In this document: positions 1-64,000 of the stretch, one piece after another
Layout: every line of letters starts with the position of its first letter
How positions within the stretch are numbered: position 1 is the first letter of the stretch
NCBI GenBank assembly: GCA_973895155.1
Contig: OZ316892.1
Coordinates: forward strand, 15,678,861-15,742,860
Direction: 5' to 3'
Source: Marsupella aquatica
Taxonomy: Eukaryota > Plantae > Marchantiophyta
Length of the DNA: 64,000 nucleotides
Program-made: the position numbers and the translations under genes
Notes under the pieces: model-generated
What the model saw: the letters and a program-made list of their open reading frames with translations, nothing else
Told to the model about the DNA's origin: nothing
The model's database searches: none

Positions 1-610
1 GTCCACCAATGAGAGATCACCCTGGGTTAACTAAAACTGTTAATGTAACCCATTTATACAATATGGGGGGGGGGGCAACCTAGCAATTAAAATAATTTTG
101 GGGGTAGGTTAATAATTTAGCTCAGTTTGGGGGACAGGTTAGTAAAAAGCTGTTTGAACAAAATGACGACACTCCTCTTGGCTGTCATCAATGTTGCATC
201 CTTCAGTCTTGACTGCCCTTTCACTCCTTTCCATAACAATATTGTCAAGGCAGCTAAATCCTATGCATTAATTTTGTTTGTCGTTGTAGCACTTAACCAA
301 AGTTATGATCAAACGAGTCAGTGATAGCTGATGTGATACAAGTCTTCCAACCATAGGCTTGCTTGAAGAAACAACAATACAAGTCCGGAAGGTTATCAAT
401 CACTGATGAAGAAGCTATAGAAGTTGGAAATCAATATCATGTAGCCAAGCCTTGGCTGTCAGCAACAACAAGGTAGAGCTGTTAGGAATTTACTTGAGTT
501 CCCAACTTTAGTTACTTTGGTTTACTAGGGTTAGTCAACCCTTGGTTTGATTAGGATAAGATCCACTTAGTTTAGCCCACACATCTCAGCCCCCTAGGGA
601 GGTATAGGTT

Positions 611-3600
611 TGTCACGTTGAAAGCTTTGTCCTTAATCGAATTTTGGCTTAGGTGGCCATAAACTCCGTCGTTAGTATTGAGGTTCGGGCAAGGAGGGAT
701 GTGCATACGGTACCGCATTCCACTAACTTGACACTAAATGTGCCAAATTCTATTATTACCCGTATCATAGGTATCGTTTGTGTTTCGCCGCCAAAACGTA
801 CCTCAAGTCAATAGCTAGATCAACCTCGGTTTAAGGACTTCTAAGCCTTTGTGCTGTCCACCTTTGATCCGAATCCAATAATGCGGGTAGCTAACCTGGG
901 CCCAAAACTGCTATCTGCAGCCTACACCCCGTGAACGGCTCGTATAGCGCATTCGGCCCAACATTCTCTATCCGCACACAAGATGTACAATTGTCTCAGT
1001 ATTCACAACATACACGCTTGATTCACACAAAGGAAATATTGGGGGAAAAGACTTTACATCAGAATCCGTTATGCACATACACAAGGTTGACTTGACTTCT
1101 TCTGAATACTCAAGCCAAAGGCAAAGAGGTGTACACTACAACAGAGCCCGGATCCGCACTCGCACAGCAAGCTTAGTCGTACCCTCAATCCTTGGAACTC
1201 TTATTCAAGAAGGCCGGGACTCCCCGCACATCCTGTGGACACCCGGTTCTGAACCTAAAATCCCCCCCCCCCGCTGCCTCTACTGGGGGTGCACTAAATA
1301 CTAACTAAGACCCGTGGCCAGGAGTGGGCACATGCTCAAATTCTAACCTATGCTAATCCTAGCTAAACGCCAGTCCGCTAAAATGGCTTGTCGTTACCCT
1401 AAGATACTACGCTAAAAGGTTGTCGGCGCCGCTCTAACTAGTTTTGGCTCTCGTCGGTAGTGTCCTACTCCTACGGCTAAACCTACGCTACTCCAAACTA
1501 TCGGTGCCTCTTAATGTCTGGCTCGCTTATTAGATCCGCCCAAGTGGGACTTGGATCGGCCATCCCGTTGCCTTCTCAGTCGGTCGACGTATTGCTTGAG
1601 GATTTGGACCTGGTCCATGAGAGAATCATTTTCTCTCTTCATCGCGTCTGTCTCCTCCACGGCTTCCTGGCATGCCTCTTCCAACTATTGACCGTCGCTC
1701 GTCAGCTTGGCCACCAATTGGTCTTGTTTAGCGGCTTCTTGTTGAAGCCGTGCCACCTTTGCTTTCAGGGCATCCACCTTGGCGGTATCTTGTTGGGCCC
1801 AAGCATCGGCCTCCTCTACGTCCTTTTGCCAGATTACAACTTGTCCCTTCAAATTGTCAATCTGGGTCCAGAGTCGTGAGATCTGGGCGTCCTTCCCGGC
1901 TCCGGCTTGCTCGGCCAAGGTTAACTTGGCCTTGGTATCGGTGACTTGGGCAAGGGCCATTGCCAACTAAGGACGGAGAAGCTGCAGCTCAGTATCCCGG
2001 TGTGCCATTTTGTTTGGCGGTCTCAACCCGGTATCGCTCAATCTTTGTTGTGGCTTCAGCCTGTGCCAGTCTCGCTTTTATTGCCGCCACCAGCTCCTGG
2101 CTGAAGAAGTAGGCTACCTTGCGGGCCATAAACTCCCCCATCTCCCGACTAATTTGTTGGGAGAAGTCTCCCAGCAGCCCGTTCAAATATGTACCCGGTG
2201 TGAAGAGTTCCTGGTTTACTAAGTTGTGCCCGCTCGGGTTTGGGCAAGGGCAAACCTCTGCTCGGGAAGAGGCCGGGGTGGTCACATCTAGCCCAAAGGC
2301 AGGATGGCTAGTGGGGCCAAGGCGGTCAGCCCGAGGGTCTATTGGCATTGGTGCGGATGGTGCCACGGTTTCCTCCAAACTTATGGCCTCGGGCACGGGG
2401 TCAGCTTCCTCTTGCTCAATGGTCACTGCACGGACCTGGTGTTGGGCCTCCAGGGTTGCAATCACCGCCGAGCCTGGCACCAACAAAGGTGTCTCAATGG
2501 CTTGTGGTGGGGCCAGGGTGGGCACTACTGGTGCTGTCTGAGCCCAAGATTTGGGCTGCGGCAGTCGTTCTAGCGCCAGAAAGACCCATCGGGACGGGGT
2601 GAGCTCGGGTTAGTCGATCAAAGCGGGCTTACCACTTGATAATAATCTTGATGTGGCTTGCGAGGTATGCCTTTCCCCCGAGGTACAGGGTCTTCCTTTG
2701 GCGCTCCATCTCCTCGTGGCATTTCTTGACAAAGAAGGAGGCCCACTTTCTAGGCCGATAGTTCTCGACCTGGATTACCTGGGTGGCGGATATCTTGCCC
2801 CGTGGCTCCATCATGTGGACGGTGTACCGCTGGAACTCCAAACGCTCTGCAATCTCTAGGATGAGGCACGTCCTCATCAGAAAGCCGTTGTCCATTGAAC
2901 CCTTGGGCGGGAAGCTTGAGGATCGGTACTTTGCTCCCTTGCCCCCTGGGGCCCGTGACTCCACCTGGTTTTGATCCTTGGGTAGGCCAAAAATAAGCGT
3001 AAGCTGCTCCTCATTCAAAGACATCACTCGCCCGTGCGCACAGGTTTGTTGTCGGGCCTCGTCGAAGTTCTGAAATGAACTCTATCATGTCTTGCCCATA
3101 GTACCTGCAAGTGTTCCAGGGGAGGGCGGCAAGATGTTTGAACCCTTGGGTCTCCAGGTATGTTGCATGCTTGGGATGGAGGATGTTCTTGTGAACATCC
3201 TCCCCCATGCAATGCATGGTCAACTTGGCCACGGCAAAGGTGGCCACGGGTAAACCAGATACTACACCAGGCTCCTTCCTCTTCTATCCCCGAGAGTTGT
3301 TTCCGGGATGGCTCGTAGAAGGGGACATCTCCTCGTCCTCCCTATCTAGTAGGGGTAGCGCGACCATAGTCAGAATGGGTGTCAGGGCCGCCATGGTCAT
3401 CGTGTTGTCTATCGGGGCCGTCTCTCGGGTCCGGGTTTGCGCAAACGGTGATATATTACCCGGCCCATGTCAGTGTGTCCCCAGTGGCCTCTGGACAAGA
3501 GGAGGATGAGCCTCCTCATCCTCTGAGCTGATGTTCACCGCATTCACCATGGATTGTACCCAAATGGGTGGTGCTGCCGGTGGTGGAGAGCGACTTGAAT

Positions 3601-4578
3601 GAGGCCGAGGCGGTGTCTGTGATGGTGCCGATGATTTGGCTGGGGTATAGCTGAAGGCAGCGCCATAGGATTCAGAAACTTTGAGGGGAAGCCAAGTGAT
3701 GTCAGGATAGACAACTTGCCCGTATTTGGACTACCAAATCGATAGTCAAGGAAAGACTGAACTTTGGCGGGGATATGGTCAAAGTGATGCCGCTGCAAGT
3801 CTATCGTGCCCGGGATTGTGAAGACCTCGTCCAGAAGTTGAAGGAGCGCTTCCCTGAATCCGAGGTACTTTGTACCGTCAAAGAAGAATTTGGCAATCTG
3901 GTCGTCTTCATAGAACTTGCTCTCAAATGGAAGGTTGAAGTCGTCGTTGTAGTGAGAGCGCTCGGCTAGACGGATGAGTTGTTTGTACTGTCTTTCAGCT
4001 TTGTACCTGTGAGGGTTGAATTTGGCAAGCAACTTTGCTAGATGATTTCCAATGGACAGAAATTGAAGCCAAAAGCAAAGGGCCAAACTGGACATAATCA
4101 TGATAGACATATAGTGTGCGGCGGTCGATAACTAAGGGGCGAATGGGCAAGCTAGGATCAAAGCTGGTGCGAGGAGTGAAGTGCTGATACTACACAAGAG
4201 AATGGCTTGCCTTTTATACACTAAGGAGTCATCGGCCGATTGGCCCCTCCTCCTTTCTGATAGGCCAGCCCTTCACGCTCGTAGTGTACCAGCCACTTCG
4301 CAGGTCCGAATCAGAGCGTGTCAGAGAGCCACCTACTCAATCCGTTATACGGACCCGAGGTAGACGTCCATAACATGCTCGTAACCCGGTGGTACAATTG
4401 GCGCTCTACCGCCAGCCTGAGTGTGAATGCTCTTTATTGACTAATCTTGTCCTATTCATGATTACTAACTATTTTAGTGTCGCTATGCTAATAACTACGG
4501 ACTACTAAGTTCGTAGCGTGCGTGCCCAACACATATTAGGCCGGATTACTCATTACCAACCGTGCTGGCAGCGTCACA
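611..4578 (-). mobile_element. Giant (3968 bp) solo LTR, family B, copy A, with internal coding region
   Basis: TG...CA termini and perfect 5-bp TSD AGGTT (606-610, 4579-4583). Collinear with 26148-37772 once nested inserts are removed. The minus strand starts TGTGACGC, similar to family C LTRs (TGTGATGC). Confidence 0.85.
1511..4110 (-). pseudogene. Disrupted LTR-encoded protein (N-terminal domain, PMD/Transposase_32-like domain, Pro-rich linker, coiled coil)
   Basis: ORF fragments 3544-4110, 3011-3247, 2629-3027, 1989-2525 and 1685-1966 join into one protein. Motifs LPW..EF..FGLP..SFP..NGF..TC..PR..I...QV align with the family C LTR ORF. Confidence 0.75.
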
Positions 4579-5632
4579 AGGTTGGAGGAAAAAACATTCT
4601 CTTCCTCATTCTTCATGTCTACTCTCATATCTTGTGGCTCCTAGAGCCCGTTCAAGAGTTTCTCCACTTGTGGTGTCGTGTCAGTGTAGCATCTCATTGA
4701 GTGTTTGTCTCATGTTTTGTATATGCTTTCTAGTCTAAGCCGACGGTTTCTTACTGTAAGTAATATCATAGTTTTGTGTTTGTGATTTGATGACTTGGGC
4801 AACAATGGGCACTGAGAGTGTTTGTTGTGTTGGTTGGGGTGAAAGATTGAATCATTGTCAACAATTGCATGATAAACTGTTTCACTGGTTGCTTTCCAAT
4901 TGACTTTTGTGCTTGGAAAAGATGATGGGTTCCTGATTGAAACTTTAGCTAAAGTATCAAATGTGTCATTGTGTGTTTTGGATGTATTGTTGAGTGTACA
5001 GTCTAGCAATTTCTCATGCGCATCAATGGGCATTGCATCTTGGCAAATTTTTCATAGTGTTTTGTCATTTGAGTGCAAAGCAATGTCGTTCTTTGATATA
5101 TTTGGTCATAGACTTAAGCTCTTTGCTATATTGCGTTAGTGTGTAAATCACTTGCGAGCTCTGTCAAAGTTAGTTTCATTTGGGGCTTTTAACAATGTTA
5201 GTAAAAAGGAGAAAGTAGATAGGAAAAACTCATATTGATAGCGAGACAGAGATATTGCTAGCGAAGCAAAACCTCACATTTAACTTCACTATTTGGGAGA
5301 AAAACACTAATATCAATAATTTCAATCCATCGTGAGAGTTGCTAGCAAACCTCGCCAGCACAAATTGTTTCTTCATATCCAAAACCCTATGAACCAAAAT
5401 AGTACCAATAGTATTTTATTGAGATGACTTCAGATGATACATAACTAATTTTCCATTCTCAAATACATAAAAAGTACCACTTCTTTCTAAAGTGATATTT
5501 ATCCACAAGGATGAGGAAATATGAAGAAGATTTGGACAAAATCAATAGTCATCTAATCCTGACTGAACATCAACAGGACTATCGGAACCTGAATTCTCTG
5601 TGCTTTCCTCGCTAGTAGATACTTCACTACTC

Positions 5633-8600
5633 TCAGATCTCGATGTTGACTCGATCAGCCTCCTCATCTACAAATCTTGAGGCACGCACAGCCTCATTAT
5701 CAATCAGAGGATGCCTAAAAAACTTCCTATCAGATCCCCTCAACAGTCGTCGCCCCTTCATTTCCCAAGTCACTATGGGACTCTTGTCGACATCCTTCAT
5801 TCCTTTTTGTGTATACTCAGAGAGGTCCCAAGGCTTTTCAGGAGTATCCAGAAACGCCTCCTTAATTTTGCGCCGTAGTTGAAATTGTTCCTCCTGTTTC
5901 CATTCCAAACTCCCTTCTCTGTGGAAATGAAGCAAGACTGAACTTAGATGTATGAATTTTTATTTTGCAAAGAGAGTCAAAAAGGAATTAAAGGTCAAGA
6001 TTTAGGGAAGAAGCTTACGATCATTACTAAGAATCTTCCTTTGAAGGTGATGGAGTCTTGAGATCATCATCACCAAGAATCGCATACGGGTCCTCCTCTT
6101 CATCACCCAAGTCAACCACAGACTTTTTCCCTTTATCCAAAAAGTCTGAAACCGTTTCCACTTGAACTTTCCTCCCATGGACTGCTCGCAAAGCATCCGC
6201 AGCTGATTCCCCAAAAGCCGGACGATCCTCTAGCCCAATGACATGTCTCCCGGAGTAATCCCCGACAAAATAACTCCAACCTTCACCCACAGTCCAATAA
6301 AAAACTACATCCCCCGGATTTGTCAACAATTCAATGACAGTCTACATGAAACCTATAGAAACACGAGTCGACCCCGCGAAACCCATATCCAACAATCCAC
6401 TCTCTTTGGGAATAGAGAGGCTAATCAAAGATGACACATAGGGATCCTTCAAAGAAGAGAGTGCCTGAAACTTCTTATCCTTTGGAACTATCCCGTCCAA
6501 AGACGTCTTACAAAAGACATCGAGAACAAGATTGAAAACCTGGAGGGAAAACAGAACAACGATTTAGAAAATGAACCCAAATCTTGAAGAACTTTTTCTA
6601 GAAGGTGATTGCTAACGAGGGTCGCTATCAAAATAAAAGTGAACTTACATTAAAGTCAATGTTCTCTTTCCATAAAGGAGCCGGAAGCAGAATTGTGTAC
6701 GACTGTGCATGCTTGAAAAAACCACGAGCTTGAGCAACACTATATACGGCTAAGGTGTGATTAAAATCATCACTATGAAGAATAGCAAGGAATCCATTAT
6801 CAGCAAGATACTGTTTGGAGATATTGAAAAAATGTGCGAGGAGGGATTTGTCCCAAACGTTCCACTCTGGAACCGTTTTGTTAGTAATGAGGGGACGGAG
6901 TCCTATAGGAAGATAGACAAAACCTAAATCAAAACCTATTCCCGAAAGGGACTTTTTGTCCAAAACTATCGGAGATTCCCTAAGGCCTCTCGACAGGAGG
7001 CTCTTCATCAAAATATCACACTCTCAAACCCATGATGGTTTCTTCCTTTGGTTGACAATTGAGTTGGCAGAGTCAAGCAAACTTGACTTGAGAAAAATAT
7101 GTCTATTTTCCCCTGCAATAAACTCTATTCCTTTCCTCTCCAAACCAGAGTTTAATCTTGAATCAAATTCGGCCTCCTCATCCAAGTCAACAAAATTGCG
7201 TTTCTTCTTTGTTTTCTTGGAGCTCCCCAAATCTGCCACCTTCTTTGACTTTTTCTTCTTACTAGTTTCCTCAGGATATGCTTCCTCATTCGCGTCTGGA
7301 CTGGCTTCCTCTCCCGGTTGGTTGTGTGAACTCAATGAGCGCCTCTTTTCTGAAAAAGCACTGGGAGGTCAGAATGTAAACTTCAGGAATACACGATCAA
7401 AATATAACTTATTTTGATAGTGAGGTTCGCTAGCAATACTTACTTGTTCTGAGAGACTGTTGGGAAACAGAAACCTTTTGAGAATCTGCCTTTTCAGGGG
7501 CCTCGACTTTCACTCTTGACTTTCGAGTGCGGTCGACATTCACCCCTTGCCTCAAACATACTTCCTCCATCATGGCACAAGCCATTTCTTCCCTCTCCAC
7601 TGGACCAAATTTGATCTCAGAGAAAATATACTTGGGCTCCTCGCCCTTCACAATCTTGGTGTACACCGATCTTTCCGTTTGGTCAAAAGCAGTTGACCAT
7701 TGATCACTATCGAGATACCAGGGACAATTAAAAACTTCCCACGCAATAAGGTCTCTTTTGGGGTGAGAAGCATCCGCAGGATACATTGAAAACTGAGGAT
7801 ACGTAACATTCCCATCTGCATCTCGCCCAATGCTTGCCCATCCAGCAAAACAAAGGGGGTAACACCAAAAATACGAATCACTACTAATTTCCCGATCTAC
7901 AAAGAACTGATAAACATATCGCTCAGCCCTTCGACGAATTACATCAACATCAAATTTGTCACCAGACTTGGTTATCCAAATTGCTCGGAAAAACTTGGAT
8001 CTCACACGAAATGCATAATCCTTGAAATCATTGAGTATATGCTCCTTCAAAGATTCAAGATCTTTTTGAGGTGCAGTCTAAACGATCTTGAGGAGCACTT
8101 AATCCAATCTCATCCAAATAGGCTATCAGCAAATGGTTAGAAATGGATTCAACCGATGACCACATGGACCATGTGTGGCACCATTGCTTGGTCTCATTCT
8201 CGGAAAATCCCGCTCGATGAAACCATTGCTTCCTCAATTCTGGCTTACACTGTGCCTCAATCAATTGGCATCAAAGAAGTGGATCTAGAGTTGAGACAGC
8301 AGTGTACATTCAAACCCGATCCAATCCACAACCCAATGTTTGACGCCCTTCTCGCTTCTCCCTTTCACAGTACTCATACAACTCTGAGCATTTGGCAAGA
8401 AAACCCTTGTATTATGGATTCAAAATAGTTGCTAATTTACTGTTGCGGACAAACCATTCTTTTAGTTGCAAGGCAAACATCTCGTCATGAAGCTTCTTCC
8501 TCTCAACATCAGACCACGGCACATTCATTTGAATGGCTCTCTCTTCACAAACCCGCAAATCTTCTAGACCCGCAGCGATGTTTGCAGAGCACAAAATGTA

Positions 8601-9588
8601 TGTGAGTGCATCCAAACTCATTTTTTTTAGTACCACGCCTTATTCTTCACATTTGCCATCCTAGTTTCAAAGATCTTGTAGCTAGCAGGATCGATGATCT
8701 TCTCATAGTAAGACAGATCATATTGGAGGATTTTCTTCACCCGGTCTGCATCCAAAATCCAAGAATTCTCCACAACACACTGCCCAAGCCTGGACCCGCA
8801 AAGGAAAAGGATATCAATATATTAAGCAATCACTTAGGGAACCTAAACCACTTGCACAAAAGTGAAACAAAGCTATAAAACTTACTTGTTGAGCTCATGC
8901 ATCGCCGACTCAATCTCAATGAACGAATCACATTTCCCCTTCAAAATGCGATATATCACCCGAGGATGATACTTTTTGTCATCAGGGAACTGCTTAGCAA
9001 CTATCATCCACGAATATAGACGATGGTTCCCATCAAAAACCAAAAACATCTTGTCTTTCAAGCACAAGAATTCTGGATTTTTGTCACATTTGGCTTCAAA
9101 CGCGACATTTTGCTAAACCCAAACATCGTCCCAAGTTGCTCGAATATCTTCGGTGACCAGAATCTCAGCACCTTCCGCATCACAGACGGAAACATAAACT
9201 TGGCCAACTTGTCAACGTATCCATCCGTCTTGAACTTGGAGACAAGATTGTCAATAGCTCTTGATTGCACCTGGAGCGACCTCACCAAGTCCATGTTCAT
9301 GACTTAACAAAGTGGAACCCTAGGAGGTTCTTGCGTGTCCCCCCTTTCGTTCAACCCAAACAAAAGAGAGTGACGAGCAAGCACCTTGGAGAACGCGTCC
9401 GGAATTTTGCTGCCTCCCATCAGAACACCGTGTGTCTTGGGACATGACTGCTCTTCTTGGTGTTTTTAGGCCTATGAAAAGAATTTGCCTCTCTGCTGTC
9501 GACCGAGTCACTTGCCTGCTTGAGTTTGTAGTCTGTAGAAGGAGGCGGAGAAAGAAGTTTGGGAGCGCGGTGAAGAAGAATGATCCAT
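5633..9588 (-). pseudogene. MULE-1 accessory gene: ParB/Srx-like domain plus beta-class N4C/N6A methyltransferase-like domain, multi-exon, disrupted
   Basis: VRSLQ..IDNL..KF...GY and VFDGNHRL (9020-9034) match the ParB N-terminal signature. TNPGDVVFYWTVGEGWSYFVGDYSGRHVIGLE matches the SAM-binding region. GT-AG introns at about 8790-8885, 7351-7475 and 6541-6648. Collinear with 47341-51506. Confidence 0.75.
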
Positions 9589-12500
9589 TGGTTCACCACT
9601 AGGCTTGATACCCCTACAAAATTTTGCACGACTACTCCAAAGAGTGACCGCCATTAGGTACGGATGACACTCCACATACAAAGACATCGTACTAGCCTCC
9701 GCACCTCGACTGACCAAGCCGTGCGAAGTACAATGGAACGTTTGTAATACCGTCATCCATTTCTAAACGGGATATAATACTATCATCCGTATCGAAAGCA
9801 ACCGGATTTTGGAACGTGTCATACGGTAATAGGAACAACATACAATGGTAATTAGTTGTACCAACGGATTAATTAATGACAATGTCTACTTAATTACAGA
9901 TGGTTTAACGGAACCTATCCTAAATGCACAAATGTTTCATGACAAATTCGGAATATTTTAGAACACATAAGGCGAACATTTGACAATTTAAGTTACCGTT
10001 AAACGGTAACTTTTGGTAGCGACCCTCGCTATCAAAACTATTCCATATTTAATTATATCAATGAGATGAAGCCAACAACATGGTTAAATTTAGGTCAAAT
10101 GACCTCCAGAACTGGATGTTGGAAACTCTAATTTTTGATAGCAAAGGTCGCTATCAAAAGACGTTATCACTTTCTCTAAATTTGTAGGATATTCAGTGAT
10201 ATGAGGTTCAATATGCATATTTTTAAGAATAGTTAATGGTAGCGATGATTGCTAGCAAAAGTTGTCATTCTTTATTACCGTTGTATACCCGTTGGAAGAA
10301 TCTATCCGTTATTGTACGTGTAAATTGATGACCGAGAATCCGATGGATATGTACGATTGCTCGGCTGGTCTTTGGGGTCATCGGTCGGGTTATGGTTTGT
10401 TGGTCGGCCGTCTCCAAAGGTTCCTGGCGTTTTCGCCTTTCTTACGTTCTCCATGGAGGGTAGGTCCACACATTGAGGAGTAAACTATTTGAGATGTCTA
10501 TTCCCTGATTGGTGATTCAATCAGTGATTCAATCGATGATTCACTCACTCTCGGTCTATTCCAGGCGCTCGCTCGCCCTCGGTGATTCTCATCTCTCGCT
10601 CTTGAGAATTCAATCACTGCCTCTCTTGGTGATATAGGCGCTCGCTCTTGGTGATACCAGACGCCTGCTATCGGTGATTCTCTCGGATCTCTATGATATC
10701 TCTTACTACCAGATGCGTGCTGCCGGTGATTCTCTTGGATCTCTATGATATCTCTTTGCTCATGGACGGTATGCAGAGGATGCAGCCCGATAATGGGAAG
10801 CGTCCCATTGTAGAGGAAGAGGAGACCACGGAGCAGGAGTCTGAGACGTATGTTTTTGCCACTTCGGACATCCAAAATAGGAATAGCCTTCCACCAAATG
10901 AGAGAATGAGTCCAGGGGAGCGGAACATTCCATGGCTCAGGGATGAGCCCGCTCTTCCGTTTGAAGATCGGTTCTTCTTCCATGTTCCGTCCGATCCTGC
11001 CACAATTTGGCCCCGTCATCTAGAGCTTTGAACGCACGAGGTGTTGGGATCTCCTGATTTCCAGGATTTGAACTTTGCAAGCGGAAGCAGCCAAAGGCCT
11101 GTCTATAGAGCCCCAAATTGAGCATTTAGTTAGAGGAGGGAGCATGGTTTCACACAAGACATATACCGTCGAGTAGCTGGTGTCCCAGACGAAGAGATGT
11201 CTTCTAATTTGGCAAAGTCCCATCCCGATCCTGACCAAAAGGAGTAGGATCAATACTGGCAGATTCTTCATCTCTAGTGAGGCATAATTTAGGTTAAGAT
11301 ACTGTGACAATTTGCTAGCATCCAGTGTATGTTTTTTCCACGGAATATATAAAGAGTTTTAAATTAACTTGTCTTGGTGTATCAATTGGACATCCTAACG
11401 GATACAAAACAAATGACAAAATATTTAATGCCACAGTTGTTACCGTTTCAACATCTGGTTTGACATTGGAGCTTGAAAACTGGTTTTGTGTACTCTCTGG
11501 TTACAAATATTGACCCATCTCCGGAGAGTGTAGAAGCAGACATTGATGTTTATGAAATCAAAACTGAGTCTCCAAATAAAGTTTCTCTGATTTATCGAGT
11601 GAGTGCGTGTGACATGATATTGAGGGATAAAGGCTCCAATGAGATATCTCGCTTTGTCCGTAAGTTCTTGGAGTCTAGAGAGGATGTCAAACATGTTCAA
11701 TGTCTTCCCAAAGATTACAATGGGGACTCAATTTTTGAGCTTCCCCCAGTTGATTCATCCCCTAAAAGAGGATCTGGGCTCAGATACATGGATCGAGAGA
11801 ATGATTGCTATTGTTGGACTAGAATTATTCCAACTTATGCAAATGTCTTTCCAAAAGATTTGTATCAGTTCGCAAAAGTCCGATGCTTTGGGTCCATTGA
11901 ATGTCAAAATGGGAAGTGTGCATTCTTAGATAATGGGCAAGGGAAGGAATAGAGTGTCCTGGGCTGGAAGGGCAAAAGGAGACCAAGTCCACAAGACTAG
12001 TGAAGCAGTTTCTCCTGGAGGAATAGTATGTTTTCATTGTGACCAACCGCCTATATGTGTGGAGACGTGTCCCGCCTGAATGTTTTACATGTACCCACTT
12101 TCCTCGGTGGATAAGGAAAATGTGAGATTCATGTCGAGGCTTGCAATGCATGTCGGATACCACGTCCACCCACCAAATAGTTTTGTTTCGAGGGAGGCCA
12201 TGATTACTGCAGAGTCGGTCATCCGAGACCATCATTTAGTGAACCCCCTGGCCACACCAGCTCAACTAAAAATTGATGCAATAGAGGCATTGATGTCACA
12301 CTTGGCTCCGGAGAGTGCCGCTGGGATTTCTGTCCAGGACATTTAGGATATTTGGAGCTCATTGAGTGCTCTTGCGTCCAAAGAGAAGTTCCAAGCCATC
12401 TTGCGGAACTTCAAAATGGAGAATCCCTTGAAAAGGGAGTTTGACTCGATTCGGGACATGCAAAGGAACATTCATTTTCCTTACATCCAGAGATTTCTAT

Positions 12501-13437
12501 TTCCCGGTCAAGGCTCTATTACTGATCGAGATCATGTTTTCAAGATGAGCGTCAAAGGTCCGGGTTCTGGATTGGATATTCTTCAAAGAATGAGAAAAGG
12601 GGGTTCTCAGGAAGGATCATGGGTTAGTTTTGATGTTATGCATCGGATTACTACTGGCTGGCTGACATTTAGTGCGCACGTTTATGATCATAATATCCGT
12701 GCCCTGTGCACAATATTTACTTGTGAGCTAAAGTTTGAATGTTGTGAATCATTGTCTACGGCTTGGAGGTTGATGGTAAGTGTCGCATCCAAAAATGGTT
12801 TGCACGACATTACCATCCATGGTTTCATGGTAGATAATGCCACCGTAGGGTGGAATGCGGTTCAGAATATATTCTCCCAGGGTCTTCCTAATCCAGAAAA
12901 AGAAAGGTCTGATGCTTTTCATTTCTTCCAATCACTCCGGAGACATACCCGTGAAGGTATTTTGGAAAAAAATCACGATGAGCATTATGCTTTATGGGAC
13001 CATTTGAGGAACGCCTCCACATACGTTGAAGCTACAGAATTTCTTCAGAGATCAAGGAGTGGTGGCAATCCAGGAATTGTATTCCAGGGAAACTTCGCTA
13101 TCTGCAAGGATGGATTTCCTGGTGGGTCGTTTGATGGAGACAGTGGGGGAACTATATCAGGCTGGTATGGTCTTAATTCCAACTCAATTTTTCATGGTCG
13201 TCTCATCAAAATATTGCAAGCGATCTTCGCTAACATCGGTGGAATCCGTTACTTACGTTGATTTTGCTTATGTGTTTTGTTTCAGTCGGCGGACGCTCTG
13301 GAATCTGTCCACGCTTCCATGCATGCTTCCCAACCCAAAAAGAAAGTGACTCTAGTGGAGGCTTGCAAAGTTGACTCCAATCGTGCTGCCTTCCAAGTTG
13401 CTTGCTACATCGGATTTGAGTCCGGTGTGAGTAGAGG

Positions 13438-16400
13438 TGTGATGCCTAGACAGGAATCACTCGGCCGGTTAAGTGGGTAAAGCAGGAAGGCACCCTAGGA
13501 ACACCTTAGTATAGTGACAAAACAAGGAAAATATAAACAATTAGGGGCAACCATGGAACCCGGGCCGAGGCCGGAGGTAAGGCTGAGGGTGAAAACCCGA
13601 TTAGGGTTAGGGCGCGTTAAGCGTCGGCGGCTAGGAAGGATCAACGGGAAGAAGGACCGGCAAAGGAGAGGGGTAAGGAGCGCTTGCAGGAGATGGTGGC
13701 TCATTTGCGAGCACGAACTAGGCAGACGACTACGGGAGGCCAACTACTGTCAGCTGCTTAGGCAAGCACTCGGGGAGAGAGTAGATACCGACGATCAACC
13801 TAAGGAGGGTATGAGCAACGTCAATCAAGCGGCACATTTCTGGGGATGCCTGTTCGAACGGGCAACTGAGTACATCAAGACTTACGAGGACGAGGAATCA
13901 GAAAGGGCAGCTCGAGAACGGCAGGAGCTCGCTCGATTGTGGGAGCTGCAGAAGACGGCTTTCTTAGGAGGCGAACTCATCAAGGACGAGTTCCTGTGGA
14001 CGCCTACTTCCAATCAACTCGACGATCTTCTGTTTTGCAAAGACAGCGTCGTCGGCATCCGAGAGGCCATCAAGAACTGCAACGACATACACTGGGAATT
14101 AAAGGGTAGCACGGAAAGGTGGACCCAAGCAATGGTGCTAGGAGAAACCTCCACGGCAGCAGAGATGAAGAGGAAGGGAGCCGTCAACGATGAAGCCACC
14201 CCGGCAAAAAGAACGAGGTCGGCGGCACCAAAGAAGCCAGCCGAGCAGCAGAGCAGGAGGCAGGGAGAAGCCGAAGAGGAGGAGGTTGATCCCATCAAGG
14301 CCATTCCAACCAGGGATGACACCTGGAAGGGCTGGGCGGCAACCCTACCGGTGGAGGTGCAACTACATTTTGCACGGGAGGAGGATGCATGCTTTACGGC
14401 CATGCAGACCAAGAAGTACCAAGGCTTCATGGCCGGATCCGGCTTGGAGGCCTTTGTAAGATTACCATGGCTGAAGCCGGAGGTACCGGAGTCAGACCTA
14501 TTAGAATTCGTGGGGTCATGGGAACCCGAGACCAATTGCACGAGGATATATGGGAAGGATTTCTATCTTACTCCCAAGGTAATTGCCAAAGTGTTTGGCT
14601 TGCCGATAGGCAATAAGACCAAAGTTGATACCAGGAAGACCTTGCCTGACAAGGAGTTCCGGTCGTTCCCCGGGCCATCAACGAAGAATGGCTTCTTCCG
14701 GAACACCTGCACCAACCCGCACATAGGAGAGATGATCGACTTCTTGCGGGTGACCATGCATTGTAACTTGCCGAGGGCAGAGATCGGCAAGGCACAGGTC
14801 TATCTGGCAGAAAGGCCAGACCCAAGCCGGGACTACAACGGGTACCTCCTCAACCAATTGAAGAAGATCTTAAAGGAGGAGCAGCAGGTAATCGGCATGG
14901 GGAGCGTGTCGCGGCTTGGCTATCACATGCCGCTGTTGTGCCGGTATGCCAGAGGTCAGACTTTTGCCCCGGTACTTCCCCTGCAGGTAAGAGCACCCGA
15001 GGAAGCTCCAACGCCAAGGCCGTTGGCTGAGAAGCCTCAACCACCTGTTAGTCCTACGATCGAGCAGGTGTTTAGGCCCAGGAAGGAGGACTTGCCGATG
15101 CAGCAACCAGGCATGCAGAGTCTGCTGAAACTACTGGAGAAAGAAAAGAAATCGGCATCGGCAACAACAACGGCAACGGCAACAATGCAGGACACTACTA
15201 CAGAGGTAGGCCTACACCGGCTCACAAGAGAAAACCCCTTTGCTGGAGACAAGGAGAGAATCAGGCCGGAATCCAAGCCAGGTGTTCGAATGTACGTGGG
15301 AACCTCAAGCTCCGAATCTGAGGCAGAATTGCCTGAAGCTCCTACCGACGAAGAGGAGAGGGAGAAGCCGGACGTCCAAGAGGTAGAGGAGGCAGTGGAG
15401 GACTGCAGCCATGATAATTCCGGCTATGGGTCGGACCATCACGTTCCAGGAGTAAGGACCTGTGGCCGGTTTGTCCCCACACTTCCAAGGGTAGTGCGAG
15501 GGGACCCCAACCAGCAGAGTAGCCCTGAGTCTCCCCCACCAGATGTTGCTCCCCCGAGCTTCGATGGCATAAAACAGACAGTGCAGGAATTTCAGGAGCG
15601 AATCAAGCAGGAGGAGGAGGCCGCCCTGGCTAAGGAAAAGGATTTACCAGGAGGAGATTGGCCGGAGGACATCAGGCGGCTAGCCGAAAAAGGAAGCAAA
15701 CCTCTAGCCACGATTGAAGAGATCCGCAGGACGGCTTGGGAGCAGAGGCCACGATGGGCGATGCCGATCACTTCTACTTACTCCACCTACGCTAAGAATA
15801 GAGCCATGGAGTATGGTGAGATGTGTGGGGAACTTGCGCTCGGCATCTTTGGAGAGGAGTTGGAGGTAGGACCCTTTTTCCATAGGGAGCAGGAGGAGGC
15901 CAAAAACGAGCTGGAGGGGGCACGTAAGGACCTGGATGAAACCCAAGAGGAGTTGGAGGAAATCACGAGGAAGATGGAGAACCTACAGCGGCGGGCCGAC
16001 AACCAAACAGAGCGGCTGAAGAAACAAGCCGCAGTATTTAAATGCTTAGCTGCAGCAGGTCCATCTCCCGTTGGGACAAACCAGTTACCAGGGGTGGTAA
16101 TTGTCGAAGGACAAGCCGCGCCACCTGCACCAGTGCCGGAAGTAAGTGGGAAGGGGAAGGGACCAGCTGCCGAGCCACCAACGAAGAAGAAGCGGAAACC
16201 TTCAGGGTCAAGGAGTAATACGACTTCACAGGCCGTGGTGATCAAGGAGGTAGACCCAGCACCGACCCCAGACAGGGTCACGGCTAAGGATCCAACTACC
16301 CTAGGGGAAGGGGAGGCCAAAGCCGAGGGAGTGGCTGAAGCCGAAGCCGTGGGAGTGGCTGAGGCCGAAGCCGTGGGTATTGCCGAGGCCGGTGTCGAGG

Positions 16401-17464
16401 CTGAAGCCGAAGGTGGACCCAGTCAGGCCGAGGGAGAGTTGACTCGGTCAAGGGCAGGTAATCTGTCAGTAGGCGGGCCAACGGCAGTGGCTGAGGAGGA
16501 AGTGTTGGGGGCGTCCATTGAGGATCCACCACCGGTGTCGTGACGGTGCAAGGGCGCCGTTCCTTTTAGGGAGGGCGGACGTGGAGGGAGGAGGCGTGAG
16601 TGGGCAGGGCGGGCGCGGATCTCCACGTTTAGGATTAGGATTAGAACCAGGAGCGGCCCTGACACTTAGCTTAGTGGGATTGCGGTTCCACTGGTAGGAG
16701 CAACACTTGTGCTCCTGCCTTGCTGTACATAGGTAGATTCGGGCAAGTAGATTACTGTCAGGTAGATTAGGCTTACGCTGCAAAGAATGGCGGATCCACT
16801 ACCAGGATAAGTACCTGGGCAGCGGGGAGCTCAGGGCCTCTTCTTTAGCAAGTTTTTAGTTTGCACCAGCCGGGCTGGGATCAAGTAGTACGAGAAGCTC
16901 TCGGTTAGTCATACAGTGACCCTTGTGTATATTCATGTTTCCTCATGCCTAAGAGCTGAATAGAGTTGGCCTCACGGCTTAGTTCGCAGAACTTGTGTAT
17001 GAGATGTACTGTTTGTATGGCAAGTGCATGGTATGACTCAGTCAGAATGAGTCATTTTGCTATTTGTGTGTCGCATTAACTTGTGTGAAGAGTGCCCACA
17101 TCAACAGAAGGAAGGAAAGTAAGCAGAGGAGTGAGAGTTGGATGTGTCGAGCTGAGAGAGGTCTTAGCGGCTTAACCAAGCCTATTGGGGATCATTCCGG
17201 CGGCGGAATCCAAACATACCTAACAAGACGGAGGGGAAGACAGGGGAAGACAGGGGAAGGCCTATATTAGGCCGGCTACGTATCTCATGACCCGATGAAG
17301 GATCTGTCCAGTATATGTGTGTAAAATGTTAATAGTAGTAGTAGAAGGTTAGCAGCGTCCCATGCCGCTAAGCCGCGGAAACGGCCTCGCCAAGCACGAA
17401 ACCTACGGGAATCGGCTTGAGCTGGGGGGTTTCTTGGGTTTAGGGAGCCATGGGACGCACCACA
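13438..17464 (+). mobile_element. Giant gypsy LTR, family C, copy C1 (4027 bp)
   Basis: TGTGATGCC...CACCACA flanked by AGAGG (13433-13437, 17465-17469); near-identical to 21912-25937. Confidence 0.92.
13553..16543 (+). CDS. Intact LTR-encoded protein, short variant (996 aa from first ATG): PMD/Transposase_32-like domain plus coiled coil
   Basis: Uninterrupted ORF lying wholly inside LTR C1. LLEFVGSW..IYGKDFYLTPKVIAKVFGLP resembles plant-mobile-domain-type motifs (judged by eye). Confidence 0.8.
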   Translation: MEPGPRPEVRLRVKTRLGLGRVKRRRLGRINGKKDRQRRGVRSACRRWWLICEHELGRRLREANYCQLLRQALGERVDTDDQPKEGMSNVNQAAHFWGCLFERATEYIKTYEDEESERAARERQELARLWELQKTAFLGGELIKDEFLWTPTSNQLDDLLFCKDSVVGIREAIKNCNDIHWELKGSTERWTQAMVLGETSTAAEMKRKGAVNDEATPAKRTRSAAPKKPAEQQSRRQGEAEEEEVDPIKAIPTRDDTWKGWAATLPVEVQLHFAREEDACFTAMQTKKYQGFMAGSGLEAFVRLPWLKPEVPESDLLEFVGSWEPETNCTRIYGKDFYLTPKVIAKVFGLPIGNKTKVDTRKTLPDKEFRSFPGPSTKNGFFRNTCTNPHIGEMIDFLRVTMHCNLPRAEIGKAQVYLAERPDPSRDYNGYLLNQLKKILKEEQQVIGMGSVSRLGYHMPLLCRYARGQTFAPVLPLQVRAPEEAPTPRPLAEKPQPPVSPTIEQVFRPRKEDLPMQQPGMQSLLKLLEKEKKSASATTTATATMQDTTTEVGLHRLTRENPFAGDKERIRPESKPGVRMYVGTSSSESEAELPEAPTDEEEREKPDVQEVEEAVEDCSHDNSGYGSDHHVPGVRTCGRFVPTLPRVVRGDPNQQSSPESPPPDVAPPSFDGIKQTVQEFQERIKQEEEAALAKEKDLPGGDWPEDIRRLAEKGSKPLATIEEIRRTAWEQRPRWAMPITSTYSTYAKNRAMEYGEMCGELALGIFGEELEVGPFFHREQEEAKNELEGARKDLDETQEELEEITRKMENLQRRADNQTERLKKQAAVFKCLAAAGPSPVGTNQLPGVVIVEGQAAPPAPVPEVSGKGKGPAAEPPTKKKRKPSGSRSNTTSQAVVIKEVDPAPTPDRVTAKDPTTLGEGEAKAEGVAEAEAVGVAEAEAVGIAEAGVEAEAEGGPSQAEGELTRSRAGNLSVGGPTAVAEEEVLGASIEDPPPVS

Positions 17465-18688
17465 AGAGGTACAGGGCCTACAATTTTTGAGCTTGCATCT
17501 TGCCATGTAGATATGGTTGGTTCTGCTTCCACTCATGAGAAAGCAACCAATTATTTGATGGAAGCTAATGGGAAGTTTGATCTTCTACGGATTGGGCCAT
17601 TAAATGGTGATTTGCAAACAAAATCAACAAAGAGGAAGGGAATTGCGAGTGACAAAATCTCTAACCAGGACTCTTGTCATGTCGTCAGCCTAGGCCTTAA
17701 ACCGGGCTTCAACTTAGATAGGCACATCCTTCGTAAATATGAGGGTTTGGGTAGGGAGGGAAGCCCGGAATGCACCTAACTCACGTAAACTAGCGCTAAG
17801 TGCGTCTACTATTATTTATGGACCCTTCCTAGGTATGGTTTGTGTTCCGCCGCCGGAACGTACCTTAGTCGATAGCGAGATCGACCCCGGCTTACGGGCT
17901 TTTAAGCCTTCGTGCTGTCCGCCTTTGATCTGGATTCGATGATACGGTCACTCAACCTGGGCTCGCAACCACTTACCCGCAAGTTGCACCCCATGCATGG
18001 CTCAGGTAGCGCGTTGGGCCAAGCGTTGGCACCCATACACGAGATTCACACATATGCACACGCAAGCATATAATCTTGATTTACATGAAGGAAATAATGG
18101 GAAAGGATTTTACTACATAGGGGACATACACGTACACTTAGTTGACCCGAAAGCTCTCAAATGAACAGGTCCAAGGCTGAGGGTGTACACTACAACGGAG
18201 CCCGGCTCCGCACTCGCCCGACAAGCTTAGTCCTACCCCCTCCCCTTGGTACTCTTTCACTCGCAGAGATCGGGACTCCCCACACATACCGCGGATGCCC
18301 CACTCTAAGACTAACAAAAAACCCCCTGCCTCTATCAAGGGGTGCACTAAATACTAAGAGCCGAGGACCGGAGTGGTCTTGTGCCCGAAGATTTGCTAAC
18401 TAAGATCCTAACTAAGCTGGTTGTCAGGCCAGAAAATGGCTTGTCTTATTAGAAGATCCTAATCTACGCAGGCTGGATAGCATGGCAGTGCCGCTTTAAC
18501 TAGGGCAGCCTCTTGTCCCTATAGCCTCTTTTAGCTATTCATAACTTTATTTTAATCCTACTTTGTCGCTAATACCTGGCATGCTTGCCTAAGCCGCCTG
18601 AGTGGGAGCGACTATCCCGTTGCCTCCTGAGCCTGTCAGCTTCTTGCTTGATGAGTAGCTGGACCTGGTCCAGCAGAGATTCATTTTC
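17465..18688 (+). repeat. Duplicated flank: transposase fragment (17465-17674) plus the first 1014 bp of LTR B (17675-18688)
   Basis: Near-identical to 25938-27018 joined to 30008-30150. It holds the empty ATAAC site (18541-18545) of the copia-type insertion. Confidence 0.9.
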
Positions 18689-21600
18689 TGCAGGCGTTGT
18701 GGCAGAGCCGGCAGGGTTCACAACGCCATCGATCATCGGCAAGGAATTAAATACCAAGGGATCGGCATACAAGCCGATTACGAGGGCAGAACAAATTGAG
18801 GCCCTATTAGAAGCCGAGAGAGCACAGCGGCCTAACTCTCAGGAGCAAGAGGTGGATGAGATGGACAGACACGATCCAGAGCCAAGGCAGGAAAGGGAGC
18901 CGACCACTAATTCAAAACCAAATAGACCGGTAAGGGGACAATCTATGGACACCAAGGAAGGGACCGACTCGGCTAGTCCAGCCGAGATCCCAGTTTATGG
19001 AGGTATGAGATTAGAGAGACTGGAAGCCGAACTGGACCCGAATTTGAAGAAGCAGATTAATATGATCCAAGCACGGCAATATCGGAAGCTTGACTTAGGA
19101 GAGGGAAGAGAACTGAACTTAGGGAGAAACCTAGCACCTGAGCTCGAGAAAGAGATTAGTGACTTATTGATTGAATTTCAGGATGTGTTTGCATGGAGTC
19201 ACCAAGATCTAAAGGGAGTAGATCCAACACTAGGGGAACATCGAATTGATCTCATGTTAGGAGCCAAATCATTTCGACAACCAATTCGAAGGATGAACCC
19301 GAAGTATTCCCTGCTGGTCAAAACAGAAATCGACAAACTAGTGGAAGCTGGATTCATCACTCCAGTCCTGCATTCAGACTGGGTGTCTCCAATTGTGATA
19401 GTTCCCAAGAAAGCTGGACCCGATGGTAAAACCAAGATCCGGGTTTGTCAGGATTACAGGAAGCTGAATGAAGCAACATTAAAAGACCATTTTCCTTTAC
19501 CGTTTACTGATATGGTACTAGACATGGTAGCCAGTCATGAACTATATTCATTCATGGATGGATACTCTGGTTATAACCAAATCAGGATTCGGCAGGAAGA
19601 CCAAATCAAGACGGCCTTCATCACGGAATGGGGGATCTATGTCTTCAATCGTATGCCGTTTGGACTCTGCAATGCACCAGCTATGTTCCAACGATTAATG
19701 GTGAACATTTTTCATGATTACTTGAGAAAGTTCATGGAAATCTTCATTGATGACTTTGCAGTATTCGGGAGGGCATCGAAACATGCTAAATACCTCAGAA
19801 AAACCTTCATGAGATGTAGAGAGGTGGGTCTCAAGTTACACCCAGATAAATGTTTTTTTGCAGTAACCGAGGGGGTGCTACTAGGTCACAAGGTATCAAG
19901 GAAGGGCATTGAGATTGACAAAGGTAAGCTAGCAGTATGGCTAGATATCATGCAACCTAAGAACATAAAGGATGTAAGATCCTTCTTGGGATGCATTGGT
20001 TACTATCGCCGGTTCATCAAGGATTTTGCCAAGCTAGCTTTACCATTAACCAATATGCTCAAGGCAGGAGCAGACTTCGAACCCACGCCCGAACGAGTCA
20101 CAGCGGTGGTAGAATTGAAGCAGATGTTAGTAGAGGCCCCAGTCATGATAGCACCGGACTGGAACAAAGATTTTCATGTTTTTGTAGATGTCTCGGGCTT
20201 CTGTATTGGCTCAGTACTAAGTCAGTTGGATGAGAAAGGAAGGGACCATCCCATATACTTCGCAAGCCGTCAGCTTGCCGATGCCGAACGGAACTACTCT
20301 ACCACGGAAAGAGAAGCATTAGGAGTCATTTATTCTTGTAAAAAGTTTAGGCATTATTTACTAGGGTACAAGGTAATCTTTCATACTGATCATGAAAGTT
20401 TGAAGTACCTAGTCAATAAGCCGGACCTTACAGGCAGAGTAGCAAGATGGATTTTGCTATTACAGGAGTTTGACTATGAGCTGAGGATCAAGCCGGGAAA
20501 GTTACATGCCAATGCCGACTTCTTTTCAAGGATCACAGGTAAACCTGCCACGGATTGCATCGATGATCGATTCCCCGACGAGGAGCTATTTGTTGTGGAA
20601 ATAGCTGGTACATGGTACCCTGAGATTTTACAATTTCTCAGCACTTCCAGATTACAGCCAGGATTAAGCCGAGAGCAAGCCGCAGTCTTTGTGCGGAAGG
20701 TCAGACAGTATCAGTGCATTAAAGGCATACTGCACAAGCATGGAATCAACGGCACGATTCAAAGATGTTTGGAAAAGAGAGAGGTAAAACGAGTCCTACG
20801 GGCCATGCATGGAGAGGAGGCCGGAGGACATTTTGCCCCAGTAACCACGTCTAAGAAGATATTAAATGCCGGTTACTGGTGGCCCACCTTGCACAAAGAT
20901 GTCTATCAGTTTATCAAACAATGCGATCCTTGTCAACGAGCGGGAGGACCAAGGGCGTCCACCAGGCATCCACTGCACCCTATTCTACCTCTGGCACCAT
21001 TCGAGAAGTGGGGTATTGATTACATTGGACCTCTGAAACCACTGACCCACCCTCGACGGAACAAGTACATAATCCTGGCTACGGATTATGCAACTAAATG
21101 GGTAGAGGCCAGACCAACAACGAAGGATGATGCAATTACTACGGCTAGATTCATGTATGAGCAGATCTTCACCAGGTATGGAGCACCCTTAGAATTAGTT
21201 AGTGATAGAGGAACCCATTTTTTGAATTATATAATTAGTCGTTTAAATGAGCAGTATTTAGTTAAACATAGGCCTACTACTCCCTACCATCCAAAGGCAA
21301 ACGGGTTGACAGAACGAGCAAACGGAATTATAGGAAAGATATTGAACAAGACAGTAGCTCAGAACAAACTCGATTGGGATGATAAATTGTTTGCTGCTGT
21401 TTTTGCTTACAATCTTGCCTATAAATCCACTACCGATCATACACCCTTCTTCTTAACCTTTGGACAAGAAGCCCTGGTACCCATGCAACTTGAGATACCG
21501 ACATTTCAAGTTACAATTGAGGAAAGAGCCTCAGCGGAGGAGAGCCTAAAGGAGCGAGAATATAGGTTAGAAGCTTTAGAGGAAGCAAGAATGATTTCAG

Positions 21601-21923
21601 CCGAGAGAGTAGAATATAGACAGAATATCATGAAGCAGCAGTATGATAAAAGGTTAAAAGTAGTTAGTATTCATACCGGTGATCTTGTGCTACTTTATGA
21701 CAGTAGGTATAGTAGGTTTCCAGGAAAGCTTTACACTCACTGGTTAGGACCCTTTAGAGTAACCATGATGTTCCCCAATGGCTCCGTACAATTGGCCAAC
21801 ATTACGGGAGAGGTATATCCAGTTCGCATCCATTATGACCGCCTCAAGAAATACTATATGGACGAAGATGAAGTTGTTCGCGAGGACGCTTCACAATTAA
21901 GTGGGGAGCTATGTGATGCCTAG
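18689..21923 (+). CDS. pol: Ty3/gypsy pol, 5'-truncated (RT, RNase H, integrase), non-chromovirus type
   Basis: KDHFPLPF, DGYSGYNQI, MPFGLCNAP, FIDD; RNase H DVS..E..TDH; integrase H..H..C..C, WGID, SDRG, ERAN, WLGPF. No chromodomain. The stop codon lies in the first 12 nt of LTR C2. Gag and protease are absent. Confidence 0.95.
21899..21911 (+). other. Polypurine tract of the family C element
   Basis: AAGTGGGGAGCTA directly precedes the TG of LTR C2. Confidence 0.7.
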
Positions 21924-24900
21924 ACAGGAATCACTCGGCCGGTTAAGTGGGTAAAGCAGGAAGGCACCCTAGGAACACCTTAGTATAGTGACAAAACAAG
22001 GAAAATATAAACAATTAGGGGCAACCATGGAACCCGGGCCGAGGCCGGAGGTAAGGCTGAGGGTGAAAACCCGATTAGGGTTAGGGCGCGTTAAGCGTCG
22101 GCGGCTAGGAAGGATCAACGGGAAGAAGGACCGGCAAAGGAGAGGGGTAAGGAGCGCTTGCAGGAGATGGTGGCTCATTTGCGAGCACGAACTAGGCAGA
22201 CGACTATGGGAGGCCAACTACTGTCAACTGCTTAGGCAAGCACTCGGGGAGAGAGTAGATACCGACGATCAACCTAAGGAGGGTATGAGCAACGTCAATC
22301 AAGCGGCACATTTCTGGGGATGCCTGTTCGAACGGGCAACTGAGTACATCAAGACTTACGAGGACGAGGAATCAGAAAGGGCAGCTCGAGAACGGCAGGA
22401 GCTCGCTCGATTGTGGGAGCTGCAGAAGACGGCTTTCTTAGGAGGCAAACTCATCAAGGACGAGTTCCTGTGGACGCCTACTTCCAATCAACTCGACGAT
22501 CTTCTGTTTTGTAAAGATAGCGTCGTCGGCATCCGAGAGGCCATCAAGAACTGCAACGACATACACTGGGAATTAAAGGGTAGCACGGAAAGGTGGACCC
22601 AGGCAACGGTGCTAGGAGAAACCTCCACGGCAGCAGAGATGAAGAGGAAGGGAGCCGTCAACGATGAAGCCACCCCGGCAAAAAGAACGAGGTCGGCGGC
22701 ACCAAAGAAGCCAGCCGAGCAGCAGAGCAGGAGGCAGGGAGAAGCCGAAGAGGAGGAGGTCGATCCCATCAAGGCCATTCCAACCAGGGATGACACCTGG
22801 AAGGGCTGGGCGGCAACCCTACCGGTGGAGGTGCAACTACATTTTGCACGGGAGGAGGATGCATGCTTTACGGCCATGCAGACCAAGAAGTACCAAGGCT
22901 TCATGGCCGGATCCGGCTTGGAGGCCTTTGTAAGATTACCATGGCTGAAGCCGGAGGTACCGGAGTCAGACCTATTAGAATTCGTGGGGTCATGGGAACC
23001 CGAGACCAATTGCACGAGGATATATGGGAAGGATTTCTATCTTACTCCCAAGGTAATTGCCAAAGTGTTTGGCTTGCCGATAGGCAATAAGACCAAAGTT
23101 GATACCAGGAAGACCTTGCCTGACAAGGAGTTCCGGTCGTTCCCCGGGCCATCAACGAAGAATGGCTTCTTCCGGAACACCTGCACCAACCCGCACATAG
23201 GAGAGATGATCGACTTCTTGCGGGTGACCATGCATTGTAACTTGCCGAGGGCAGAGATCGGCAAGGCACAGGTCTATCTGGCAGAAAGGCCAGACCCAAG
23301 TCGGGACTACAACGGGTACCTCCTCAACCAATTGAAGAAGATCTTAAAGGAGGAGCAGCAGGTAATCGGCATGGGGAGCGTGTCGCGGCTTGGCTATCAC
23401 ATGCCGCTGTTGTGCCGGTATGCCAGAGGTCAGACTTTTGCCCCAGTACTTCCCCTGCAGGTAAGGGCACCCGAGGAAGCTCCAACGCCGAGGCCGTTGG
23501 CTGAGAAGCCTCAACCACCTGTTAGTCCTACGATCGAGCAGGTGTTTAGGCCCAGGAAGGAGGACTTGCCGATGCAGCAACCAGGCATGCAGAGTCTGCT
23601 GAAACTACTGGAGAAAGAAAAGAAATCGGCATCGGCAACAACAACGGCAATGGCAACAATGCAGGACACTACTACAGAGGTAGGCCTACACCGGCTCACA
23701 AGAGAAAACCCCTTTGCTGGAGACAAGGAGAGAATCAGGCCGGAATCCAAGCCAGGTGTTCGAATGTACGTGGGAACCTCAAGCTCCGAATCTGAGGCAG
23801 AATTGCCTGAAGCTCCTACCGACGAAGAGGAGAGGGAGAAGCCGGACGTCCAAGAGGTAGAGGAGGCAGTGGAGGACTGCAGCCATGATAATTCCGGCTA
23901 TGGGTCGGACCATCACGTTCCAGGAGTAAGGACCTGTGGCCGGTTTGTTCCCACACTTCCAAGGGTAGTGCGAGGGGACCCCAACCAGCAGAGTAGCCCT
24001 GAGTCTCCCCCACCAGATGTTGCTCCCCCGAGCTTCGATGGCATAAAACAGACAGTGCAGGAATTTCAAGAGCGAATCAAGCAGGAGGAGGAGGCCGCCC
24101 TGGCTAAGGAAAAGGATTTACCAGGAGGAGATTGGCCGGAGGACATCAGGCGGCTAGCCGAAAAGGAAGCAAACCTCTAGCCACGATTGAAGAGATCCGC
24201 AGGACGGCTTGGGAGCAGAGGCCACGATGGGCGATGCCGATCACTTCTACTTACTCCACCTACGCTAAGAATAGAGCCATGGAGTATGGTGAGATGTGTG
24301 GGGAACTTGCGCTCGGCATCTTTGGAGAGGAGTTGGAGGTAGGACCCTTTTTCCACAGGGAGCAGGAGGAGGCCAAAAACGAGCTGGAGGGGGCACGTAA
24401 GGACCTGGATGAAACCCAAGAGGAGTTGGAGGAAATCACGAGGAAGATGGAGAACCTACAGCGGCGGGCCGACAACCAAACAGAGCGGCTGAAGAAACAA
24501 GCCGCAGTATTTAAATGCTTAGCTGCAGCAGGTCCATCTCCCGTTGGGACAAACCAGTTACCAGGGGTGGTAATTGTCGAAGGACAAGCCGCGCCACCTG
24601 CACCAGTGCCGGAAGTAAGTGGGAAGGGGAAGGGACCAGCTGCCGAGCCACCAACGAAGAAGAAGCGGAAACCTTCAGGGTCAAGGAGTAATACGACTTC
24701 ACAGGCCGTGGTGATCAAGGAGGTAGACCCAGCACCGACCCCAGACAGGGTCACGGCTAAGGATCCAACTACCCTAGGGGAAGGGGAGGCCGAAGCCGAG
24801 GGAGTGGCTGAAGCCGAAGCCGTGGGAGTGGCTGAGGCCGAAGCCGTGGGTATTGCCGAGGCCGGTGTCGAGGCTGAAGCCGAAGGTGGACCCAGTCAGG

Positions 24901-25937
24901 CCGAGGGAGAGTTGACTCGGTCAAGGGCAGGTAATCTGTCAGTAGGCGGGCCAACGGCAGTGGCTGAGGAGGAAGTGTTGGGGGCGTCCATTGAGGATCC
25001 ACCACCGGTGTCGTGACGGTGCAAGGGCGCCGTTCCTTTTAGGGAGGGCGGACGTGGAGGGAGGAGGCGTGAGTGGGCAGGGCGGGCGCGGATCTCCACG
25101 TTTAGGATTAGGATTAGAACCAGGAGCGGCCCTGACACTTAGCTTAGTGGGATTGCGGTTCCACTGGTAGGAGCAACACTTGTGCTCCTGCCTTGCTGTA
25201 CATAGGTAGATTCGGGCAAGTAGATTACTGTCAGGTAGATTAGGCTTACGCTGCAAAGAATGGCGGATCCACTACCAGGATAAGTACCTGGGCAGCGGGG
25301 AGCTCAGGGCCTCTTCTTTAGCAAGTTTTTAGTTTGCACCAGCCGGGCTGGGATCAAGTAGTACGAGAAGCTCTCGGTTAGTCATACAGTGACCCTTGTG
25401 TATATTCATGTTTCCTCATGCCTAAGAGCTGAATAGAGTTGGCCTCACGGCTTAGTTCGCAGAACTTGTGTATGAGATGTACTGTTTGTATGGCAAGTGC
25501 ATGGTATGACTCAGTCAGAATGAGTCATTTTGCTATTTGTGTGTCGCATTAACTTGTGTGAAGAGTGCCCACATCAACAGAAGGAAGGAAAGTAAGCAGA
25601 GGAGTGAGAGTTGGATGTGTCGAGCTGAGAGAGGTCTTAGCGGCTTAACCAAGCCTATTGGGGATCATTCCGGCGGCGGAATCCAAACATACCTAACAAG
25701 ACGGAGGGGAAGACAGGGGAAGACAGGGGAAGGCCTATATTAGGCCGGCTACGTATCTCATGACCCGATGAAGGATCTGTCCAGTATATGTGTGTAAAAT
25801 GTTAATAGTAGTAGTAGAAGGTTAGCAGCGTCCCATGCCGCTAAGCCGCGGAAACGGCCTCGCCAAGCACGAAACCTACGGGAATCGGCTTGAGCTGGGG
25901 GGTTTCTTGGGTTTAGGGAGCCATGGGACGCACCACA
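21912..25937 (+). mobile_element. Giant gypsy LTR, copy C2 (3' LTR, 4026 bp)
   Basis: Follows integrase and the PPT; followed by TSD AGAGG (25938-25942). Confidence 0.92.
22027..25016 (+). pseudogene. LTR-encoded protein, short variant, with one frameshift
   Basis: Matches 13553-16543 apart from SNPs and a 1-nt loss in the A-run near 24161-24164. Confidence 0.85.
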
Positions 25938-27018
25938 AGAGGTACAGGGCCTACAATTTTTGAGCTTGCATCTTGCCATGTAGATATGGTTGGTTCTGCT
26001 TCCACTCATGAGAAAGCAACCAATTATTTGATGGAAGCTAATGGGAAGTTTGATCTTCTACGGATTGGGCCATTAAATGGTGATTTGCAAACAAAATCAA
26101 CAAAGAGGAAGGGAATTGCGAGTGACAAAATCTCTAACCAGGACTCTTGTCATGTCGTCAGCCTAGGCCTTAAACCGGGCTTCAACTTAGATAGGCACAT
26201 CCTTCGTAAATATGAGGGTTTGGGTAGGGAGGGAAGCCCGGAATGCACCTAACTCACGTAAACTAGCGCTAAGTGCGTCTACTATTATTTATGGACCCTT
26301 CCTAGGTATGGTTTGTGTTCCGCCGCCGGAACGTACCTTAGTCGATAGCGAGATCGACCCCGGCTTACGGGCTTTTAAGCCTTCGTGCTGTCCGCCTTTG
26401 ATCTGGATTCGATGATACGGTCACTCAACCTGGGCTCGCAACCACTTACCCGCAAGTTGCACCCCATGCATGGCTCAGGTAGCGCGTTGGGCCAAGCGTT
26501 GGCACCCATACACGAGATTCACACATATGCACACGCAAGCATATAATCTTGATTTACATGAAGGAAATAATGGGAAAGGATTTTACTACATAGGGGACAT
26601 ACACGTACACTTAGTTGACCCGAAAGCTCTCAAATGAACAGGTCCAAGGCTGAGGGTGTACACTACAACGGAGCCCGGCTCCGCACTCGCCCGACAAGCT
26701 TAGTCCTACCCCCTCCCCTTGGTACTCTTTCACTCGCAGAGATCGGGACTCCCCACACATACCGCGGATGCCCCACTCTAAGACTAACAAAAAACCCCCT
26801 GCCTCTATCAAGGGGTGCACTAAATACTAAGAGCCGAGGACCGGAGTGGTCTTGTGCCCGAAGATTTGCTAACTAAGATCCTAACTAAGCTGGTTGTCAG
26901 GCCAGAAAATGGCTTGTCTTATTAGAAGATCCTAATCTACGCAGGCTGGATAGCATGGCAGTGCCGCTTTAACTAGGGCAGCCTCTTGTCCCTATAGCCT
27001 CTTTTAGCTATTCATAAC

Positions 27019-30002
27019 TGTTGTGGGAGAAATGAGACAAAGAGTTGGTTCCATCTTTACTCTTGGTAGAATATGTACATGTGGCTACAGCCTAAGTAGT
27101 TAGGGTAGTTACATAGGTAGTTATCCCAAAGGTAGACTTAACTCAAGTATGAGTTACAACACTCCCCCTTTGTAACATTGGGGTTGAAATGTTACAATCA
27201 AGAGTCTACTTTGGGTATATTCAGTGGTATACAATAGGTTTTGTTTATGTCTAGCCTATTTTATAAATGGTGTAGTCATCTCAAGTCTACTATAAATGAA
27301 TGTCAAGCTTCTCCTAATAGATGTCTTATAATTCATGTTGTATGGTAAAGTGTAAGTGGGGGATGTAACCTCATTAAAACCTCCCCTACTTTCTTTGTGG
27401 GAGGAAAGAGTATTACCATCCCCATGGGTGTAACATAATTGGGTTTAAGCATATAGTGTATGTGTAATTTCTACAAAGTCTCTTAAGGTGCTTGTCAGCA
27501 CTATAGGCTTGTTGAAGATCCTCCTTGGTTGATTGTTTCTCGTGTCTCCTTCCAATCGGGAAATGGAGACTCCTTGATGGTCACAGATTACATGCCATGA
27601 CAAAGCAAAGTATTAGTACAAAATGAAGATGATATGGTGTAATCCATGGCTTTGGAATTGGATTGGGTGTCCAATCCTAGATTTGGTGTGGGCATAACCT
27701 ATTTGAACCATATCACGTACCATATCCATAACATAGGGTTATCATATTGGGGTATGGCGCACCATCTCTTATGGTGCCTTACCATGCCATGTCTCACCTT
27801 ATGGTACCTTATGACCTGGTACTGTACCTCATATTATCATATGGTACTTTAATATCCAGTATACCTCATCAAGTATTGGTAAGTGATTGTGTTAACATCA
27901 TGTTCAATCATTTATAAAAATTCCTTAGATTTCATGATTTGCCATATGCATGGAATAAAGTTCCATTTTTAGGTATTCATTGGTGCGAAAGGCACTTGTG
28001 CAATAGGCACATCCCATGGGTTACATTGCTTGATGTCAAGTCTTACTTGAGGTCTCCCCCTCAATTTGTCATTTACTTCCATGTGCAGTACGCACTCATT
28101 GGCTTCCATGTGCAGTAGGCACGGAGCTGAACTTTTAAGTGCCGTAGGCAGCTTTTAAATGCAGTAGGCACGTTGGGAAAAACAATTCTCCCCCTGAATT
28201 TGTGAATGGCAATTCTTATATGGTAATCTTTCCAATAGATATCTTTCATTTTAATGCCATTTCGTCCCCGTTCTTAGTATGTGTGTTTCCCTGGTTCAGT
28301 GCACATTGTTCTTTGTATACGCAAATCTATTTGATGGGTTTTGCAATTAAGGAGGGTTTGCACTTAGCGGTATGTTCTCGACGTTTTCTTGACGTTTCAG
28401 CATTTTTGTTGCGAGATTTGTTCTTTGCTGCGCGCGTTCCCTTCGTGCTCTTATCCTCTTTTCTCCAAGCTTCTCTTGGTTCGTGCTCCCAATGGTCAAC
28501 TCGTAAGCTCATAACACCAATGCCCCTACCCCTGGTCGTGGATTGTTCCATCTTATCCATGCATACTGCCAATCTCACGAGAACTGTTGTTTACCAAAAC
28601 TGGCATTCTGTGTCCTTCTGTGCTATAGGTGCCGTAACTTTGGGACTCCCATTGGTCATCGCTATCCTCCTTACTTTCCTCATCCTTGTGTTTGCCTTTG
28701 ATAACGAGGAAGAAGAAATCGAAGGCACAAAAAATGCCTAAGGGAGAGAACTTTCCGCGGCGCGACAGAGTGTCCGAGTCCCCTCTTCTCTTCTCCACTT
28801 TGTTTTCCTCGTACTCGGGCGACATCTCCTGAGCAGCCGAGGCCTTTATCCGCGGCTTACCGTAATGTAGTTGCATGACACAATTCACCGCATTCCTTGC
28901 ATTGCTATCTTTCAACGTAGCAGACCTCCGGACAATTGTAGGAGTTTCCAGTGGCTTCGCTCTCAATTCAATGTGCTTGCATAGTTTTCTTGGTCACAGT
29001 TTTCGGTAAGAAGAATGAGAAATCAATCCAATTAACTTCATCAACTCCAGGAACTCACAAACAGATTGGTAGTACCGGTGGAGAAAGAGTAAGAGAACGT
29101 AGTGAAACGGACTGGACCAGGACTATTGACGCATGTGTGAACTAATGTGGCGCAGGCCAGTTCAGAATGCAAAGCAGGACTACGATGAAAATTCATTCGC
29201 GGATAACAATGAAAGAATCACTGTGTGACTTTGGGAACTAAGACCCTAAGCGGGGATAGCATTGCCTTTCCCGCAGTCCTCATTGCACGGCAGGAATGAA
29301 GAGACACAACAGGAATTCCGCAGGGACCATGATATCTTCGTAATCCTTGCCACTGTGCAGAATTAACCTAGGAATTTGATAACTTCCGAGGCAATAGGTC
29401 GCTTCAAAACTGAAATATCGATGAGGCATCATCGCAATTCTGCACTTACAGTTGACAGAGACACCAAGATCGAGGGAATCCATTGCTCAAAAAATTTGTT
29501 AAAAATGAGAAGAAGACATCCAATAGCAACCATGAAACTTAGGACGAGCGGGATCCCAACGTGCATAGCCCAAGCCAACAACAAACGATGCGGACGCCAT
29601 TTGCTCACAATACATTCCACTTTCCCTTCACACAATTGGCCGCATTCAAGCTAACATCAAATGCCATCTTCGTCCACATTCCGCCTCAATTCAGAGTGCA
29701 AAGCGAGCTGCAGCGCTTCAAGCAGTTCTCGCAGAAAAAAACTAAAAAAACTTTGGCACATTCAAATCACGTCTTCAGGGCTCTCCCTCCTTTCTTTGTC
29801 TTAGGTTGAATCAGTCATGGCCTAAAAATTCAGCCAGTCTTAGGCTCGTGCTGATAACGTGTTGTGGGAGAAATGAGACAAAGAGTTGGTTCCATCTTTA
29901 CTCTTGGTAGAATATGTACATGTGGCTACAGCCTAAGTAGTTAGGGTAGTTACATAGGTAGTTATCCCAAAGGTAGACTTAACTCAAGTATGAGTTACAA
30001 CA
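27019..30002 (-). mobile_element. Non-autonomous copia-type (Bianca-like) LTR element, 2984 bp
   Basis: Identical 143-bp LTRs (27019-27161, 29860-30002), TSD ATAAC (27014-27018, 30003-30007), minus-strand PPT AAAGGGGGAG (27162-27171) and PBS at 29847-29859. No recognisable gag or pol. Confidence 0.92.
29847..29859 (-). other. Primer-binding site complementary to the tRNA-Ile anticodon arm (half-tRNA priming)
   Basis: Minus strand CGTTATCAGCACG abuts the 5' LTR. Plus strand CGTGCTGATAACG matches the tRNA-Ile arm (as I recall it) with inosine read as G. Confidence 0.75.
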
Positions 30003-31206
30003 ATAACTTTATTTTAATCCTACTTTGTTGCTAATACCTGGCATGCTTGCCTAAGCCGCCTGAGTGGGAGCGACTATCCCGTTGCCTCCTGAGCCTGTCA
30101 GCTTCTTGCTTGATGAGTAGCTGGACCTGGTCCAGCAGAGATTCATTTTCCCGCTTTGCCGCATCCACCTCTTTTGCGGCCTCCTGACATGCCTCCTCCA
30201 GTTGCTGGGCATCGCTCGTCAGCTTATCCACCAACTGGGCCTGCTTCGTGGCTTCTCCTTGAAGCCGCGCCACCTCTGTCTTCAGGGTGTCAATCTTGGC
30301 TGTGTCCCGCTGATACCGAGAGTCAGCTTCCTCCAGATCCTTCTGCCAAATGACAGTTTGTCCCTTCAAACCATTGATCTTGGTCCGGAGCCGTGCAATC
30401 TTGGCATCCTTTTCGAGCCCGGCTTGTTCTGCTAAGGCTGCCCGGGCCCTGGCCTCGACAACTTGATCCTCTGTGGCCGCTACCTGAGGCCGCAGTTGCT
30501 GGAGTTCAGCCTCCAGGGTTGCCACTCAGCCCTTTAGGTAGGCAGACTCAACCCGGTATCGCTCTATTCTCTACGCTGTCTCCGCCTGTGCATGTCCTGC
30601 CTTTACAGCCGCAACCAACTCCTGGTTGAAGAAGTAGGCCACCTTCCGGGCCATGTACTCTCCGGTGTCTTGTGAGATCTGTTGAGAGAAATCTCCCAAC
30701 AGCCCGTTCAAAAACGTGCCCGACGCAAAGAGTTTCGGATGGTCTAGACTATGTCCATCTGGATTCGGGCACGGGCAGACTCCAACCCATGCGGGAGTAG
30801 GAGTGGAAACATCCAGCCCTTGAGGTAAGTTGCTCGAAGGGGCTGGTTCCACTGGAGCAGGGCGGGTCTCTTGCACAACCACAGGAGGTGGCAGAATCTC
30901 CTTGGCTACCGTGGTATCGGGTTTGGGTATGGCTTCATCCAGCCCGGCTTTGATTGTGTTAACCCAATTGATCGCGTCTAAGGTCGGGATAACGTCCATA
31001 GGTATGCTTGGCAGGGCGGCAGCGGCGGTTTGCAGGGCCGGGGTAGCAAGGCTTGTAGTTGCCAGACTTCGGGCCTTGGGCTGCAGTCGCCTCACTTGGG
31101 CTGGAAACACCCACTTTGACGGGGTTAGCTCAGGCTCGTTGATACGTGGGAGGTTGCGGCGGTCGAAATGAGTGTACCACTCGATGATGATTTCGATGTG
31201 GCTAGC

Positions 31207-34200
31207 TGTGATGCCTAGACAGGAATCACTCGGCCAGTTAAGTGGGTAAAGCAGGAAGGCACCCTAGGAACACCTTAGTATAGGGACAAAACAAGGAAAA
31301 TATAAACCATTAGGGGCAACCATGGAACCCGGGCCGAGGCCGGAGGTAAGGACGCTGAGGGTGAAAACTCGATTAGGGTTAGGGCGCGTTAAGCGTCGGC
31401 GGCTAGGAAGGATCAACAGGAAGAAGGACCGGCAGAGGAGAGGGGTAAGGAGCGCTTGCAGGAGATGGTGGCTCATTTGCGAGCACGAACTAGGCAGACG
31501 ACTACGGGAGGCCAACTACTGTCAGCTGCTTAGGCAAGCACTCGGGGAGAGAGTAGATACCGACGATCGACCTAAGGAGGGTATGAGCAACGTCAATCAA
31601 GCGGCACATTTCTGGGGATGCCTGTTCGAACGGGCAACTGAGTACATCAAGACTTACGAGGACGAGGAATCAGAAAGGGCAGCTCGAGAACGGCAGGAGC
31701 TCGCTCGATTGTGGAAGCTGCAGAAGACGGCTTTCTTAGGAGGCGAACTCATCAAGGACGAGTTCCTGTGGACGCCTACCTCCAATCAACTCGACGATCT
31801 TCTGTTTTGTAAAGATAGCGTCGTCGGCATCCGAGAGGCCATCAAGAACTGCAATGACATACACTGGGAATTAAAGGGTAGCACGGAAAGGTGGACCCAG
31901 GCAACGGTGCTAGGAGAAACCTCCACAGCAGCAGAGATGAAGAGGAAGGGAGCCGTCAACGATGAAGCCACCCCGGCAAAAAGAACGAGGTTGGCGGCAC
32001 CAAAGAAGCCAGCCGAGCAGCAGAGCAGGAGGCAGGGAGAAGCCGAAGAGGAGGAGGTCGATCCCATCAAGGCCATTCCAACCAGGGATGACACCTGGAA
32101 GGGCTGGGCGGCAACCCTACCGGTGGAGGTGCAACTACATTTTGCACGGGAGGAGGATGCATGCTTTACGGCCATGCAGACCAAGAAGTACCAAGGCTTC
32201 ATGGCCGGATCCGGCTTAGAGGCCTTTGTAAGATTACCATGGCTGAAGCCGGAGGTACCGGAGTCAGACCTATTAGAATTCGTGGGGTCATGGGAACCCG
32301 AGACCAATTGCACGAGGATATATGGGAAGGATTTCTATCTTACTCCCAAGGTAATTGCCAAAGTGTTTGGCTTGCCGATAGGCAATAAGACCAAAGTTGA
32401 TACCAGGAAGACCTTGCCTGACAAGGAGTTCCGGTCGTTCCCCGGGCCATCAACGAAGAATGGCTTCTTCCGGAACACCTGCACCAACCCGCACATAGGA
32501 GAGATGATCGACTTCTTGCGGGTGACCATGCATTGTAACTTGCCGAGGGCAGAGATCGGCAAGGCACAGGTCTATCTGGCAGAAAGGCCAGACCCAAGCC
32601 GGGACTACAACGGGTACCTCCTCAACCAATTGAAGAAGATCTTAAAGGAGGAGCAGCAGGTAATCGGCATGGGGAGCGTGTCGCGGCTTGGCTATCACAT
32701 GCCGCTGTTGTGCCGGTATGCCAGAGGTCAGACTTTTGCCCCAGTACTTCCCCTGCAGGTAAGGGCACCCGAGGAAGCTCCAACGCCGAGGCCGTTGGCT
32801 GAGAAGCCTCAACCACCTGTTAGCCCTACGATCGAGCAGGTGTTTAGGCCCAGGAAGGAGGACTTGCCGATGCAGCAACCAGGCATGCAGAGTCTGCTGA
32901 AACTACTGGAGAAAGAAAAGAAATCGGCATCGGCAACAATGCAGGACACTACTACAGAGGTAGGCCTACACCGGCTCACAAGAGAAAACCCCTTTGCTGG
33001 AGACAAGGAGAGAATCAGGCCGAAATCCAAGCCAGGTGTTCGAATGTATGTGGGAATCTCAAGCTCCGAATCTGAGGCAGAATTGCCTGAAGCTCCTACC
33101 GACGAAGAGGAGAGGGAGAAGCCGGACGTCCAAGAAGTAGAGTCCGAGGCAATGGAGGACTGCAGCCATGATAATTCCGGCTATGGGTCGGACCATCACG
33201 TTCCAGGAGTAAGGACTTGTGGCCGGTTTGTCCCCACACTTCCAAGGGTAGTGCGAGGGGACCCTAACCAGCAGAGTAGCCCTGAGTCTCCCCCACCAGA
33301 TGTTGCTCCCCCGAGCTTCGACGGCATAAAACAGACGGTGCAGGAATTTCAGGAGCGAATCAGGCAGGAAGAGGAGGCAGCCCTGGCTAGGGAAAAGGAT
33401 TTACCAGGAGGAGATTGGCCGGAGGACATCAGGCGGCTAGCCAAAAAAGGAAGCAAACCTCTAGCCACGATTGAAGAGATCCGCAAGACGGCTTGGGAGC
33501 AGAGGCCGCGATGGGCGATGCCGATCACTTCTACTTACTCCACCTACGCTAAGAATAGAGCCATGGAGTATGGTGAGATGTGTGGGGAACTTGCGCTCGG
33601 CATCTTTGGAGAGGAGTTGGAGGTAGGACCCTTTTTCCATAGGGAGCAGTTGGAGAAGCACCAATTAGAAGAAGCGGTGGCTTTAGAGAGAAGCAAGAAG
33701 GACGAGGTCATTCGGCGGCTTAGGAGGATGGAAGCCGAGATTGAAGATCTAAGGGCGGCCAAGAAAGCCCAAGATGAACTACGGATTAAACGGCATGAGC
33801 TGAACATCATGCAGGGGCAGTTGGACACCGCGCAGGCTGATAATCAGAATATCAAGGATAAACTGACTCAGACGCAGGGAGAGTTGGCCGACACGATCAA
33901 AGAGAGGGAGAAGTGGAAGCAAGAGCTGAAGAATACAGAGGAGGCCCACATAACAGCCAACAGCCGGGCCATGGCGGAGACCCAAAGAAAGGAATGGGCG
34001 TTGAAGGGGGAGCTCGAGAAAATCCGCGGAGCCCTTGAGCAGAAGGAGGCCGAGTTAGGGAAATCCTATCAAGGGATTATGGCGCTGCAGCAGGAGCTTG
34101 CGTCCCTGACGGCCAGCTTCAAGGCCGACCTAAGGGAGAAGGACGAGATGCTCGATCAGACTTATGCCAAGATGAACCAGATGGAGTCTGTCATCATTGC

Positions 34201-35860
34201 AGAGCTCGACAAGGAGCTAAGAGCAACCCGGGAGGAGAGGACTACCTTGAAACAAGAACGGGAGGAAGCCCAGAAGGAACTAGAGGAGGCGCACAAGGAC
34301 CTGGATGAGACCCAGGAGGAGTTGGAGGAAATCACGAGGAAGATGGAGAACCTCCAGCGGCGGGCCGACAACCAAACGGAGCGGCTAAAGAAACAAGCCG
34401 CAGTATTTAAGTGCTTGTCTTCATCAGGCCCAACTCCAATTGGGGCAACCAAGTTACCAGGAGTGGTACTGGCCGAAGAAAAAGCCGCGCCACCTGCACC
34501 AGTGCCGGAAGTAAGTGGGAAGGGGAAGGGACCAGCTGCCGAACCAGAAAAGAAGAAAAAGCGAAAACCTTCAGGGTCAAGGAGTAATCCGACTCCACAA
34601 GCCGTGGTGACCAAGGAGGTAGAACCAGCACCATCCTCCGGCATGAATACAGCAATAGATCCCGCTATCCTCACAGGTGGGGGTGGTGCGGCCCAAGCCG
34701 AACTACTCAGTAATGAGGCCGGTATTCCAGATCCGCCTCTTGAGCAGGCCGGGGAGACCGTAGCCGAGGCTGAGGCCGTAACCGATTCCCAAGCCGATGC
34801 CGACGCCGATGGTGGACCCAGTCAGGCCGATGGAGAGTTGACTCAGTCAAGGGCAGGTAATCTGTCAGAGAATGAACCTACAACAGTGGCTGAGGAGGAA
34901 GCGTTGGGGGCGTCCATTAAGGATCCTCCACCAGTGTCGTGACGGTGCAAGGGCGCCGTTCCTTTTAGGGAGGGCGGACATGGAGGGAGGAGGCGTGAGT
35001 GGGCAGGGCGGGCACTGATCTCCAAGTTTAGGATTAGGATTAGGATCAGGACCAGGAGCGGCCCTGACACTTAGCTTAGTGGGATTGCGGTTCCACTGGT
35101 AGGAGCAACACTTGTGCTCCTGCCTTGCTGTACATAGGTAGATTCGGGCAAGTAGATTACTGTTAGGTAGATTAGGCTTACAATGCAAAGAATGGCGGAT
35201 CCACTACCAGGATAAGTACCTGGGCAGCGGGGAGCTCAGGGCCTCTTCTTTAGCAAGTTTTTAGTTTGCACCAGCCGGGCTGGGATCAAGTAGTACAAGA
35301 AGCTCTCGGTTAGTCATACAGTGACCCTTGTGTATATTCATGTTTCCTCATGCCTAAGAGCTGAATAGAGTTGGCCTCACGGCTTAGTTCGCAGAGCTTG
35401 TGTATGAGATGTACTGTTTGTATGGCAAGTGCATGGTATGACTCAGTCAGAATGAGTCATTTTGCTATTTGTGTGTCGCATTAACTTGTGTGAAGAGTGC
35501 CCACATCAACCAAAAGGAAGGAAAGTAAGCAGGGGAGTGAGAGTTGGATGTGTCGAGCTGAGAGAGGTCTTAGCGGCTTAACCAAGCCTATTGGGGATCA
35601 TTCCGGCGGCGGAATCCAAACATACCTAACAAGACGGAGGGGAAGACAGGGGAAGGCCTAGATTAGGCCGGCTACGTATCTCATGACCCGATGAAGGATC
35701 TGTCCAGTATATGTGTGTAAAATGTTAACAGTAGTAGTAGAAGGTTAGCAGCGTCCCATGCCGCTAAGCCACGGAAACGGCCTCGCCAAGCGCGAAACCT
35801 GCGGGAATCGGCTTGAGCTGGGGGGTTTCTTGGGTTTAGGGAGCCATGGGACGCACCACA
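31207..35860 (+). mobile_element. Giant solo LTR, copy C3 (4654 bp)
   Basis: TGTGATGCC...CACCACA with TSD CTAGC (31202-31206, 35861-35865). Confidence 0.93.
31322..34942 (+). CDS. Intact 1206-aa LTR-encoded protein, long variant with extended coiled coil
   Basis: Single ATG-initiated ORF filling about 78% of the LTR. Confidence 0.85.
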   Translation: MEPGPRPEVRTLRVKTRLGLGRVKRRRLGRINRKKDRQRRGVRSACRRWWLICEHELGRRLREANYCQLLRQALGERVDTDDRPKEGMSNVNQAAHFWGCLFERATEYIKTYEDEESERAARERQELARLWKLQKTAFLGGELIKDEFLWTPTSNQLDDLLFCKDSVVGIREAIKNCNDIHWELKGSTERWTQATVLGETSTAAEMKRKGAVNDEATPAKRTRLAAPKKPAEQQSRRQGEAEEEEVDPIKAIPTRDDTWKGWAATLPVEVQLHFAREEDACFTAMQTKKYQGFMAGSGLEAFVRLPWLKPEVPESDLLEFVGSWEPETNCTRIYGKDFYLTPKVIAKVFGLPIGNKTKVDTRKTLPDKEFRSFPGPSTKNGFFRNTCTNPHIGEMIDFLRVTMHCNLPRAEIGKAQVYLAERPDPSRDYNGYLLNQLKKILKEEQQVIGMGSVSRLGYHMPLLCRYARGQTFAPVLPLQVRAPEEAPTPRPLAEKPQPPVSPTIEQVFRPRKEDLPMQQPGMQSLLKLLEKEKKSASATMQDTTTEVGLHRLTRENPFAGDKERIRPKSKPGVRMYVGISSSESEAELPEAPTDEEEREKPDVQEVESEAMEDCSHDNSGYGSDHHVPGVRTCGRFVPTLPRVVRGDPNQQSSPESPPPDVAPPSFDGIKQTVQEFQERIRQEEEAALAREKDLPGGDWPEDIRRLAKKGSKPLATIEEIRKTAWEQRPRWAMPITSTYSTYAKNRAMEYGEMCGELALGIFGEELEVGPFFHREQLEKHQLEEAVALERSKKDEVIRRLRRMEAEIEDLRAAKKAQDELRIKRHELNIMQGQLDTAQADNQNIKDKLTQTQGELADTIKEREKWKQELKNTEEAHITANSRAMAETQRKEWALKGELEKIRGALEQKEAELGKSYQGIMALQQELASLTASFKADLREKDEMLDQTYAKMNQMESVIIAELDKELRATREERTTLKQEREEAQKELEEAHKDLDETQEELEEITRKMENLQRRADNQTERLKKQAAVFKCLSSSGPTPIGATKLPGVVLAEEKAAPPAPVPEVSGKGKGPAAEPEKKKKRKPSGSRSNPTPQAVVTKEVEPAPSSGMNTAIDPAILTGGGGAAQAELLSNEAGIPDPPLEQAGETVAEAEAVTDSQADADADGGPSQADGELTQSRAGNLSENEPTTVAEEEALGASIKDPPPVS

Positions 35861-38800
35861 CTAGCAAAGTACGCCTTTCCGCCAAGGTATAAATTCTTTC
35901 TTCTCCGCTCCATCTCCTCGTGGAACTTCTTGACGAAGAAGGACGCCCACTTCTTGGGCCGGTAGTTCTCCACCTAGATGACCTGGGCGGCCGATATTTT
36001 GCCTCTGGGTTCCATCATGTGGAGGGCATACCGTTGGAAATCCAGGCGTTTTGCCACTTCTGGGATGAGGCACGTCCTCATCAAGAATCCATTGTCCACT
36101 GCTCCCTTGGTCGGGAAGCTAGAAGACTGGTATTTAGCTCCCTTGCCCCCAAGAGCTCGCAACTCTACCCGGTTTATCCCCTCGGGTAGGCCAAAACTCA
36201 TCTTCAAACGTGCCTCATTGAGACACATCACTCTCCCGTGCGCTCGGGTTTGTTGACGGGCCTCGTCAAAGTTCTGAATGAACTCCATCATATCCTACCT
36301 GTAGTACCTGCTTCCGTTCTAAGGGAGAGAGGCGAGGTGCTCAAACCCTTGGGTCTTTAGATAGCATGCATGCTTGGGGTGGAGGATGTTCTTGTGAACA
36401 TTGTCCCCCATGCGATGCATGGTCAGCTTGGCTACCGCAACCATGGCCAAAGGCAACCCGGATACGGCTGCGGGTTCCTTCCTCTTCCTTCCCCGGGACT
36501 GATTCCCGGGGTGAATGGAAGAGGGGGACACTTCCCCATCCTCCCTATCTGGTGGCGGTAGTGCTACCACCGTGAGTATTGGTGTCGGGGCCGCTAGAGT
36601 CACCGTGTTATCCCCTCAGGCTTGCTGGAGTGGCGCCGGGTTGTTCGGCAACTGTAGAGTCGTACCCCGCGGCCGTCGATTCAGAGGAGGGTGAGCCTCC
36701 TCGTCTTTGGAGCTAATATTCACCGCATTCACCACGGATTGTACTCGGAGAGATGGTGCAACCGGTGGCGGGGATTGGCTCGGTTGAGGCCGAGGGGGTG
36801 TGGGTGCGAGTCCGGGCACTAGCTCGGGTGGGCCAACATCGATCGTTGATGGCATAGTTGCCATGAAGTTCTGCAGGTGCCGGTGGAGGTTTTCCAAAGC
36901 AAGTGTAGACGGCATTGTCGACCAGGTAGTGTCAAACTCGCTATTGATGATAGCCTGGACCCGAGCGGGGATGTGGTCAAAGTGGTGCCGCTATAAGTCG
37001 ATCGTGCCCGGGATAGTGAAGACCGAGTTCGGAAGCCAAAGCAATGCCTCCCAGAAGCTGATGTATTTGCCTCCGTTGAAGAAGTACCCTGATATTTCTT
37101 CGGGTCGGTAAAGCTCACTCTGGGACGGGTAATCAAAGTTAAGGAGATAGTGATGGCAACCTGCTAGGCGGATGGCTCTCTTGTACTCGCGTTCGATCTC
37201 GTATTGTCGCGGGTTGGCGTGTTTTAATGAGTCGGCCAAGTGCAGCCCGATAGACAAGAACTGCGTCCAAAATCGCAAGGCCAAAATAGAAAGGATCATG
37301 TGCGACATTCATGGGAGATAGAAGGCAACTAAGGATGGTCGAGAGGACTGGGATCGTAGCTACCGCGTGGACTGAAGAACTGGTGCACTGCAAAGGATCG
37401 GCCCCCTTTTATACCCTGAGAGCTTGTCGGTCGCCTGACGCCTCCTCATTGCTTATGGGCCGAGCCTTTCACGCTTGCGGTGTACCGGCCACTCCGCCAG
37501 TCCGGGTCAGCATGTGTCAGTGGCCACCTCCCGGAGTTTGTTATACAAACCCGAGGAAGGGGCCCACTACACGCTCACAACCCGGGCGTGCGAATGGTGA
37601 CCCACCACCGGCCCGAACACGAATGCCCCTTATTGACTAATGATTTCCTACTCATAATGGCTACCTAAATACTGTCGTTACTCTAATAATTACAGCCTAA
37701 GATACCCCTAACGCGCGTGCTAAGCATGGTTAGGCCGAATCACTTATTACCCGCCGTACCGGCGGCATCACAACTCTCATCGACATGACACGGTTCTTCT
37801 TACATCCCCTGCTAAGATTGCGTCAAGGAGACAAAATCTAAACTCTACTGAGTTTAGTCCTAATTATACAAGAGGGCCGCCAACATCAATGGATTGGCCC
37901 GAGGGAGCTTCGATACCAGAGGTTGTCAATTTGTCTGAGAGTGAATCGTTTGAGGTCTTTCAGACTCCGCCCAGACGTGTCGCTACTCGTTCAACTCCTA
38001 CTCCTTCCCCTACACCTGTAGTCCCACTACCCGTTGCCGAGTCAAGTGCTCCGTTGACATGCCATGAAGTAAGAGTTCCCCAAGGGAGTTGGTATATAGG
38101 TAGAATGTCTTCCAAAGGGGTCGGCCCAAAGTGTTGTGGGTTTCTTGGTAGGTCTGCAACTCGAGAGGAATGTCAAAATTCTGTGAAAAAAGTATCGTTT
38201 TTGGACCCAAGGGGCCGTGTGGCTATTGCGGTTTTTGCTGCACACAAGATTTTTGGATCAAACGTACCTCGAGTCACTTGGTTCTGTCCAAATAATGTTT
38301 GTTTTCAAGGAAAGCCACGACGTTCCATTGTTTCCTTACCACCAATTCCTGATGTTTTGCCTGTTATGCTAGGGACCAGTCTTGCTAGTGAGGAAATTAT
38401 GTTCCTCATTGAGAAAGGGCTTTCCTTGGATTTAGGCATGCAAACTAATCCCTCTGGAAGAGAACATGTGACAAATGTCTCCCCATCGGTGAGTGCCCCT
38501 TCACCTCTGGAGTTACAAATTAATGTCAGTACATTTTGTGAGATGGTAAACTTGAATGACCCGTTGCATCGATTTTCAAGTCGAAATGGGAAGTCAATTC
38601 AAATGAGGGTCACTCTTTTGTCAGAGCATTTGAAACGCATCAAATCATCAGAGGAGGAGCAGATGCGAGTATTGACAGAGAACATCATCGAGTTGGGAAA
38701 TGGTTGGGGAAAACAATTGTTTGTTGCAACACACGAGACAGATGGAAGGATACCAAAAAGATATTAATTGGGTCCAAGTTTGTTGTTTTCCATCATGCTC

Positions 38801-40573
38801 CTGTGACGATTTCTTCAATCACCATACACGAGGTCTTTCATATGTTCCGTGCAAACATTTATATTGGGTTTTTTGTTATCGATTTAATGTTAGTGTTCGA
38901 GAAGAAATTTATGTCAGCCAACCAGCCCTTAGCTTGTCTGAGGTGAGGTATATTTTGAAGATGTAGGGAAAAGTTGTATTGCATGAAAAATTTGATTTTC
39001 ATGCCTAGCCGAGAATTATATCCAGCTTATTATGAAAGTTTTTTTATCTTTGAATCTATTTTATTGTCCATGAGTGGTTAATGTGTAAAGTTTTTGGAGT
39101 GATCATTGTTGGGGTCTAATATTGTTGGCGTTCTTTGCTAACAATAAGTCTCCCTACAAAACATACCAAATATGAGAGTGTGCCCGGTAATTGATACACT
39201 AAATCATTCGACAATAGTATCTGTTAATATTGCTAGCGAGGATATATTCTTGTTATCCTGGCTTAATTACAATGCTGCAAAGTGAACATATGAGGACAAT
39301 TTATCCCAAAAATTGCACAAATTTTCCTTATACCAGGAGTTTTTTCCTAATAACAGTAAAATTTCTCCTTTTTCCTAACATCGTTAGTATACCCGTTTCA
39401 TTTTTGCATTGTAAAACATTGTAAAACATCATTCAACCTTTTATTTGCGCGATGTTGCATTTTTTGTGACGCATCGCAAGTTTATCTGGCCGGTGGGACA
39501 GTACTATTGTGATGATGCAAGTACATACAAAAGGGACAAGCCAAGGGTGAGCACCATGGGCCAAGCAAGTGAACGGAGCATGTAGGGGGCATTTTGGTTC
39601 CCAATACAATACAAATATATAAAGGCAAAGCGAGTGGAGGGGGGAGTTGTTTTGGCTCCCTTGCACATTGATACACTCGTTAAGTGGGAAGGGGGACTAT
39701 CAGCTCCCTTCTCTTGAGAGCTCTTAATAAGGGGCTTGTGGCTCAAATCATTTAGGAGGGGAGGGGGAAGCACAAGGCTCCCTTCCCTTGGGAGCCTTTA
39801 ATTAAGGCTCATGGCATTGGGAGGGACCAAAGCCCTATGCAAATACAAGCAAGTGTGTGAGAGAAGGCTTGAGGCCCATTAAGGAGGGGGCAAGAGAGGA
39901 GTTTAGATGCTTACTCCTTTTAGGAGAGTTTAAAGCTTTGCCCAAGGCCCTATGCAAGGCTTGTACGGGCCTTTGTGAAGGCTTGTGCCTTTAACTTAGG
40001 CCCACCTGGGCTCTAACAAGTATGGAGGGCATTAAGGGAGGCTCATTGGCCCCAGGTGCTCAAAGGTAGTATGAGGTGAGGAAGGGAGCACAAGCCCAAA
40101 GGTGCAAGGCCCTATGCGCTTTGAGCTAGGGTTGAAACTTGGCAGCCAAGGGTGCAAGCCGTAAGGGCGGTGAGGGTTTAGGCTTTAGGGTTTAAGGTCA
40201 ATGCCCTCTTGGTCCTTTGTATAAATTTTAATTTTAAAACTTTTTCTTGTCATTTGACTTTTGCTTGTGGCTTTTTTCCTTCCAAGTGGATAGGTGTCAT
40301 TTTCTCGTGCCTTCTACTATATTTATTGAATGTACTTTGATTCCCTAGAAAAAAATACTTTCTAGAGAGCTCATTTTTAGCCAAAAATTGCAATTTTGAC
40401 TGTCATTAAGGTAGAAGTTTTTTGCAACACTTTGCAAGAGAAGACTCAAGGGAGTTGAGCAGGGCTAGTAAAATCAATTTGTGCATTGTTGTTGCAGAAT
40501 TTGTAATACAGCCTTTGCCACTACAGAGCCATAATCTACATAGACCATCAATCCTACCAGGGGTCACGAGCAT

Positions 40574-41110
40574 TTACTTACAGTTTCTTTTGCCAGTCGT
40601 ATAAGCTTGCAACACTTGGGGCTCATGCACTTCCAATTGCGCTTGAAGAAAGGAAGTGACTACCTCATTGATGTTCTCCTCCTCTATCTCAAGCAAACCT
40701 AAGATCTTACAGTTTTTGGCTCTTGCTTGCTGCTCCCTTTTCTCCTCATCAACTTCTTTTTGCACTTTCTCTTGGGCCTCCATGAACACAATGTTTGATT
40801 GTTTTGTAGCTTCTGCATCAGTTTTTAGCTTCTCCTCAATCTCCTCTACTGCCTCATGCATTACTGATTTTCCAGTGCATATAGTCTTCTGCATATCTTG
40901 AAAACATGATGCAAGCAAAAAGAGTTTAATTGCTTGCCATTCTCTTGACTTCAGTTCTAAACTCCGCAATCAACCTCCGTTGTTTGACATTTTCATTCTA
41001 AGCTCTGTTACCTCCTTGGTGAGTGTGGTAACCTAAATTCCAGAGCTTTCAACCACAACCAAAACTTTTTCAAGCAAAATCTTCAAATGGGAAGTCTCAT
41101 TGGTTGCCAT
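40574..41110 (-). pseudogene. Degenerate LINE ORF1-like remnant
   Basis: Coiled coil followed by EQQARAKNCKILGLLEIEEEN..EVVTSFL, resembling the R..N..i.Gl.E motif that starts the LINE ORF1 RRM; contains stops. Confidence 0.5.
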
Positions 41111-42764
41111 CTCTTCCGTGTGCATGTAAATGCAAATTGATTTTACTTGAGCTGAAATTTGTTCAGGTAAGCACTAACAACATTATTCACGCACTAAGAA
41201 AGTTTCAGCTCAAACCATAGCCTACAACCCCTCCAATTTGATGTGAATTTTCAGTTGCAATCTACAAATTGAAATCAAGAATGGAAGGTTGTCAATAGCA
41301 AAACACACATCAAATGGATTTGACTTGAGCTGAAAATTGTTTAAACCACAACTCGGGGTATAGAAGGACCCCGAGCCCTGCCCCCGCTCGTGCCACTCTG
41401 CACATTGGGTCAAAGTCCAGTTTGAACTCAAGGGACTAACTGGGGTCAGCAGGGCCGCTCCCCCTTCCCCCCCACCAGCCCTAGATCGCAAAAAGCTGCC
41501 CCTGCAAGCTGCTCGCCTCCTCTCGCACTCCTCCCACCAAGCTTTTGGCTGCCATAGCCCTGTCCCCCTTGCGCCCATGCTTGCACTAGTCCCTTTGAGC
41601 TTTTGGCTGCCATAGCCAGCCACAGTGTACCCATGCTTGTTGCGCATCGACTGCCCCTAGTTGTTGTTGCCATTGAATCGATTTGTTGCTGAAGTTTGAT
41701 GCATACTCGGCTGTTGCTGCTTCTTCAACTCGCTGCTATTGAGGCTGTTGCTGCTGAGGCTCGCTGCTGCCTCCCAGCTGAATGTTTGGCCTCCTCCCTT
41801 CAAGCTTACGGCTGCCAGAACTGTTGAGAACTGGCGAACTGGCGGAGCTGAAAGATGAGGGTTTGAGGTAGTTAGGGATTGTGTTGCAGTGGGATTTCTG
41901 GAAGTTTGGGATCTGCTAGTGTTTTCCCCCTGGATGGGAGGAGGATTCGCTATCAACGAGGCTTTTTGGGGGGATTTTGGTCGGCACTAAGTTCTTCAAC
42001 AATCTAAAGACCTTGTATTGAGAAAATAAGGAAGGCGATGACATCAGGGTTCCCAAACACTCCCGCGGATCCAAACCTCTCGAGTTGCTATCATTGCCTG
42101 AAGATTTACTACAGAACAAGCAAGCAAGAGTATTGGAGGGATCTGCTAGGCTGGTGAGAGGGTAATGCAAGGTAGGAGACTGGCAGTAAAGAAGAAGATT
42201 AGCGAGCTCAGGACGACGATTATAGGTTTTGGAGGATTTTTGAGCCAGGAAACGCAAGGAGTGGCTTGGGGTGAGAAGGGAGAATCAGGGCGGGGGAAGA
42301 TTTCCTTATCAAGGTCTTACTTGTGGGCGTGGAATTTTGATTAATCGTGAAGGTCGAGTGGTGTTTTACTATGAATTCCATGGAAAGCCAAGCTGTGTTC
42401 CACTGACTTCGTGGTGGAACATCCCTTATTTTGTGGCACTCGGACACGCGGCTTGGGGTATTGGTATTGGAGGCTGAAGCTCTGGGTGAGGTGAGGGTGA
42501 GTATTGCTGGATCTAGCGTCTTTCCAAACTTGTGGAGTGGATTAGAACTTCCACTGGAGAAGCTTGGTAATATTGCTCATGGGAATGCGATTGCTATTTC
42601 CGCTCAATCAGGAGGAATTGGATACAGGGTACTTCTGGGTTGGGCAGCCGATGTGCTGCTTGAAGTCTACATAAGAGAGGACCAAGAGTGCGGGCAGCAT
42701 GGTTGCGTTTGGGGCGAGTCAAGCATCTGAACCAACGGGATTCTTTGGGAAGTAGTAATTACTG

Positions 42765-44596
42765 ATGGATGTCAACGATCGGAATGGCGGGGCTGAGTGG
42801 GGACAACAGGACGAATCCTTTGGGACACGAGAGGCAATGGGGGTTTGGGGCCATGTACCATCTTCTGTCCGTGTGCCTGGCTACGAGCAATTCAGCAGGC
42901 AAGATTCTCGGAGCTCTCCGTTTACCGAAGGCGGTCGTGGCCCTACGTCTCTTGCAATGCGGCACTTGACACAAACAATTCATCCGGCCTTTGATCTCAC
43001 GCCAATACCAGCTCTTGAGAACCAACGGTACTACCAGAATGCCCGATACCATTCAACTGCGGGGAGGGGTCAAACGAATGTGCATGCTAAGCGATTTGAC
43101 AAATTTGCTCAGGCTGGAGGAAATAAGGGCGTTACTGGTGAAACAAGGACTCGGGCAAGCGATAGACAAGCGAAGATGAAGGGTGATTCAGGTCCGTCGT
43201 TTGTTGCACATGAGAATGATGGTGAGCCGGCGGCTGTTTCGGCTGAATGTGTCAACATTCTGAAGGTTATTGCTGACAATTCAAGGGGCGATTGGAGCAC
43301 CAAACTGTATACACAGGTGCAATGGAGCCTGGAGGAGGCTGCAAGCAATGTGAGACAACTGTATAATTGTGGCATGCTGTGCTTTTTTACGGATCGGGCC
43401 CCTATGCTGCCCACCTTTCGTGGTTGGGTGGTGGCGCATATGGTAGAAGAAAGGAACTGGCCGGTGATACAAGTAAAATTTGTGGGGAAAAACTACTACT
43501 TGGTAGTTTTTTAAAATGCTGATCATTGAGCCATGGCATTAACATCGGCCCCATGCTTCCTAGATTGTAAGTTTGTGTTTACCTTCCCGTGGGACCTGAC
43601 CTTTGATGTTCGTTCAGAGCGATTCACAAAACTGACGGTGTGGATAGAGCTACCATTTCGGACTTGGTGCTGGAAGGCTGCAGATTGAAAATTGCGGAAT
43701 CGTTGGGTAAAGTCCTTCACTACTTCTAGGGGGAAGAAGAATATAGTTCCTTCCCTCATGATAGGGCTTGCATATTATGGGACACAGCGAGGGAGGTGCC
43801 CTGCAGCGCTAGGGTGAGCATCACGGAAAGTATACATATTTGGCAGCCAATCCTCTTTAAAAACATTATGTATCACTGCTTTAAATGTAATAAGAAGGGT
43901 CATCTTGCGAGGGATTGCAGGGAGGGAATGGATCCTCCCTGCTCTACTGCGAGGGAGGGCCAAGAAGGAGCTAACCCCTCGAAGGAACTTGATGAGGTGG
44001 CGGAGGGTGACCCTGTGGAGGTTTTACAAGAACAACGGGCTGCTAATCTGAGGGCTCGGACCAGGGAGGTCCCGGTTGCTAAGGCAGCAGTGGCACTTGT
44101 GGTTTCAGACTTGAATGCAATGGAGAATCTAATGGAATGGTTGGGAGGAGGTGCCAACCTTATTCCACTGCAGCAACAGACTTTGGTGGAGAAAGCAATT
44201 GGGCAGGATTCAGTGACGGGGGTGGTTCAGCCAGTGGGATTGAGCACTCCGTCTACTAGCGAGCAGGAATCGGCTATGCCTGACCAGCCTAGGCTTTATT
44301 CTCTGGATGTTGAAGCCAAGAGCTTTGCTCTTGGAGGAGGTATGACTGCAATTGTGGCCAGTGCTGCTCCCTCTGGTTCACCCATTGGGAGTGTGGATCC
44401 TGATGCATACTCTTATCATGGCGACACTGACATGGAGTTATCGGAATATGAAGCTTATGTCACAAGCAAAGGGAAGGAACGAGCCAAGAAAATTGATAAA
44501 AGAACCCCACCGGTGTCTAAGAAGGATAAATCTATGCAGGAAGCAAAAAAGCAACGCTCTATCCAGTTCTCACTTAGGCATGTGGTGGGAGCGTAG
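42765..44596 (+). pseudogene. LINE ORF1 (DUF4283-like domain plus zinc knuckle)
   Basis: GKNYYLVVF, PWD, VWIELP and CFKCNKKGHLARDC; stops and frameshifts. Confidence 0.85.
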
Positions 44597-44862
44597 GGGA
44601 CCCGGAGGATGGTGGCGGCAGTGGAGGTGAGAACATTCCCAATACTGGAGAGAGGATAGTTCCGATGGACGGTATTGACGAAACAGCTAATGTACATTCA
44701 GCTGTGGAGCGTATCCCGGATACACAGATGGAGAAGGTGGAAGAAGTGACTCCTGTGAGGATGGTTGTTGACCGAATTGGAGGGGTGACAAAGGGCTTCT
44801 CCCCGGGGGATCAGGCACGGATCTAGTCCTGTGGCAAAGGTGGAGGCTGAGCAGGGAAGAAT

Positions 44863-46724
44863 ATGGCTCATCAAGTGCGGATTGCCTCCTGGAATGTATG
44901 CGGATTATGCGAGCCAAACAGGAAGACAGTGGTAAAAAATTGGGTGGAAGCGGGGAAAGGATGGATTGACGTACTAGCATTGCAAGAAATTAAGGCTGAT
45001 CGATTCCGTCTGGATATTGCTTTACGTGCTATTTTGCCAGACTACCAACATCTCTCGGCTGAATCTAATGATGGGAGGGGCGGTTTGCCGCTGCTTATCC
45101 ATCCGGAACTGAAAGTAGTTGCTTCTGGGAGGGCTGAGCTAGGAAGAGCGGTATGGGCCCTAGTTTTGTTGGGAGAGATTAAATTTGGAATTGTCAGCAC
45201 ATATGCCCCAAACTCCCCCCGATTAAGGGCCACTCTATGGCACGACCTTAAACTGATGCTTCCACAGGAAAATTGGATTATCTATGGGGATTTCAATATG
45301 ATTGAACTACGCAAGGATTCCACTGGCACTGCACCTTTGATTAAGGGACGTGAAGCAGAATTTTGGAGATTCTTAAAGGTTAGATTTAATCTGGTGGATG
45401 CTTTTGCGATGGCTGGGGTGACCAAGGGCGCTCGTTATACTTGGCGCTATAATCATAGGGATGCCTTGGTTCAATCCTGTTTGGATCGTTTCTATCTAAG
45501 TGAGCAAGGGGAATGGATAGAGGAAGTCAGTGAGTTGTGGCATGATGGAGGTTTGGCATTGTCTGATCACGACCCGGTAGTGTTGATTGTGCGGATAGCA
45601 GTTCTTGAGACAGGGGATAACATAGGGCCAAGAGTGAAACTCTTTAAGGCTAATCCTGAGATTGTAAGATGTAGGAGTAATATGGAGGCACTAGAGAGCG
45701 CATGGGTTACTGGGAGGGGAAATGGCACCGATCCCCTTCTGAATTTTGAGAGAGCAAGTGCGCGTTTACGGAAGGTATATACTACGATCCAAGCTTCACC
45801 TAAGGATCGGGCAATGGATTTGGCAATCTTGCGGAATGAACTACGAGCTCTCAAGTTGTCAATAATAGAGGAACACACAGAGGAGGATTTGAGAGACTAT
45901 GTGGATGCAGAAGATGCATTACACGCAGCAGAATTAGAAGAAGCTCATTGTGGAAGAAGGTTGGCAAGGGTAAAGTGGTTGGGGGAAGGTGACGAGCCAT
46001 TCAAGTTCTATTTTGCCACCACCAGGGCTAAACGTGTGCGAGAGGCCATGGTGCGGTTGGTGGTTGACGGTGGCAAGGAGCTGACAGACCCAGCTCGTAT
46101 CCTTGCTGAGGTGGTTGAATGTTGTGAAGAGCTTTATGCCCCGAGGACTTTACCGGGGACTGACCAGATGGACACCTTAAGGGCGTGCAAGAAGCTTCAT
46201 GCACATACGCAGTACGCACTCACTGCTGCTGAAATTGCTTGACTGGAGGGTCTACCAAATGATAAGGAAATACAAGAGGTGTTATGGATGCTGCCAAGAG
46301 ATAAAGCTCCTGGACCGGATGGCCTAACGGCGGAGGTGTACCGTGCTTGTTGGCACTTCATCCAGGTGGACCTGATCACCATGATGCAAGAGTATTGGCT
46401 TACGGGTAGCTTGCTGCAGGGATCAAAGAAGGAATCATCAAATTCATCCCTAAGAAGCCTGACAAGCGCTTCTTGAGGGACTGGCACCCACTGACTATGC
46501 TGAATACGATTTATAAGCTAATTGCAAAATTTTTGGCTTTATGGTTGAAATTGATTCTGCCTAAACTGATTAGCCCACAGCAAACTGGGTTCATCCCGGG
46601 TCGGAACATCCTTGAGAATATCTCCCTAGCCTAGCTTACTTGTGACTGGGTAAGAAATCGTAAACAGAAATTGTTATTCCTGAAGTTGGACTTTGAGAAG
46701 GCGTTTGATCGTGTGAATCACATG
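44863..46724 (+). pseudogene. LINE ORF2 5' part (AP endonuclease, start of RT)
   Basis: SWNVCGL, LQEIK, YAPN, GDFN, LDRFY, SDHDPV, KAPGPDG, KLDFEKAFDRV. Confidence 0.92.
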
Positions 46725-46789
46725 GAGGCTTTTCACGATGACAGCAAACAGCAATCACATGGAGGCTTTTCACGATGACAGCAAACAGC
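46716..46789 (+). repeat. 37-bp tandem duplication covering the TSD and left TIR tip
   Basis: AATCACATGGAGGCTTTTCACGATGACAGCAAACAGC twice. Confidence 0.9.
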
Positions 46790-47340
46790 AAACAATAAAG
46801 CTCATAGCAGCAAATGTCTGCACCAAAAAAATCTTCCCTAATCCGACATCTCTCGTAAAATGAGATCGAAACCTCTAAAATCCATCATTTTGAAACACAT
46901 CGTAATACTAGCGCCCAACGCTATAGTCCTAAAACAGTCCAAAATACCCGAAACCTCATTCAAAACATCTATTTGCAAAAGTATCCCCAAAAACATATGT
47001 ATACTAGTGCCCGACGCTAGTATACAGACCTCAATAACAGACTTAAAAACAGAGATCAACTAAAGACCATCAGATGCCAATTGATGAAACATTGGGAAAG
47101 GGGGAAGTCATATTCTAATATCACCAAATTGTAATACATCCCAAGTTAAGATTGTCCGCTTCACAGAGGAAAGTTTAGTCAAAAAACAATGTGGACAGTC
47201 CGTCTCGCTTTATAAACACCCATCAATATTACATGTGTTCACAATAGTGCCAAGCGCTATTTTGTAAAATAGCCAATATCTATATCCCCAAAATATATTT
47301 TTAAAGTCTGGCTAGCCATCACATTTTGAATCAGTCGAAT

Positions 47341-50300
47341 CTAGTTCTGATTCTTCTTTATACTTTGTGATCTATCAATAGACTCAGCTTCGTCGTCTAC
47401 ATACTTGCTCGGGACGATGTCATCAACATAGCGATTCTTCATAAACTTTCTATCAGAGCCCCTTTTGAGCCTCAGGCCTTTGCTTTCCCAAGTCAGCATT
47501 CTCACAGAATCTGCTTTTCGAGCCACCTTTTCTGCATAAGAAGGCAAGACAAACGGCTTCTCCGGGGTTTCTATTGCATTCCTTGCGACTTTCCTCCGTA
47601 GTTGAAAGCGCTTCTGGAGATTCCACTCAGACCTGGAAAGTTGAATCCGATATCTTTAGTCGGGTCCGGGAAAATGGTGGAATGTTGGAGACACTAACGT
47701 CACACTTCAAAAGAAAAAAAAGACAGGGAAGCTGAAGATCATTACTCAAAAGACTCTTCACTATCCTCAGATTCAGAAGACCCAAGGTTCACCACTTTCT
47801 TGGAGGCCCCACCATCTTTGGACTGTTGCGTACCATCGCCTCCATCATTGTCCTCATCAAAATCAAAATTAAGCACAGCACGGGGTCTGTCCTGCTTCTT
47901 ACTCCCCACCTGCCGGTGCGGAGGCGTGGACGTGGAGGTCTCATTATTCTTGAGAAGTCCAAAGAAAACTTTTGTGGCAGTGTCAAGAAACTCTTTACGA
48001 TTTTCAATCCCGACTACAAACCTCCCACAATGATCTCCAGCAACAAATGTACTTCCGGCCCCAACAGTCCAGTCCATGACAATATCCCCAGGGAGGGTAA
48101 TTAATTCTAAAACGGATTGCATGAAACCCACAGGCAGCCTTGAATTCCCGGCGAACGCAAGCTCCGGCAGAGGATCATTTTTTGGCACGGGAAAACCAAT
48201 GAGATTGGTTATTGAAGGATCCTCTGTATGTGAAAGAGGCCGAAATTTGGGATCCTTAGGGACCCTACCTTTGGACGAAACACGCCCAAAAACATTGAGA
48301 GTGAGCGTAAAAATTTGCACATCGAATAACGTTTTGTTCATAATAAACATCAGATGCTACGTTGAGAATACGGAAACATTTCACGAAGAGGATATTCCAC
48401 ACTAGCGCCTGGTGCTAGCGTCGCCGTCAATCTCCAAAGGAGGACACCAAACAGAAACTTTGGAATAGCGTCAGGCGCTACTATACATACCTGCATATCC
48501 GAGCGAGGCCTGTACATTGGAGTGCCCATGACAACATTGTGTGTCGAGATACATTGGAATTTCTGTGAATCTTGACAAGGTGCAATGACCTCGGAAACTT
48601 GGTCATAGTCGCCTCTATGCAAAATTGCTAGCAATCCATCATCTGCTAGGAAAGGATCCATTGTTCTGAAAAAGGCACTTGGAATCGTATAATCTTGAAG
48701 GTTCCATTTAGGAACCTTCCTATCCACAAGTATTGGTTTCAACCTAGTCGGAAGATATATGAAACCAGCATCAACTCCAAAAGCTCTTTCTTTTCCCCCT
48801 CGGACAACCCCTTTTGCTCGATCCCTAGACTTCACCAGATCTTTCCCCCAACCTTCAATATTAGAAACCCAGTCCGGCTTTTCTCCCTTGTTAAACAGGG
48901 AATCAAAACATTCTGTAACACTCGACTCCACAAAACAATGTCGAGTACACTTTTGTTTGAAATTCCCCACATCTCTTTGCAATCCAGTAGACGCAACTGA
49001 ATCTCGGGACGAAGATCCGAGCCTATCCTCAAGTGTTCCTCTCTTTTTCTTCTTCTTTGTACTTGTCGCGTCCACTGGAACCACTGCCTTTCCACTCTCC
49101 CCAGGGGTTCCCTGATCTGGTGTATTTTCCGCACCAGTGTTAGCTTCAGAGGCCTGAGGAGTAGCATCCTCTTTTACATCACTGGTAGCATCCAACTTCC
49201 TTCCCCCTGAAAGACGGAGAGACATTACTCAATGGAACTAGTTCTCATAATAGCGCTCGGTGCTAGTATCAATTGGGGGAAAATACGTCAAACAAACAAG
49301 AGCGGGAATACTTTACTGAATCCTAAGAGGCAAACTTACGTTTTTTAAGCGATCGAGTTGATTCACTGGGAGCTGCAGATTCATTCTTGGCCTTCACTCT
49401 TGGCTTTCGGCTCCGGTCAACATGCACGACGACTGTCTCGCATTTCTTCTGCAGTTCAGTTGTCAAAGCGTCCACTTCAATCGCAAGACCCTACTTCATC
49501 TCTGATATGTACCTTGCTGGGATTTGCGACTTCTGTAACTTCATGAAAGCGTCTTTCTCCACCTCGTCGAAAGGCAGATCCCATTTGCCAGTGTCAAGAT
49601 ACCATGGGCAGTGGAGTCTCTCCCACTCTGACAAGGCGTGAGGTGGGAACTTTCCCTCAGCTGGGTACATCAAATACAGATCAAGAAGGTGGTCACCATC
49701 TTTGATAATCACCCACTTTTGAAATGCACCAGGGTAAGCCCACAAAACCTCAGGAGATCGCAACTCCATCCACATGTAGAAACGGTAAAGTATCGCTTGG
49801 CTCGTTTCCGGTTCCGCTCAGTGTAGTCCTCCTTGTCTGCATACTTTGATGGCCACATTATGTTGAAAAATTTAGCCTTGACAAGGTCTCCAAATGATTT
49901 GAATTCTTCGATAATGGACTTCATGAGAACATCCAGGGACTCACAACCAGACTTGACAAGACGATCATCTGGCATGCGATCCAAAACCTGCTCGAGCGAG
50001 GTGAGGATCAATCCAGTAGCAATTTCCTCCATTGAATTCCATATATGCCAGGTATGGCACCATTGTTTTACAGGATCGTTGTTCACACTAGCCAGATGAA
50101 AGAACTGTTTCCGAATCTCCGGAGTGCAATGGGCAACGAGAAGGGTACACCTTAACTTTGGATCCAGATAAGTAACTGCAATAAACAGACGAGCACGGTC
50201 CATAGTGCAAACAACTGTATCGGGCTTTTTTTCTCTTTTGTTCTTCTCTGTGATGGGAAACATTTTGGCACATGTAGCCAAGTAGTCACCAAAATCAGGG

Positions 50301-51506
50301 TGCAGCAATGGAGTGATCTTTGTTACTTTGATAGCCTAGTCTTTTGTCGCTTCCTTCATCATAGCTTCATGCCTCTTCTGCGTCTCCTCTTCGGACCACG
50401 GAGTCCCCTGGGCGGCTGCAAAATCCATGTCCACTTTGAACTGGTTTGTGTAAGATTTAATCTTGTTCTCACACAAAATGTAGATGAGCACGTCTTGTGG
50501 CATCTTGTGTGTATACCAAGAACCCTTTCGAGTCTTCTTTCGAATGGCTTCAAACTTAGCATAACTCGTAGCATCAATTAGGGGTTTGTAGTGCTCTAGG
50601 TCACGGGATAAAAGACGAGAGATCAAGAATCCAAGACGGCTCGACCACAACTTGTCCCAACCTACGTCAAAATTTAAATGTAAATTAGCAGAGCCGGGCG
50701 CTAGTAAAACACCAAAGATAATATCACATCCAAAATCCATCTTGAACTAGTACGTCATATTAAATGAGGTTGTCCTGAGGAATGGCTTACTGGTTGACAA
50801 CGTGCATGGCAGCCTCGAGCTCCACGAGGGAACCTTTATCTCCATTGAAAACAATGCAAGTCACACGAGGGTGGTACTTAATGTTGTCCGGATGCTCTAC
50901 TGTCACAATCGACCACGAATACAAATGGTGATTTCCATCAAAGACACAAAACATCTTGTCCTTCAAAACTCTGAAATCAGGATCAGCGTCACACTCTTCT
51001 TCGAACTTGTCATTCTCGGCAACCCAGATTGGGTCCCAAGAGGCTCTAATCTCATTAGTGCAAATCTGTGGAACCCCATCCGCATTCGTTGGCTGTACGT
51101 AAAATGGCATGCCCATGCGCGAATTGTATCCAAAAATCCGGAATGACTCCTTCAATTTGTCGATGGAGGCGCTCTGCTTTTGCAATGTCCGCACCACTTC
51201 CATATGAATCAATCAACATAGAGGAATTTGTGGAGGCTCCTTCTCCAATCCTTTGAAATCTTTCCCAAAGGACAAGACATGCTTGGAAATGTAATCGTCC
51301 ATTGAAAGTCCAGCAACACCGAAATCAACTCGAGCAACTTCCTCAGTCGTGTCCATTCTCCCCCTTCTTGATCGCGCAGTCGGAAGAGTTGAGCCAATGT
51401 CTGAATGTGAATAAGACGCAGCGGACCGAGTCACGCGATGGGTGTACACAGAACCTGAAAAAGAGGACTGTGAGGACTCAGAATGACCGGCATGACTATC
51501 TCCCAT
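47341..51506 (-). pseudogene. MULE-2 accessory gene: ParB/Srx-like plus beta-class methyltransferase-like, multi-exon, disrupted
   Basis: VRTLQ..IDKLKESF...GY..PFYV and VFDGNHH (50925-50939); GVDAGFIYLP (48741-48778); LADDGLLAILH; RLPVGFMQSVLELITLPGDIVMDWTVGAGSTFVAGDHCGRFVVGIE (~48005-48140). Introns near 50662-50790, 49207-49339 and 48317-48490. Confidence 0.78.
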
Positions 51507-53717
51507 CCTCGTATTACCCCACTAAGAGATGGCGATGGCGTTGAGCAGAATGTTGGACAGTATCGTACAACTCTCCCAGAGCCCCTGATCCAGTACGGAG
51601 CAACAGGCTCAGGTATAGAATGTCACGCTTGAACAGGCTGCTCCAGGAGAATCACGTCTCTCCCACGAGCGCCAAGCCTCCTCAGAAGGTTAAGACATGG
51701 AGTATCGAGCACATTAGAGTGTTGCTCAACGGTAACACCAACAGATCTCAACACTTGGAAGATTACCGTTGGACCAGAAACCGTCTTATGTGACCAGCAA
51801 TCCTCAAGGTTACGCGTGACTAGCAATCCTCAGTGTTATCGTTAAAATATGACCGTTGATCGTTTTGGCCTTATTGATAGCGCCAAGCGCTAGCAAAAAC
51901 AACTCCATTTTACCTGATTTAAACTACTAATTTCAATAGCGCCGAGCGCTAACAAATCTTCCACGTATATATATTTTACACAATTCAAATGGAATTCATG
52001 GATAGATGGACAAAATGGACATTATTAGGATCATTTTATCCGTAAGCGTTATTAGCGCTCGGCGCTATCATAAATTGCATCCAAATCAATGTTACTCATC
52101 ACGAGAGAGTAATACAAACTCTTACATATCCACAAATATTTAAGAATCCATCTGGTATTAGAAGCATAAGTTTGAGCATTCCAATGCTAGCGCCGAGCGC
52201 TAATATGGAACCTGTCACGGGTAATACCACTCCATCAAAAACTACAAGCATTACGAAGACTTTCAAAAGACATTTGGTGAAAAGATTTACTCACTTCCGT
52301 AAGGCAAAACATCAAAAAACACAAACTGAATAATGAAAAATGCGTAAGGGAATGGCTAATAGATCAAACTCCATTTAATGGTATGGGCTTTACTTCACAA
52401 AGTCTCAAAATATTGAGTAAAAACATGAGAGTAACCTCCCAATAGATTCCGAGACTATCGTGCTGGCAAAAGATTGACTACCATTTCTAACATCACTACA
52501 TCAACTGGTCGTGGCTGTCAACATCAAACTCCACCAAATGAGGTTGGTAATCTACTCAGGACTACTGGGTTCTCCAGGATCAGACGGTCCATGCGTTAAT
52601 CTCCAGGATCAGTTGATCAGTTAATCTTCCCACCAGCTTGGCTTGTACGCGTCCGAATCATCGTTGGAATCGCTAGAACCAACGCCCCAGCGAAACCCAC
52701 CCCAACTGCAAAAGGAGTTGTCGTTGGACCCCGACTCGTCGTGGGTCCCTGCATCATCGTCTGTATCCTCGCCTTCACTTGAAGAACTTTTTCCATGTCT
52801 AGGTGACGGGTGCGACGAAGATAAGCCCGCCTTTGACACCCGACATTTCTACGCGATGGGTGCGGATACAACTCGGGTTTTTGCAATTACTTTCCCCTTC
52901 GCCGAGATTGGGACGTTTGAATGAGAAGGAGGCTTCGTGAGAGACTTCTCCTCAGCGCCCTCTCCATCGCTGCCGCTTTGAAATGTAACCTGCGCCTTCC
53001 CCTTAGCTCGTGGTGGAGCCATGGAAACTTAAACAAACGACTCTAAATGATTGAGACTGAACGGAAGTTTCTCGTATAAAAATGGACGCGGGAGCGCAAA
53101 AAATGTTTTTGAGAACAAAGAACTTCAAATGGTGAGAGGCAGACTCGTCGGCCAGGTTTTGAGGACAGAGGTGAGAACGTTTGGATTTCCATGGACATCT
53201 CAGATGTAATGGTTTTTGATCGTGCAATTGACGTCCGAGATGCGTCAATTGTGGAAACTTTAATGCCCACGTGCGTACTTGGACCGATTCACGGATTTCC
53301 TGTCTGTTGTTAGAGGTAGAACATACGAGCTTTGATGATAGCGCCGAGCGCTATTATTATGATCTGAGTTTTCCTGTCCTCCTCGCCATGCGGTACTATA
53401 TTCGGTCGAGAGTCATGCTTCCATTGTAAAGTTGTTCCCCGTTCACAAAAGTAGCGCCCGACGCTATTAAACTCCCGACAATTAAGCTGGTTCAATACAG
53501 CCGTTGAATAACGACAAAATTCAATTGATTTACATTGTCCAAACCATTAACGTAACTTTCTTTGTAATTATTCAACGTTCGTTTATACTGTCGTTATTAA
53601 CCTCGTACATCAAACAATCCTTAAACCGATTGGGGAAGTGAGACATTGATTATTATCTTCCGCTGAAATGGGACGATCGATCGTAGTGAGACGCAAGGAC
53701 ATGCGGGATGTTGTCAC

Positions 53718-56700
53718 TGTGGTGCGTCCCATGGCTCCCTAAACCCAAGAAACCCCCCAGCTCAAGCCGATTCCCGCAGGTTTCGCGCTCGGCGAGGCCG
53801 TTTCCGCGGCTTAGCGGCATGGGACGCTGCTAACCTTCTACTACTACTATTAACATTTTACACACATATACTGGACAGATCCTTCATCGGGTCATGAGAT
53901 ACGTAGCCGGCCTAATCTAGGCCTTCCCCTGTCTTCCCCTCCGTCTTGTTAGGTATGTTTGGATTCCGCCGCCGGAATGATCCCCAATAGGCTTGGTTAA
54001 GCCGCTAAGACCTCTCTCAGCTCGACACATCCAAATCTCACTCCCCTGCTTACTTTCCTTCCTTTTGGTTGATGTGGGCACTCTTCACACAAGTTAATGC
54101 GACACACAAATAGCAAAATGACTCATTCTGACTGAGTCATACCATGCACTTGCCATACAAACAGTACATCTCATACACAAGTTCTGCGAACTAAGCTGTG
54201 AGGCCAACTCTATTCAGCTCTTAGGCATGAGGAAACATGAATATACACAAGGATCACTGTATGACTAACCGAGAGCTTCTCGTACTACTTGATCCCAGCC
54301 CGGCTGGTGCAAACTAAAAACTTGCTAAAGAAGAGGCCCTGAGCTCCCCGCTGCCCAGGTACTTATCCTGGTAGTGGATCCGCCATTCTTTGCATCGTAA
54401 GCCTAATCTACTTAACAGTAATCTACTTTCCGGAATCTACCTATGTACAGCAAGGCAGGAGCACAAGTGTTGCTCCTACCAGTGGGACCGCAATCCCACT
54501 AAGCTAAGTGTCAGGGCCGCTCCTGGTCCTGATCCTAATCCTAAACTTGGAGATCAGCGCGCGCCCTGCCCACTCACGCCTCCTCCCTCCACGTCCGCCC
54601 TCCCTAAAAGGAACGGCGCCCTTGCACCGTCACGACACCGGTGGTGGATCCTTAATGGACGCCCCCAACGCTTCCTCCTCAGCCACTGCCGTAGGCTCAT
54701 TCTCTGACAGATTACCTGCCCTTGACTGAGTCAACTCTCCATCGGCCTGACTGGGTCCACCATCGGCGTCGGCATCGGCTCGGGAATCGGTTACGGCCTC
54801 AGCCTCGGCTACGGTCTCCCCGGCCTGCTCAAGAGGCGGATCTGGAATACCGGCCTCATTACTGAGTAGTTCGGCTTGGGCCGCACCACCCCCACCTGTG
54901 ATGATAGCGGGATCTATTGCCGTATTCATGCCGGAGGATGGTGCTGGTTCTACCTCCTTGGTCACCACGGCTTGTGGAGTCGGATTACTCCTTGACCCTG
55001 AAGGTTTCCGCTTTTTCTTCTTTTCTGGTTCGGCAGCTGGTCCCTTCCCCTTCCCACTTACTTCCGGCACTGGTGCAGTTGGCGCGGCTTTTTCGGCCAG
55101 TACCACTCCTGGTAACTTGGTTGCCCCAATTGGAGTTGGGCCTGATGAAGACAAGCACTTAAATACTGCGGCTTGTTTCTTCAGCCGCTCCGTTTGGTTG
55201 TCGGCCCGCCGCTGGAGGTTCTCCATCTTCCTCGTGATTTCCTCCAACTCCTCCTGGGTCTCATCCAGGTCCTTGTGTGCCTCCTCTAGTTCCTTCTGGG
55301 CTTCCTCCCGTTCTTGTTTCAAGGTAGTCCTCTCCTCCTGGGTTGCTCTTAGCTCCTTGTCGAGCTCTGCAATGATGACAGACTCCATCTAGTTCATCTT
55401 GGCGTAAGTCTGTTCGAGCATCTCGTCCTTCTCCCTTAGGTCGGCCTTGAAGCTGGCCGTCAGGGACGCAAGCTCCTGCTGCAGCGCCATAATCCCTTGA
55501 TAGGATTTTCCTAACTCGGCCTCCTTCTGCTCAAGGGCTCCGCGGATTTTCTCGAGCTCCCCCTTCAACGCCCATTCCTTTCTTTGGGTCTCCGCCATGG
55601 CCCGGCTGTTGGCTGTTATGTGGGCCTCCTCTGTATTCTTCAGCTCTTGCTTCCACTTCTCCCTCTCTTTGATCGTGTCGGCCAACTCTCCCTGCGTCTG
55701 AGTCAGTTTATCCTTGATATTCTGATTATCAGCCTGCGCGGTGTCCAACTGCCCCAGCATGATGTTCAGCTCATGTCGTTTAATCCGCAGTTCATCTTGG
55801 GCTTTCTTGGCCGCCCTTAGATCTTCAATCTCGGCTTCCATCCTCCTAAGCCGCCGAATGACCTCGTCCTTCTTGCTTCTCTCTAAAGCCACCGCTTCTT
55901 CTAATTGGTGCTTCTCCAACTGCTCCCTATGGAAAAAGGGTCCTACCTCCAACTCCTCTCCAAAGATGCCGAGCGCAAGTTCCCCACACATCTCACCATA
56001 CTCCATGGCTCTATTCTTAGCGTAGGTGGAGTAAGTAGAAGTGATCGGCATCGCCCATCGCGGCCTCTGCTCCCAAGCCGTCTTGCGGATCTCTTCAATC
56101 GTGGCTAGAGGTTTGCTTCCTTTTTTGGCTAGCCGCCTGATGTCCTTCGGCCAATCTCCTCCTGGTAAATCCTTTTCCCTAGCAAGGGCTGCCTCCTCTT
56201 CCTGCTTGATTCGCTCCTGAAATTCCTGCACCGTCTGTTTTATGCCGTCGAAGCTCGGGGGAGCAACATCTGGTGGGGGAGACTCAGGGCTACTCTACTG
56301 GTTGGGGTCCCCTCGCACTACCCTTGGAAGTGTGGGGACAAACCGGCCACAGGTCCTTACTCCTGGGACGTGATGGTCCGACCCATAGCCGGAATTATCA
56401 TGGCTGCAGTCCTCCACTGCCTCCTCTACTTCTTGGCCGTCCGGCTTCTCCCTCTCCTCTTCGTCGGTAGGAGCTTCAGGCAATTCTGCCTCAGATTCGG
56501 AGCTTGAGATTCCCACATACATTCGAACACCTAGCTTGGATTCAGGCCTGATTCTCTCCTTGTCTCCAGCAAAGGGGTTTTCTCTTGTGAGCCGGTGTAG
56601 GCCTACCTCTGTAGTAGTGTCCTGCATTGTTGCTGTTGCCGTTGTTGTTGCCGATGCCGATTTCTTTTCTTTCTCCAGTAGTTTCAGCAGACACTGCATG

Positions 56701-58378
56701 CCTGGTTGCTGCATCGGCAAGTCCTCCTTCCTGGGCCTAAACACCTGCTCGATCGTAGGGCTAACAGGTGGTTGAGGCTTCTCAGCCAACGGCCTCGGCG
56801 TTGGAGCTTCCTTGGGTGCCCTTACCTGTAGGGGAAGTACCGGGGCAAAAGTCTGACCTCTGGCATACCGGCACAACAGCGGCATGTGATAGCCAAGCCG
56901 CGACACGCTCCCCATGCCGATTACCTGCTGCTCCTCCTTTAAGATCTTCTTCAATTGGTTGAGAAGGTACCCGTTGTAGTCCCGGCTTGGGTCTGGCCTT
57001 TCTGCCAGATAGACCTGTGCCTTGCCGATCTCTGCCCTTGGCAAGTTACAATGCATGGTCACCCGCAAGAAGTCGATCATCTCTCCTATGTGCGGGTTGG
57101 TGCAGGTGTTCCGGAAGAAGCCATTCTTCGTTGATGGCCCGGGGAACGACCGGAACTCCTTGTCAGGCAAAGTCTTCCTGGTATCAACTTTGGTCTTATT
57201 GCCTATCGGCAAGCCAAACACTTTGGCAATTACCTTGGGAGTAAGATAGAAATCCTTCCCATATATCCTCGTGCAATTGGTCTCGGGTTCCCATGACCCC
57301 ACGAATTCTAATAGGTCTGACTCCGGTACCTCCGGCTTCAGCCATGGTAATCTTACAAAGGCCTCTAAGCCGGATCCGGCCATGAAGCCTTGGTACTTCT
57401 TGGTCTGCATGGCCGTGAAGCATGCATCCTCCTCCCGTGCAAAATGTAGTTGCACCTCCACCGGTAGGGTTGCCGCCCAGCCCTTCCAGGTGTCATCCCT
57501 GGTTGGAATGGCCTTGATGGGATTGACCTCCTCCTCTTCGGCTTCTCCCTGCCTCCTGCTCTGCTGCTCGGTTGGCTTCTTTGGTGCCGCCGACCTCGTT
57601 CTTTTTGCCGGGGTGGCTTCATCGTTGACGGCTCCCTTCCTCTTCATCTCTACTGCCGTGGAGGTTTCTCCTAGCACCGTTGCCTGGGTCCACCTTTCCG
57701 TGCTACCCTTTAATTCCCAGTGTATGTCGTTGCAGTTCTTGATGGCCTCTCGGATGCCGACGACACTGTCTTTGCAAAATAGAAGATCGTCGAGTTGATT
57801 GGAAGTAGGCGTCCACAGGAACTCGTCCTTGATGAGTTCGCCTCCTAAGAAATCCGTCTTCTGCAGCTCCCACAATCGAGCGAGCTCCTGCCGTTCTCGA
57901 GCTGCCCTTTCTGATTCCTCGTCCTCGTAAGTCTTGATGTACTCAGTTGCCCATTCGAATAGGCATCCCCAGAAATGTGTCGCTTGATTGACGTTGCTCA
58001 TACCCTCCTTAGGTCGATCGTCGGTATCTACTCTCTCCCCGAGTGCTTTGCTTAAGCAGCTGACAGTAGTTGGCCTCCCGTAGTCGTCTGCCTAGTTCGT
58101 GCTCGCAAATGAGCCACCATCTCCTGCAAGCGCTCCTTACCCCTCTCCTCTGCCGGTCCTTCTTCCCGTTGATCCTTCCTAGCCGCCGACGCTTAACGTG
58201 CCCTAACCCTAATCGAGTTTTCACCCTCAGCGTCCTTACCTCCGGCCTCGGCCCGGGTTCCATGGTTGCCCCTAATGGTTTATATTTTCCTTGTTTTGTC
58301 CCTATACTAAGGTGTTCCTAGGGTGCCTTCCTGCTTTACCCACTTAACTGGCCGAGTGATTCCTGTCTAGGCATCACA
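53718..58378 (-). mobile_element. Giant solo LTR, copy C4 (4661 bp)
   Basis: Reverse complement of a C3-like LTR; TSD GTCAC (53713-53717, 58379-58383). Confidence 0.93.
54630..58263 (-). pseudogene. LTR-encoded protein, long variant, disrupted
   Basis: Frameshift near 58048 and TAG stops at 56295 and 55389 relative to the 1206-aa copy. Confidence 0.85.
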
Positions 58379-60117
58379 GTCACGGTTATCGTATCCCCTG
58401 AATCTCAGTCAAGGAGAGTTTTGGATGAATACTTGGGGTTGAGATTTGATGTTTCCAAAGAGTGTATTCTCTCTGTGTCCCTCCTCCCTAAGGATTCAAA
58501 GGCAAATACCATCTTCTATGATGTCGTCGATGGACTCAGTGGACGATGTATCCAGAGAAAGTATACGAGGTCTTTGTTTTGGAAGATTCTGAAGCATCGG
58601 AAGATCTATGTCCTATTACCGGTGGTGTTGATGTTGTCAATCTGTCTGACACTTTGGAAGACGACGGGAAGAATTCGCCCCTTTCCTTTGATGTCCCGAA
58701 AAGGATCTCAATGGATCCCTTGGTGGTGAAGATGGAGGTTCAAGATGTCCCAATTGTATATCGACAAAGTGCGATGGATACTATCCTAAAATCGAAGGGA
58801 CATAGCGAGTTATCTCGTTTCATCAGGGAGAAGGATTTCACGCATCAGATAGTTCCTAGCCTCCCGATGACATACAATGGGAATGTTGTGTTTGAGTTGC
58901 CTCCAGTCGATTGCGTGAATTCGAAAGGGGAACGACTGAAGGACATGGACCGCGGGAAGGATTGCTATTACTGGACGCGCATTGTCAAGACATCTTTGAA
59001 TGTTTTACCAAAGAAGATGTGGGATTTTGGAAAGGTTCAGTGTACCGGTTCTCTTGAATGTCGGAACAATTCTTGCCAATTCTGGAGAGACAAAAAGACT
59101 AGGAACAACCAAGTCTGGGCGAGATCACCAAAACTCTCAGGAACCTTTCGAGTTGGAGAACTCATACCTCAAGGTGGTATTGTCTGTCACCACTGCTCTG
59201 AACCTCCGATGTGTACAAGATCGTGTCCGGCCATGATGTTCTATATGTATCCTTCGGCCAAAGTGGATTCAACTCATTTGGCGTATATGTCCCGGCTGGC
59301 TGTGCACATGGGATTTCACAACCATCCCAATCGTTGAGGGTGGTCAAGAGAGGCTGAAAAGCTTGCTAAGACTCACCTTGCAAAGGAGTTCTAGGCTAAT
59401 CCACAAGCTACGCCCGCTGGGATAAAGAATGCGGCTACAGACTCTCTAACCAATGCCCTCTGTGAGGAATCCGTGGAGGAAATGTCTTCGGAAGAGGAGA
59501 AGGAGATCTGGGAGTCCCTCATGGTTGTTGCTACCCCACAAAAGTTTGCTTCTGTTCTGCGAAGTGTGAGACAAGATCAGAAAGGCAAAGGTGAGCTTGA
59601 ATATTTGGTGCGGATGCAAAAGTGTGTGAGACTTCCCTTTCTTCATAGGTATTTGCTTCCAGGCCAAGGATGTCGAGACGAAAGTGCTCACATCTTCAAG
59701 ATGATTGTGAAAGGCGAAGGATCTGGGATCGACTTTCTCCAGAAAATGCAGACCGGTGGTTCATTAGAAGGTCATGGGTGAGTTTCAACGTCATGCATAG
59801 CATTACATTGGACTGGCTAACTTTTAGTGTTCATGTATATGATCATCACTATCGGGCGCTTTGTACAATTTTCACTTATGAATTAAAGGCTGAAGACCTT
59901 AGAGAGAGCGTGGCGATTGATGATAGAAGTTGCGAGTGAAAATGGCCTGGAGAACATTCAAATTCGAGGATTCATGGCGGACAATGCCCAGGCTGGATGG
60001 AATGTGGTGCGAAATGTTTTCTTCAATGGGGTACCTGATCCTGACCGAGAGCGATCAGATGCGTTTCATTTTTATCAGTCATTTCGTTGGCATTCATGCG
60101 AAGGTGTTCCAGAAGGA

Positions 60118-60145
60118 AAACCCGAAACCCTAAACCCTAAACCCT
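60118..60145 (-). repeat. Interstitial plant telomeric repeat, about four TTTAGGG units
   Basis: Plus strand AAACCCG AAACCCT AAACCCT AAACCCT. Confidence 0.8.
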
Positions 60146-62535
60146 GTAACGCAAAAACATTTTTGGACGCATATCGTATGTCAAGAGAGATCGACGATTG
60201 GTGGAGATCTGGAAATTGCCATCAGGGGAAGCTTCAAATGTTGCAAGGATGACTCTCATGGTGGGTCGTCCGTTGGAGACAATGGGGAAACTTCATTAGG
60301 CTGGTAAGGCTTTTCTTAGATTCATGATAGTCCATTACCATTGATTTGTAATAGCGCCCGACGCTAATATGGAACAATTCCTTGTTACAGTATAGTAGCG
60401 CCAAGCGCTAGTATGAACAAGCACACTTTTGCAACTACAAACATGGTAGTGATGCAAGAGATTTGATAGCGCCAGGCGCTACTTATATATTAGAGAGTCC
60501 ATATTGCATAAATACAAACTACACTTGTCGCAAATTACTGTAGTTACTAAATTTCGTTTCCGATGACAGAGCAAGAGTGCTGAGGAGGCAGGTATGATTC
60601 CGAATTGTACTGGTTTGGAATCGGTCCATGCAGGCATGAAGGCGTGGCAAATGAAGAAGCGGGTTGGTCTCATGGAGGGGTGCAAAACTGACCAAAACCG
60701 AGTCGTATGTTAGATAGCAGCATATACTACATACGGTCAAGGATTACATCGGGGAAGTGGACCCACTATCTTTGAGTTGGCTTTCAGATCTGCCGACATG
60801 ACAGGGTCTCCACGTCTATTTGAAGAAGCGACCAATCTCCTTCTTTCCAACGCAGCTGAATTTGATTTGGAAAGAACTGTTCCATTGAATGGAGACGTGA
60901 TAACTCGATCGGTGAAGCGAAAAGGTAATGCAAGTGGGAATGTCTCGGCACAAGACTCTCACAGGCATGATACTATCCTTGTGACTTCACCAAATACAAG
61001 GGGTTTGAAGAGAAGAAACCTCCATTCCACAGACTTCGAGAAGATGTCTTCCACACCTTCTGCTGGTGGAAGTGGCGTTGTTAATTTGTCTCAAAGTGAG
61101 AGTGAAGATTCTGAGGAGGTCATCGTCCTTGAGACACCCTCACGTTAGACGACAAGATCTTCTGTTCCTCCCATAGGACATCAAGCTGAGGCCGCACCTG
61201 AGGAATCTCTTCTCCCAATGGAAACTGACATAGCTCCAAGTCTCTGGCAGCTCCGACAAACTGCAAAAAGTGGTGCTGGTCCAGCTTGTAATGGGACCCT
61301 CGGTTGGAGAGGAAGCCGCAATGAATGTCAAAATTGAGTAAAGAAGGTTGGGTTTCCAAATCCAGAAGGAGTTGTCGCAATATCTGTAAGAGGATGTAGA
61401 CTTTTTAGAGGAGAACCTCATCCGGACCAGATATGGTTTTGCCCAAACAACAAATGTCACAAAAGTCGGCCAAGAAGAGGTGTTTCAAACATTCCCAATA
61501 TACCATCCGTTCTTCCCATTGCGAGAGGGACCAATCTCCAGGAGGGCGAGATCCAATTCTTGAGAGAACAAGGTCTACTTGGTACAGGAGAGGTAAGGGA
61601 AGGTCAGGAGCCATCCCCGTATGAGTTACGCATCGATGTGAATTTGTTCCAAGAGAGGATCAATTTAGCGGACCCAATTTTCAAATGTGGCTCCAGGAAT
61701 GGAAGGAAGTGCTTGCAGAGAGTGAATCTAACTCAAACACATTACAAGAAGATTGAAGCATCCAAAACAGAAGTAATGAGGCTCGTATGCGAGAGAGATG
61801 TCATGAGTGGGAATGCGTGGGGCAAGTAGTATTGTATCAGAACACATGAACATGAGAGGAATGCTGCCTCTTATTGGGTGCAAATTTGTTGTTTCCCTTG
61901 CTGTTCATGTGAGGATTTCTATCGGAGGCACATTTATAGGAAACCTTACATGCCTTGCAAACATCTATATTGGGTATTCAGGACTATGTTAAAGTTGAGT
62001 CTTCACGATTCGACACTATCTAGTCAACCAGTTCTGACATTGGGCGAAGTCCGTTACCTGCTTGATTGACAAAATGGAACGGACACGTAGTCAATTCGGT
62101 GCCGTTCAACAGCTTTAAGTGGCATTTGTCTTTTCTAACGAGCAGAAGATGTACCCGTTTCTTATCTAGAAAAATGTGTGGTCTGTTGCTAGCACTTGGT
62201 GCTAGCCAAAATTTGAAACAGATAGCAAATATATTGACTGTTAAATAAAGCGTGTCTTCTTATAATGACCTTTATATTGCCCGTTTATTATCATTGAATG
62301 GTGGGCCCCATTATGTTAGCATTTCAGAGAGCGCTTATATGGTTGTTATTTTTTAACATTGAGCCATTTTTTTGAACTTTGAATAACCTATAAAACTTGT
62401 ACAAGTAAATAGTTTCTCGTATGAGTAAACAGATTTTCTGCTATGAGTAATTGAAAGCCTCATATGAGTAAATTTTTGCTCGTAACAGCAAATCTATTTA
62501 CTATTTGCTGTCACGGTGGTTATACCCATCACATG

Positions 62536-64000
62536 TACATATGGGAAACGATGCTTTTGCTTGGAATCAGTAGTCAGTTCAACTGGTGCAAGCTTTATTA
62601 AGTGAAGCTACTTCACGGGTGCATCTGAATGGCCTGCTGTCAGGGGACATTGGTCTGCGGCGTGGAGTGAGTCAAGGCTGTCCCTTGTCATCGTTACTTT
62701 GTGTAATTTCTACCCAACCACTCATGGATTATATGGATGCAGAGCTGGCAGGAGGAAACTACTAGGGATACAAATTTCTGAGCAACTTATAGTGTGCTAT
62801 CGGTTGTTTGCTGATGACCTTGGAATGTTTATCCCTGCCACTGAGAGAGGCTTCCAACTGGTGACGGAAGTACTGCAGTGCTACAAAACAGCCACGGGGG
62901 CTTGGTTGAATTTGCAAAAATCTGTGGTGATTCCTGTGGGGATGGAGAACACCCCGACATGGCTTAGAGAGACTGGCTGTATTATCAGTGCTCCGGGAGA
63001 GTTACAGAAATACCTTGGGGCCCCACTTGGTGTGGACTTGAAGACAGAGCAGTTGCATCGATTTTGCCTGGACAAGATTGGTATCAGGCATTCTTCATGG
63101 GCCAACAAGCTACTGTCATTCACTGGGAGATCCCTTTTAATTCGCCATATTCTCCAGGCTATACCTATTTATCATACTATGTTTCTAAAGGCATCGGCGG
63201 GTCTGGCACGGAAATTAACTGCACTATGTTGTGACTTTCTTTGGGGATCCGGAAGGAGGCAGAAAGATCCCTTTGGTTTCATGGGCACGGATGTCGCGGC
63301 CGCAAATGGAGGGCGGCCTGGGGTTTAAGGAATTCAGGAGCCACTCTGATGCCTTACTCTCTAAGTGGTTCACACGGGCGCTGGACTGTCCGACATCTGA
63401 GTGGGCTCTCATGTTTGAAGCTAACCTAAACCTGATTAGTTGGGAGAACTATAAGGTGATACGCAGGAACTTGTACACTTTCAGGGATAAACTGCTGCTG
63501 TGCAGCCCTAGGTCTTTTCACGGTTTATCCTATACGGGCGGGCTATGGAGGGCATGGACTGAACTCCGCTCACATCTCATTTTTGTACCCTTGGAAGTGA
63601 TTCCTGGTAGATGGAGTATAGGGGACACTTTGCGCTACTTGAAAGGATTTCAAGCTTGGTCACATGAGGATTTTGCAGTGGTAACTGAGAGCTTTGGCAA
63701 GTTGGGGATTAAATGTATTCAGAATATGTGGAGAGAAGAGCTGGGTGGTTGGATAGACTTATCAGAACAGTGGGATCATATCAGGGGACTCTTAGCGGTC
63801 CAGCAGATGAAGTGCAGGGATTTTGGTGAGAGGATCATGGAAATCGGGTCTTGCCAGGTTGACTATGTTCTTGGACCAGTCTGTTGGAGGTGGGCTGATA
63901 AGCCTAGGATGCTAAAAGAATTCAAACTCACTAATGTACAAGCATACCAATTTCTACATCCAAATGCTACGGATTATGAGAGCCTGAACCGTACCAGGGG
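62536..64000 (+). pseudogene. LINE ORF2 3' part (RT core and downstream)
   Basis: RGVSQGCPLS, LFADD, LNLQKS, KYLG, LSFTGR..LI..IL.AIP; frameshifts. Confidence 0.9.

Follow-up and report, generated by a model that had tools for sequence, protein, structure and literature searches.

Two decayed Mutator-like transposons of a liverwort, their palindromes, and an accessory gene predicted to join ParB-type and methylase folds

Why would a plant transposon carry a gene that looks like a ParB protein joined to a DNA methyltransferase? The question is raised by a window of 64 kb (the whole stretch of DNA analysed here), in which the initial annotation had placed two separate, diverged Mutator-like elements (MULEs), each with such a gene. 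Terminal inverted repeats and target site duplications (TSDs) confirm the two elements, which we call E1 and E2.

5182-39394, no strand: E1, Mutator-like element, with the 9-bp TSD GTTTCATTT on both sides
5182-13434; 17465-17674 (duplicate copy at 25938-26147); ~37757-39394: E1 own DNA, the remainder being nested retroelement DNA
10761-38945 (start approximate), plus: E1 transposase gene, broken, split by nested inserts
5633-9588, minus: E1 accessory gene (ParB-like, helical and putative pseudo-methylase parts), broken
9588-8886, 8789-7444, 7360-6649, 6539-6028, ~5916-5633, minus: its five exons
46725-62527, no strand: E2, Mutator-like element, with the 8-bp TSD ATCACATG
53700-62067 (start approximate), plus: E2 transposase gene, broken, with a 4.7-kb insert at 53718-58379
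47341-51506, minus: E2 accessory gene, broken
51506-50791, 50661-49340, 49206-48491, 48314-47746, ~47632-47341, minus: its five exons

We classify E1 and E2 as Mutator-like from the length of their TSDs, from their ends, and from motifs identified by eye. The terminal inverted repeats of MULEs are often long, and short or absent in some clades; here they are short and imperfect, with 27 of the first 33 bases alike in E1, and 22 of 33 in E2. Both TSD lengths fall within the 8-11 bp of the Mutator/MULE superfamily (PMC6446971). By eye, the E1 transposase reads D..D..DAFH..E, where DAFH occupies the CxxH position, followed by a C-terminal SWIM-like CxC..CKH (E 2.6 against Pfam SWIM). Profile and sequence searches with both transposases gave no Pfam MULE, PDB or plasmid match. 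Once the nested retroelements, delimited by junctions and 5-bp TSDs, are subtracted, E1 has about 10.1 kb of its own DNA; E2 has about 11.1 kb. The host site of E2 is a LINE reverse transcriptase, whose frame resumes on the far side of the element, and the left 37 bases of E2 plus TSD are present twice (second start 46762).

In both elements the accessory gene lies head-to-head with the transposase, on the minus strand and at the length of about 1100-1200 aa first proposed (~1,185 codons in E1, ~1,205 in E2). The two genes have matching intron positions and are collinear with a 1,207-aa protein of Riccia sorocarpa; their aligned protein blocks are mostly 30-50% identical, two short blocks (14 and 22 residues) being the exceptions. 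Both copies are broken. Estimated roughly, by minimum cost and with one E2 splice boundary off by one base, the damage comes to ~9 stops plus 5 frameshifts in E1, against ~3 stops plus 3 frameshifts in E2. The AG acceptor of E2 intron 3 is lost, and some E2 breaks are specific to this copy when compared with others of its family.

How widespread is this gene? Looking for words shared between the E2 ParB exon and longer proteins yielded 0 of 115 candidates, and full HMMER then gave 218 related clusters at E ≤ 0.001. The named homologues come from R. sorocarpa and Adiantum ferns, none of the named matches looked up being algal; R. sorocarpa supplies 27 of 27 matches in one search and 25 of 27 in another. 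A metagenome scan found four loci of 1.2-1.8 kb, too short to hold a transposase, and the linkage of accessory gene and transposase was seen in two elements, both within the window. A quick family tree (no bootstrap) is uninformative on the donor, because it is midpoint-rooted and lacks prokaryotic rows.

Both folds of the accessory protein are predicted from models, and the corresponding domains are as follows.

8886-9400, minus: E1 ParB/Srx-like domain, DGNHR, frameshifted
50791-51236, minus: E2 ParB/Srx-like domain, DGNHH in this copy, from fold searches
6180-7023, minus: E1 beta-class methyltransferase-like domain, motif IV YLPI, motif I YWTVGEG
47946-48898, minus: E2 beta-class methyltransferase-like domain, motif IV YLPT, motif I DWTVGAG, Pfam PF01555 E 1.3e-7

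The E2 N-terminal domain is modelled by AlphaFold2 with pLDDT 85. Among 48,161 chains searched, 12 reach Z ≥ 2, and all 12 belong, judging by their titles and families, to the ParB/Srx superfamily. The best structural match is KorB (Z 7.3, rmsd 2.6, 91 aligned); ParB, Noc or KorB fill the ten top Foldseek rows, with probabilities up to 0.92. Individually these matches are weak (Foldseek E at least 0.23, best Z below 8). Taken together, the models support an N-terminus that folds as ParB/Srx, the identity given in the initial annotation. Pfam ParB has no match in 87 family members, which show only sub-threshold DndB (5) and DUF1015 (4). The DGNHR motif that had been reported for both genes is present in E1, but E2 has DGNHH. 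The pocket motif (D/E)GNHR is kept in 70-86 of 87 aligned homologues per position (D 71 or E 13, G 81, N 86, H 80, R 70).

Searches for prokaryotic and viral relatives of the ParB part are weak evidence of absence: none of 80 candidates in viral contigs and none of 41 in GTDB genomes, each from one short pattern, is related to it, and phages gave no relative (best E 0.04). PHROG had no match for three ParB-part queries. One PDB sequence match was judged to be chance. A helical region follows the domain; KorB can be aligned to residues 110-444 of the model, though only with an rmsd of 7.0, and a ParB-type DNA-binding helix-turn-helix (HTH) is only hinted at.

In its predicted N-terminal fold, in the conservation of the pocket and in having a palindromic candidate site of parS type, the family resembles the bacterial CTPases ParB, KorB and Noc. 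Unlike those, it has DGNHR in place of the GxxRxxA box, carries a helical insert of 30-40 residues, and comes without a ParA partner. According to the available text of PMC13229309, phage ParB partners of T-dioxygenases function without NTP-binding residues, so CTP clamping is not implied for the accessory protein.

For the C-terminus, a model of the Riccia homologue P0178 aligns with 11 beta-class enzymes over ~200-230 residues at Z 15-17.5 (15.9 for N4CMT structures), with a Foldseek E of 3.8e-8. The order is the permuted beta-class one, the catalytic half preceding the SAM-binding half. Together with the PF01555 match, this supports the beta-class N4/N6 amino-methyltransferase fold that had been proposed. 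A functioning methylase fares differently. The catalytic motif IV, (D/N/S)PP(Y/F/W), is found in 0 of the 40 family rows (out of 91) that cover the position. The first residue is Asp in 36 rows and Tyr in 4, and the aromatic fourth residue is kept in one, a fern row reading DVPF. The Tyr codon shows synonymous change only (three runs, 3% threshold), so Tyr is a family trait and not decay. With motif IV degenerate throughout the family, an active methylase is unsupported, and the motifs point to a likely pseudo-methylase. The glycine loop of motif I is kept in a form that departs from FxGxG, and from the DPFxGxG of solved beta-class enzymes: DWTVGAG in E2, YWTVGEG in E1, mostly DFAGGWG in Riccia. 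The C-terminal segment once described as common to both genes reads PGDIVMDWTVGAGS in E2 but PGDVVFYWTVGEGW in E1. As for a conjectural uptake of a ready-made phage fusion, 20 rows among the phage matches listed align with the methylase half at no more than 26-35% identity.

What might such a protein bind? A 15-bp palindrome, different in E1 and E2, recurs many times along each element.

5343, 6613, 7418, 10017, 10139, 10240, 13218, 39126 (span 5343-39140): E1 palindromes, TTTTG-n-TAGCGA-N3-TCGCTA-n-CAAAA
46909, 47005, 47245, 48403, 48466, 49251, 50689, 51878, 51937, 52053, 52188, 53339, 53452, 60352, 60396, 60467, 62190 (span 46909-62204): E2 palindromes, 17 copies, TAT-n-TAGCGCC-n-GGCGCTA-n-ATA

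All 17 exact matches to TAGC-N7-GCTA in the window lie within the 21 kb of element DNA, and 0 in the other 43 kb. Among 4,096 dyads scanned without bias, this one ranks first in both elements, with a Bonferroni P of 1.7e-20 in E2; the three exact matches in E1 are not significant alone (Bonferroni P 0.2), and the relaxed E1 pattern was set after hits had been seen. The placement is non-coding in 17 of 17 cases in E2 and 7 of 7 in E1, and nearly always so for relaxed matches. Most sites are kilobases from the element ends, either in introns (of the accessory gene and the transposase gene alike) or in the spacer. Three imperfect E2 sites (47008, 48471, 50692) are nearer the consensus in other family copies. 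Related palindromes occur in intron 1 at two of four outside loci; one other locus has a complete first intron without a palindrome, and another has 61 bases of intron 1 only. Counting long palindromes regardless of motif does not separate the elements from other DNA (17 vs. 5.2 expected in E1, 15 vs. 5.2 in E2, 13 vs. 6.4 outside), so that only the specific dyad is informative. The palindromes contain CpG, and offer both C and A. As candidate binding sites, they lend real support to the earlier guess of self-recognition. Neither these palindromes nor the degenerate motif IV figured in the initial annotation.

A ParB-plus-methylase accessory gene opposite a transposase is a kind already published, and E1 and E2 are a variant of it. 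Iyer et al. 2011 is reportedly cited for green-algal cases. The idea that the arrangement was undescribed does not survive the available text of PMC12477816, where Sola1-1_Ec32 of Ectocarpus has a 1,104-aa ParB plus N4/N6-methyltransferase gene opposite its transposase, the proposal being that the product binds and modifies the element that encodes it. Size, domains and opposite strand agree with ours, a likeness of architecture, with a Sola element in a brown alga on one side and Mutator-like elements in a land plant on the other. That text mentions neither an experimental test of the proposal nor a degenerate catalytic motif, and its main part has 0 occurrences of "palindrom". Similarly, the available part of a Bostrychia preprint (bioRxiv 10.1101/2025.02.11.637652) describes red-algal Plavaka elements with PAG2 (methylase PF01555 plus SET) and PAG3 (ParB plus 2OG oxygenase), homologues of which are also in Chondrus Mutator and Zisupton elements. 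There, inverted repeats are proposed as self-binding sites; they form tandem arrays adjoining PAG3, and the domains sit on two genes, while here the domains are fused and single palindromes are dispersed over introns, spacer and ends.

VANC, likewise the product of a MULE accessory gene, offers a parallel in placement. VANC21 sites lie in introns, intergenic and terminal non-coding regions of Arabidopsis VANDAL MULEs, as family-specific short motifs (PMC5735166, in the text available). Those motifs, of 8-9 bases, are non-palindromic same-orientation tandem repeats, unlike the palindromes of E1 and E2; the same text describes no ParB or methylase domain, and shows for VANC the anti-silencing that we consider here by analogy. 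Liverwort MpDN4MT1 (bioRxiv 10.1101/2021.02.12.428880) and rotifer N4CMT (PMC8885841) also have a bacterial-type beta-class fold in a eukaryote, but the accessible texts present host genes with intact SPPY and demonstrated activity, and contain "ParB" 0 times. The chlorophyte Dam-type methylases fused to a ParB-type HTH are a different class, as far as the available text of Iyer et al. 2016 (PMC4738411) goes.

With moderate confidence, we favor the reading that E1 and E2 are decayed Mutator-like transposons whose accessory protein, with its ParB-type domain, helical middle and likely inactive methylase, binds its own dispersed palindromes and so marks copies of the family as self. A dimer would load at the two-fold symmetric sites; the nucleotide pocket may serve for clamping and for spreading outwards, in the manner of ParB at parS; and the methylase fold would serve as a DNA-gripping or base-flipping module, not as an enzyme. 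The most likely pay-off, by analogy with VANC, would be protection of the CpG-containing sites and of promoters near them against silencing by the host; alternatively, the element would be organised for transposition. The fuller version, in which land-plant transposons run a parS/ParB system, with a nucleotide-gated clamp at family-specific intron and spacer palindromes, spreading, and an inactive methylase fold whose base-flipping would protect against CG/CHG methylation by the host, we hold to be doubtful.

Could something else read the palindromes? The reader may equally be the transposase or a host factor, with the ParB/pseudo-methylase protein acting through protein contacts or non-specific DNA, for instance as a transposase partner or targeting factor. 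Some MULEs have short subterminal repeats beside their ends (PMC5225508, text available in part), a 2026 preprint (10.64898/2026.08.24.746577, likewise partial) reports a MULE transposase with sequence-specific activation, and our accessory model has no firm HTH. But the distance of most sites from the ends, and their presence in introns and spacer, speak against this. So does the Bostrychia preprint, in its available part, since palindromic arrays adjoining ParB-type genes in the unrelated Plavaka suggest that such sites go with the ParB gene, and not with a class of transposase. We judge this alternative rather unlikely.

Less probable again is an active C-terminal methylase of unusual catalytic motif that marks its own element with 4mC or 6mA, the role suggested for the algal proteins. 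The complete predicted fold, the Gly-containing motif I, the frequent Asp (with the DVPF fern row) and the availability of C and A would all suit it, but the PP-aromatic motif is absent from every row, Tyr replaces the catalytic Asp/Ser in both families of the window, motif I is aberrant, and changing SPPY to APPA abolishes activity of the rotifer enzyme in the available text of PMC8885841. Finally, that both window copies are dead would fit neutral cargo captured in Pack-MULE style, or an ordinary host gene. We find this very improbable: position, orientation and intron layout are the same in two elements with such diverged proteins, R. sorocarpa has dozens of diverged, often fragmentary gene models within its single genome, and many distinct contigs span the end, gene and spacer of E2. 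A stable accessory gene, as first proposed, agrees better with this shared layout and with the clusters of homologues.

With E1 and E2 the gene class now includes Mutator-like elements from liverworts and, judging from protein homologues, ferns. If the methylase of this branch is a pseudo-enzyme, as its motifs suggest, the model would move away from a protein that writes a mark and towards one that recognises and shields its element. Because the two diverged families differ in their palindromes, binding to cognate and non-cognate sites can be compared directly. Should a ParB clamp operate on eukaryotic chromatin, it would interest both transposon and chromosome biologists; and if the parS/ParB-like shield is true, it would be a second, independent invention of anti-silencing after VANC, shared between superfamilies of transposons and ranging from algae to liverworts and ferns.

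Two cut-and-paste elements, E1 and E2, lie in the window, each with an accessory gene that has ParB-like, helical and methylase-like parts:

5182-39394, likely Mutator-like element E1
5633-9588, minus strand, accessory gene of E1
17465-17674, 210-base piece of the E1 transposase, between inserts
25938-26147, repeat of that piece, within an 8.47-kb duplication
46725-62527, likely Mutator-like element E2
47341-51506, minus strand, accessory gene of E2

Perfect 9-bp duplications (GTTTCATTT) flank E1, whose two ends agree at 27 of their first 33 bases. Nested retroelements totalling about 24 kb interrupt its transposase, and E1's own DNA comes to about 10.1 kb after nested inserts are subtracted. 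E2 is flanked by an 8-bp duplication and is hosted by a LINE reverse transcriptase, whose frame resumes across it. The plus-strand genes of both elements carry D..D..DAFH..E plus a C-terminal CxC..CKH motif. The sections consulted of PMC6446971 give 8-11-bp target-site duplications and SWIM fingers as MULE features, and those of PMC5225508 describe CxxH as common to MULE and hAT. Because no database match confirmed the transposase family of E1 and E2, "Mutator-like" is likely but unproven. At the left end of E2 (46716-46798), 37 bases are tandemly duplicated, target-site duplication included. Short runs at 40173-40193 and 60118-60145 resemble the plant telomere repeat, TTTAGGG; the E2 transposase contains the second, at a point of divergence between the two transposases.

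We also observe four TG..CA units of 4.0-4.7 kb (13435-17464, 21909-25937, 31204-35860 and 53718-58379), 97-99% alike across most of their length. Each has a long ORF, intact in two (1,014 and 1,224 aa) and frameshifted in the others, and a Pfam scan of one such ORF gave nothing below E 0.02. At least two units have clear 5-bp target-site duplications of their own (CTAGC, GTCAC), AGAGG borders the first, and one is preceded by a purine-rich tract and a Ty3/gypsy-like pol. Their appearance is that of giant LTRs that enclose a gene and are present as solo units too. A 5.1-kb direct repeat (13438-18546 / 21912-27019; 99.6% identity, 8.47 kb apart) contains the E1 transposase piece, and could stem from recent recombination or from misassembly.

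The accessory genes have five exons each, about 1,185 codons in E1 and 1,205 in E2, with corresponding intron positions, and a Riccia sorocarpa protein (KAL3677308.1, 1,207 aa) aligns along the length of both. Both genes are broken. Among the 40 listed of about 900 differences, E2-family contigs from three runs show sense codons at two of the E2 stops, are one base longer at one of the frameshifts and have the AG of the acceptor that the window copy has lost; these breaks are therefore specific to the window copy. In both genes the conserved Arg codon of the exon 1 IPLCR motif has become a stop (TAA near 9290, TGA near 51215), which fits independent CpG decay because other E2 copies have CGA there. 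A full HMMER search with exon 1 gave 218 clusters at E<=0.001, and the 20 looked up include 11 from R. sorocarpa and 5 from Adiantum. In a quick tree, both window rows share a branch (SH-aLRT 98) with 27 of the 29 Riccia rows, and the four fern rows stand apart. The host is probably a liverwort or some other plant without seeds. Upstream of the E2 gene, 52622-53021 (minus strand) holds a short low-complexity acidic/basic frame with one stop; it may be an upstream exon or a third gene, and nothing in E1 evidently corresponds to it.

The initial annotation had read a ParB/Srx domain at the N-terminus, and the predicted fold agrees. The AlphaFold2 model of exon 1 (pLDDT 85, built on 87 sequences) matches with Z>=2 only 12 of the 48,161 chains searched, all KorB, PadC, sulfiredoxin, ParB-N, SerK, SbnI, Spo0J, SspE, BrxU, Dnd or Atu1540 structures, which we place in the ParB/Srx superfamily. 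The best ten Foldseek rows are ParB, Noc or KorB, every one with E at least 0.23. Aligned homologs conserve (D/E)GNHR, an upstream Arg (74/83) and a terminal Asn (65/70), presumably counterparts of the ParB CTP-pocket residues. The middle of the protein is all-helical in the full-length homolog model described next, and the KorB alignment extends into it only loosely (rmsd 7.0).

The proposed N6_N4_Mtase domain is likewise supported by the predicted fold. A full-length homolog (P0178) is modeled with a complete beta-class methyltransferase fold (pLDDT 72; Foldseek E 3.8e-8; Z 17.5 to M.BceJIV, rmsd 3.2, 215 aligned), and exon 4 from the window itself matches PF01555 (E 1.3e-7). Active enzymes have SPPY, DPPY or NPPY, and an APPA substitution kills the rotifer enzyme, according to the passages seen of PMC8885841. 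None of the 40 covering rows, out of 91 aligned, has a canonical motif IV: Asp is present in 36, mostly as D-[LMI]-P-[TS]-G but as DVPF in a single fern row, and four, both window genes and two further proteins, have Y-L-P-[TI]. As the Tyr codon also changes only synonymously among contigs of three runs, the motif is fixed in a non-canonical state. This fits a pseudo-enzyme kept for binding and makes catalysis doubtful. An active methylase could run by an unusual route, but with motif IV degenerate in every covering row we regard it as improbable.

The initial annotation did not include a set of palindromes. All 17 exact TAGC-N7-GCTA sites in the 64 kb lie within the elements' own DNA (14 in E2, 3 in E1). 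With E1 boundaries less than 300 bases off the refined ones, one mismatch gives 17 (E2) and 9 (E1) against 1.7 and 1.3 expected, with no excess in nested and outside DNA of the window, and TAGC/GCTA comes first in both elements when 4,096 dyads are scanned without bias (E2 P 1.7e-20; E1 alone not significant, P 0.2). Core and flanks are element-specific:

E1 consensus, TTTTG-n-TAGCGA-N3-TCGCTA-n-CAAAA
E2 consensus, TAT-n-TAGCGCC-n-GGCGCTA-n-ATA

With patterns defined after hits were seen, and the same E1 boundaries, the palindromes are non-coding in 17/17 (E2) and 7/7 cases (E1; 10/11 at two mismatches). Their compartments match between elements (introns 2 and 3, spacer, transposase intron, both ends), and blastn of E1 against E2 gives four short matches only, all in coding DNA. 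At three imperfect E2 sites, other copies are nearer consensus. A related CTCGGCGA-N3-TCGCCGAG-like palindrome occurs in intron 1 at two of four outside loci; one other has a full intron 1 without it, and the last an intron cut short. The E1 spacer (9990-10012 and 10513-10547) also holds a perfect 10-bp-arm palindrome and short TGATTCAATC-type repeats, which differ from the main motif.

We infer, with some confidence, that a dimer of the accessory protein binds its family's palindromes and so would mark its own family, the most probable purpose being resistance to silencing, as with VANC, whose motifs occupy the same compartments (PMC5735166, part consulted). The same palindromes might instead be read by the transposase or a host factor, which we think rather unlikely; that the gene is neutral cargo seems very improbable. 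CTP-driven spreading is speculative, because phage ParB partners of T-dioxygenases work without need for NTP residues (PMC13229309, in the portion available).

The feature is real, and it is a variation on a kind of transposon accessory gene already known from algae. As far as the available text of each source goes, Ectocarpus Sola1-1 has a 1,104-aa ParB plus N4/N6-methyltransferase gene opposite its transposase, with similar proteins cited in green and red algae (PMC12477816), and a Bostrychia preprint (10.1101/2025.02.11.637652) reports PF01555 and ParB accessory genes with inverted-repeat arrays, and homologs in Chondrus Mutator elements. The main text of the MULE review PMC6446971 mentions neither "ParB" nor "methyl", and our literature search, with Repbase and subscription papers outside its reach, found no land-plant case. 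What is new here is the land-plant, likely Mutator-like setting, a motif fixed in an apparently non-catalytic form, and two candidate binding sites, each specific to its family, which make the idea of self-recognition directly testable.

Follow-up and report, generated by a model that had tools for sequence, protein, structure and literature searches.

Two decayed Mutator-like elements (MULEs) of the liverwort Marsupella aquatica, elements A and B, each carry a family-specific gapped palindrome in their non-coding DNA, and we consider these palindromes putative parS-like loading sites for the ParB-like protein of the same element, acting as a dimer, with a probability of roughly 0.6. Both elements lie in a window of 64,000 nucleotides (contig OZ316892.1, positions 15,678,861 to 15,742,860), whose own coordinates are used throughout. 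In each, the transposase gene stands head to head with a spliced accessory gene for a ParB-like and amino-methyltransferase-like protein. Introns were defined by alignment, by GT..AG ends and by gene calls of relatives stopping at the same places. The features are listed below, with the strand where one is assigned.

5182–39394: element A, Mutator-like, decayed; 9-bp target-site duplication GTTTCATTT on both sides; degenerate terminal inverted repeats (TIRs) of ~50 bp
5343–5357: A site, subterminal; 2 mismatches
5560–9560 (ends approximate), minus strand: A accessory pseudogene; ParB-like domain, helical middle, amino-methyltransferase-like domain
6613–6627: A site, accessory intron; 1 mismatch
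7418–7432: A site, accessory intron; 1 mismatch
10017–10254: three A sites between the divergent genes (10017, exact; 10139; 10240)
11380–13437, plus strand: A transposase, 5' part; Cys/His-rich N-terminus, D..D, DxxH, intron 13165–13285, E
13218–13232: A site, transposase intron; 1 mismatch
13438–37772: nested stack of LTR-type retroelements splitting the A transposase; no site at ≤1 mismatch
37773–38960, plus strand: A transposase, 3' part; SWIM-type CxC..CxH motif
39126–39140: A site, subterminal, marginal; 3 mismatches, TTG flanks retained
~46725–62527: element B, Mutator-like, decayed; 8-bp target-site duplication ATCACATG; host sequence a LINE
46909–47259: three B sites, subterminal (46909, 47005, 47245)
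47320–51510, minus strand: B accessory pseudogene; ParB-like exon 50791–~51510, middle, N6_N4_Mtase match in 47745–48356
48403–48480: two B sites, accessory intron (48403, 48466)
49251–49265: B site, accessory intron
50689–50703: B site, degenerate, accessory intron 1
51878–53466: six B sites between the divergent genes (51878, 51937, 52053, 52188 and 53339, exact; 53452)
53718–58378, minus strand: solo LTR-like insertion inside B; TG..CA ends, 5-bp target-site duplication GTCAC
58400–62066, plus strand: B transposase pseudogene; intron 60304–60569, first catalytic D reads N
60352–60481: three B sites, transposase intron (60352, 60396, 60467)
62190–62204: B site, subterminal; 2 mismatches

The accessory introns lie at about 8791–8885, 7350–7443, 6540–6648 and 5919–6018 in A and at about 50662–50790, 49207–49339 and 48357–48490 in B, and the left end of B shows a 37-bp duplication. 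MULEs are recognised by a DDE triad with a (C/D)xxH motif and by target duplications of 8–11 bp. The 5' part of the A transposase is broken by stops and frameshifts; its catalytic motifs FDVMH, MVDNA, DAFH and LESVH are conserved in relatives. The target duplications of 9 bp (A) and 8 bp (B) are within the MULE size range, and the TIRs are short and degenerate, about 50 bp in A and weaker in B. The SWIM-type motif was recognised by eye, and a search of window pieces and nine relatives with the Pfam MULE and SWIM profiles gave no match. Scanning viral and prokaryotic contigs with the transposase gave no relative, and scanning metagenomes gave one locus out of 109 candidates.

Analysis of the accessory protein revealed a ParB/Srx N-terminal fold with a GxxR motif, (D/E)GNHR being seen 106 times in 156 proteins. 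A full HMMER search recovered 221 relatives, and a word-indexed search with the ParB exon gave no match; 20 of 150 matches are named, the named relatives being from Riccia sorocarpa and Adiantum, and the ParB-type transposon proteins of Ectocarpus and red algae were not recognised among the matches. One relative, P0166, spans the ParB-like and methyltransferase-like domains and aligns along both accessory genes of the window (tblastn E 4e-45 against that of A); a search for its phage relatives found none. The predicted model of P0168, a full-length Riccia relative (pLDDT mostly above 85 over residues 10–500), resembles KorB (Z 7.4, rmsd 2.7, 95 aligned residues), PadC (Z 6.9) and ParB-N (Z 6.2). 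Atlas look-alikes of the ParB-like region score 0.94–0.95, those of P0013 score below 0.9 and are a lead only, and Foldseek matches to ParB/Noc have E values of 0.16–0.8. Residues 181–306 of the P0168 model match DeoR/SorC helix-turn-helix (HTH) domains at a Z of 4.2–4.3 (rmsd 2.0, 46–49 residues), a hint of such a domain that is within noise. A PDB sequence search with A5, A2 and P0167 returned nothing significant, and no ParA-like gene was recognised in the elements.

The methyltransferase-like part of B matches PF01555 (N6_N4_Mtase; E 1.3e-07), and this region also matches DpnA and CcrM. A SAM-binding motif is present and follows the catalytic position, which is the order of Beta-class N4C/N6A DNA methyltransferases. 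The catalytic motif of that class is (D/N/S)PP(Y/F); A, B and P0013 have YLP(T/I) rather than DPPY, and six named relatives have D(L/M/F/V)P(T/S/I/F), in the forms DLPT, DMPS, DMPT, DFPI and DVPF. Judged from sequence, the canonical methylase catalytic motif is lost in A and B. The model of this domain (pLDDT 38) was left out of the analysis.

Comparison of the two elements revealed TAGCGA-N3-TCGCTA in A and TAGCGC-N3-GCGCTA in B. Across the 64-kb window the B motif occurs seven times exactly and 14 times at ≤1 mismatch, and the A motif once and six times, with a mean of 0.11 and a maximum of 1 for either motif at ≤1 mismatch in 100 local shuffles. A scan with positions 6–10 left free finds eight palindromes in A and 17 in B, and the remaining 42 kb, outside A and B sequence, are free of sites at ≤1 mismatch. 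A parS-type site is a palindrome of ~16 bp in several copies; the cores here measure 14–15 bp, in 8 (A), 17 (B) and 3 copies in a third family, L001. At position 6, the A half-sites (n = 16) have A in 15, T in 1 and C in none, and the B half-sites (n = 34) have C in 29, T in 5 and A in none. Mixing of the variants within one element was looked for and found in neither A nor B.

The first-pass annotation had described one motif per family, equal in length and outer arms, with a concerted change at positions 6 and 10. Both variants are found, but that of A is the consensus of decayed copies, exact in one of eight and marginal at 39126. The arms agree for TAGCG but the flanks differ: the A arm extends as TTG-N (G at −2 and T at −3, each 16/16), and the B flank is mostly (A/T)TA-N. 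Position 6 is diagnostic in both arms, but flanks and centre differ too (position 7 is C or T in 34/34 B half-sites and free in A), and the concerted change is therefore wider than positions 6 and 10. Equal length holds for A against B but not for L001, whose three TAGCGC-N2-GCGCTA sites, one base shorter, lie in the same intron of a transposase of about 44–55% identity; the L001 DNA covers the transposase only, its accessory gene being outside the view. The window has no N2 core and L001 no N3 core. De novo searches place these sites as the top palindrome in B and L001, but in A surface just two exact arm-5 matches. Two relatives' gene calls reading into the same intron fit the variant of the sister clade, and seven of the nine tails that read through into the intron match none of the variants at ≤1 mismatch. 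These data support family-specific sites, with exclusive variants in A and B and a third variant in L001.

No site lies in coding sequence (0/8 in A, 0/17 in B), which makes up 68% of A and 64% of B, and the sites cluster between the two divergent promoters. The three equivalent-intron pairs noted at first pass were all confirmed by tblastx collinearity and GT..AG ends: 7418 with 49251, 6613 with 48403/48466, and 13218 with 60352/60396/60467. Such placement is partly expected, since most non-coding segments hold sites; accessory intron 1 has none in A and a degenerate one (50689) in B, and the last accessory intron is free of sites in both. The gapped palindrome, the strict non-coding placement and the ParB-fold protein in the same element indirectly support a dimeric protein reader. 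The binder could be the transposase rather than the accessory protein. In that case its Cys/His-rich N-terminal region would read the sites, which would serve in synapsis or transactivation, and the accessory gene would have no part in them. Sites are also subterminal (5343, 46909–47245, 62190), the site variant tracks the transposase tree, and, in the accessible text of one report, MULE transposases can themselves act as sequence-specific regulators, AtMu1 transposase binding cognate motifs and activating its family (10.64898/2026.08.24.746577). In that text, however, AtMu1 is bound at TIRs, whereas the TIRs of A and B are alike and without the palindrome and most sites are internal; a parS-like site beside a ParB-fold gene is also the simpler pairing, and we regard a transposase reader as unlikely.

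A hairpin explanation is very unlikely. In this view the palindromes would be DNA fold-backs or RNA stems, template switching would both create them and maintain their symmetry, local duplication or conversion would multiply them, and no protein would have co-evolved. L001 does have 26-bp palindromes common to its sites and, at site 2, perfect arms of 29 bp that enclose a loop of two bases, and flank identity exceeds the 99.5% null in 1/28 A pairs and 1/136 B pairs. The arms are, however, gapped at position −1: the base adjoining the core pairs in 3/8 A and 5/17 B sites, and the next two bases beyond the gap pair in 8/8 A sites, an arrangement that fits base read-out in duplex DNA. The flanks are otherwise mostly unrelated, no site is covered by any of the 15 tandem-repeat rows, a hairpin need not hold one sequence over 8–17 dispersed sites, and one intron has retained sites in all three families. 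Least likely of all is a host transcription or chromatin factor binding the TAGCG..CGCTA core, with family differences as drift, because, although all three families have this core and sites cluster between the promoters, A and B share one genome with exclusive variants, none lies outside the elements in the window, and the spacing is altered in the third family.

In the preferred reading, with the accessory protein as reader, the ParB-like dimer would contact both half-sites, so that a change in specificity would select the same change in both arms. The protein may load at the sites and perhaps spread from there over the element. Its methyltransferase-like half may protect or mark the element against silencing by the host; for this, a non-canonical or catalytically dead DNA-binding module is likelier than a standard 4mC/6mA writer. 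Through the variation in base 6, flank and spacer, each family's helper would act mainly on its own copies. Against this reading, the change of spacer from three to two bases would be a large geometric step if the dimer is rigid. The symmetric change, from which co-evolution of protein and site had been proposed at first pass, is weak evidence of it, because both arms change in any palindrome that a dimer reads or that fold-back repairs; DNA from three families is too small a sample, no residue of the protein could be singled out as DNA-binding, and kin share motifs by descent. A stronger version, which we find doubtful, is that a ParB-parS system operates in eukaryotes, in the MULEs of land plants: a CTP-gated clamp would load at family-specific palindromes, slide over the element and bring with it a methyltransferase-fold module to rewrite or shield the element's chromatin. 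The families would then be a natural library of orthogonal clamp-site pairs, set apart by half-site base, flank and spacer length.

The accessible text of several reports allows comparison with known systems. Ectocarpus Sola1-1_Ec32 has one ParB-like and N4/N6 methyltransferase protein of ~1100–1200 aa, encoded on the other strand from the transposase and suggested to bind the element that carries its gene and to modify it, with no binding site named in that text; it is a Sola element of a brown alga rather than a land-plant MULE, and the likeness is in domain layout (PMC12477816). The Bostrychia Plavaka PAG3 (ParB and 2OG oxygenase) is likewise a ParB-like accessory gene with inverted repeats within the element, proposed as self-binding sites in red-algal transposons; these are tandem arrays beside an oxygenase gene, unlike the single, family-diagnostic palindromes dispersed in introns, spacer and ends of A and B (10.1101/2025.02.11.637652). 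Arabidopsis VANDAL elements are Mutator-like, with an anti-silencing accessory gene, VANC, and family-specific short motifs in intron, intergenic and terminal non-coding DNA, for which protein-motif co-evolution is described and sequence-specific hypomethylation in trans is shown; the motifs are 8–9 bases, non-palindromic and amplified as tandem repeats, whereas A and B sites are palindromic and not tandem-amplified (PMC5735166). In the A and B protein the domains recognised are ParB-like and N6_N4_Mtase. In bacteria, ParB-parS and Noc-NBS palindromes have half-sites that differ symmetrically between paralogues (PMC7383237), and VirB is a ParB-family anti-silencer (PMC10245682). The ParB N-domain and palindromic sites are alike in A and B, for which loading, spreading and anti-silencing are a working model; a clear HTH and CTP use are features of the bacterial proteins (PMC7383237, PMC10245682), and certain phage ParB activators have no DNA-binding domain (PMC13229309). 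A chlorophyte Dam fused to ParB-HTH differs in architecture from the A and B protein (PMC4738411), and the accessible text on Marchantia DN4MT1 does not mention ParB (10.1101/2021.02.12.428880).

Earlier work on algal transposons thus already covers the protein class and the idea of self-binding, with no binding test reported in the accessible text, and work on VANDAL/VANC covers motifs specific to a family; the dispersed, family-diagnostic palindromes in land-plant MULEs are new, and a literature search covering few subscription papers found no paper on them. The three families offer precise, mutually exclusive candidate sites as ready-made binding probes. Cross-binding could show if there is, in addition to VANC, a second self-recognition system based on ParB, and if sliding clamps function on eukaryotic chromatin. 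Orthogonal protein-site pairs could serve to label or edit chosen loci, and the motif doubles as a quick family marker.

Most departures from the site consensus are C>T decay (C>T or G>A in 17/23). Among 40 of 880 difference rows, which cover two of the ten decayed site positions of the stretch, B copies elsewhere have the consensus base at 50692 and at 48471, the latter in seven contigs in each of three runs (all depth), of which run X1 may be the window's own source sample.

The window is eukaryotic DNA rich in repeats, and the palindromic sites are confined to two decayed Mutator-like elements, A and B, each of which carries a transposase and an accessory gene. The elements and the retroelements within them are located as follows:

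5182-39394: element A, with a perfect 9-bp target duplication
about 46725-62527: element B, inside a LINE, with an 8-bp duplication
53718-58378 (also 13438-17464, 21912-25937 and 31207-35860): LTR-like unit of 4.0-4.7 kb, TG..CA, with a 5-bp TSD as a solo copy
18573-21923: intact RT-RNase H-integrase ORF, within the nested stack that occupies 13438-37772

A and B are collinear, with identities of 44% in the transposase core and about 30-50% in the accessory gene, and both contain pseudogenes. The transposase shows the D..D..E triad together with DxxH and SWIM-type motifs, which are features of the Mutator-like family. A Pfam profile search with transposase pieces from the window and from relatives returned no match, so the assignment rests on these motifs, the TSD length and the TIRs. 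Both genes have named relatives in the liverwort Riccia sorocarpa, and the accessory gene also in Adiantum ferns, which suggests that the window probably derives from a liverwort. The left end of B (46716-46791) is a perfect 37-bp tandem duplication that includes the target duplication. A broken, low-complexity third ORF lies between the two genes of each element (10774-11290, plus strand, in A; 52400-53022, minus strand, in B), bracketed by site clusters; tblastx detected no relatedness between the two.

Exact matches in the window numbered seven for TAGCGC-N3-GCGCTA (family B) and one for TAGCGA-N3-TCGCTA (family A), rising with up to one mismatch to 14 and 6, respectively, versus 0.11 in shuffles. 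With positions 6-10 free, the one-mismatch scan gave 21 sites, 6 in A and 15 in B, and none in the remaining 42 kb. The final sets of 8 (A) and 17 (B) take in two-mismatch sites fitting each family; a two-mismatch match at 9994 in A, without the flank and core pattern, was excluded. At position 6, adenine occupies 15 of 16 half-sites in A and cytosine 29 of 34 in B, with the base of each family absent from the other. C>T/G>A changes make up 17 of the 23 departures from consensus, and at the two site positions listed the consensus base is present in contigs of other B copies. The three intron pairs named in the first-pass annotation are equivalent, and together with the exclusive bases, the site counts and the C>T decay, this indicates that it had picked up a real pattern.

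Its view that the change is limited to one symmetric position was not borne out, as flanks, centre and spacer vary as well. The A motif reads TTG-N-TAGCGA-NSN-TCGCTA-N-CAA, while the B flanks are mostly (A/T)TA-N, with a centre derivable from CGG/CCG through C>T decay. In L001, a metagenome contig holding the transposase portion of a third family, three copies of ATTGC-TAGCGC-CG-GCGCTA-GCAAT, with a 2-base spacer (0 in 200 shuffles), lie in the same transposase intron as in A and B. Prokaryote-style gene calls running into this intron provided nine protein tails for comparison with the site variants. For P0002 (clade of A, 100/99), the tail matches an A-type site including its flanks with a single mismatch; for P0006 (sister of L001, 97/98), it matches a C-type N3 site with none. 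Of 400 random tails, 0 did so in either case; these translated tails hint at the site variants of their families. In the other seven, several of them too short, no variant fits as well. The site thus belongs to the whole lineage, varying in base 6, flank and spacer, and adenine at position 6 may be derived, because cytosine occurs there in two lineages.

A spliced accessory gene adjoins each transposase head to head. Its first exon has 221 relatives, its last part matches N6_N4_Mtase, and P0166, a full-length Riccia protein of 1207 aa, can be aligned along the gene in both A and B. The confident predicted structure of the Riccia relative P0168 contains a ParB/Srx domain, with KorB, PadC and ParB-N as best matches, followed by a helical region whose HTH match is at noise level only. 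The GNHR motif is conserved across the family (GNHH in the B copy). The methyltransferase half retains the SAM-binding motif; at the catalytic motif, A, B and the relative P0013 read YLP(T/I) and six relatives read D-x-P-(T/S/I/F), and ordinary 4mC/6mA writing is therefore doubtful, above all in the families considered here. The database label "trimethylguanosine synthase" on this domain in the Riccia proteins P0164, P0166 and P0167 is probably an automatic misnaming.

None of the 25 sites in A and B is coding or lies within a tandem array; the sites are dispersed, and the palindromes are gapped at the base adjoining the core. This pattern would suit duplex-DNA read-out by a two-fold symmetric protein, and the elements themselves encode a protein with the ParB fold. 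We consider the accessory protein the candidate reader, with a probability of roughly 0.6. By analogy with ParB (PMC7383237), VirB (PMC10245682) and VANC (PMC5735166), it would load at the sites, spread along the element and counter its silencing. The main rival, in which the transposase itself reads the sites (10.64898/2026.08.24.746577), appears unlikely. A perfect 60-bp palindrome around a site in L001 (1172-1231, with 29-bp perfect arms) suggests that sites in this lineage can arise or be repaired by fold-back duplication, which may explain the simultaneous change of both arms at one site but does not account for agreement among 8-17 unrelated places. Protein-site co-evolution is plausible. 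The protein class and the self-binding idea have been published for algal transposons (PMC12477816; 10.1101/2025.02.11.637652), and motif-protein co-evolution for VANDAL (PMC5735166); our literature search turned up no report of dispersed palindromes diagnostic of family in land-plant MULEs.

Nested LTR elements, 24 kb in all, interrupt element A. The same TGTGATGCC end stands at both borders of the stack (13438-37772) in opposite orientation, no TSD flanks it, and the A transposase lacks about 65 codons, suggesting recombination between two retroelements. The LTR-like unit encodes an ORF of 1014-1224 aa with no Pfam family above cut-off, and contig depth at its end far exceeds that of element B; a giant LTR encoding its own protein is unusual. 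At 765-4579 lies an older sequence related, at 65-75% identity, to the internal regions of the nested retroelements.

Follow-up and report, generated by a model that had tools for sequence, protein, structure and literature searches.

Athila elements are, like the element analysed here, non-chromovirus gypsy retrotransposons without a second RNase H. Their 3' extra ORF (ATHILA ORF-1, PF03078; Transposase_32, PF20167) likewise lies in sense orientation downstream of pol, and its domain is related to the present one via a transitive profile match; in the accessible text of the sources, Athila ORF2 is described as internal and derived from spliced RNA (PMC6317226, PMC11728184, PMC7197481). The soybean element Diaspora, of the Athila lineage, resembles the present element in its unusually long LTRs and in its PPT, which lies 128 bp behind pol, but its extra ORF is reported as lost and the accessible text does not mention an ORF in the LTR (PMC1142308). 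A plant LTR-borne gene of the kind reported here was not found in our literature search; the supplements of PMC6317226 may list ORFs in LTRs.

A whole ORF within an LTR, with its own promoter inside that LTR, is described for MMTV sag/naf, which lies in U3 (PMC9412291). VANC21, an accessory protein of the Arabidopsis transposon VANDAL21 (PDB 9LNJ/9LNK), shares with the protein studied here a predicted core fold and a coiled-coil oligomerisation region, but VANC is encoded by a dicot Mutator-like DNA transposon instead of a gypsy LTR (PMC5735166, PMC13547354). According to the accessible text, VANC resembles the PMD of MAIN/MAIL1, and coiled-coil oligomers have been modelled for VANC as well as for the Athila domain (PMC13547354). 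PMD-A is gypsy-borne and its PMD is structurally allied to VANC; PMD-A and the host proteins MAIN/MAIL1 were described from angiosperms, whereas the nearest named relatives here are liverwort proteins, and the accessible descriptions do not place PMD-A inside an LTR (PMC5418596, bioRxiv 2024.09.27.615353).

In the window (the whole 64-kb stretch of DNA analysed) the extra ORF is not situated between pol and the PPT as in Athila. The PPT comes first, and the ORF is therefore part of both LTRs and of solo LTRs. On balance we favour the interpretation that a gypsy LTR holds a whole gene under selection, with a VANC21-like predicted core, and that the gene was probably placed there by a move of the PPT to a position upstream of an Athila-type ORF.

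The repeat unit and its affinities

The units of family C are 4.0-4.7 kb long, and the four copies in the window (C1-C4, Table 1) have identical ends of the TG...CA type, TGTGATGCC...GCACCACA. TSDs of 5 bp enclose C1, C3 and C4. C2 has no TSD of its own, shares its right flank with C1, begins three bases past the tract AAGTGGGGAG (PPT, 21899-21908) and contains the stop codon of pol 12 bases inside. Given the TSDs, the PPT and the internal pol stop, we identify the unit as the LTR of a Ty3/gypsy retrotransposon outside the chromoviruses. The original prediction had recognised both the LTR and its solo copies with identical ends and 5-bp TSDs, but had set the start at 21899; 21899-21911 are PPT and spacer, and the LTR begins at 21912. 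Short LTRs with an internal ORF do not agree with a unit that itself behaves as an LTR. Hidden short LTRs at the ends of the unit were likewise rejected, as the short direct repeats looked for at both ends were not found. C1, a solo LTR, was rejected as a candidate 5' LTR of pol, since its TSD and host DNA come directly behind it.

Table 1. Features of the window (+, forward strand; -, reverse strand). For the ORFs of C1 and C3 the first number is the first ATG and the bracketed number the likely start.
Feature	Position	Strand	Remarks
H1	611-4578	-	Solo LTR-like unit, second family; TSD AGGTT; homologous ORF decayed
C1	13438-17464	+	Solo LTR; TSD AGAGG; ORF 13553(13811)-16543 intact
pol, RT-RNaseH-INT	18651-21923	+	5'-truncated, junction 18688/18689; stop codon inside LTR
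LTR-defining PPT and upstream motif A	21875-21911	+	Motif A also precedes LTR in L002, L009, L018
C2	21912-25937	+	3' LTR of non-chromovirus Ty3/gypsy element, 4026 bp; behind pol and PPT; ends match three TSD-flanked solo copies
TATAAA before LTR ORF	22006-22011	+	LTR position 95; candidate ORF promoter
C2 LTR ORF	22285-25016	+	From likely start M87; first ATG 22027; 1-bp deletion near 24160
Core domain, ~214 aa	22795-23436	+	Transposase_32/Athila-ORF1-related; VANC21-like predicted fold; modelled from C1 copy, 14321-14962
Purine tract right behind ORF stop	25029-25050	+	Candidate vestige of ancestral PPT; in 4/4 C copies
Short DNA block conserved between families C and H	25672-25694	+	Near LTR 3' end
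H2	26148-37772	-	Solo LTR-like unit, second family, ~3.99 kb in 3 pieces (35861-37772, 30003-31206, 26148-27019); TSD ACTCT
C3	31207-35860	+	Solo LTR; TSD CTAGC; ORF 31322(31583)-34942 intact
C4	53718-58378	-	Solo LTR; TSD GTGAC; ORF broken

The order of RT, RNaseH and INT in pol, together with the LTR ends, the PPT ahead of the LTR and the 5-bp TSDs, corresponds to Ty3/gypsy. A Pfam scan of pol found neither a chromodomain nor a second RNase H, as in Athila; the single RNase H region sets the element apart from Tat/Ogre/Retand, which have an additional archaeal-type RNase H. Phygy is described, in the accessible text, as a short element without extra ORF and with an NCGN target preference (PMC6317226), which fits neither the long ORF nor the TSDs AGAGG, CTAGC and GTGAC. 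In trees built without REXdb references pol groups with elements from liverworts and metagenomes, and the angiosperm hits stand apart from it. The nearest named relatives are liverwort proteins, and no pol relatives were found in viral contigs.

It is very improbable that the unit is an independent mobile cassette beside pol (a DNA transposon or tiny-LTR element), or that the join of pol and C2 is an assembly artefact. Such readings could draw on the 8-bp imperfect inverted ends of the unit, and on the repetition of 13438-18546 at 21912-27019 with 99.6% identity, a tandem repeat whose 1082-bp flank is 100% identical. They could also draw on the absence of the PBS side: no full-length element lies within the window, where a 5' LTR with PBS and gag are absent. 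They are opposed by C2 itself, which has no TSD, stands three bases past a PPT whose motif is common to the LTRs of relatives, and supplies the stop codon of pol. Terminal direct repeats and a Pfam match to a transposase family are lacking, and the same order of pol and LTR recurs in independent contigs. A site matching a PBS, presumably that of tRNA-Asp, was found in three metagenome relatives (L002, L003, L008).

A diverged second family (H) in the same window is built like family C. The pieces of its copy H2 are separated by C3 and a short-LTR element.

Coding capacity and selection

The LTR contains a whole protein gene of ~900-1100 residues. From the first ATG at LTR position 116 the frame is open for 996 aa in C1 and 1206 aa in C3, as had been predicted (an ORF of ~1000-1200 aa starting ~115 bp in), but translation probably begins at M87. 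The ORF of C3 has 612 bp of extra coiled-coil coding sequence compared with C1 and C2. The interval originally singled out, C2, holds a broken copy due to its 1-bp deletion; in C4 there are two premature stops, along with a 1-bp insertion ahead of the likely start, and the ORF of H2 is a single frame with 7 stops. The MMTV sag/naf ORF is retroviral and much shorter, sag having about 320 aa, and its protein is unrelated to the present one by all searches run.

Judged from its substitution pattern, the LTR ORF is under purifying selection. Across comparisons dN/dS is 0.13-0.33, which is at odds with neutral evolution: 0.32 (CI 0.23-0.46) between C3 and C1, 0.25 between C3 and C4, and 0.13 (0.08-0.20) for the core of H2 and H1 at a dS of about 1. 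The excess of third-position substitutions is significant in the C3-C1 and H comparisons (p 3e-7 to 3e-14), and indels between subfamilies within the ORF keep the frame. Only two of the six LTR copies of both families in the window (C1, C3) are intact. The suggestion that every solo LTR keeps the gene would thus apply at insertion but not later, and upkeep of solo-LTR genes at the host level was rejected because four of the six copies are broken. Selection would act on replicating master copies, while inserted copies would decay.

Probable displacement of the PPT and position of the gene within the LTR

Relatives of the element were sought in 80 metagenome loci with a profile built without these loci, which matched downstream of the integrase in seven of them (whole-sequence E<0.05). 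In L002, L009 and L010 the ORF has the Athila-like internal position, with the motif-A PPT behind it, and in L049 and L078 the domain is fused to pol (integrase). The PPT directly follows the integrase in L003, L004, L005, L008, L011 and L018. In L008 the start after the PPT and the end before the PBS form an inverted repeat (12/13 bases), and the ORF starts inside. Close to the end of the L011 contig, ~830 bp past the ORF, stand a purine tract and TG, which may mark a downstream PPT. No relative with both long LTRs whole was present among the metagenome loci, and no close relative of the window ORF was found in metagenome contigs.

We interpret this distribution as an indication that an extra ORF of Athila type probably came to lie in U3 when the PPT shifted upstream: plus-strand priming may have moved to a polypurine tract upstream of the ORF. 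Behind the ORF stop, the C copies have a purine tract that may be what is left of the ancestral PPT. It is similar to the second tract in L002 and L007, a similarity that 6 and 9 of 1000 shuffles also attained with a motif chosen post hoc, and it was not seen in H1 and H2. A single origin of the LTR-borne state was unsupported in the first tree, contradicted by FastTree (23 sequences) and recovered by IQ-TREE with a bootstrap of 83 (12 of the same 23 sequences).

The likeliest position of the ORF is U3, since relatives carry the same ORF upstream of a short LTR. U3 had been proposed on the strength of a TATA-like word placed ~200 bp before the 3' end, an argument that does not hold: the word reads CCTATATTAGG in C1 and C2 and CCTAGATTAGG in C3 and C4, and no TATA near the LTR 3' end is conserved in the C and H copies. 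The only TATA conserved across C, H1 and H2 precedes the ORF (TATAAA also in C1 and C3; TATAAAAG at LTR position ~361 in H1 and in H2). Together with the missing 3' word of C3 and C4, this would suit a gene in R or U5 of the same LTR, with the 5'-end TATA as sole promoter, a short transcript ending in the LTR as the ORF mRNA and read-through as genomic RNA. We consider this unlikely. The ORF stands upstream of a short LTR in L002, L009, L010, L049 and L078, and a shift of the PPT would add it to U3 unless the main start had moved as well. Moreover, TATA words occur in L002 and L008 at a distance of 100-165 bp to the LTR 3' end, and TGTA words, considered as possible poly(A) signals, are not significantly enriched in the LTR over shuffles.

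Under the U3 placement the ORF may have joined U3 together with its promoter, and the earlier, short LTR may survive as the last ~0.9 kb, where the main promoter would lie. Transcription of the ORF may start at the TATA ahead of it, in either LTR of an element as well as in solo LTRs.

Predicted fold and possible function

The predicted protein comprises an N-terminal domain, a VANC/PMD-like core, a disordered linker, a long coiled coil and basic NLS-like patches. The window ORF itself remains below Pfam cut-offs, without a match to PMD (PF10536), Transposase_32, ATHILA or DUF1985 and with coiled-coil noise only; a word-indexed protein search with the full-length C3 protein and the core alignment, and a PDB sequence profile search, yielded nothing meaningful. 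Alignments from the window and from the metagenome loci match each other (hhalign 98%, E 6e-14), and three of the 26 homologues in the alignment match PF20167, with a best E of 3.4e-5 (24 bits, cut-off 45); the match of the L009 ORF to Transposase_32 has E 3e-5. The Atlas leads were Transposase_32 (0.88) and ATHILA (0.86).

A first core model, built on 17 sequences, was of low quality with a pLDDT of 49.5, and fold searches with it gave nothing; the second, from 26 sequences, reached a pLDDT of 88.8. Among 48,161 PDB representative chains its sole match above Z 2.0 was VANC21 on DNA (Z 8.1, rmsd 4.0-4.1, 195 residues aligned), the next having Z 2.0; identity is 9-13%, Foldseek E 0.36 and TM 0.47. 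In a viral structure library no match reached E<=0.001, the best being an unnamed entry (E 0.05). The earlier guess of a PMD-like, anti-silencing protein thus gained from the transitive Transposase_32 link and the unique structural match, the connection to PMD running through the VANC21 fold and not through PF10536.

VANC21 is a DNA-binding anti-silencing protein; VANC proteins are characterised by binding to specific DNA sequences and by a loss of DNA methylation. For the window protein we infer an anti-silencing function: it may oligomerise, bind the DNA of its own element and counter host silencing, and the solo LTRs that remain when the host deletes an element would probably still carry a gene against silencing. 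The VANC21 match does not fix the function, because the same fold serves the host silencing proteins MAIN/MAIL1. It is possible, if somewhat doubtful, that the protein is not an anti-silencer and works as an accessory factor in some other task, such as activation of LTR transcription, integration targeting, nuclear import or particle scaffolding. A role in the integration complex would agree with the fusion to the integrase in L049 and L078, the long coiled coil is compatible with such tasks, and the functions of plant extra ORFs are described as unknown (PMC7264820, PMC11963269, accessible text). Against this, the one relative with a solved structure, determined on DNA, is an anti-silencer that acts sequence-specifically.

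Target motifs speak on both sides. VANC needs dense motifs, yet the non-coding LTR of C has no strongly repeated private 6-7-mer, and enrichment in C and H is weak, being confined to TTAG (18-22 copies against ~8 expected, 0/300 shuffles); the weak enrichment in C favours another task. The relatives with the ORF in the LTR, L008 and L011, carry dense private words, with 26 and 7 copies of a private 7-mer, counts that 0 and 1 of 100 shuffles attained; this favours anti-silencing.

A more far-reaching idea, which we regard as rather unlikely, is that the LTR would be a self-contained anti-silencing cassette of promoter, VANC-like DNA-binding protein and target sites, that solo LTRs would de-silence the family in trans, and that VANC, PMD and Athila ORF-1 would form one superfamily. 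If so, LTR-LTR recombination, the main deletion route of the host, would leave solo LTRs still de-silencing the family, and gypsy elements would have used the superfamily as far back as the early land plants, which would point to its origin in a retrotransposon. The likeness to VANC21 in any case bears on whether PMD arose from a retrotransposon, and as the function of plant gypsy extra ORFs is open, the VANC21-like model provides a testable hypothesis for the Athila ORF-1/Transposase_32 family. The relatives show a simple route to very long LTRs, in which the LTR boundary crosses a gene. Solo LTRs of this kind resemble ordinary host genes (TATA, 3-kb ORF), and length-limited LTR finders can miss such elements.

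The N-terminal domain had no usable Atlas match; between families C and H it shows weak homology (hhalign 19%, E 0.001), and both align from the same start.

Genes within the LTRs of two families

A gene within a gypsy LTR is real and selected in the window, where it occurs in two families, and it is also found in distant relatives. The original prediction took the 4-kb repeat of family C, a non-chromovirus Ty3/gypsy family, for an LTR, which is borne out by the position of C2 behind pol and a purine-rich tract and by the target-site duplications (TSDs) of C1, C3 and C4. All four copies have identical ends, TGTGATGCC...GCACCACA.

Coordinates of the LTR units and other features in the window
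Feature	Position	Strand	TSD	Remarks
C1	13438-17464	+	5 bp
C2	21912-25937	+	none of its own	follows gypsy pol and AAGTGGGGAG; right flank as in C1
C3	31207-35860	+	5 bp
C4	53718-58378	minus	5 bp
H1	611-4578		AGGTT	~4-kb TG...CA unit
H2	26148-37772, three pieces		ACTCT	~4-kb TG...CA unit
Methylase cluster	47742-51212	minus		related piece at 8956-9148
Element with ~145-bp LTRs	27020-30002		ATAAC	inserted within H2
Decayed ORF regions	11500-13261; 58546-60309
LINE-like remnants	42765-46900; 62825-64000			zinc knuckle, endonuclease and RT-like pieces

The pol adjoining C2 has the order RT-RNaseH-INT, and a Pfam scan found neither a chromodomain nor a second RNase H in it; its 5' end is cut off and its stop codon lies 12 bases within C2. 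Among named sequences, those closest to it belong to Riccia, Calypogeia and Marchantia (44-63%), and Calypogeia proteins make up two of the 21 relatives of the LTR ORF, ten of which were looked up; these relationships point to a bryophyte as the probable host. No full-length element was found within the window. The stretch 13438-18546 recurs at 21912-27019, and the 18 differences between C1 and C2 all fall at LTR positions 296-2882, with none in the 1082-bp flank. The simplest history would be a single insertion at AGAGG, then a tandem duplication that broke within pol, after which the first copy was reduced to a solo LTR. C1 and C2 are also mosaic: at either end they match C3/C4 with 97-98% identity, but they fall to ~80% at LTR positions ~2450-3150, next to a 612-bp in-frame difference, a pattern pointing to probable recombination with another subfamily.

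The units of the second family, H, share 65-75% identity and are regarded as LTRs by anatomy only, because there is no H pol in the window. Both contain a decayed ORF homologous to the core, a ~214-aa domain of the C protein (tblastn E 5e-10 and 2e-9), and both families have the same layout of 370-470 bp with a TATA box, the ORF and a tail of ~900 bp.

The ORF is open in C1 and C3, as originally predicted, and thus intact in two of the six copies. C2 has lost 1 bp, H1 carries frameshifts, and the reading frame is interrupted by two stops in C4 and by seven in H2. Insertions and deletions that distinguish the C subfamilies leave the frame unchanged. Neutral evolution, the outcome set against the predicted LTR gene, is not what we observe: dN/dS (Nei-Gojobori, stop-containing codons removed; underestimated with transition bias) ranges from 0.13 to 0.33, namely 0.32 for C3-C1, 0.33 for C3-C2, 0.25 for C3-C4, 0.19 in both segments of H2-H1 and 0.13 in the H core, where dS is near 1, and all six comparisons show a significant excess at third positions (p 2e-3 to 3e-14). 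TATAAA precedes the first ATG by 21 bases, and the TATA word predicted near the 3' end is altered in C3 and C4. The likely start codon is a later in-frame Met, M87, because the ORFs of H1, H2 and of three database relatives start level with it; the products would comprise 910 (C1) and 1119 (C3) residues.

According to reviews and surveys, extra ORFs lie in the internal region (PMC7264820, PMC6317226, PMC11963269, PMC11728184, PMC7197481, PMC1142308, PMC12885004), and LTRs of up to ~5 kb are known (PMC6317226). In MMTV, U3 contains an ORF that has a promoter of its own (PMC9412291); as in family C, the whole ORF lies within the LTR. We found no report of a plant retrotransposon with a whole gene in its LTR in a search of main texts that took in few subscription papers.

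Position of the gene relative to the polypurine tract

Metagenome relatives were the best 80 of 565 related stretches, fetched with an integrase alignment. Among these best 80, a core profile built without these loci matched seven downstream of integrase (whole-sequence E<0.05); a profile including locus sequences matched 13 at E<1e-10, which is circular for the 11 included loci. The order of polypurine tract (PPT) and ORF was classified in L002-L005, L008-L011, L018, L049 and L078. In L002 (LTR ~1.0 kb), L009 and L010 the ORF is followed by a PPT with the upstream motif of the window type, another purine tract lying behind integrase, and in L049 and L078 the core domain is fused behind integrase in frame with pol, the PPT lying further downstream. 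In L003, L005, L008 and L011, integrase is directly followed by motif, PPT and TG, and the ORF starts 220-770 bp further; L004 and L018 share this junction, but stop early. In L008 (12/13) and L003 (9/9) the LTR start after the PPT is repeated in inverted form at the LTR end that precedes the PBS.

Judged by these sequences, the ORF is present both before and behind the LTR-defining PPT among close relatives, so that the state in the window would follow if plus-strand priming had moved upstream. By such a shift the ORF would have been taken into the LTR and placed in U3, and we infer this as a plausible origin of the LTR gene. A purine tract lies behind the ORF stop in all C copies, at the place of the relatives' PPT (the motif was picked post hoc), and Athila elements have two PPTs. 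Two points count against the shift: L011 may have a later PPT, and none of the relatives examined shows both long LTRs. The state with the ORF in the LTR may have arisen once or several times.

Gag-pol and the extra-ORF domain form a single reading frame in L049 (765-9743; 2992 aa) and L078 (1-4713). A long sense ORF of 850-1170 aa, weakly similar to the core profile, starts just after the pol stop in L016, L017, L034, L039, L040 and L048; in L039 and L040 it shares the frame of pol, with one stop codon between.

Predicted fold and function

The Pfam scan named no family for the LTR protein; protein-family leads from the Atlas were Transposase_32 (0.88) and ATHILA (0.86), and the L009 ORF matches nearly the whole Transposase_32 profile with a score under the cut-off. 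Window-side and loci-side alignments match each other (hhalign, 98%, E 6e-14). In C3, residues ~750-1000 are nearly without proline, rich in E/K/Q/R/L/A and coiled-coil-like, and there are basic patches at 220 and 1077. For the core model (from C1, 26 sequences; pLDDT 88.8, pTM 0.86), the top Foldseek match is DNA-bound VANC21, the anti-silencing protein of Arabidopsis VANDAL21 (E 0.36, TM 0.47; runner-up 0.18). A full structural search against 48,161 chains gave VANC21 at Z 8.1 (rmsd 4.0, 195/214 residues) and the runner-up at Z 2.0; a further structural search agrees.

VANC demethylates its own family and binds motifs that are short and dense (PMC5735166), and it is similar to MAIN/MAIL1, opponents of Polycomb (bioRxiv 2024.09.27.615353, 2024.04.02.587720, PMC13547354); a further study reports PMD-A in gypsy elements and leaves its ancestry open (PMC5418596). 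The LTRs of L008 and L011 contain a dense word, but families C and H show a TTAG excess only. Anti-silencing is thus the best-supported function, with about an even chance of being correct, and the LTR gene offers a specific functional lead.

The LTRs of L008 (1-1394 and 7374-8030) and L011 are saturated with a short near-palindromic word, ATCCGGA occurring 26 times in 2 kb of L008; such words are putative target sites, as expected of a sequence-specific protein.

Other features of the window

The methylase cluster, possibly a mobile cassette, is made up of ORF pieces in which an N6/N4 DNA methylase domain is recognized (PF01555, E 1e-7). An upstream piece of the cluster, without a Pfam match, has a DGNH motif, which we take to be reminiscent of ParB-like domains. 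The decayed ORF regions are related to each other (66% DNA identity over 635 bp), have no Pfam match and look like DNA-transposon remnants; the insertion sites of C1 and C4 both adjoin them.

Follow-up and report, generated by a model that had tools for sequence, protein, structure and literature searches.

Several described systems join a mobile element or replicon to a ParB-like protein and short DNA sites. In the brown alga Ectocarpus, the accessory gene of the transposon Sola1-1_Ec32 encodes ParB-like and N4C/N6A methyltransferase domains on the strand opposite the transposase, and its product of about 1,100-1,200 amino acids has been suggested to act on the element that encodes it, by binding and modifying it (PMC12477816). 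Red-algal Plavaka (EnSpm) elements and Chondrus Mutator elements carry PAG3/PAG2, with a ParB-like gene for which inverted repeats are the proposed sites; their cassette also contains a PF01555 methylase gene (10.1101/2025.02.11.637652). The Arabidopsis VANDAL elements are of Mutator type and have an accessory gene, VANC, with family-specific short motifs in intronic, intergenic and terminal non-coding DNA; anti-silencing has been shown for VANC (PMC5735166). The ParB-parS, Noc-NBS and KorB-OB systems combine a two-domain fold and an Arg-rich nucleotide motif (GERRxRA in ParB, PMC7333895) with a palindromic site, and KorB is also encoded by mobile elements, regulating its own element at a distance (PMC11790492, PMC7333895). 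Some of these features recur, the two-domain fold as a prediction for a homolog, in two elements, MULE-1 and MULE-2, within the 64-kb stretch of Marsupella aquatica DNA analysed here (the window).

MULE-2 begins with GAGGCTTTT... and ends with ...TATACCC, and is flanked by an 8-bp target site duplication (TSD), ATCACATG, at 46717-46724 and 62528-62535; the left TSD and terminus are duplicated in tandem with a period of 37 and a second start at 46762. The ends of MULE-1 are GGGGCTTTT... and ...TATACCC, with a 9-bp TSD, GTTTCATTT. The two share short, imperfect terminal inverted repeats (TIRs). These and the TSDs fit Mutator-like elements (MULEs), for which terminal inverted repeats and TSDs of 8-11 bp (PMC6446971) are expected. 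The LTR-type insertion nested in MULE-2 has 98% similarity to copies in the nest within MULE-1. Both elements are decayed copies that would serve as targets, not sources.

Each element carries a Mutator transposase gene arranged head to head with a gene for a ParB-like and amino-methyltransferase-like accessory protein. In MULE-2 the order of the accessory protein is a ParB-like N-terminal domain, a helical DNA-binding-like domain, a low-complexity linker and a beta-class amino-methyltransferase-like domain, and the gene has introns at about 50662-50790, 49210-49340, 48330-48492 and possibly 47642-47744. The accessory genes of the two elements are 30-50% identical. A Pfam search of the transposase gave no MULE match; its Mutator/IS256-type DDE core was recognised from the D...D...DxxH pattern of the alignment and from the model of a homolog, for which the ISCth4 transposase was the top Foldseek match (E 4.6e-4). 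For the same model, similarity was also found to WRKY (Z 5.7) and to GCM structure 1odh (Z 6.3, Foldseek probability 0.99), and a GCM/WRKY-like domain accompanies the DDE core in both elements. The C-terminal Cys/His pattern of the MULE-2 transposase, which we take to be a SWIM finger, gave no profile match.

Table 1. Features of the two elements, numbered from the first letter of the window. Mismatches are to the palindrome version of the element concerned.
Feature	Position	Strand	Remarks
MULE-1	5182..39394	.	sister of MULE-2; LTR insertions (about 13437-37775) divide it
Two lone perfect MULE-1 half-sites	5235..5264	+	direct repeat, 20 bp apart, near left end
MULE-1 palindrome	5343..5357	.	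left subterminal; TAGCGA type, 2 mismatches
MULE-1 accessory gene	5696..9414	-	broken; DGNHR intact
MULE-1 palindrome	6613..6627	.	accessory intron 3; <=1 mismatch
MULE-1 palindrome	7418..7432	.	accessory intron 2; <=1 mismatch
MULE-1 palindrome	10017..10031	.	intergenic; exact
MULE-1 palindrome	10139..10153	.	intergenic; <=1 mismatch
MULE-1 palindrome	10240..10254	.	intergenic; <=1 mismatch
MULE-1 transposase gene	11464..38957	+	two parts, 11464-13436 and 37776-38957
MULE-1 palindrome	13218..13232	.	transposase intron, same intron as MULE-2 cluster 60352-60481; <=1 mismatch
MULE-1 degenerate palindrome	39126..39140	.	right subterminal; matrix score 18.8
Third lone MULE-1 half-site	39230-39239		near right end
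MULE-2	46725..62527	.	Mutator-like DNA transposon inside LINE RT gene
MULE-2 palindrome	46909..46923	.	left subterminal; <=1 mismatch
MULE-2 palindrome	47005..47019	.	left subterminal; <=2 mismatches
MULE-2 palindrome	47245..47259	.	downstream of accessory gene; <=1 mismatch
MULE-2 accessory gene	47419..51506	-	broken by stops and frameshifts
MULE-2 palindrome	48403..48417	.	accessory intron 3; <=1 mismatch
MULE-2 palindrome	48466..48480	.	accessory intron 3; <=1 mismatch
MULE-2 palindrome	49251..49265	.	accessory intron 2; <=1 mismatch
MULE-2 palindrome	50689..50703	.	accessory intron 1; 2 mismatches
MULE-2 palindrome	51878..51892	.	intergenic; exact
MULE-2 palindrome	51937..51951	.	intergenic; exact
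MULE-2 palindrome	52053..52067	.	intergenic; exact
MULE-2 palindrome	52188..52202	.	intergenic; exact
MULE-2 palindrome	53339..53353	.	intergenic; exact
MULE-2 palindrome	53452..53466	.	intergenic; <=1 mismatch
Nested LTR-type insertion in MULE-2	53718..58378	-	TG...CA ends, 5-bp TSD GTCAC
MULE-2 transposase gene	58522..62063	+	broken; intron about 60307-60569
MULE-2 palindrome	60352..60366	.	transposase intron; <=1 mismatch
MULE-2 palindrome	60396..60410	.	transposase intron; exact
MULE-2 palindrome	60467..60481	.	transposase intron; exact 7-1-7
MULE-2 palindrome	62190..62204	.	right subterminal; 2 mismatches

The earlier note on this DNA had reported at least 16 copies of TAGCGC-N3-GCGCTA in MULE-2. 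Searching the window at up to two mismatches gave 20 matches (chance mean 0.93), 17 in MULE-2 and three outside it, at 10017 in MULE-1 and at 18007 and 26480 in an LTR nest; the figure stands at this threshold, but not at one mismatch (14 matches, every one within MULE-2; chance mean 0.01) or for exact copies, which number seven, a count reached by 0/100 shuffles. The sites are confined, as claimed, to subterminal DNA, introns and the intergenic region: with coding spans drawn from homology, all 17 MULE-2 sites are non-coding, compared with 38% of possible starts (binomial p 7e-8). The nested LTR and the flanking LINE are likewise free of palindromes at up to two mismatches, and no tandem array overlaps any palindrome, in keeping with the view that this is not a tandem repeat. 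Sites are spaced about 0.65 kb apart, and the largest gap is about 2.2 kb with the nested LTR taken out. At position 48471 other family copies have a C, which makes the site at 48466 a perfect palindrome; this is the only motif position among 40 differences listed of about 1,800, and the restoring C is present in 3/3 of the runs that cover it.

Since its spacer and flanks are constrained, the MULE-2 site is about 23 bp long, WTRN-TAGCGCC-N-GGCGCTA-NYAW. All half-sites (34/34) have C or T as their seventh base, leaving one free central base, and among flank positions that played no part in picking the sites, -4 is W in 32/34, -3 is T in 24/34 and -2 is R in 33/34; the statement that spacers and flanks vary is therefore not confirmed. 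Position -1 is free although its neighbours are constrained, and flanks more than 4 nt out have a mean identity of 0.31, against 0.30 for random non-coding pairs. The proposal of a dimer-binding site finds support at the level of sequence pattern, in the fixed spacing, the free base inside a conserved half-site and the unrelated outer flanks, and no lone half-site of at least 8 bits was found inside MULE-2. Deviations from the site are C>T or G>A in 21/23 cases, from which we infer that the sites were probably methylated at times. CpG retention follows the sites in no clear way: CpG observed/expected is 0.90-0.92 near the sites versus 0.76 far from them, but CG/(CG+TG+CA) is 0.17 near versus 0.24 far. 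In two relatives (L002 and L003, 37-38% identity), intron 1 of the accessory gene contains palindromes with this geometry but of GGCGA-N3 type, two in L002 and one in L003; the L002-L003 likeness is weak, being equalled by 4/60 shuffles, and no such palindrome was found in L004-L006.

Palindromes could also be read as RNA hairpins, DNA cruciforms or neutral remnants of small duplications. Among seven introns, two give folds more stable than those of shuffled sequence (z -2.7 and -4.2), but both stable folds arise from neighbouring copies pairing mutually and the other five introns are ordinary. The two L002 sites lie within a short duplicated unit, seen only in L002, and the flank identity of one MULE-2 pair (0.575) exceeds the random 95th percentile (0.525). 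Against this, no site has an Rfam match or lies in a tandem array, and the sequence itself is kept, beyond pairing: of the six arm changes in the seven intronic MULE-2 sites, taken on the transcribed strand, five break a pair, one gives a wobble and none is compensatory. We regard such an origin as scarcely probable.

Palindromes had been claimed for each MULE, and MULE-1 does contain eight, of another version, TTGN-TAGCGA-N3-TCGCTA-NCAA. Six match TAGCGA-N3-TCGCTA at up to one mismatch (chance mean 0.11), and all eight are non-coding (p 2e-4). Half-site position 6 separates the families, being C or T in 34/34 in MULE-2 versus A in 14/14 in MULE-1; in leave-one-out scoring own sites reach 17-32 bits, and the MULE-2 matrix gives MULE-1 sites -7 to 12 bits. 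Neither version occurs at up to one mismatch in the remaining ~43 kb of the window. As in the VANC system, the non-coding DNA of both families in this window thus holds motifs specific to the family. A single host transcription factor, put to use by the elements, could read the TRN-TAGCG core common to both, but the difference at position 6, the low cross scores and the lack of such sites in the other ~43 kb make this very improbable.

To characterise the accessory protein we used the predicted fold of a homolog from Riccia (P0026), which is 21-36% identical to the accessory pieces of the window. Modelled in the whole protein, residues 146-516 align with 198 of the 199 residues of ParB 6sdk (Z 8.9, rmsd 3.9), and the model spans the N-terminal and DNA-binding domains of ParB, Noc and KorB (rmsd 3.9-4.1, Z 8-9, a helical region, identity <=12%). 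The best 10 of 50 structure matches are all ParB, Noc or KorB (Z 8.2-9.1; next 6.3), and KorB ranks first among 48,161 chains (Z 8.1). Foldseek with the same model gave no match at E <=0.001, a search of the PDB with the accessory sequence profile found no ParB, and no C-terminal ParB dimerisation domain was identified in the model. The fold match and a conserved DGNHR-type motif point to an N-terminal ParB/Srx domain with an Arg-rich motif; the motif is DGNHR in most relatives and DGNHH, with R changed to H, in MULE-2. Conserved residues include an Arg (66/70), G-N-H-R (Gly 133/142, Arg 110/140) and an Asn (98/98), which would fit the ParB nucleotide pocket in a putative residue mapping. For the homolog, the model thus predicts the two-domain fold of ParB, with a candidate central helix-turn-helix DNA-binding domain. 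The comparison of the palindromes with parS gains from this match to both ParB domains, but it is an analogy only, since neither element contains a ParA-like gene; no KorA or ParA partner was seen in either.

The fused C-terminal domain matches PF01555 (E 1.3e-7) and is CcrM-like (E 1.4e-4), with the beta-class order (motif IV before motif I) and a SAM-binding motif that is recognisable in MULE-2. The palindrome might then be recognised and modified by an active N4C/N6A methyltransferase through which the element marks its own DNA, and the ParB part would serve as loader; 4mC is present in a liverwort (10.1101/2021.02.12.428880). The catalytic motif, however, is altered. Beta-class N4C/N6A methyltransferases have (D/N/S)PP(Y/F/W); both window elements and P0167 have YLPT or YLPI in its place, and neither DPPY nor SPPY was found in any relative examined. 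Six other relatives retain the Asp, as D(L/M/F/V)PxG (DLPTG, DMPSG, DFPIG, DVPFG). As YLP is found in both window elements and in a 66%-identical relative, loss of the Asp is a family trait and not decay, and we consider an active enzyme quite improbable.

The transposase is another candidate for the protein that reads the sites. Its GCM/WRKY-like domain, of a sequence-specific type, could use the palindromes as internal sites for autoregulation or self-activation, leaving another role to the accessory protein. This possibility is raised by a weak half-site, RTG-N-YAG, pointing inward at base 14 of all four termini (scores of 4.6-6.8 bits by the MULE-1 half-site matrix, above the 99.5th percentile of 3.9), and three lone perfect half-sites lie within 170 bp of the MULE-1 ends. 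WRKY-GCM1 domains have been proposed as regulators of their own elements (PMC1702500), and the AtMu1 transposase by itself activates and hypomethylates cognate copies, although its peaks are at its own TIRs and not in introns (10.64898/2026.08.24.746577). The four termini are homologous, however, and amount to about one observation; the terminal word has AAA at a place where A occurs in 0/34 half-sites of the MULE-2 palindromes (positions 6 and 7); the nearest palindromes are 147-322 bp from the element ends; and a non-Mutator superfamily also pairs inverted repeats with a ParB-like gene (10.1101/2025.02.11.637652). Binding by the transposase, the main alternative, seems unlikely. If it were the binder, transposase self-regulation would extend from the ends to introns.

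On sequence, modelling and analogy we favour the view that the palindromes are probably self-addressing sites for the ParB-like accessory protein, like VANC sites or KorB operators, which would let each family mark copies of itself in trans. The steps that this view implies grow weaker in turn. An accessory dimer would read both half-sites, about one helical turn apart. CTP binding may then shut a clamp able to slide over a short distance, with sites ~0.65 kb apart offsetting nucleosome roadblocks; this step is uncertain because a phage ParB activator functions without its NTP residues (PMC13229309). The fused domain, in which this subfamily has Tyr in place of the catalytic Asp, is probably a binding or shielding module and not an enzyme. 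Most speculatively, the elements would most likely escape silencing in the manner of VANC; autorepression as by KorB is the other reading. In the fullest version, a ParB-pseudomethylase would act as a bacterial-type CTP-dependent clamp in a land-plant nucleus, load at the family-specific 23-bp palindromes that occupy almost all long introns and gaps, slide and shield the element from host methylation, with site and protein co-diverging in a VANC-independent form of anti-silencing. As a whole this version is tentative and rather unlikely. If true, it would place a sequence-specific CTPase clamp on eukaryotic chromatin and give plant transposons a second route besides VANC for addressing their own copies. 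The two sister families, with two different 23-bp candidate sites each adjoining its own protein, offer a ready-made specificity-swap test.

The comparison with known systems shows both precedent and difference. When compared by language-model features, the accessory protein is closest to named clusters of DUF3723 (PF12520; 0.97, 193/256 shared), a lead only, with no Pfam HMM match to DUF3723; that family too is mobile-element cargo, of Starships in fungi (10.1101/2021.12.13.472469). Relative to ParB, Noc and KorB, the present protein would work in eukaryotic chromatin, has identity <=12%, and differs in its long helical insertion and its fused methyltransferase-like domain. The KorB operator core TTTAGCGGCTAAA shares TAGC...GCTA with the MULE palindrome, a likeness that may be chance, and the 23-bp MULE site is longer than the 16-bp operator (PMC11790492, PMC7333895). 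VANC motifs are 8-9 bp long, lack a palindromic form and have multiplied as tandem repeats (PMC5735166), an amplification absent from the two elements here, and no VANC-like domain was found in the accessory protein by Pfam or structure matching, its domains being of other kinds. PAG3 systems have tandem repeat arrays beside PAG3, a ParB fused to a 2OG oxygenase, a separate methylase gene and, in Plavaka, a different transposase (10.1101/2025.02.11.637652), whereas the MULE sites are single, with unrelated flanks, and dispersed over introns, intergenic DNA and ends. Sola1-1_Ec32 belongs to the Sola superfamily of a brown alga and no binding site is named for it in the passages describing it; here the element is a Mutator of a land plant, the sites are family-specific and the motif IV Asp is replaced. 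ParB docking, previously proposed for algal transposons, is a likely candidate for the MULE-1 and MULE-2 palindromes as well. ParB-methyltransferase accessory genes in a brown alga and ParB-like genes with adjacent inverted repeats in red algae were already known; the two MULEs represent a variant from a land plant, in which the sites are sharply defined and differ between families.

The palindrome TAGCGC-N3-GCGCTA occurs seven times in exact form in the window, and none of 100 shuffles contained as many. With at most one mismatch there are 14 sites, and with at most two there are 20 (17 in MULE-2 and three elsewhere in the window), against a chance mean of 0.93. The earlier note had counted at least 16 copies in MULE-2, which holds when two mismatches are allowed (17) but not for exact copies (7); since the numbers at zero and one mismatch are 7 and 14, its figure of 16 includes degenerate copies. 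With a matrix built from the 17 MULE-2 sites, these sites scored 17.0-32.0 bits when each was left out in turn, and the top non-site in the window scored 7.7 bits. The sister element MULE-1 bears its own version, TAGCGA-N3-TCGCTA, with six sites at one mismatch or fewer (0.11 expected by chance) and two weaker ones, bearing out the reading that palindromes are spread along each MULE in an element-specific form. The palindrome is a real family-specific cis site, and is now better defined than when it was first noticed.

Coding spans were drawn from tblastn/tblastx homology and GT-AG borders, after the sites were known yet from homology, and all 17 MULE-2 sites fall outside them where 38% would be expected to do so by chance (p 7e-8). 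Three are in the left subterminal DNA, four in three introns of the accessory gene, six in the intergenic region, three in a transposase intron and one in the right subterminal DNA, so the proposed confinement to subtermini, introns of both genes and intergenic DNA stands; a possible fourth accessory intron of MULE-2 has no palindrome. The eight MULE-1 sites are likewise all outside coding spans (p 2e-4), and occur in introns 2 and 3 of the accessory gene, in intergenic DNA, in the transposase intron that is also occupied in MULE-2, and in both subtermini; accessory intron 1 has none.

Both elements have short asymmetric ends and two divergent genes, which in translated segments are 30-78% identical between them, and no long alignment was found between their non-coding DNA. 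Stops and frameshifts disrupt the genes in each copy. Judging by contigs from public sequencing runs, the family is multi-copy: the two main runs contributed 2,198 and 2,723 records, with likeness ranging from below 90% to above 99%. The window itself may stem from one of these runs, and none of the listed runs was of RNA. The duplication at the left end of MULE-2 is perhaps the scar of an aborted excision or repair. In the nested LTR-type family a very long repeat of about 4.6 kb is present four times (~98% alike): one pair brackets a pol gene, and the other two seem to be solo repeats with 5-bp duplications. For the ORF of 1,000-1,200 aa inside these repeats, Pfam gave no significant match. 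Between the MULE-2 genes lies a decayed low-complexity frame without a palindrome, possibly a third gene or else a 5' exon.

Coordinates of the elements, sites and neighbouring features in the window
Feature	Position	Strand	Remark
MULE-1	5182-39394		flanked by two copies of GTTTCATTT; divided by LTR nest
Nested LTR-type family	13437-37775; 53718-58378		
Lone half-site	41947		outside both elements
Tandem duplication	46716-46791		left target-site copy and first 29 bases of MULE-2; period 37, 100% identical
MULE-2	46725-62527		flanked by two copies of ATCACATG; insertion splits LINE reverse-transcriptase gene
All sites with at most one mismatch	46909-60481		
Palindrome-restoring C	48471		
Neighbours in DUF3723 clusters	50787-51212	-	
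Low-complexity frame	52400-53025	-	basic then acidic; starts MAPPRAKGK
LTR-type insert in MULE-2	53718-58378		4.66 kb; GTCAC duplication
Repeated subterminal words	62400-62527		AGCAAA and CTCATA

The arms of the MULE-2 palindrome are longer than first described. Position 7 is C or T in 34/34 half-sites, which extends each arm to 7 bp and leaves a single base free. In the flanks, -4 is W in 32/34 half-sites (p 7e-6), -3 is T in 24/34 (p 1e-6) and -2 is R in 33/34 (p 2e-9), half-sites being treated as independent in each case, and -1 is free; in MULE-1 half-sites, -3 is T and -2 is G in 14/14. More than 4 nt out, mean flank identity is 0.31 against 0.30 for random non-coding pairs, with one pair slightly over the random range. 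The claim that spacers and flanks vary thus applies to flanks past 4 nt, which are unrelated on average, but not to position 7 or to -4, -3 and -2, which are constrained. As far as sequence can tell, a word that is conserved except for a free base inside it, fixed in spacing and set in unrelated surroundings, is the pattern that recognition by a protein would leave. The tandem repeat reading was rejected, in agreement with the earlier note. No lone half-site of at least 8 bits was found inside MULE-2; elsewhere there are three perfect ones in MULE-1, near its ends, and one outside both elements. Deviations in MULE-2 half-sites are C>T or G>A in 21 of 23 cases, six at the 68 CpG cytosines and 15 at the 68 inner cytosines. 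One position carries a palindrome-restoring C in every contig of the three runs that cover it; in the 40 rows shown, out of about 1,800, no other motif position appears.

That the palindromes reflect RNA structure or neutral sequence is extremely improbable: no compensatory change was seen, five of seven introns fold as their shuffles do, and there was no Rfam match to a known RNA family. Binding by a host factor is very improbable; the NAC-type host palindrome was dropped as a candidate, its spacing being, we take it, unlike that of the MULE palindromes.

The protein that binds the palindromes is probably the accessory protein. A full HMMER search with its first exon gave 204 relatives at E ≤0.001; a word-index search with the ParB exon gave no match. 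The relatives of named origin are from Riccia sorocarpa, a liverwort, and Adiantum nelumboides, a fern, which makes a liverwort the probable host of the elements. In 150 aligned segments from the top matches, two repetitive matches being left out, the conserved residues are Arg (66/70), D/E-G-N-H-R with its final Arg in 110/140, and Asn (98/98). The ParB nucleotide motif is given as GERRxRA in an excerpt of PMC7333895, and we infer that the conserved residues beyond the match to it correspond to the ParB pocket. The full-length model of the Riccia homolog (P0026) has a mean pLDDT of 57.5, mostly 75-98 over residues 131-560. Foldseek gave no match at E ≤0.001, its first six rows being Noc and ParB, and a wide structure search over 48,161 chains had KorB at the top (Z 8.1, 182 residues). 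On realignment ParB, Noc and KorB took the top 10 of 50 rows with Z of 8.2-9.1, values of 8-9 being middling for helical folds according to the tool's own warning, and the next row had 6.3; several alignments span nearly the whole NTD and DNA-binding domain (198/199 residues, rmsd 3.9). Homodimer prediction for residues 130-530, with the alignment unused and a score of 0.00, spoke neither for nor against a dimer. Sequence profiles found no relative in the PDB for the transposase, nor for the ParB domain or MTase part of the accessory protein. Language-model neighbours of residues 140-520 are fungal DUF3723 clusters (Starship cargo), which suggests that DUF3723 is a related ParB-like transposon protein.

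The C-terminal part of the accessory protein matches PF01555 (E 1.3e-7), and the MTase half of the P0026 model, of low confidence, gave no clear fold match. At the catalytic motif both window elements read YLP, as does a relative that is 66% identical, and six other relatives read D(L/M/F/V)PxG; that the protein is an active methylase of its own element is quite improbable. The fern relative P0081 joins ParB-like and MTase-like parts in the same layout, with the motif IV Asp retained, and therefore this type of accessory gene is not restricted to liverworts.

Binding by the transposase is unlikely, although a MULE transposase is able to activate copies of its own element, binding at the TIRs (excerpt of 10.64898/2026.08.24.746577), and the model of the homolog P0156 matches the ISCth4 transposase (E 4.6e-4), its N-terminus matching WRKY and, with probability 0.99 and Z 6.3, the GCM domain. 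RTG-N-YAG at base 14 of all four element ends also resembles the outer half-site, but these ends amount to about one observation, and the terminal word goes on with AAA, a continuation absent from positions 6-7 in the MULE-2 sites. Both families have RTG-N-YAG-N-AAA at their ends, which are asymmetric, with GRGGCTTTT on the left and GGGTATA on the right, and the words repeated in the MULE-2 subtermini are possible transposase sites. Besides its GCM-like domain, the P0156 model (residues 3-84, 122-378) has a small domain at the N-terminus that resembles CIDE (Z 5.5). Because of these modelled domains and the lack of any Pfam match, the transposases may form a MULE clade that has not been described before and is related to how GCM arose.

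Related DNA comprised six metagenome loci, five of them 1.2-3.1 kb and none spanning a whole element; in viral and prokaryotic collections no locus had either gene. In two of these loci (37-38% identity) the intron that follows the ParB exon contains CTCGGCGA-N3 palindromes (L002:880-1004; L003:740-770), which share W-T at -4/-3 and GCGA with MULE-1, a weak likeness (4/60 shuffles). In L002, two palindrome copies lie within a duplicated unit of about 94 bp. Three AT-rich relatives, of which L005 and L006 overlap, have no palindromes, and L001 stops just inside this intron.

With the accessory protein as binder, a dimer would read the two half-sites together, might form a closed CTP clamp that slides over a short distance, and would most likely shield the element from silencing, like VANC, whose anti-silencing works from sites in comparable places (excerpt of PMC5735166). 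The alternative outcome would be KorB-like repression, for which there is precedent (excerpt of PMC11790492). DNA up to 300 bp from a site has a CpG o/e of 0.90-0.92, compared with 0.76 farther away and 0.61-0.69 in coding DNA, but the ratio of CG to TG/CA runs in the opposite direction, so this retention proxy for hypomethylation is split.

The main value of these elements lies in two diverged pairs of site and protein, which make the proposal directly testable. The literature search found no land-plant element or site of this kind; Iyer et al. 2011, cited for similar proteins in PMC12477816, and the Bostrychia supplement fell outside its scope and may bear on novelty. An excerpt of a 2015 review (PMC4738411) describes ParB-HTH methylase fusions in chlorophytes and chytrids, not the present arrangement; the literature covered also included PMC13229309, 10.1101/2021.12.13.472469, PMC6446971, PMC1702500 and 10.1101/2021.02.12.428880. 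Self-binding has been proposed for the Ectocarpus and Plavaka genes, with no test in the available portions of either text (PMC12477816, 10.1101/2025.02.11.637652). The land-plant case is a variant of the kind already proposed in algae: from the same portions, an Ectocarpus Sola element has an antisense gene with ParB and N4C/N6A methyltransferase (PMC12477816), red-algal Plavaka elements have inverted repeats in tandem arrays beside a ParB-like gene, and Chondrus Mutator elements carry homologs of that Plavaka gene (10.1101/2025.02.11.637652).
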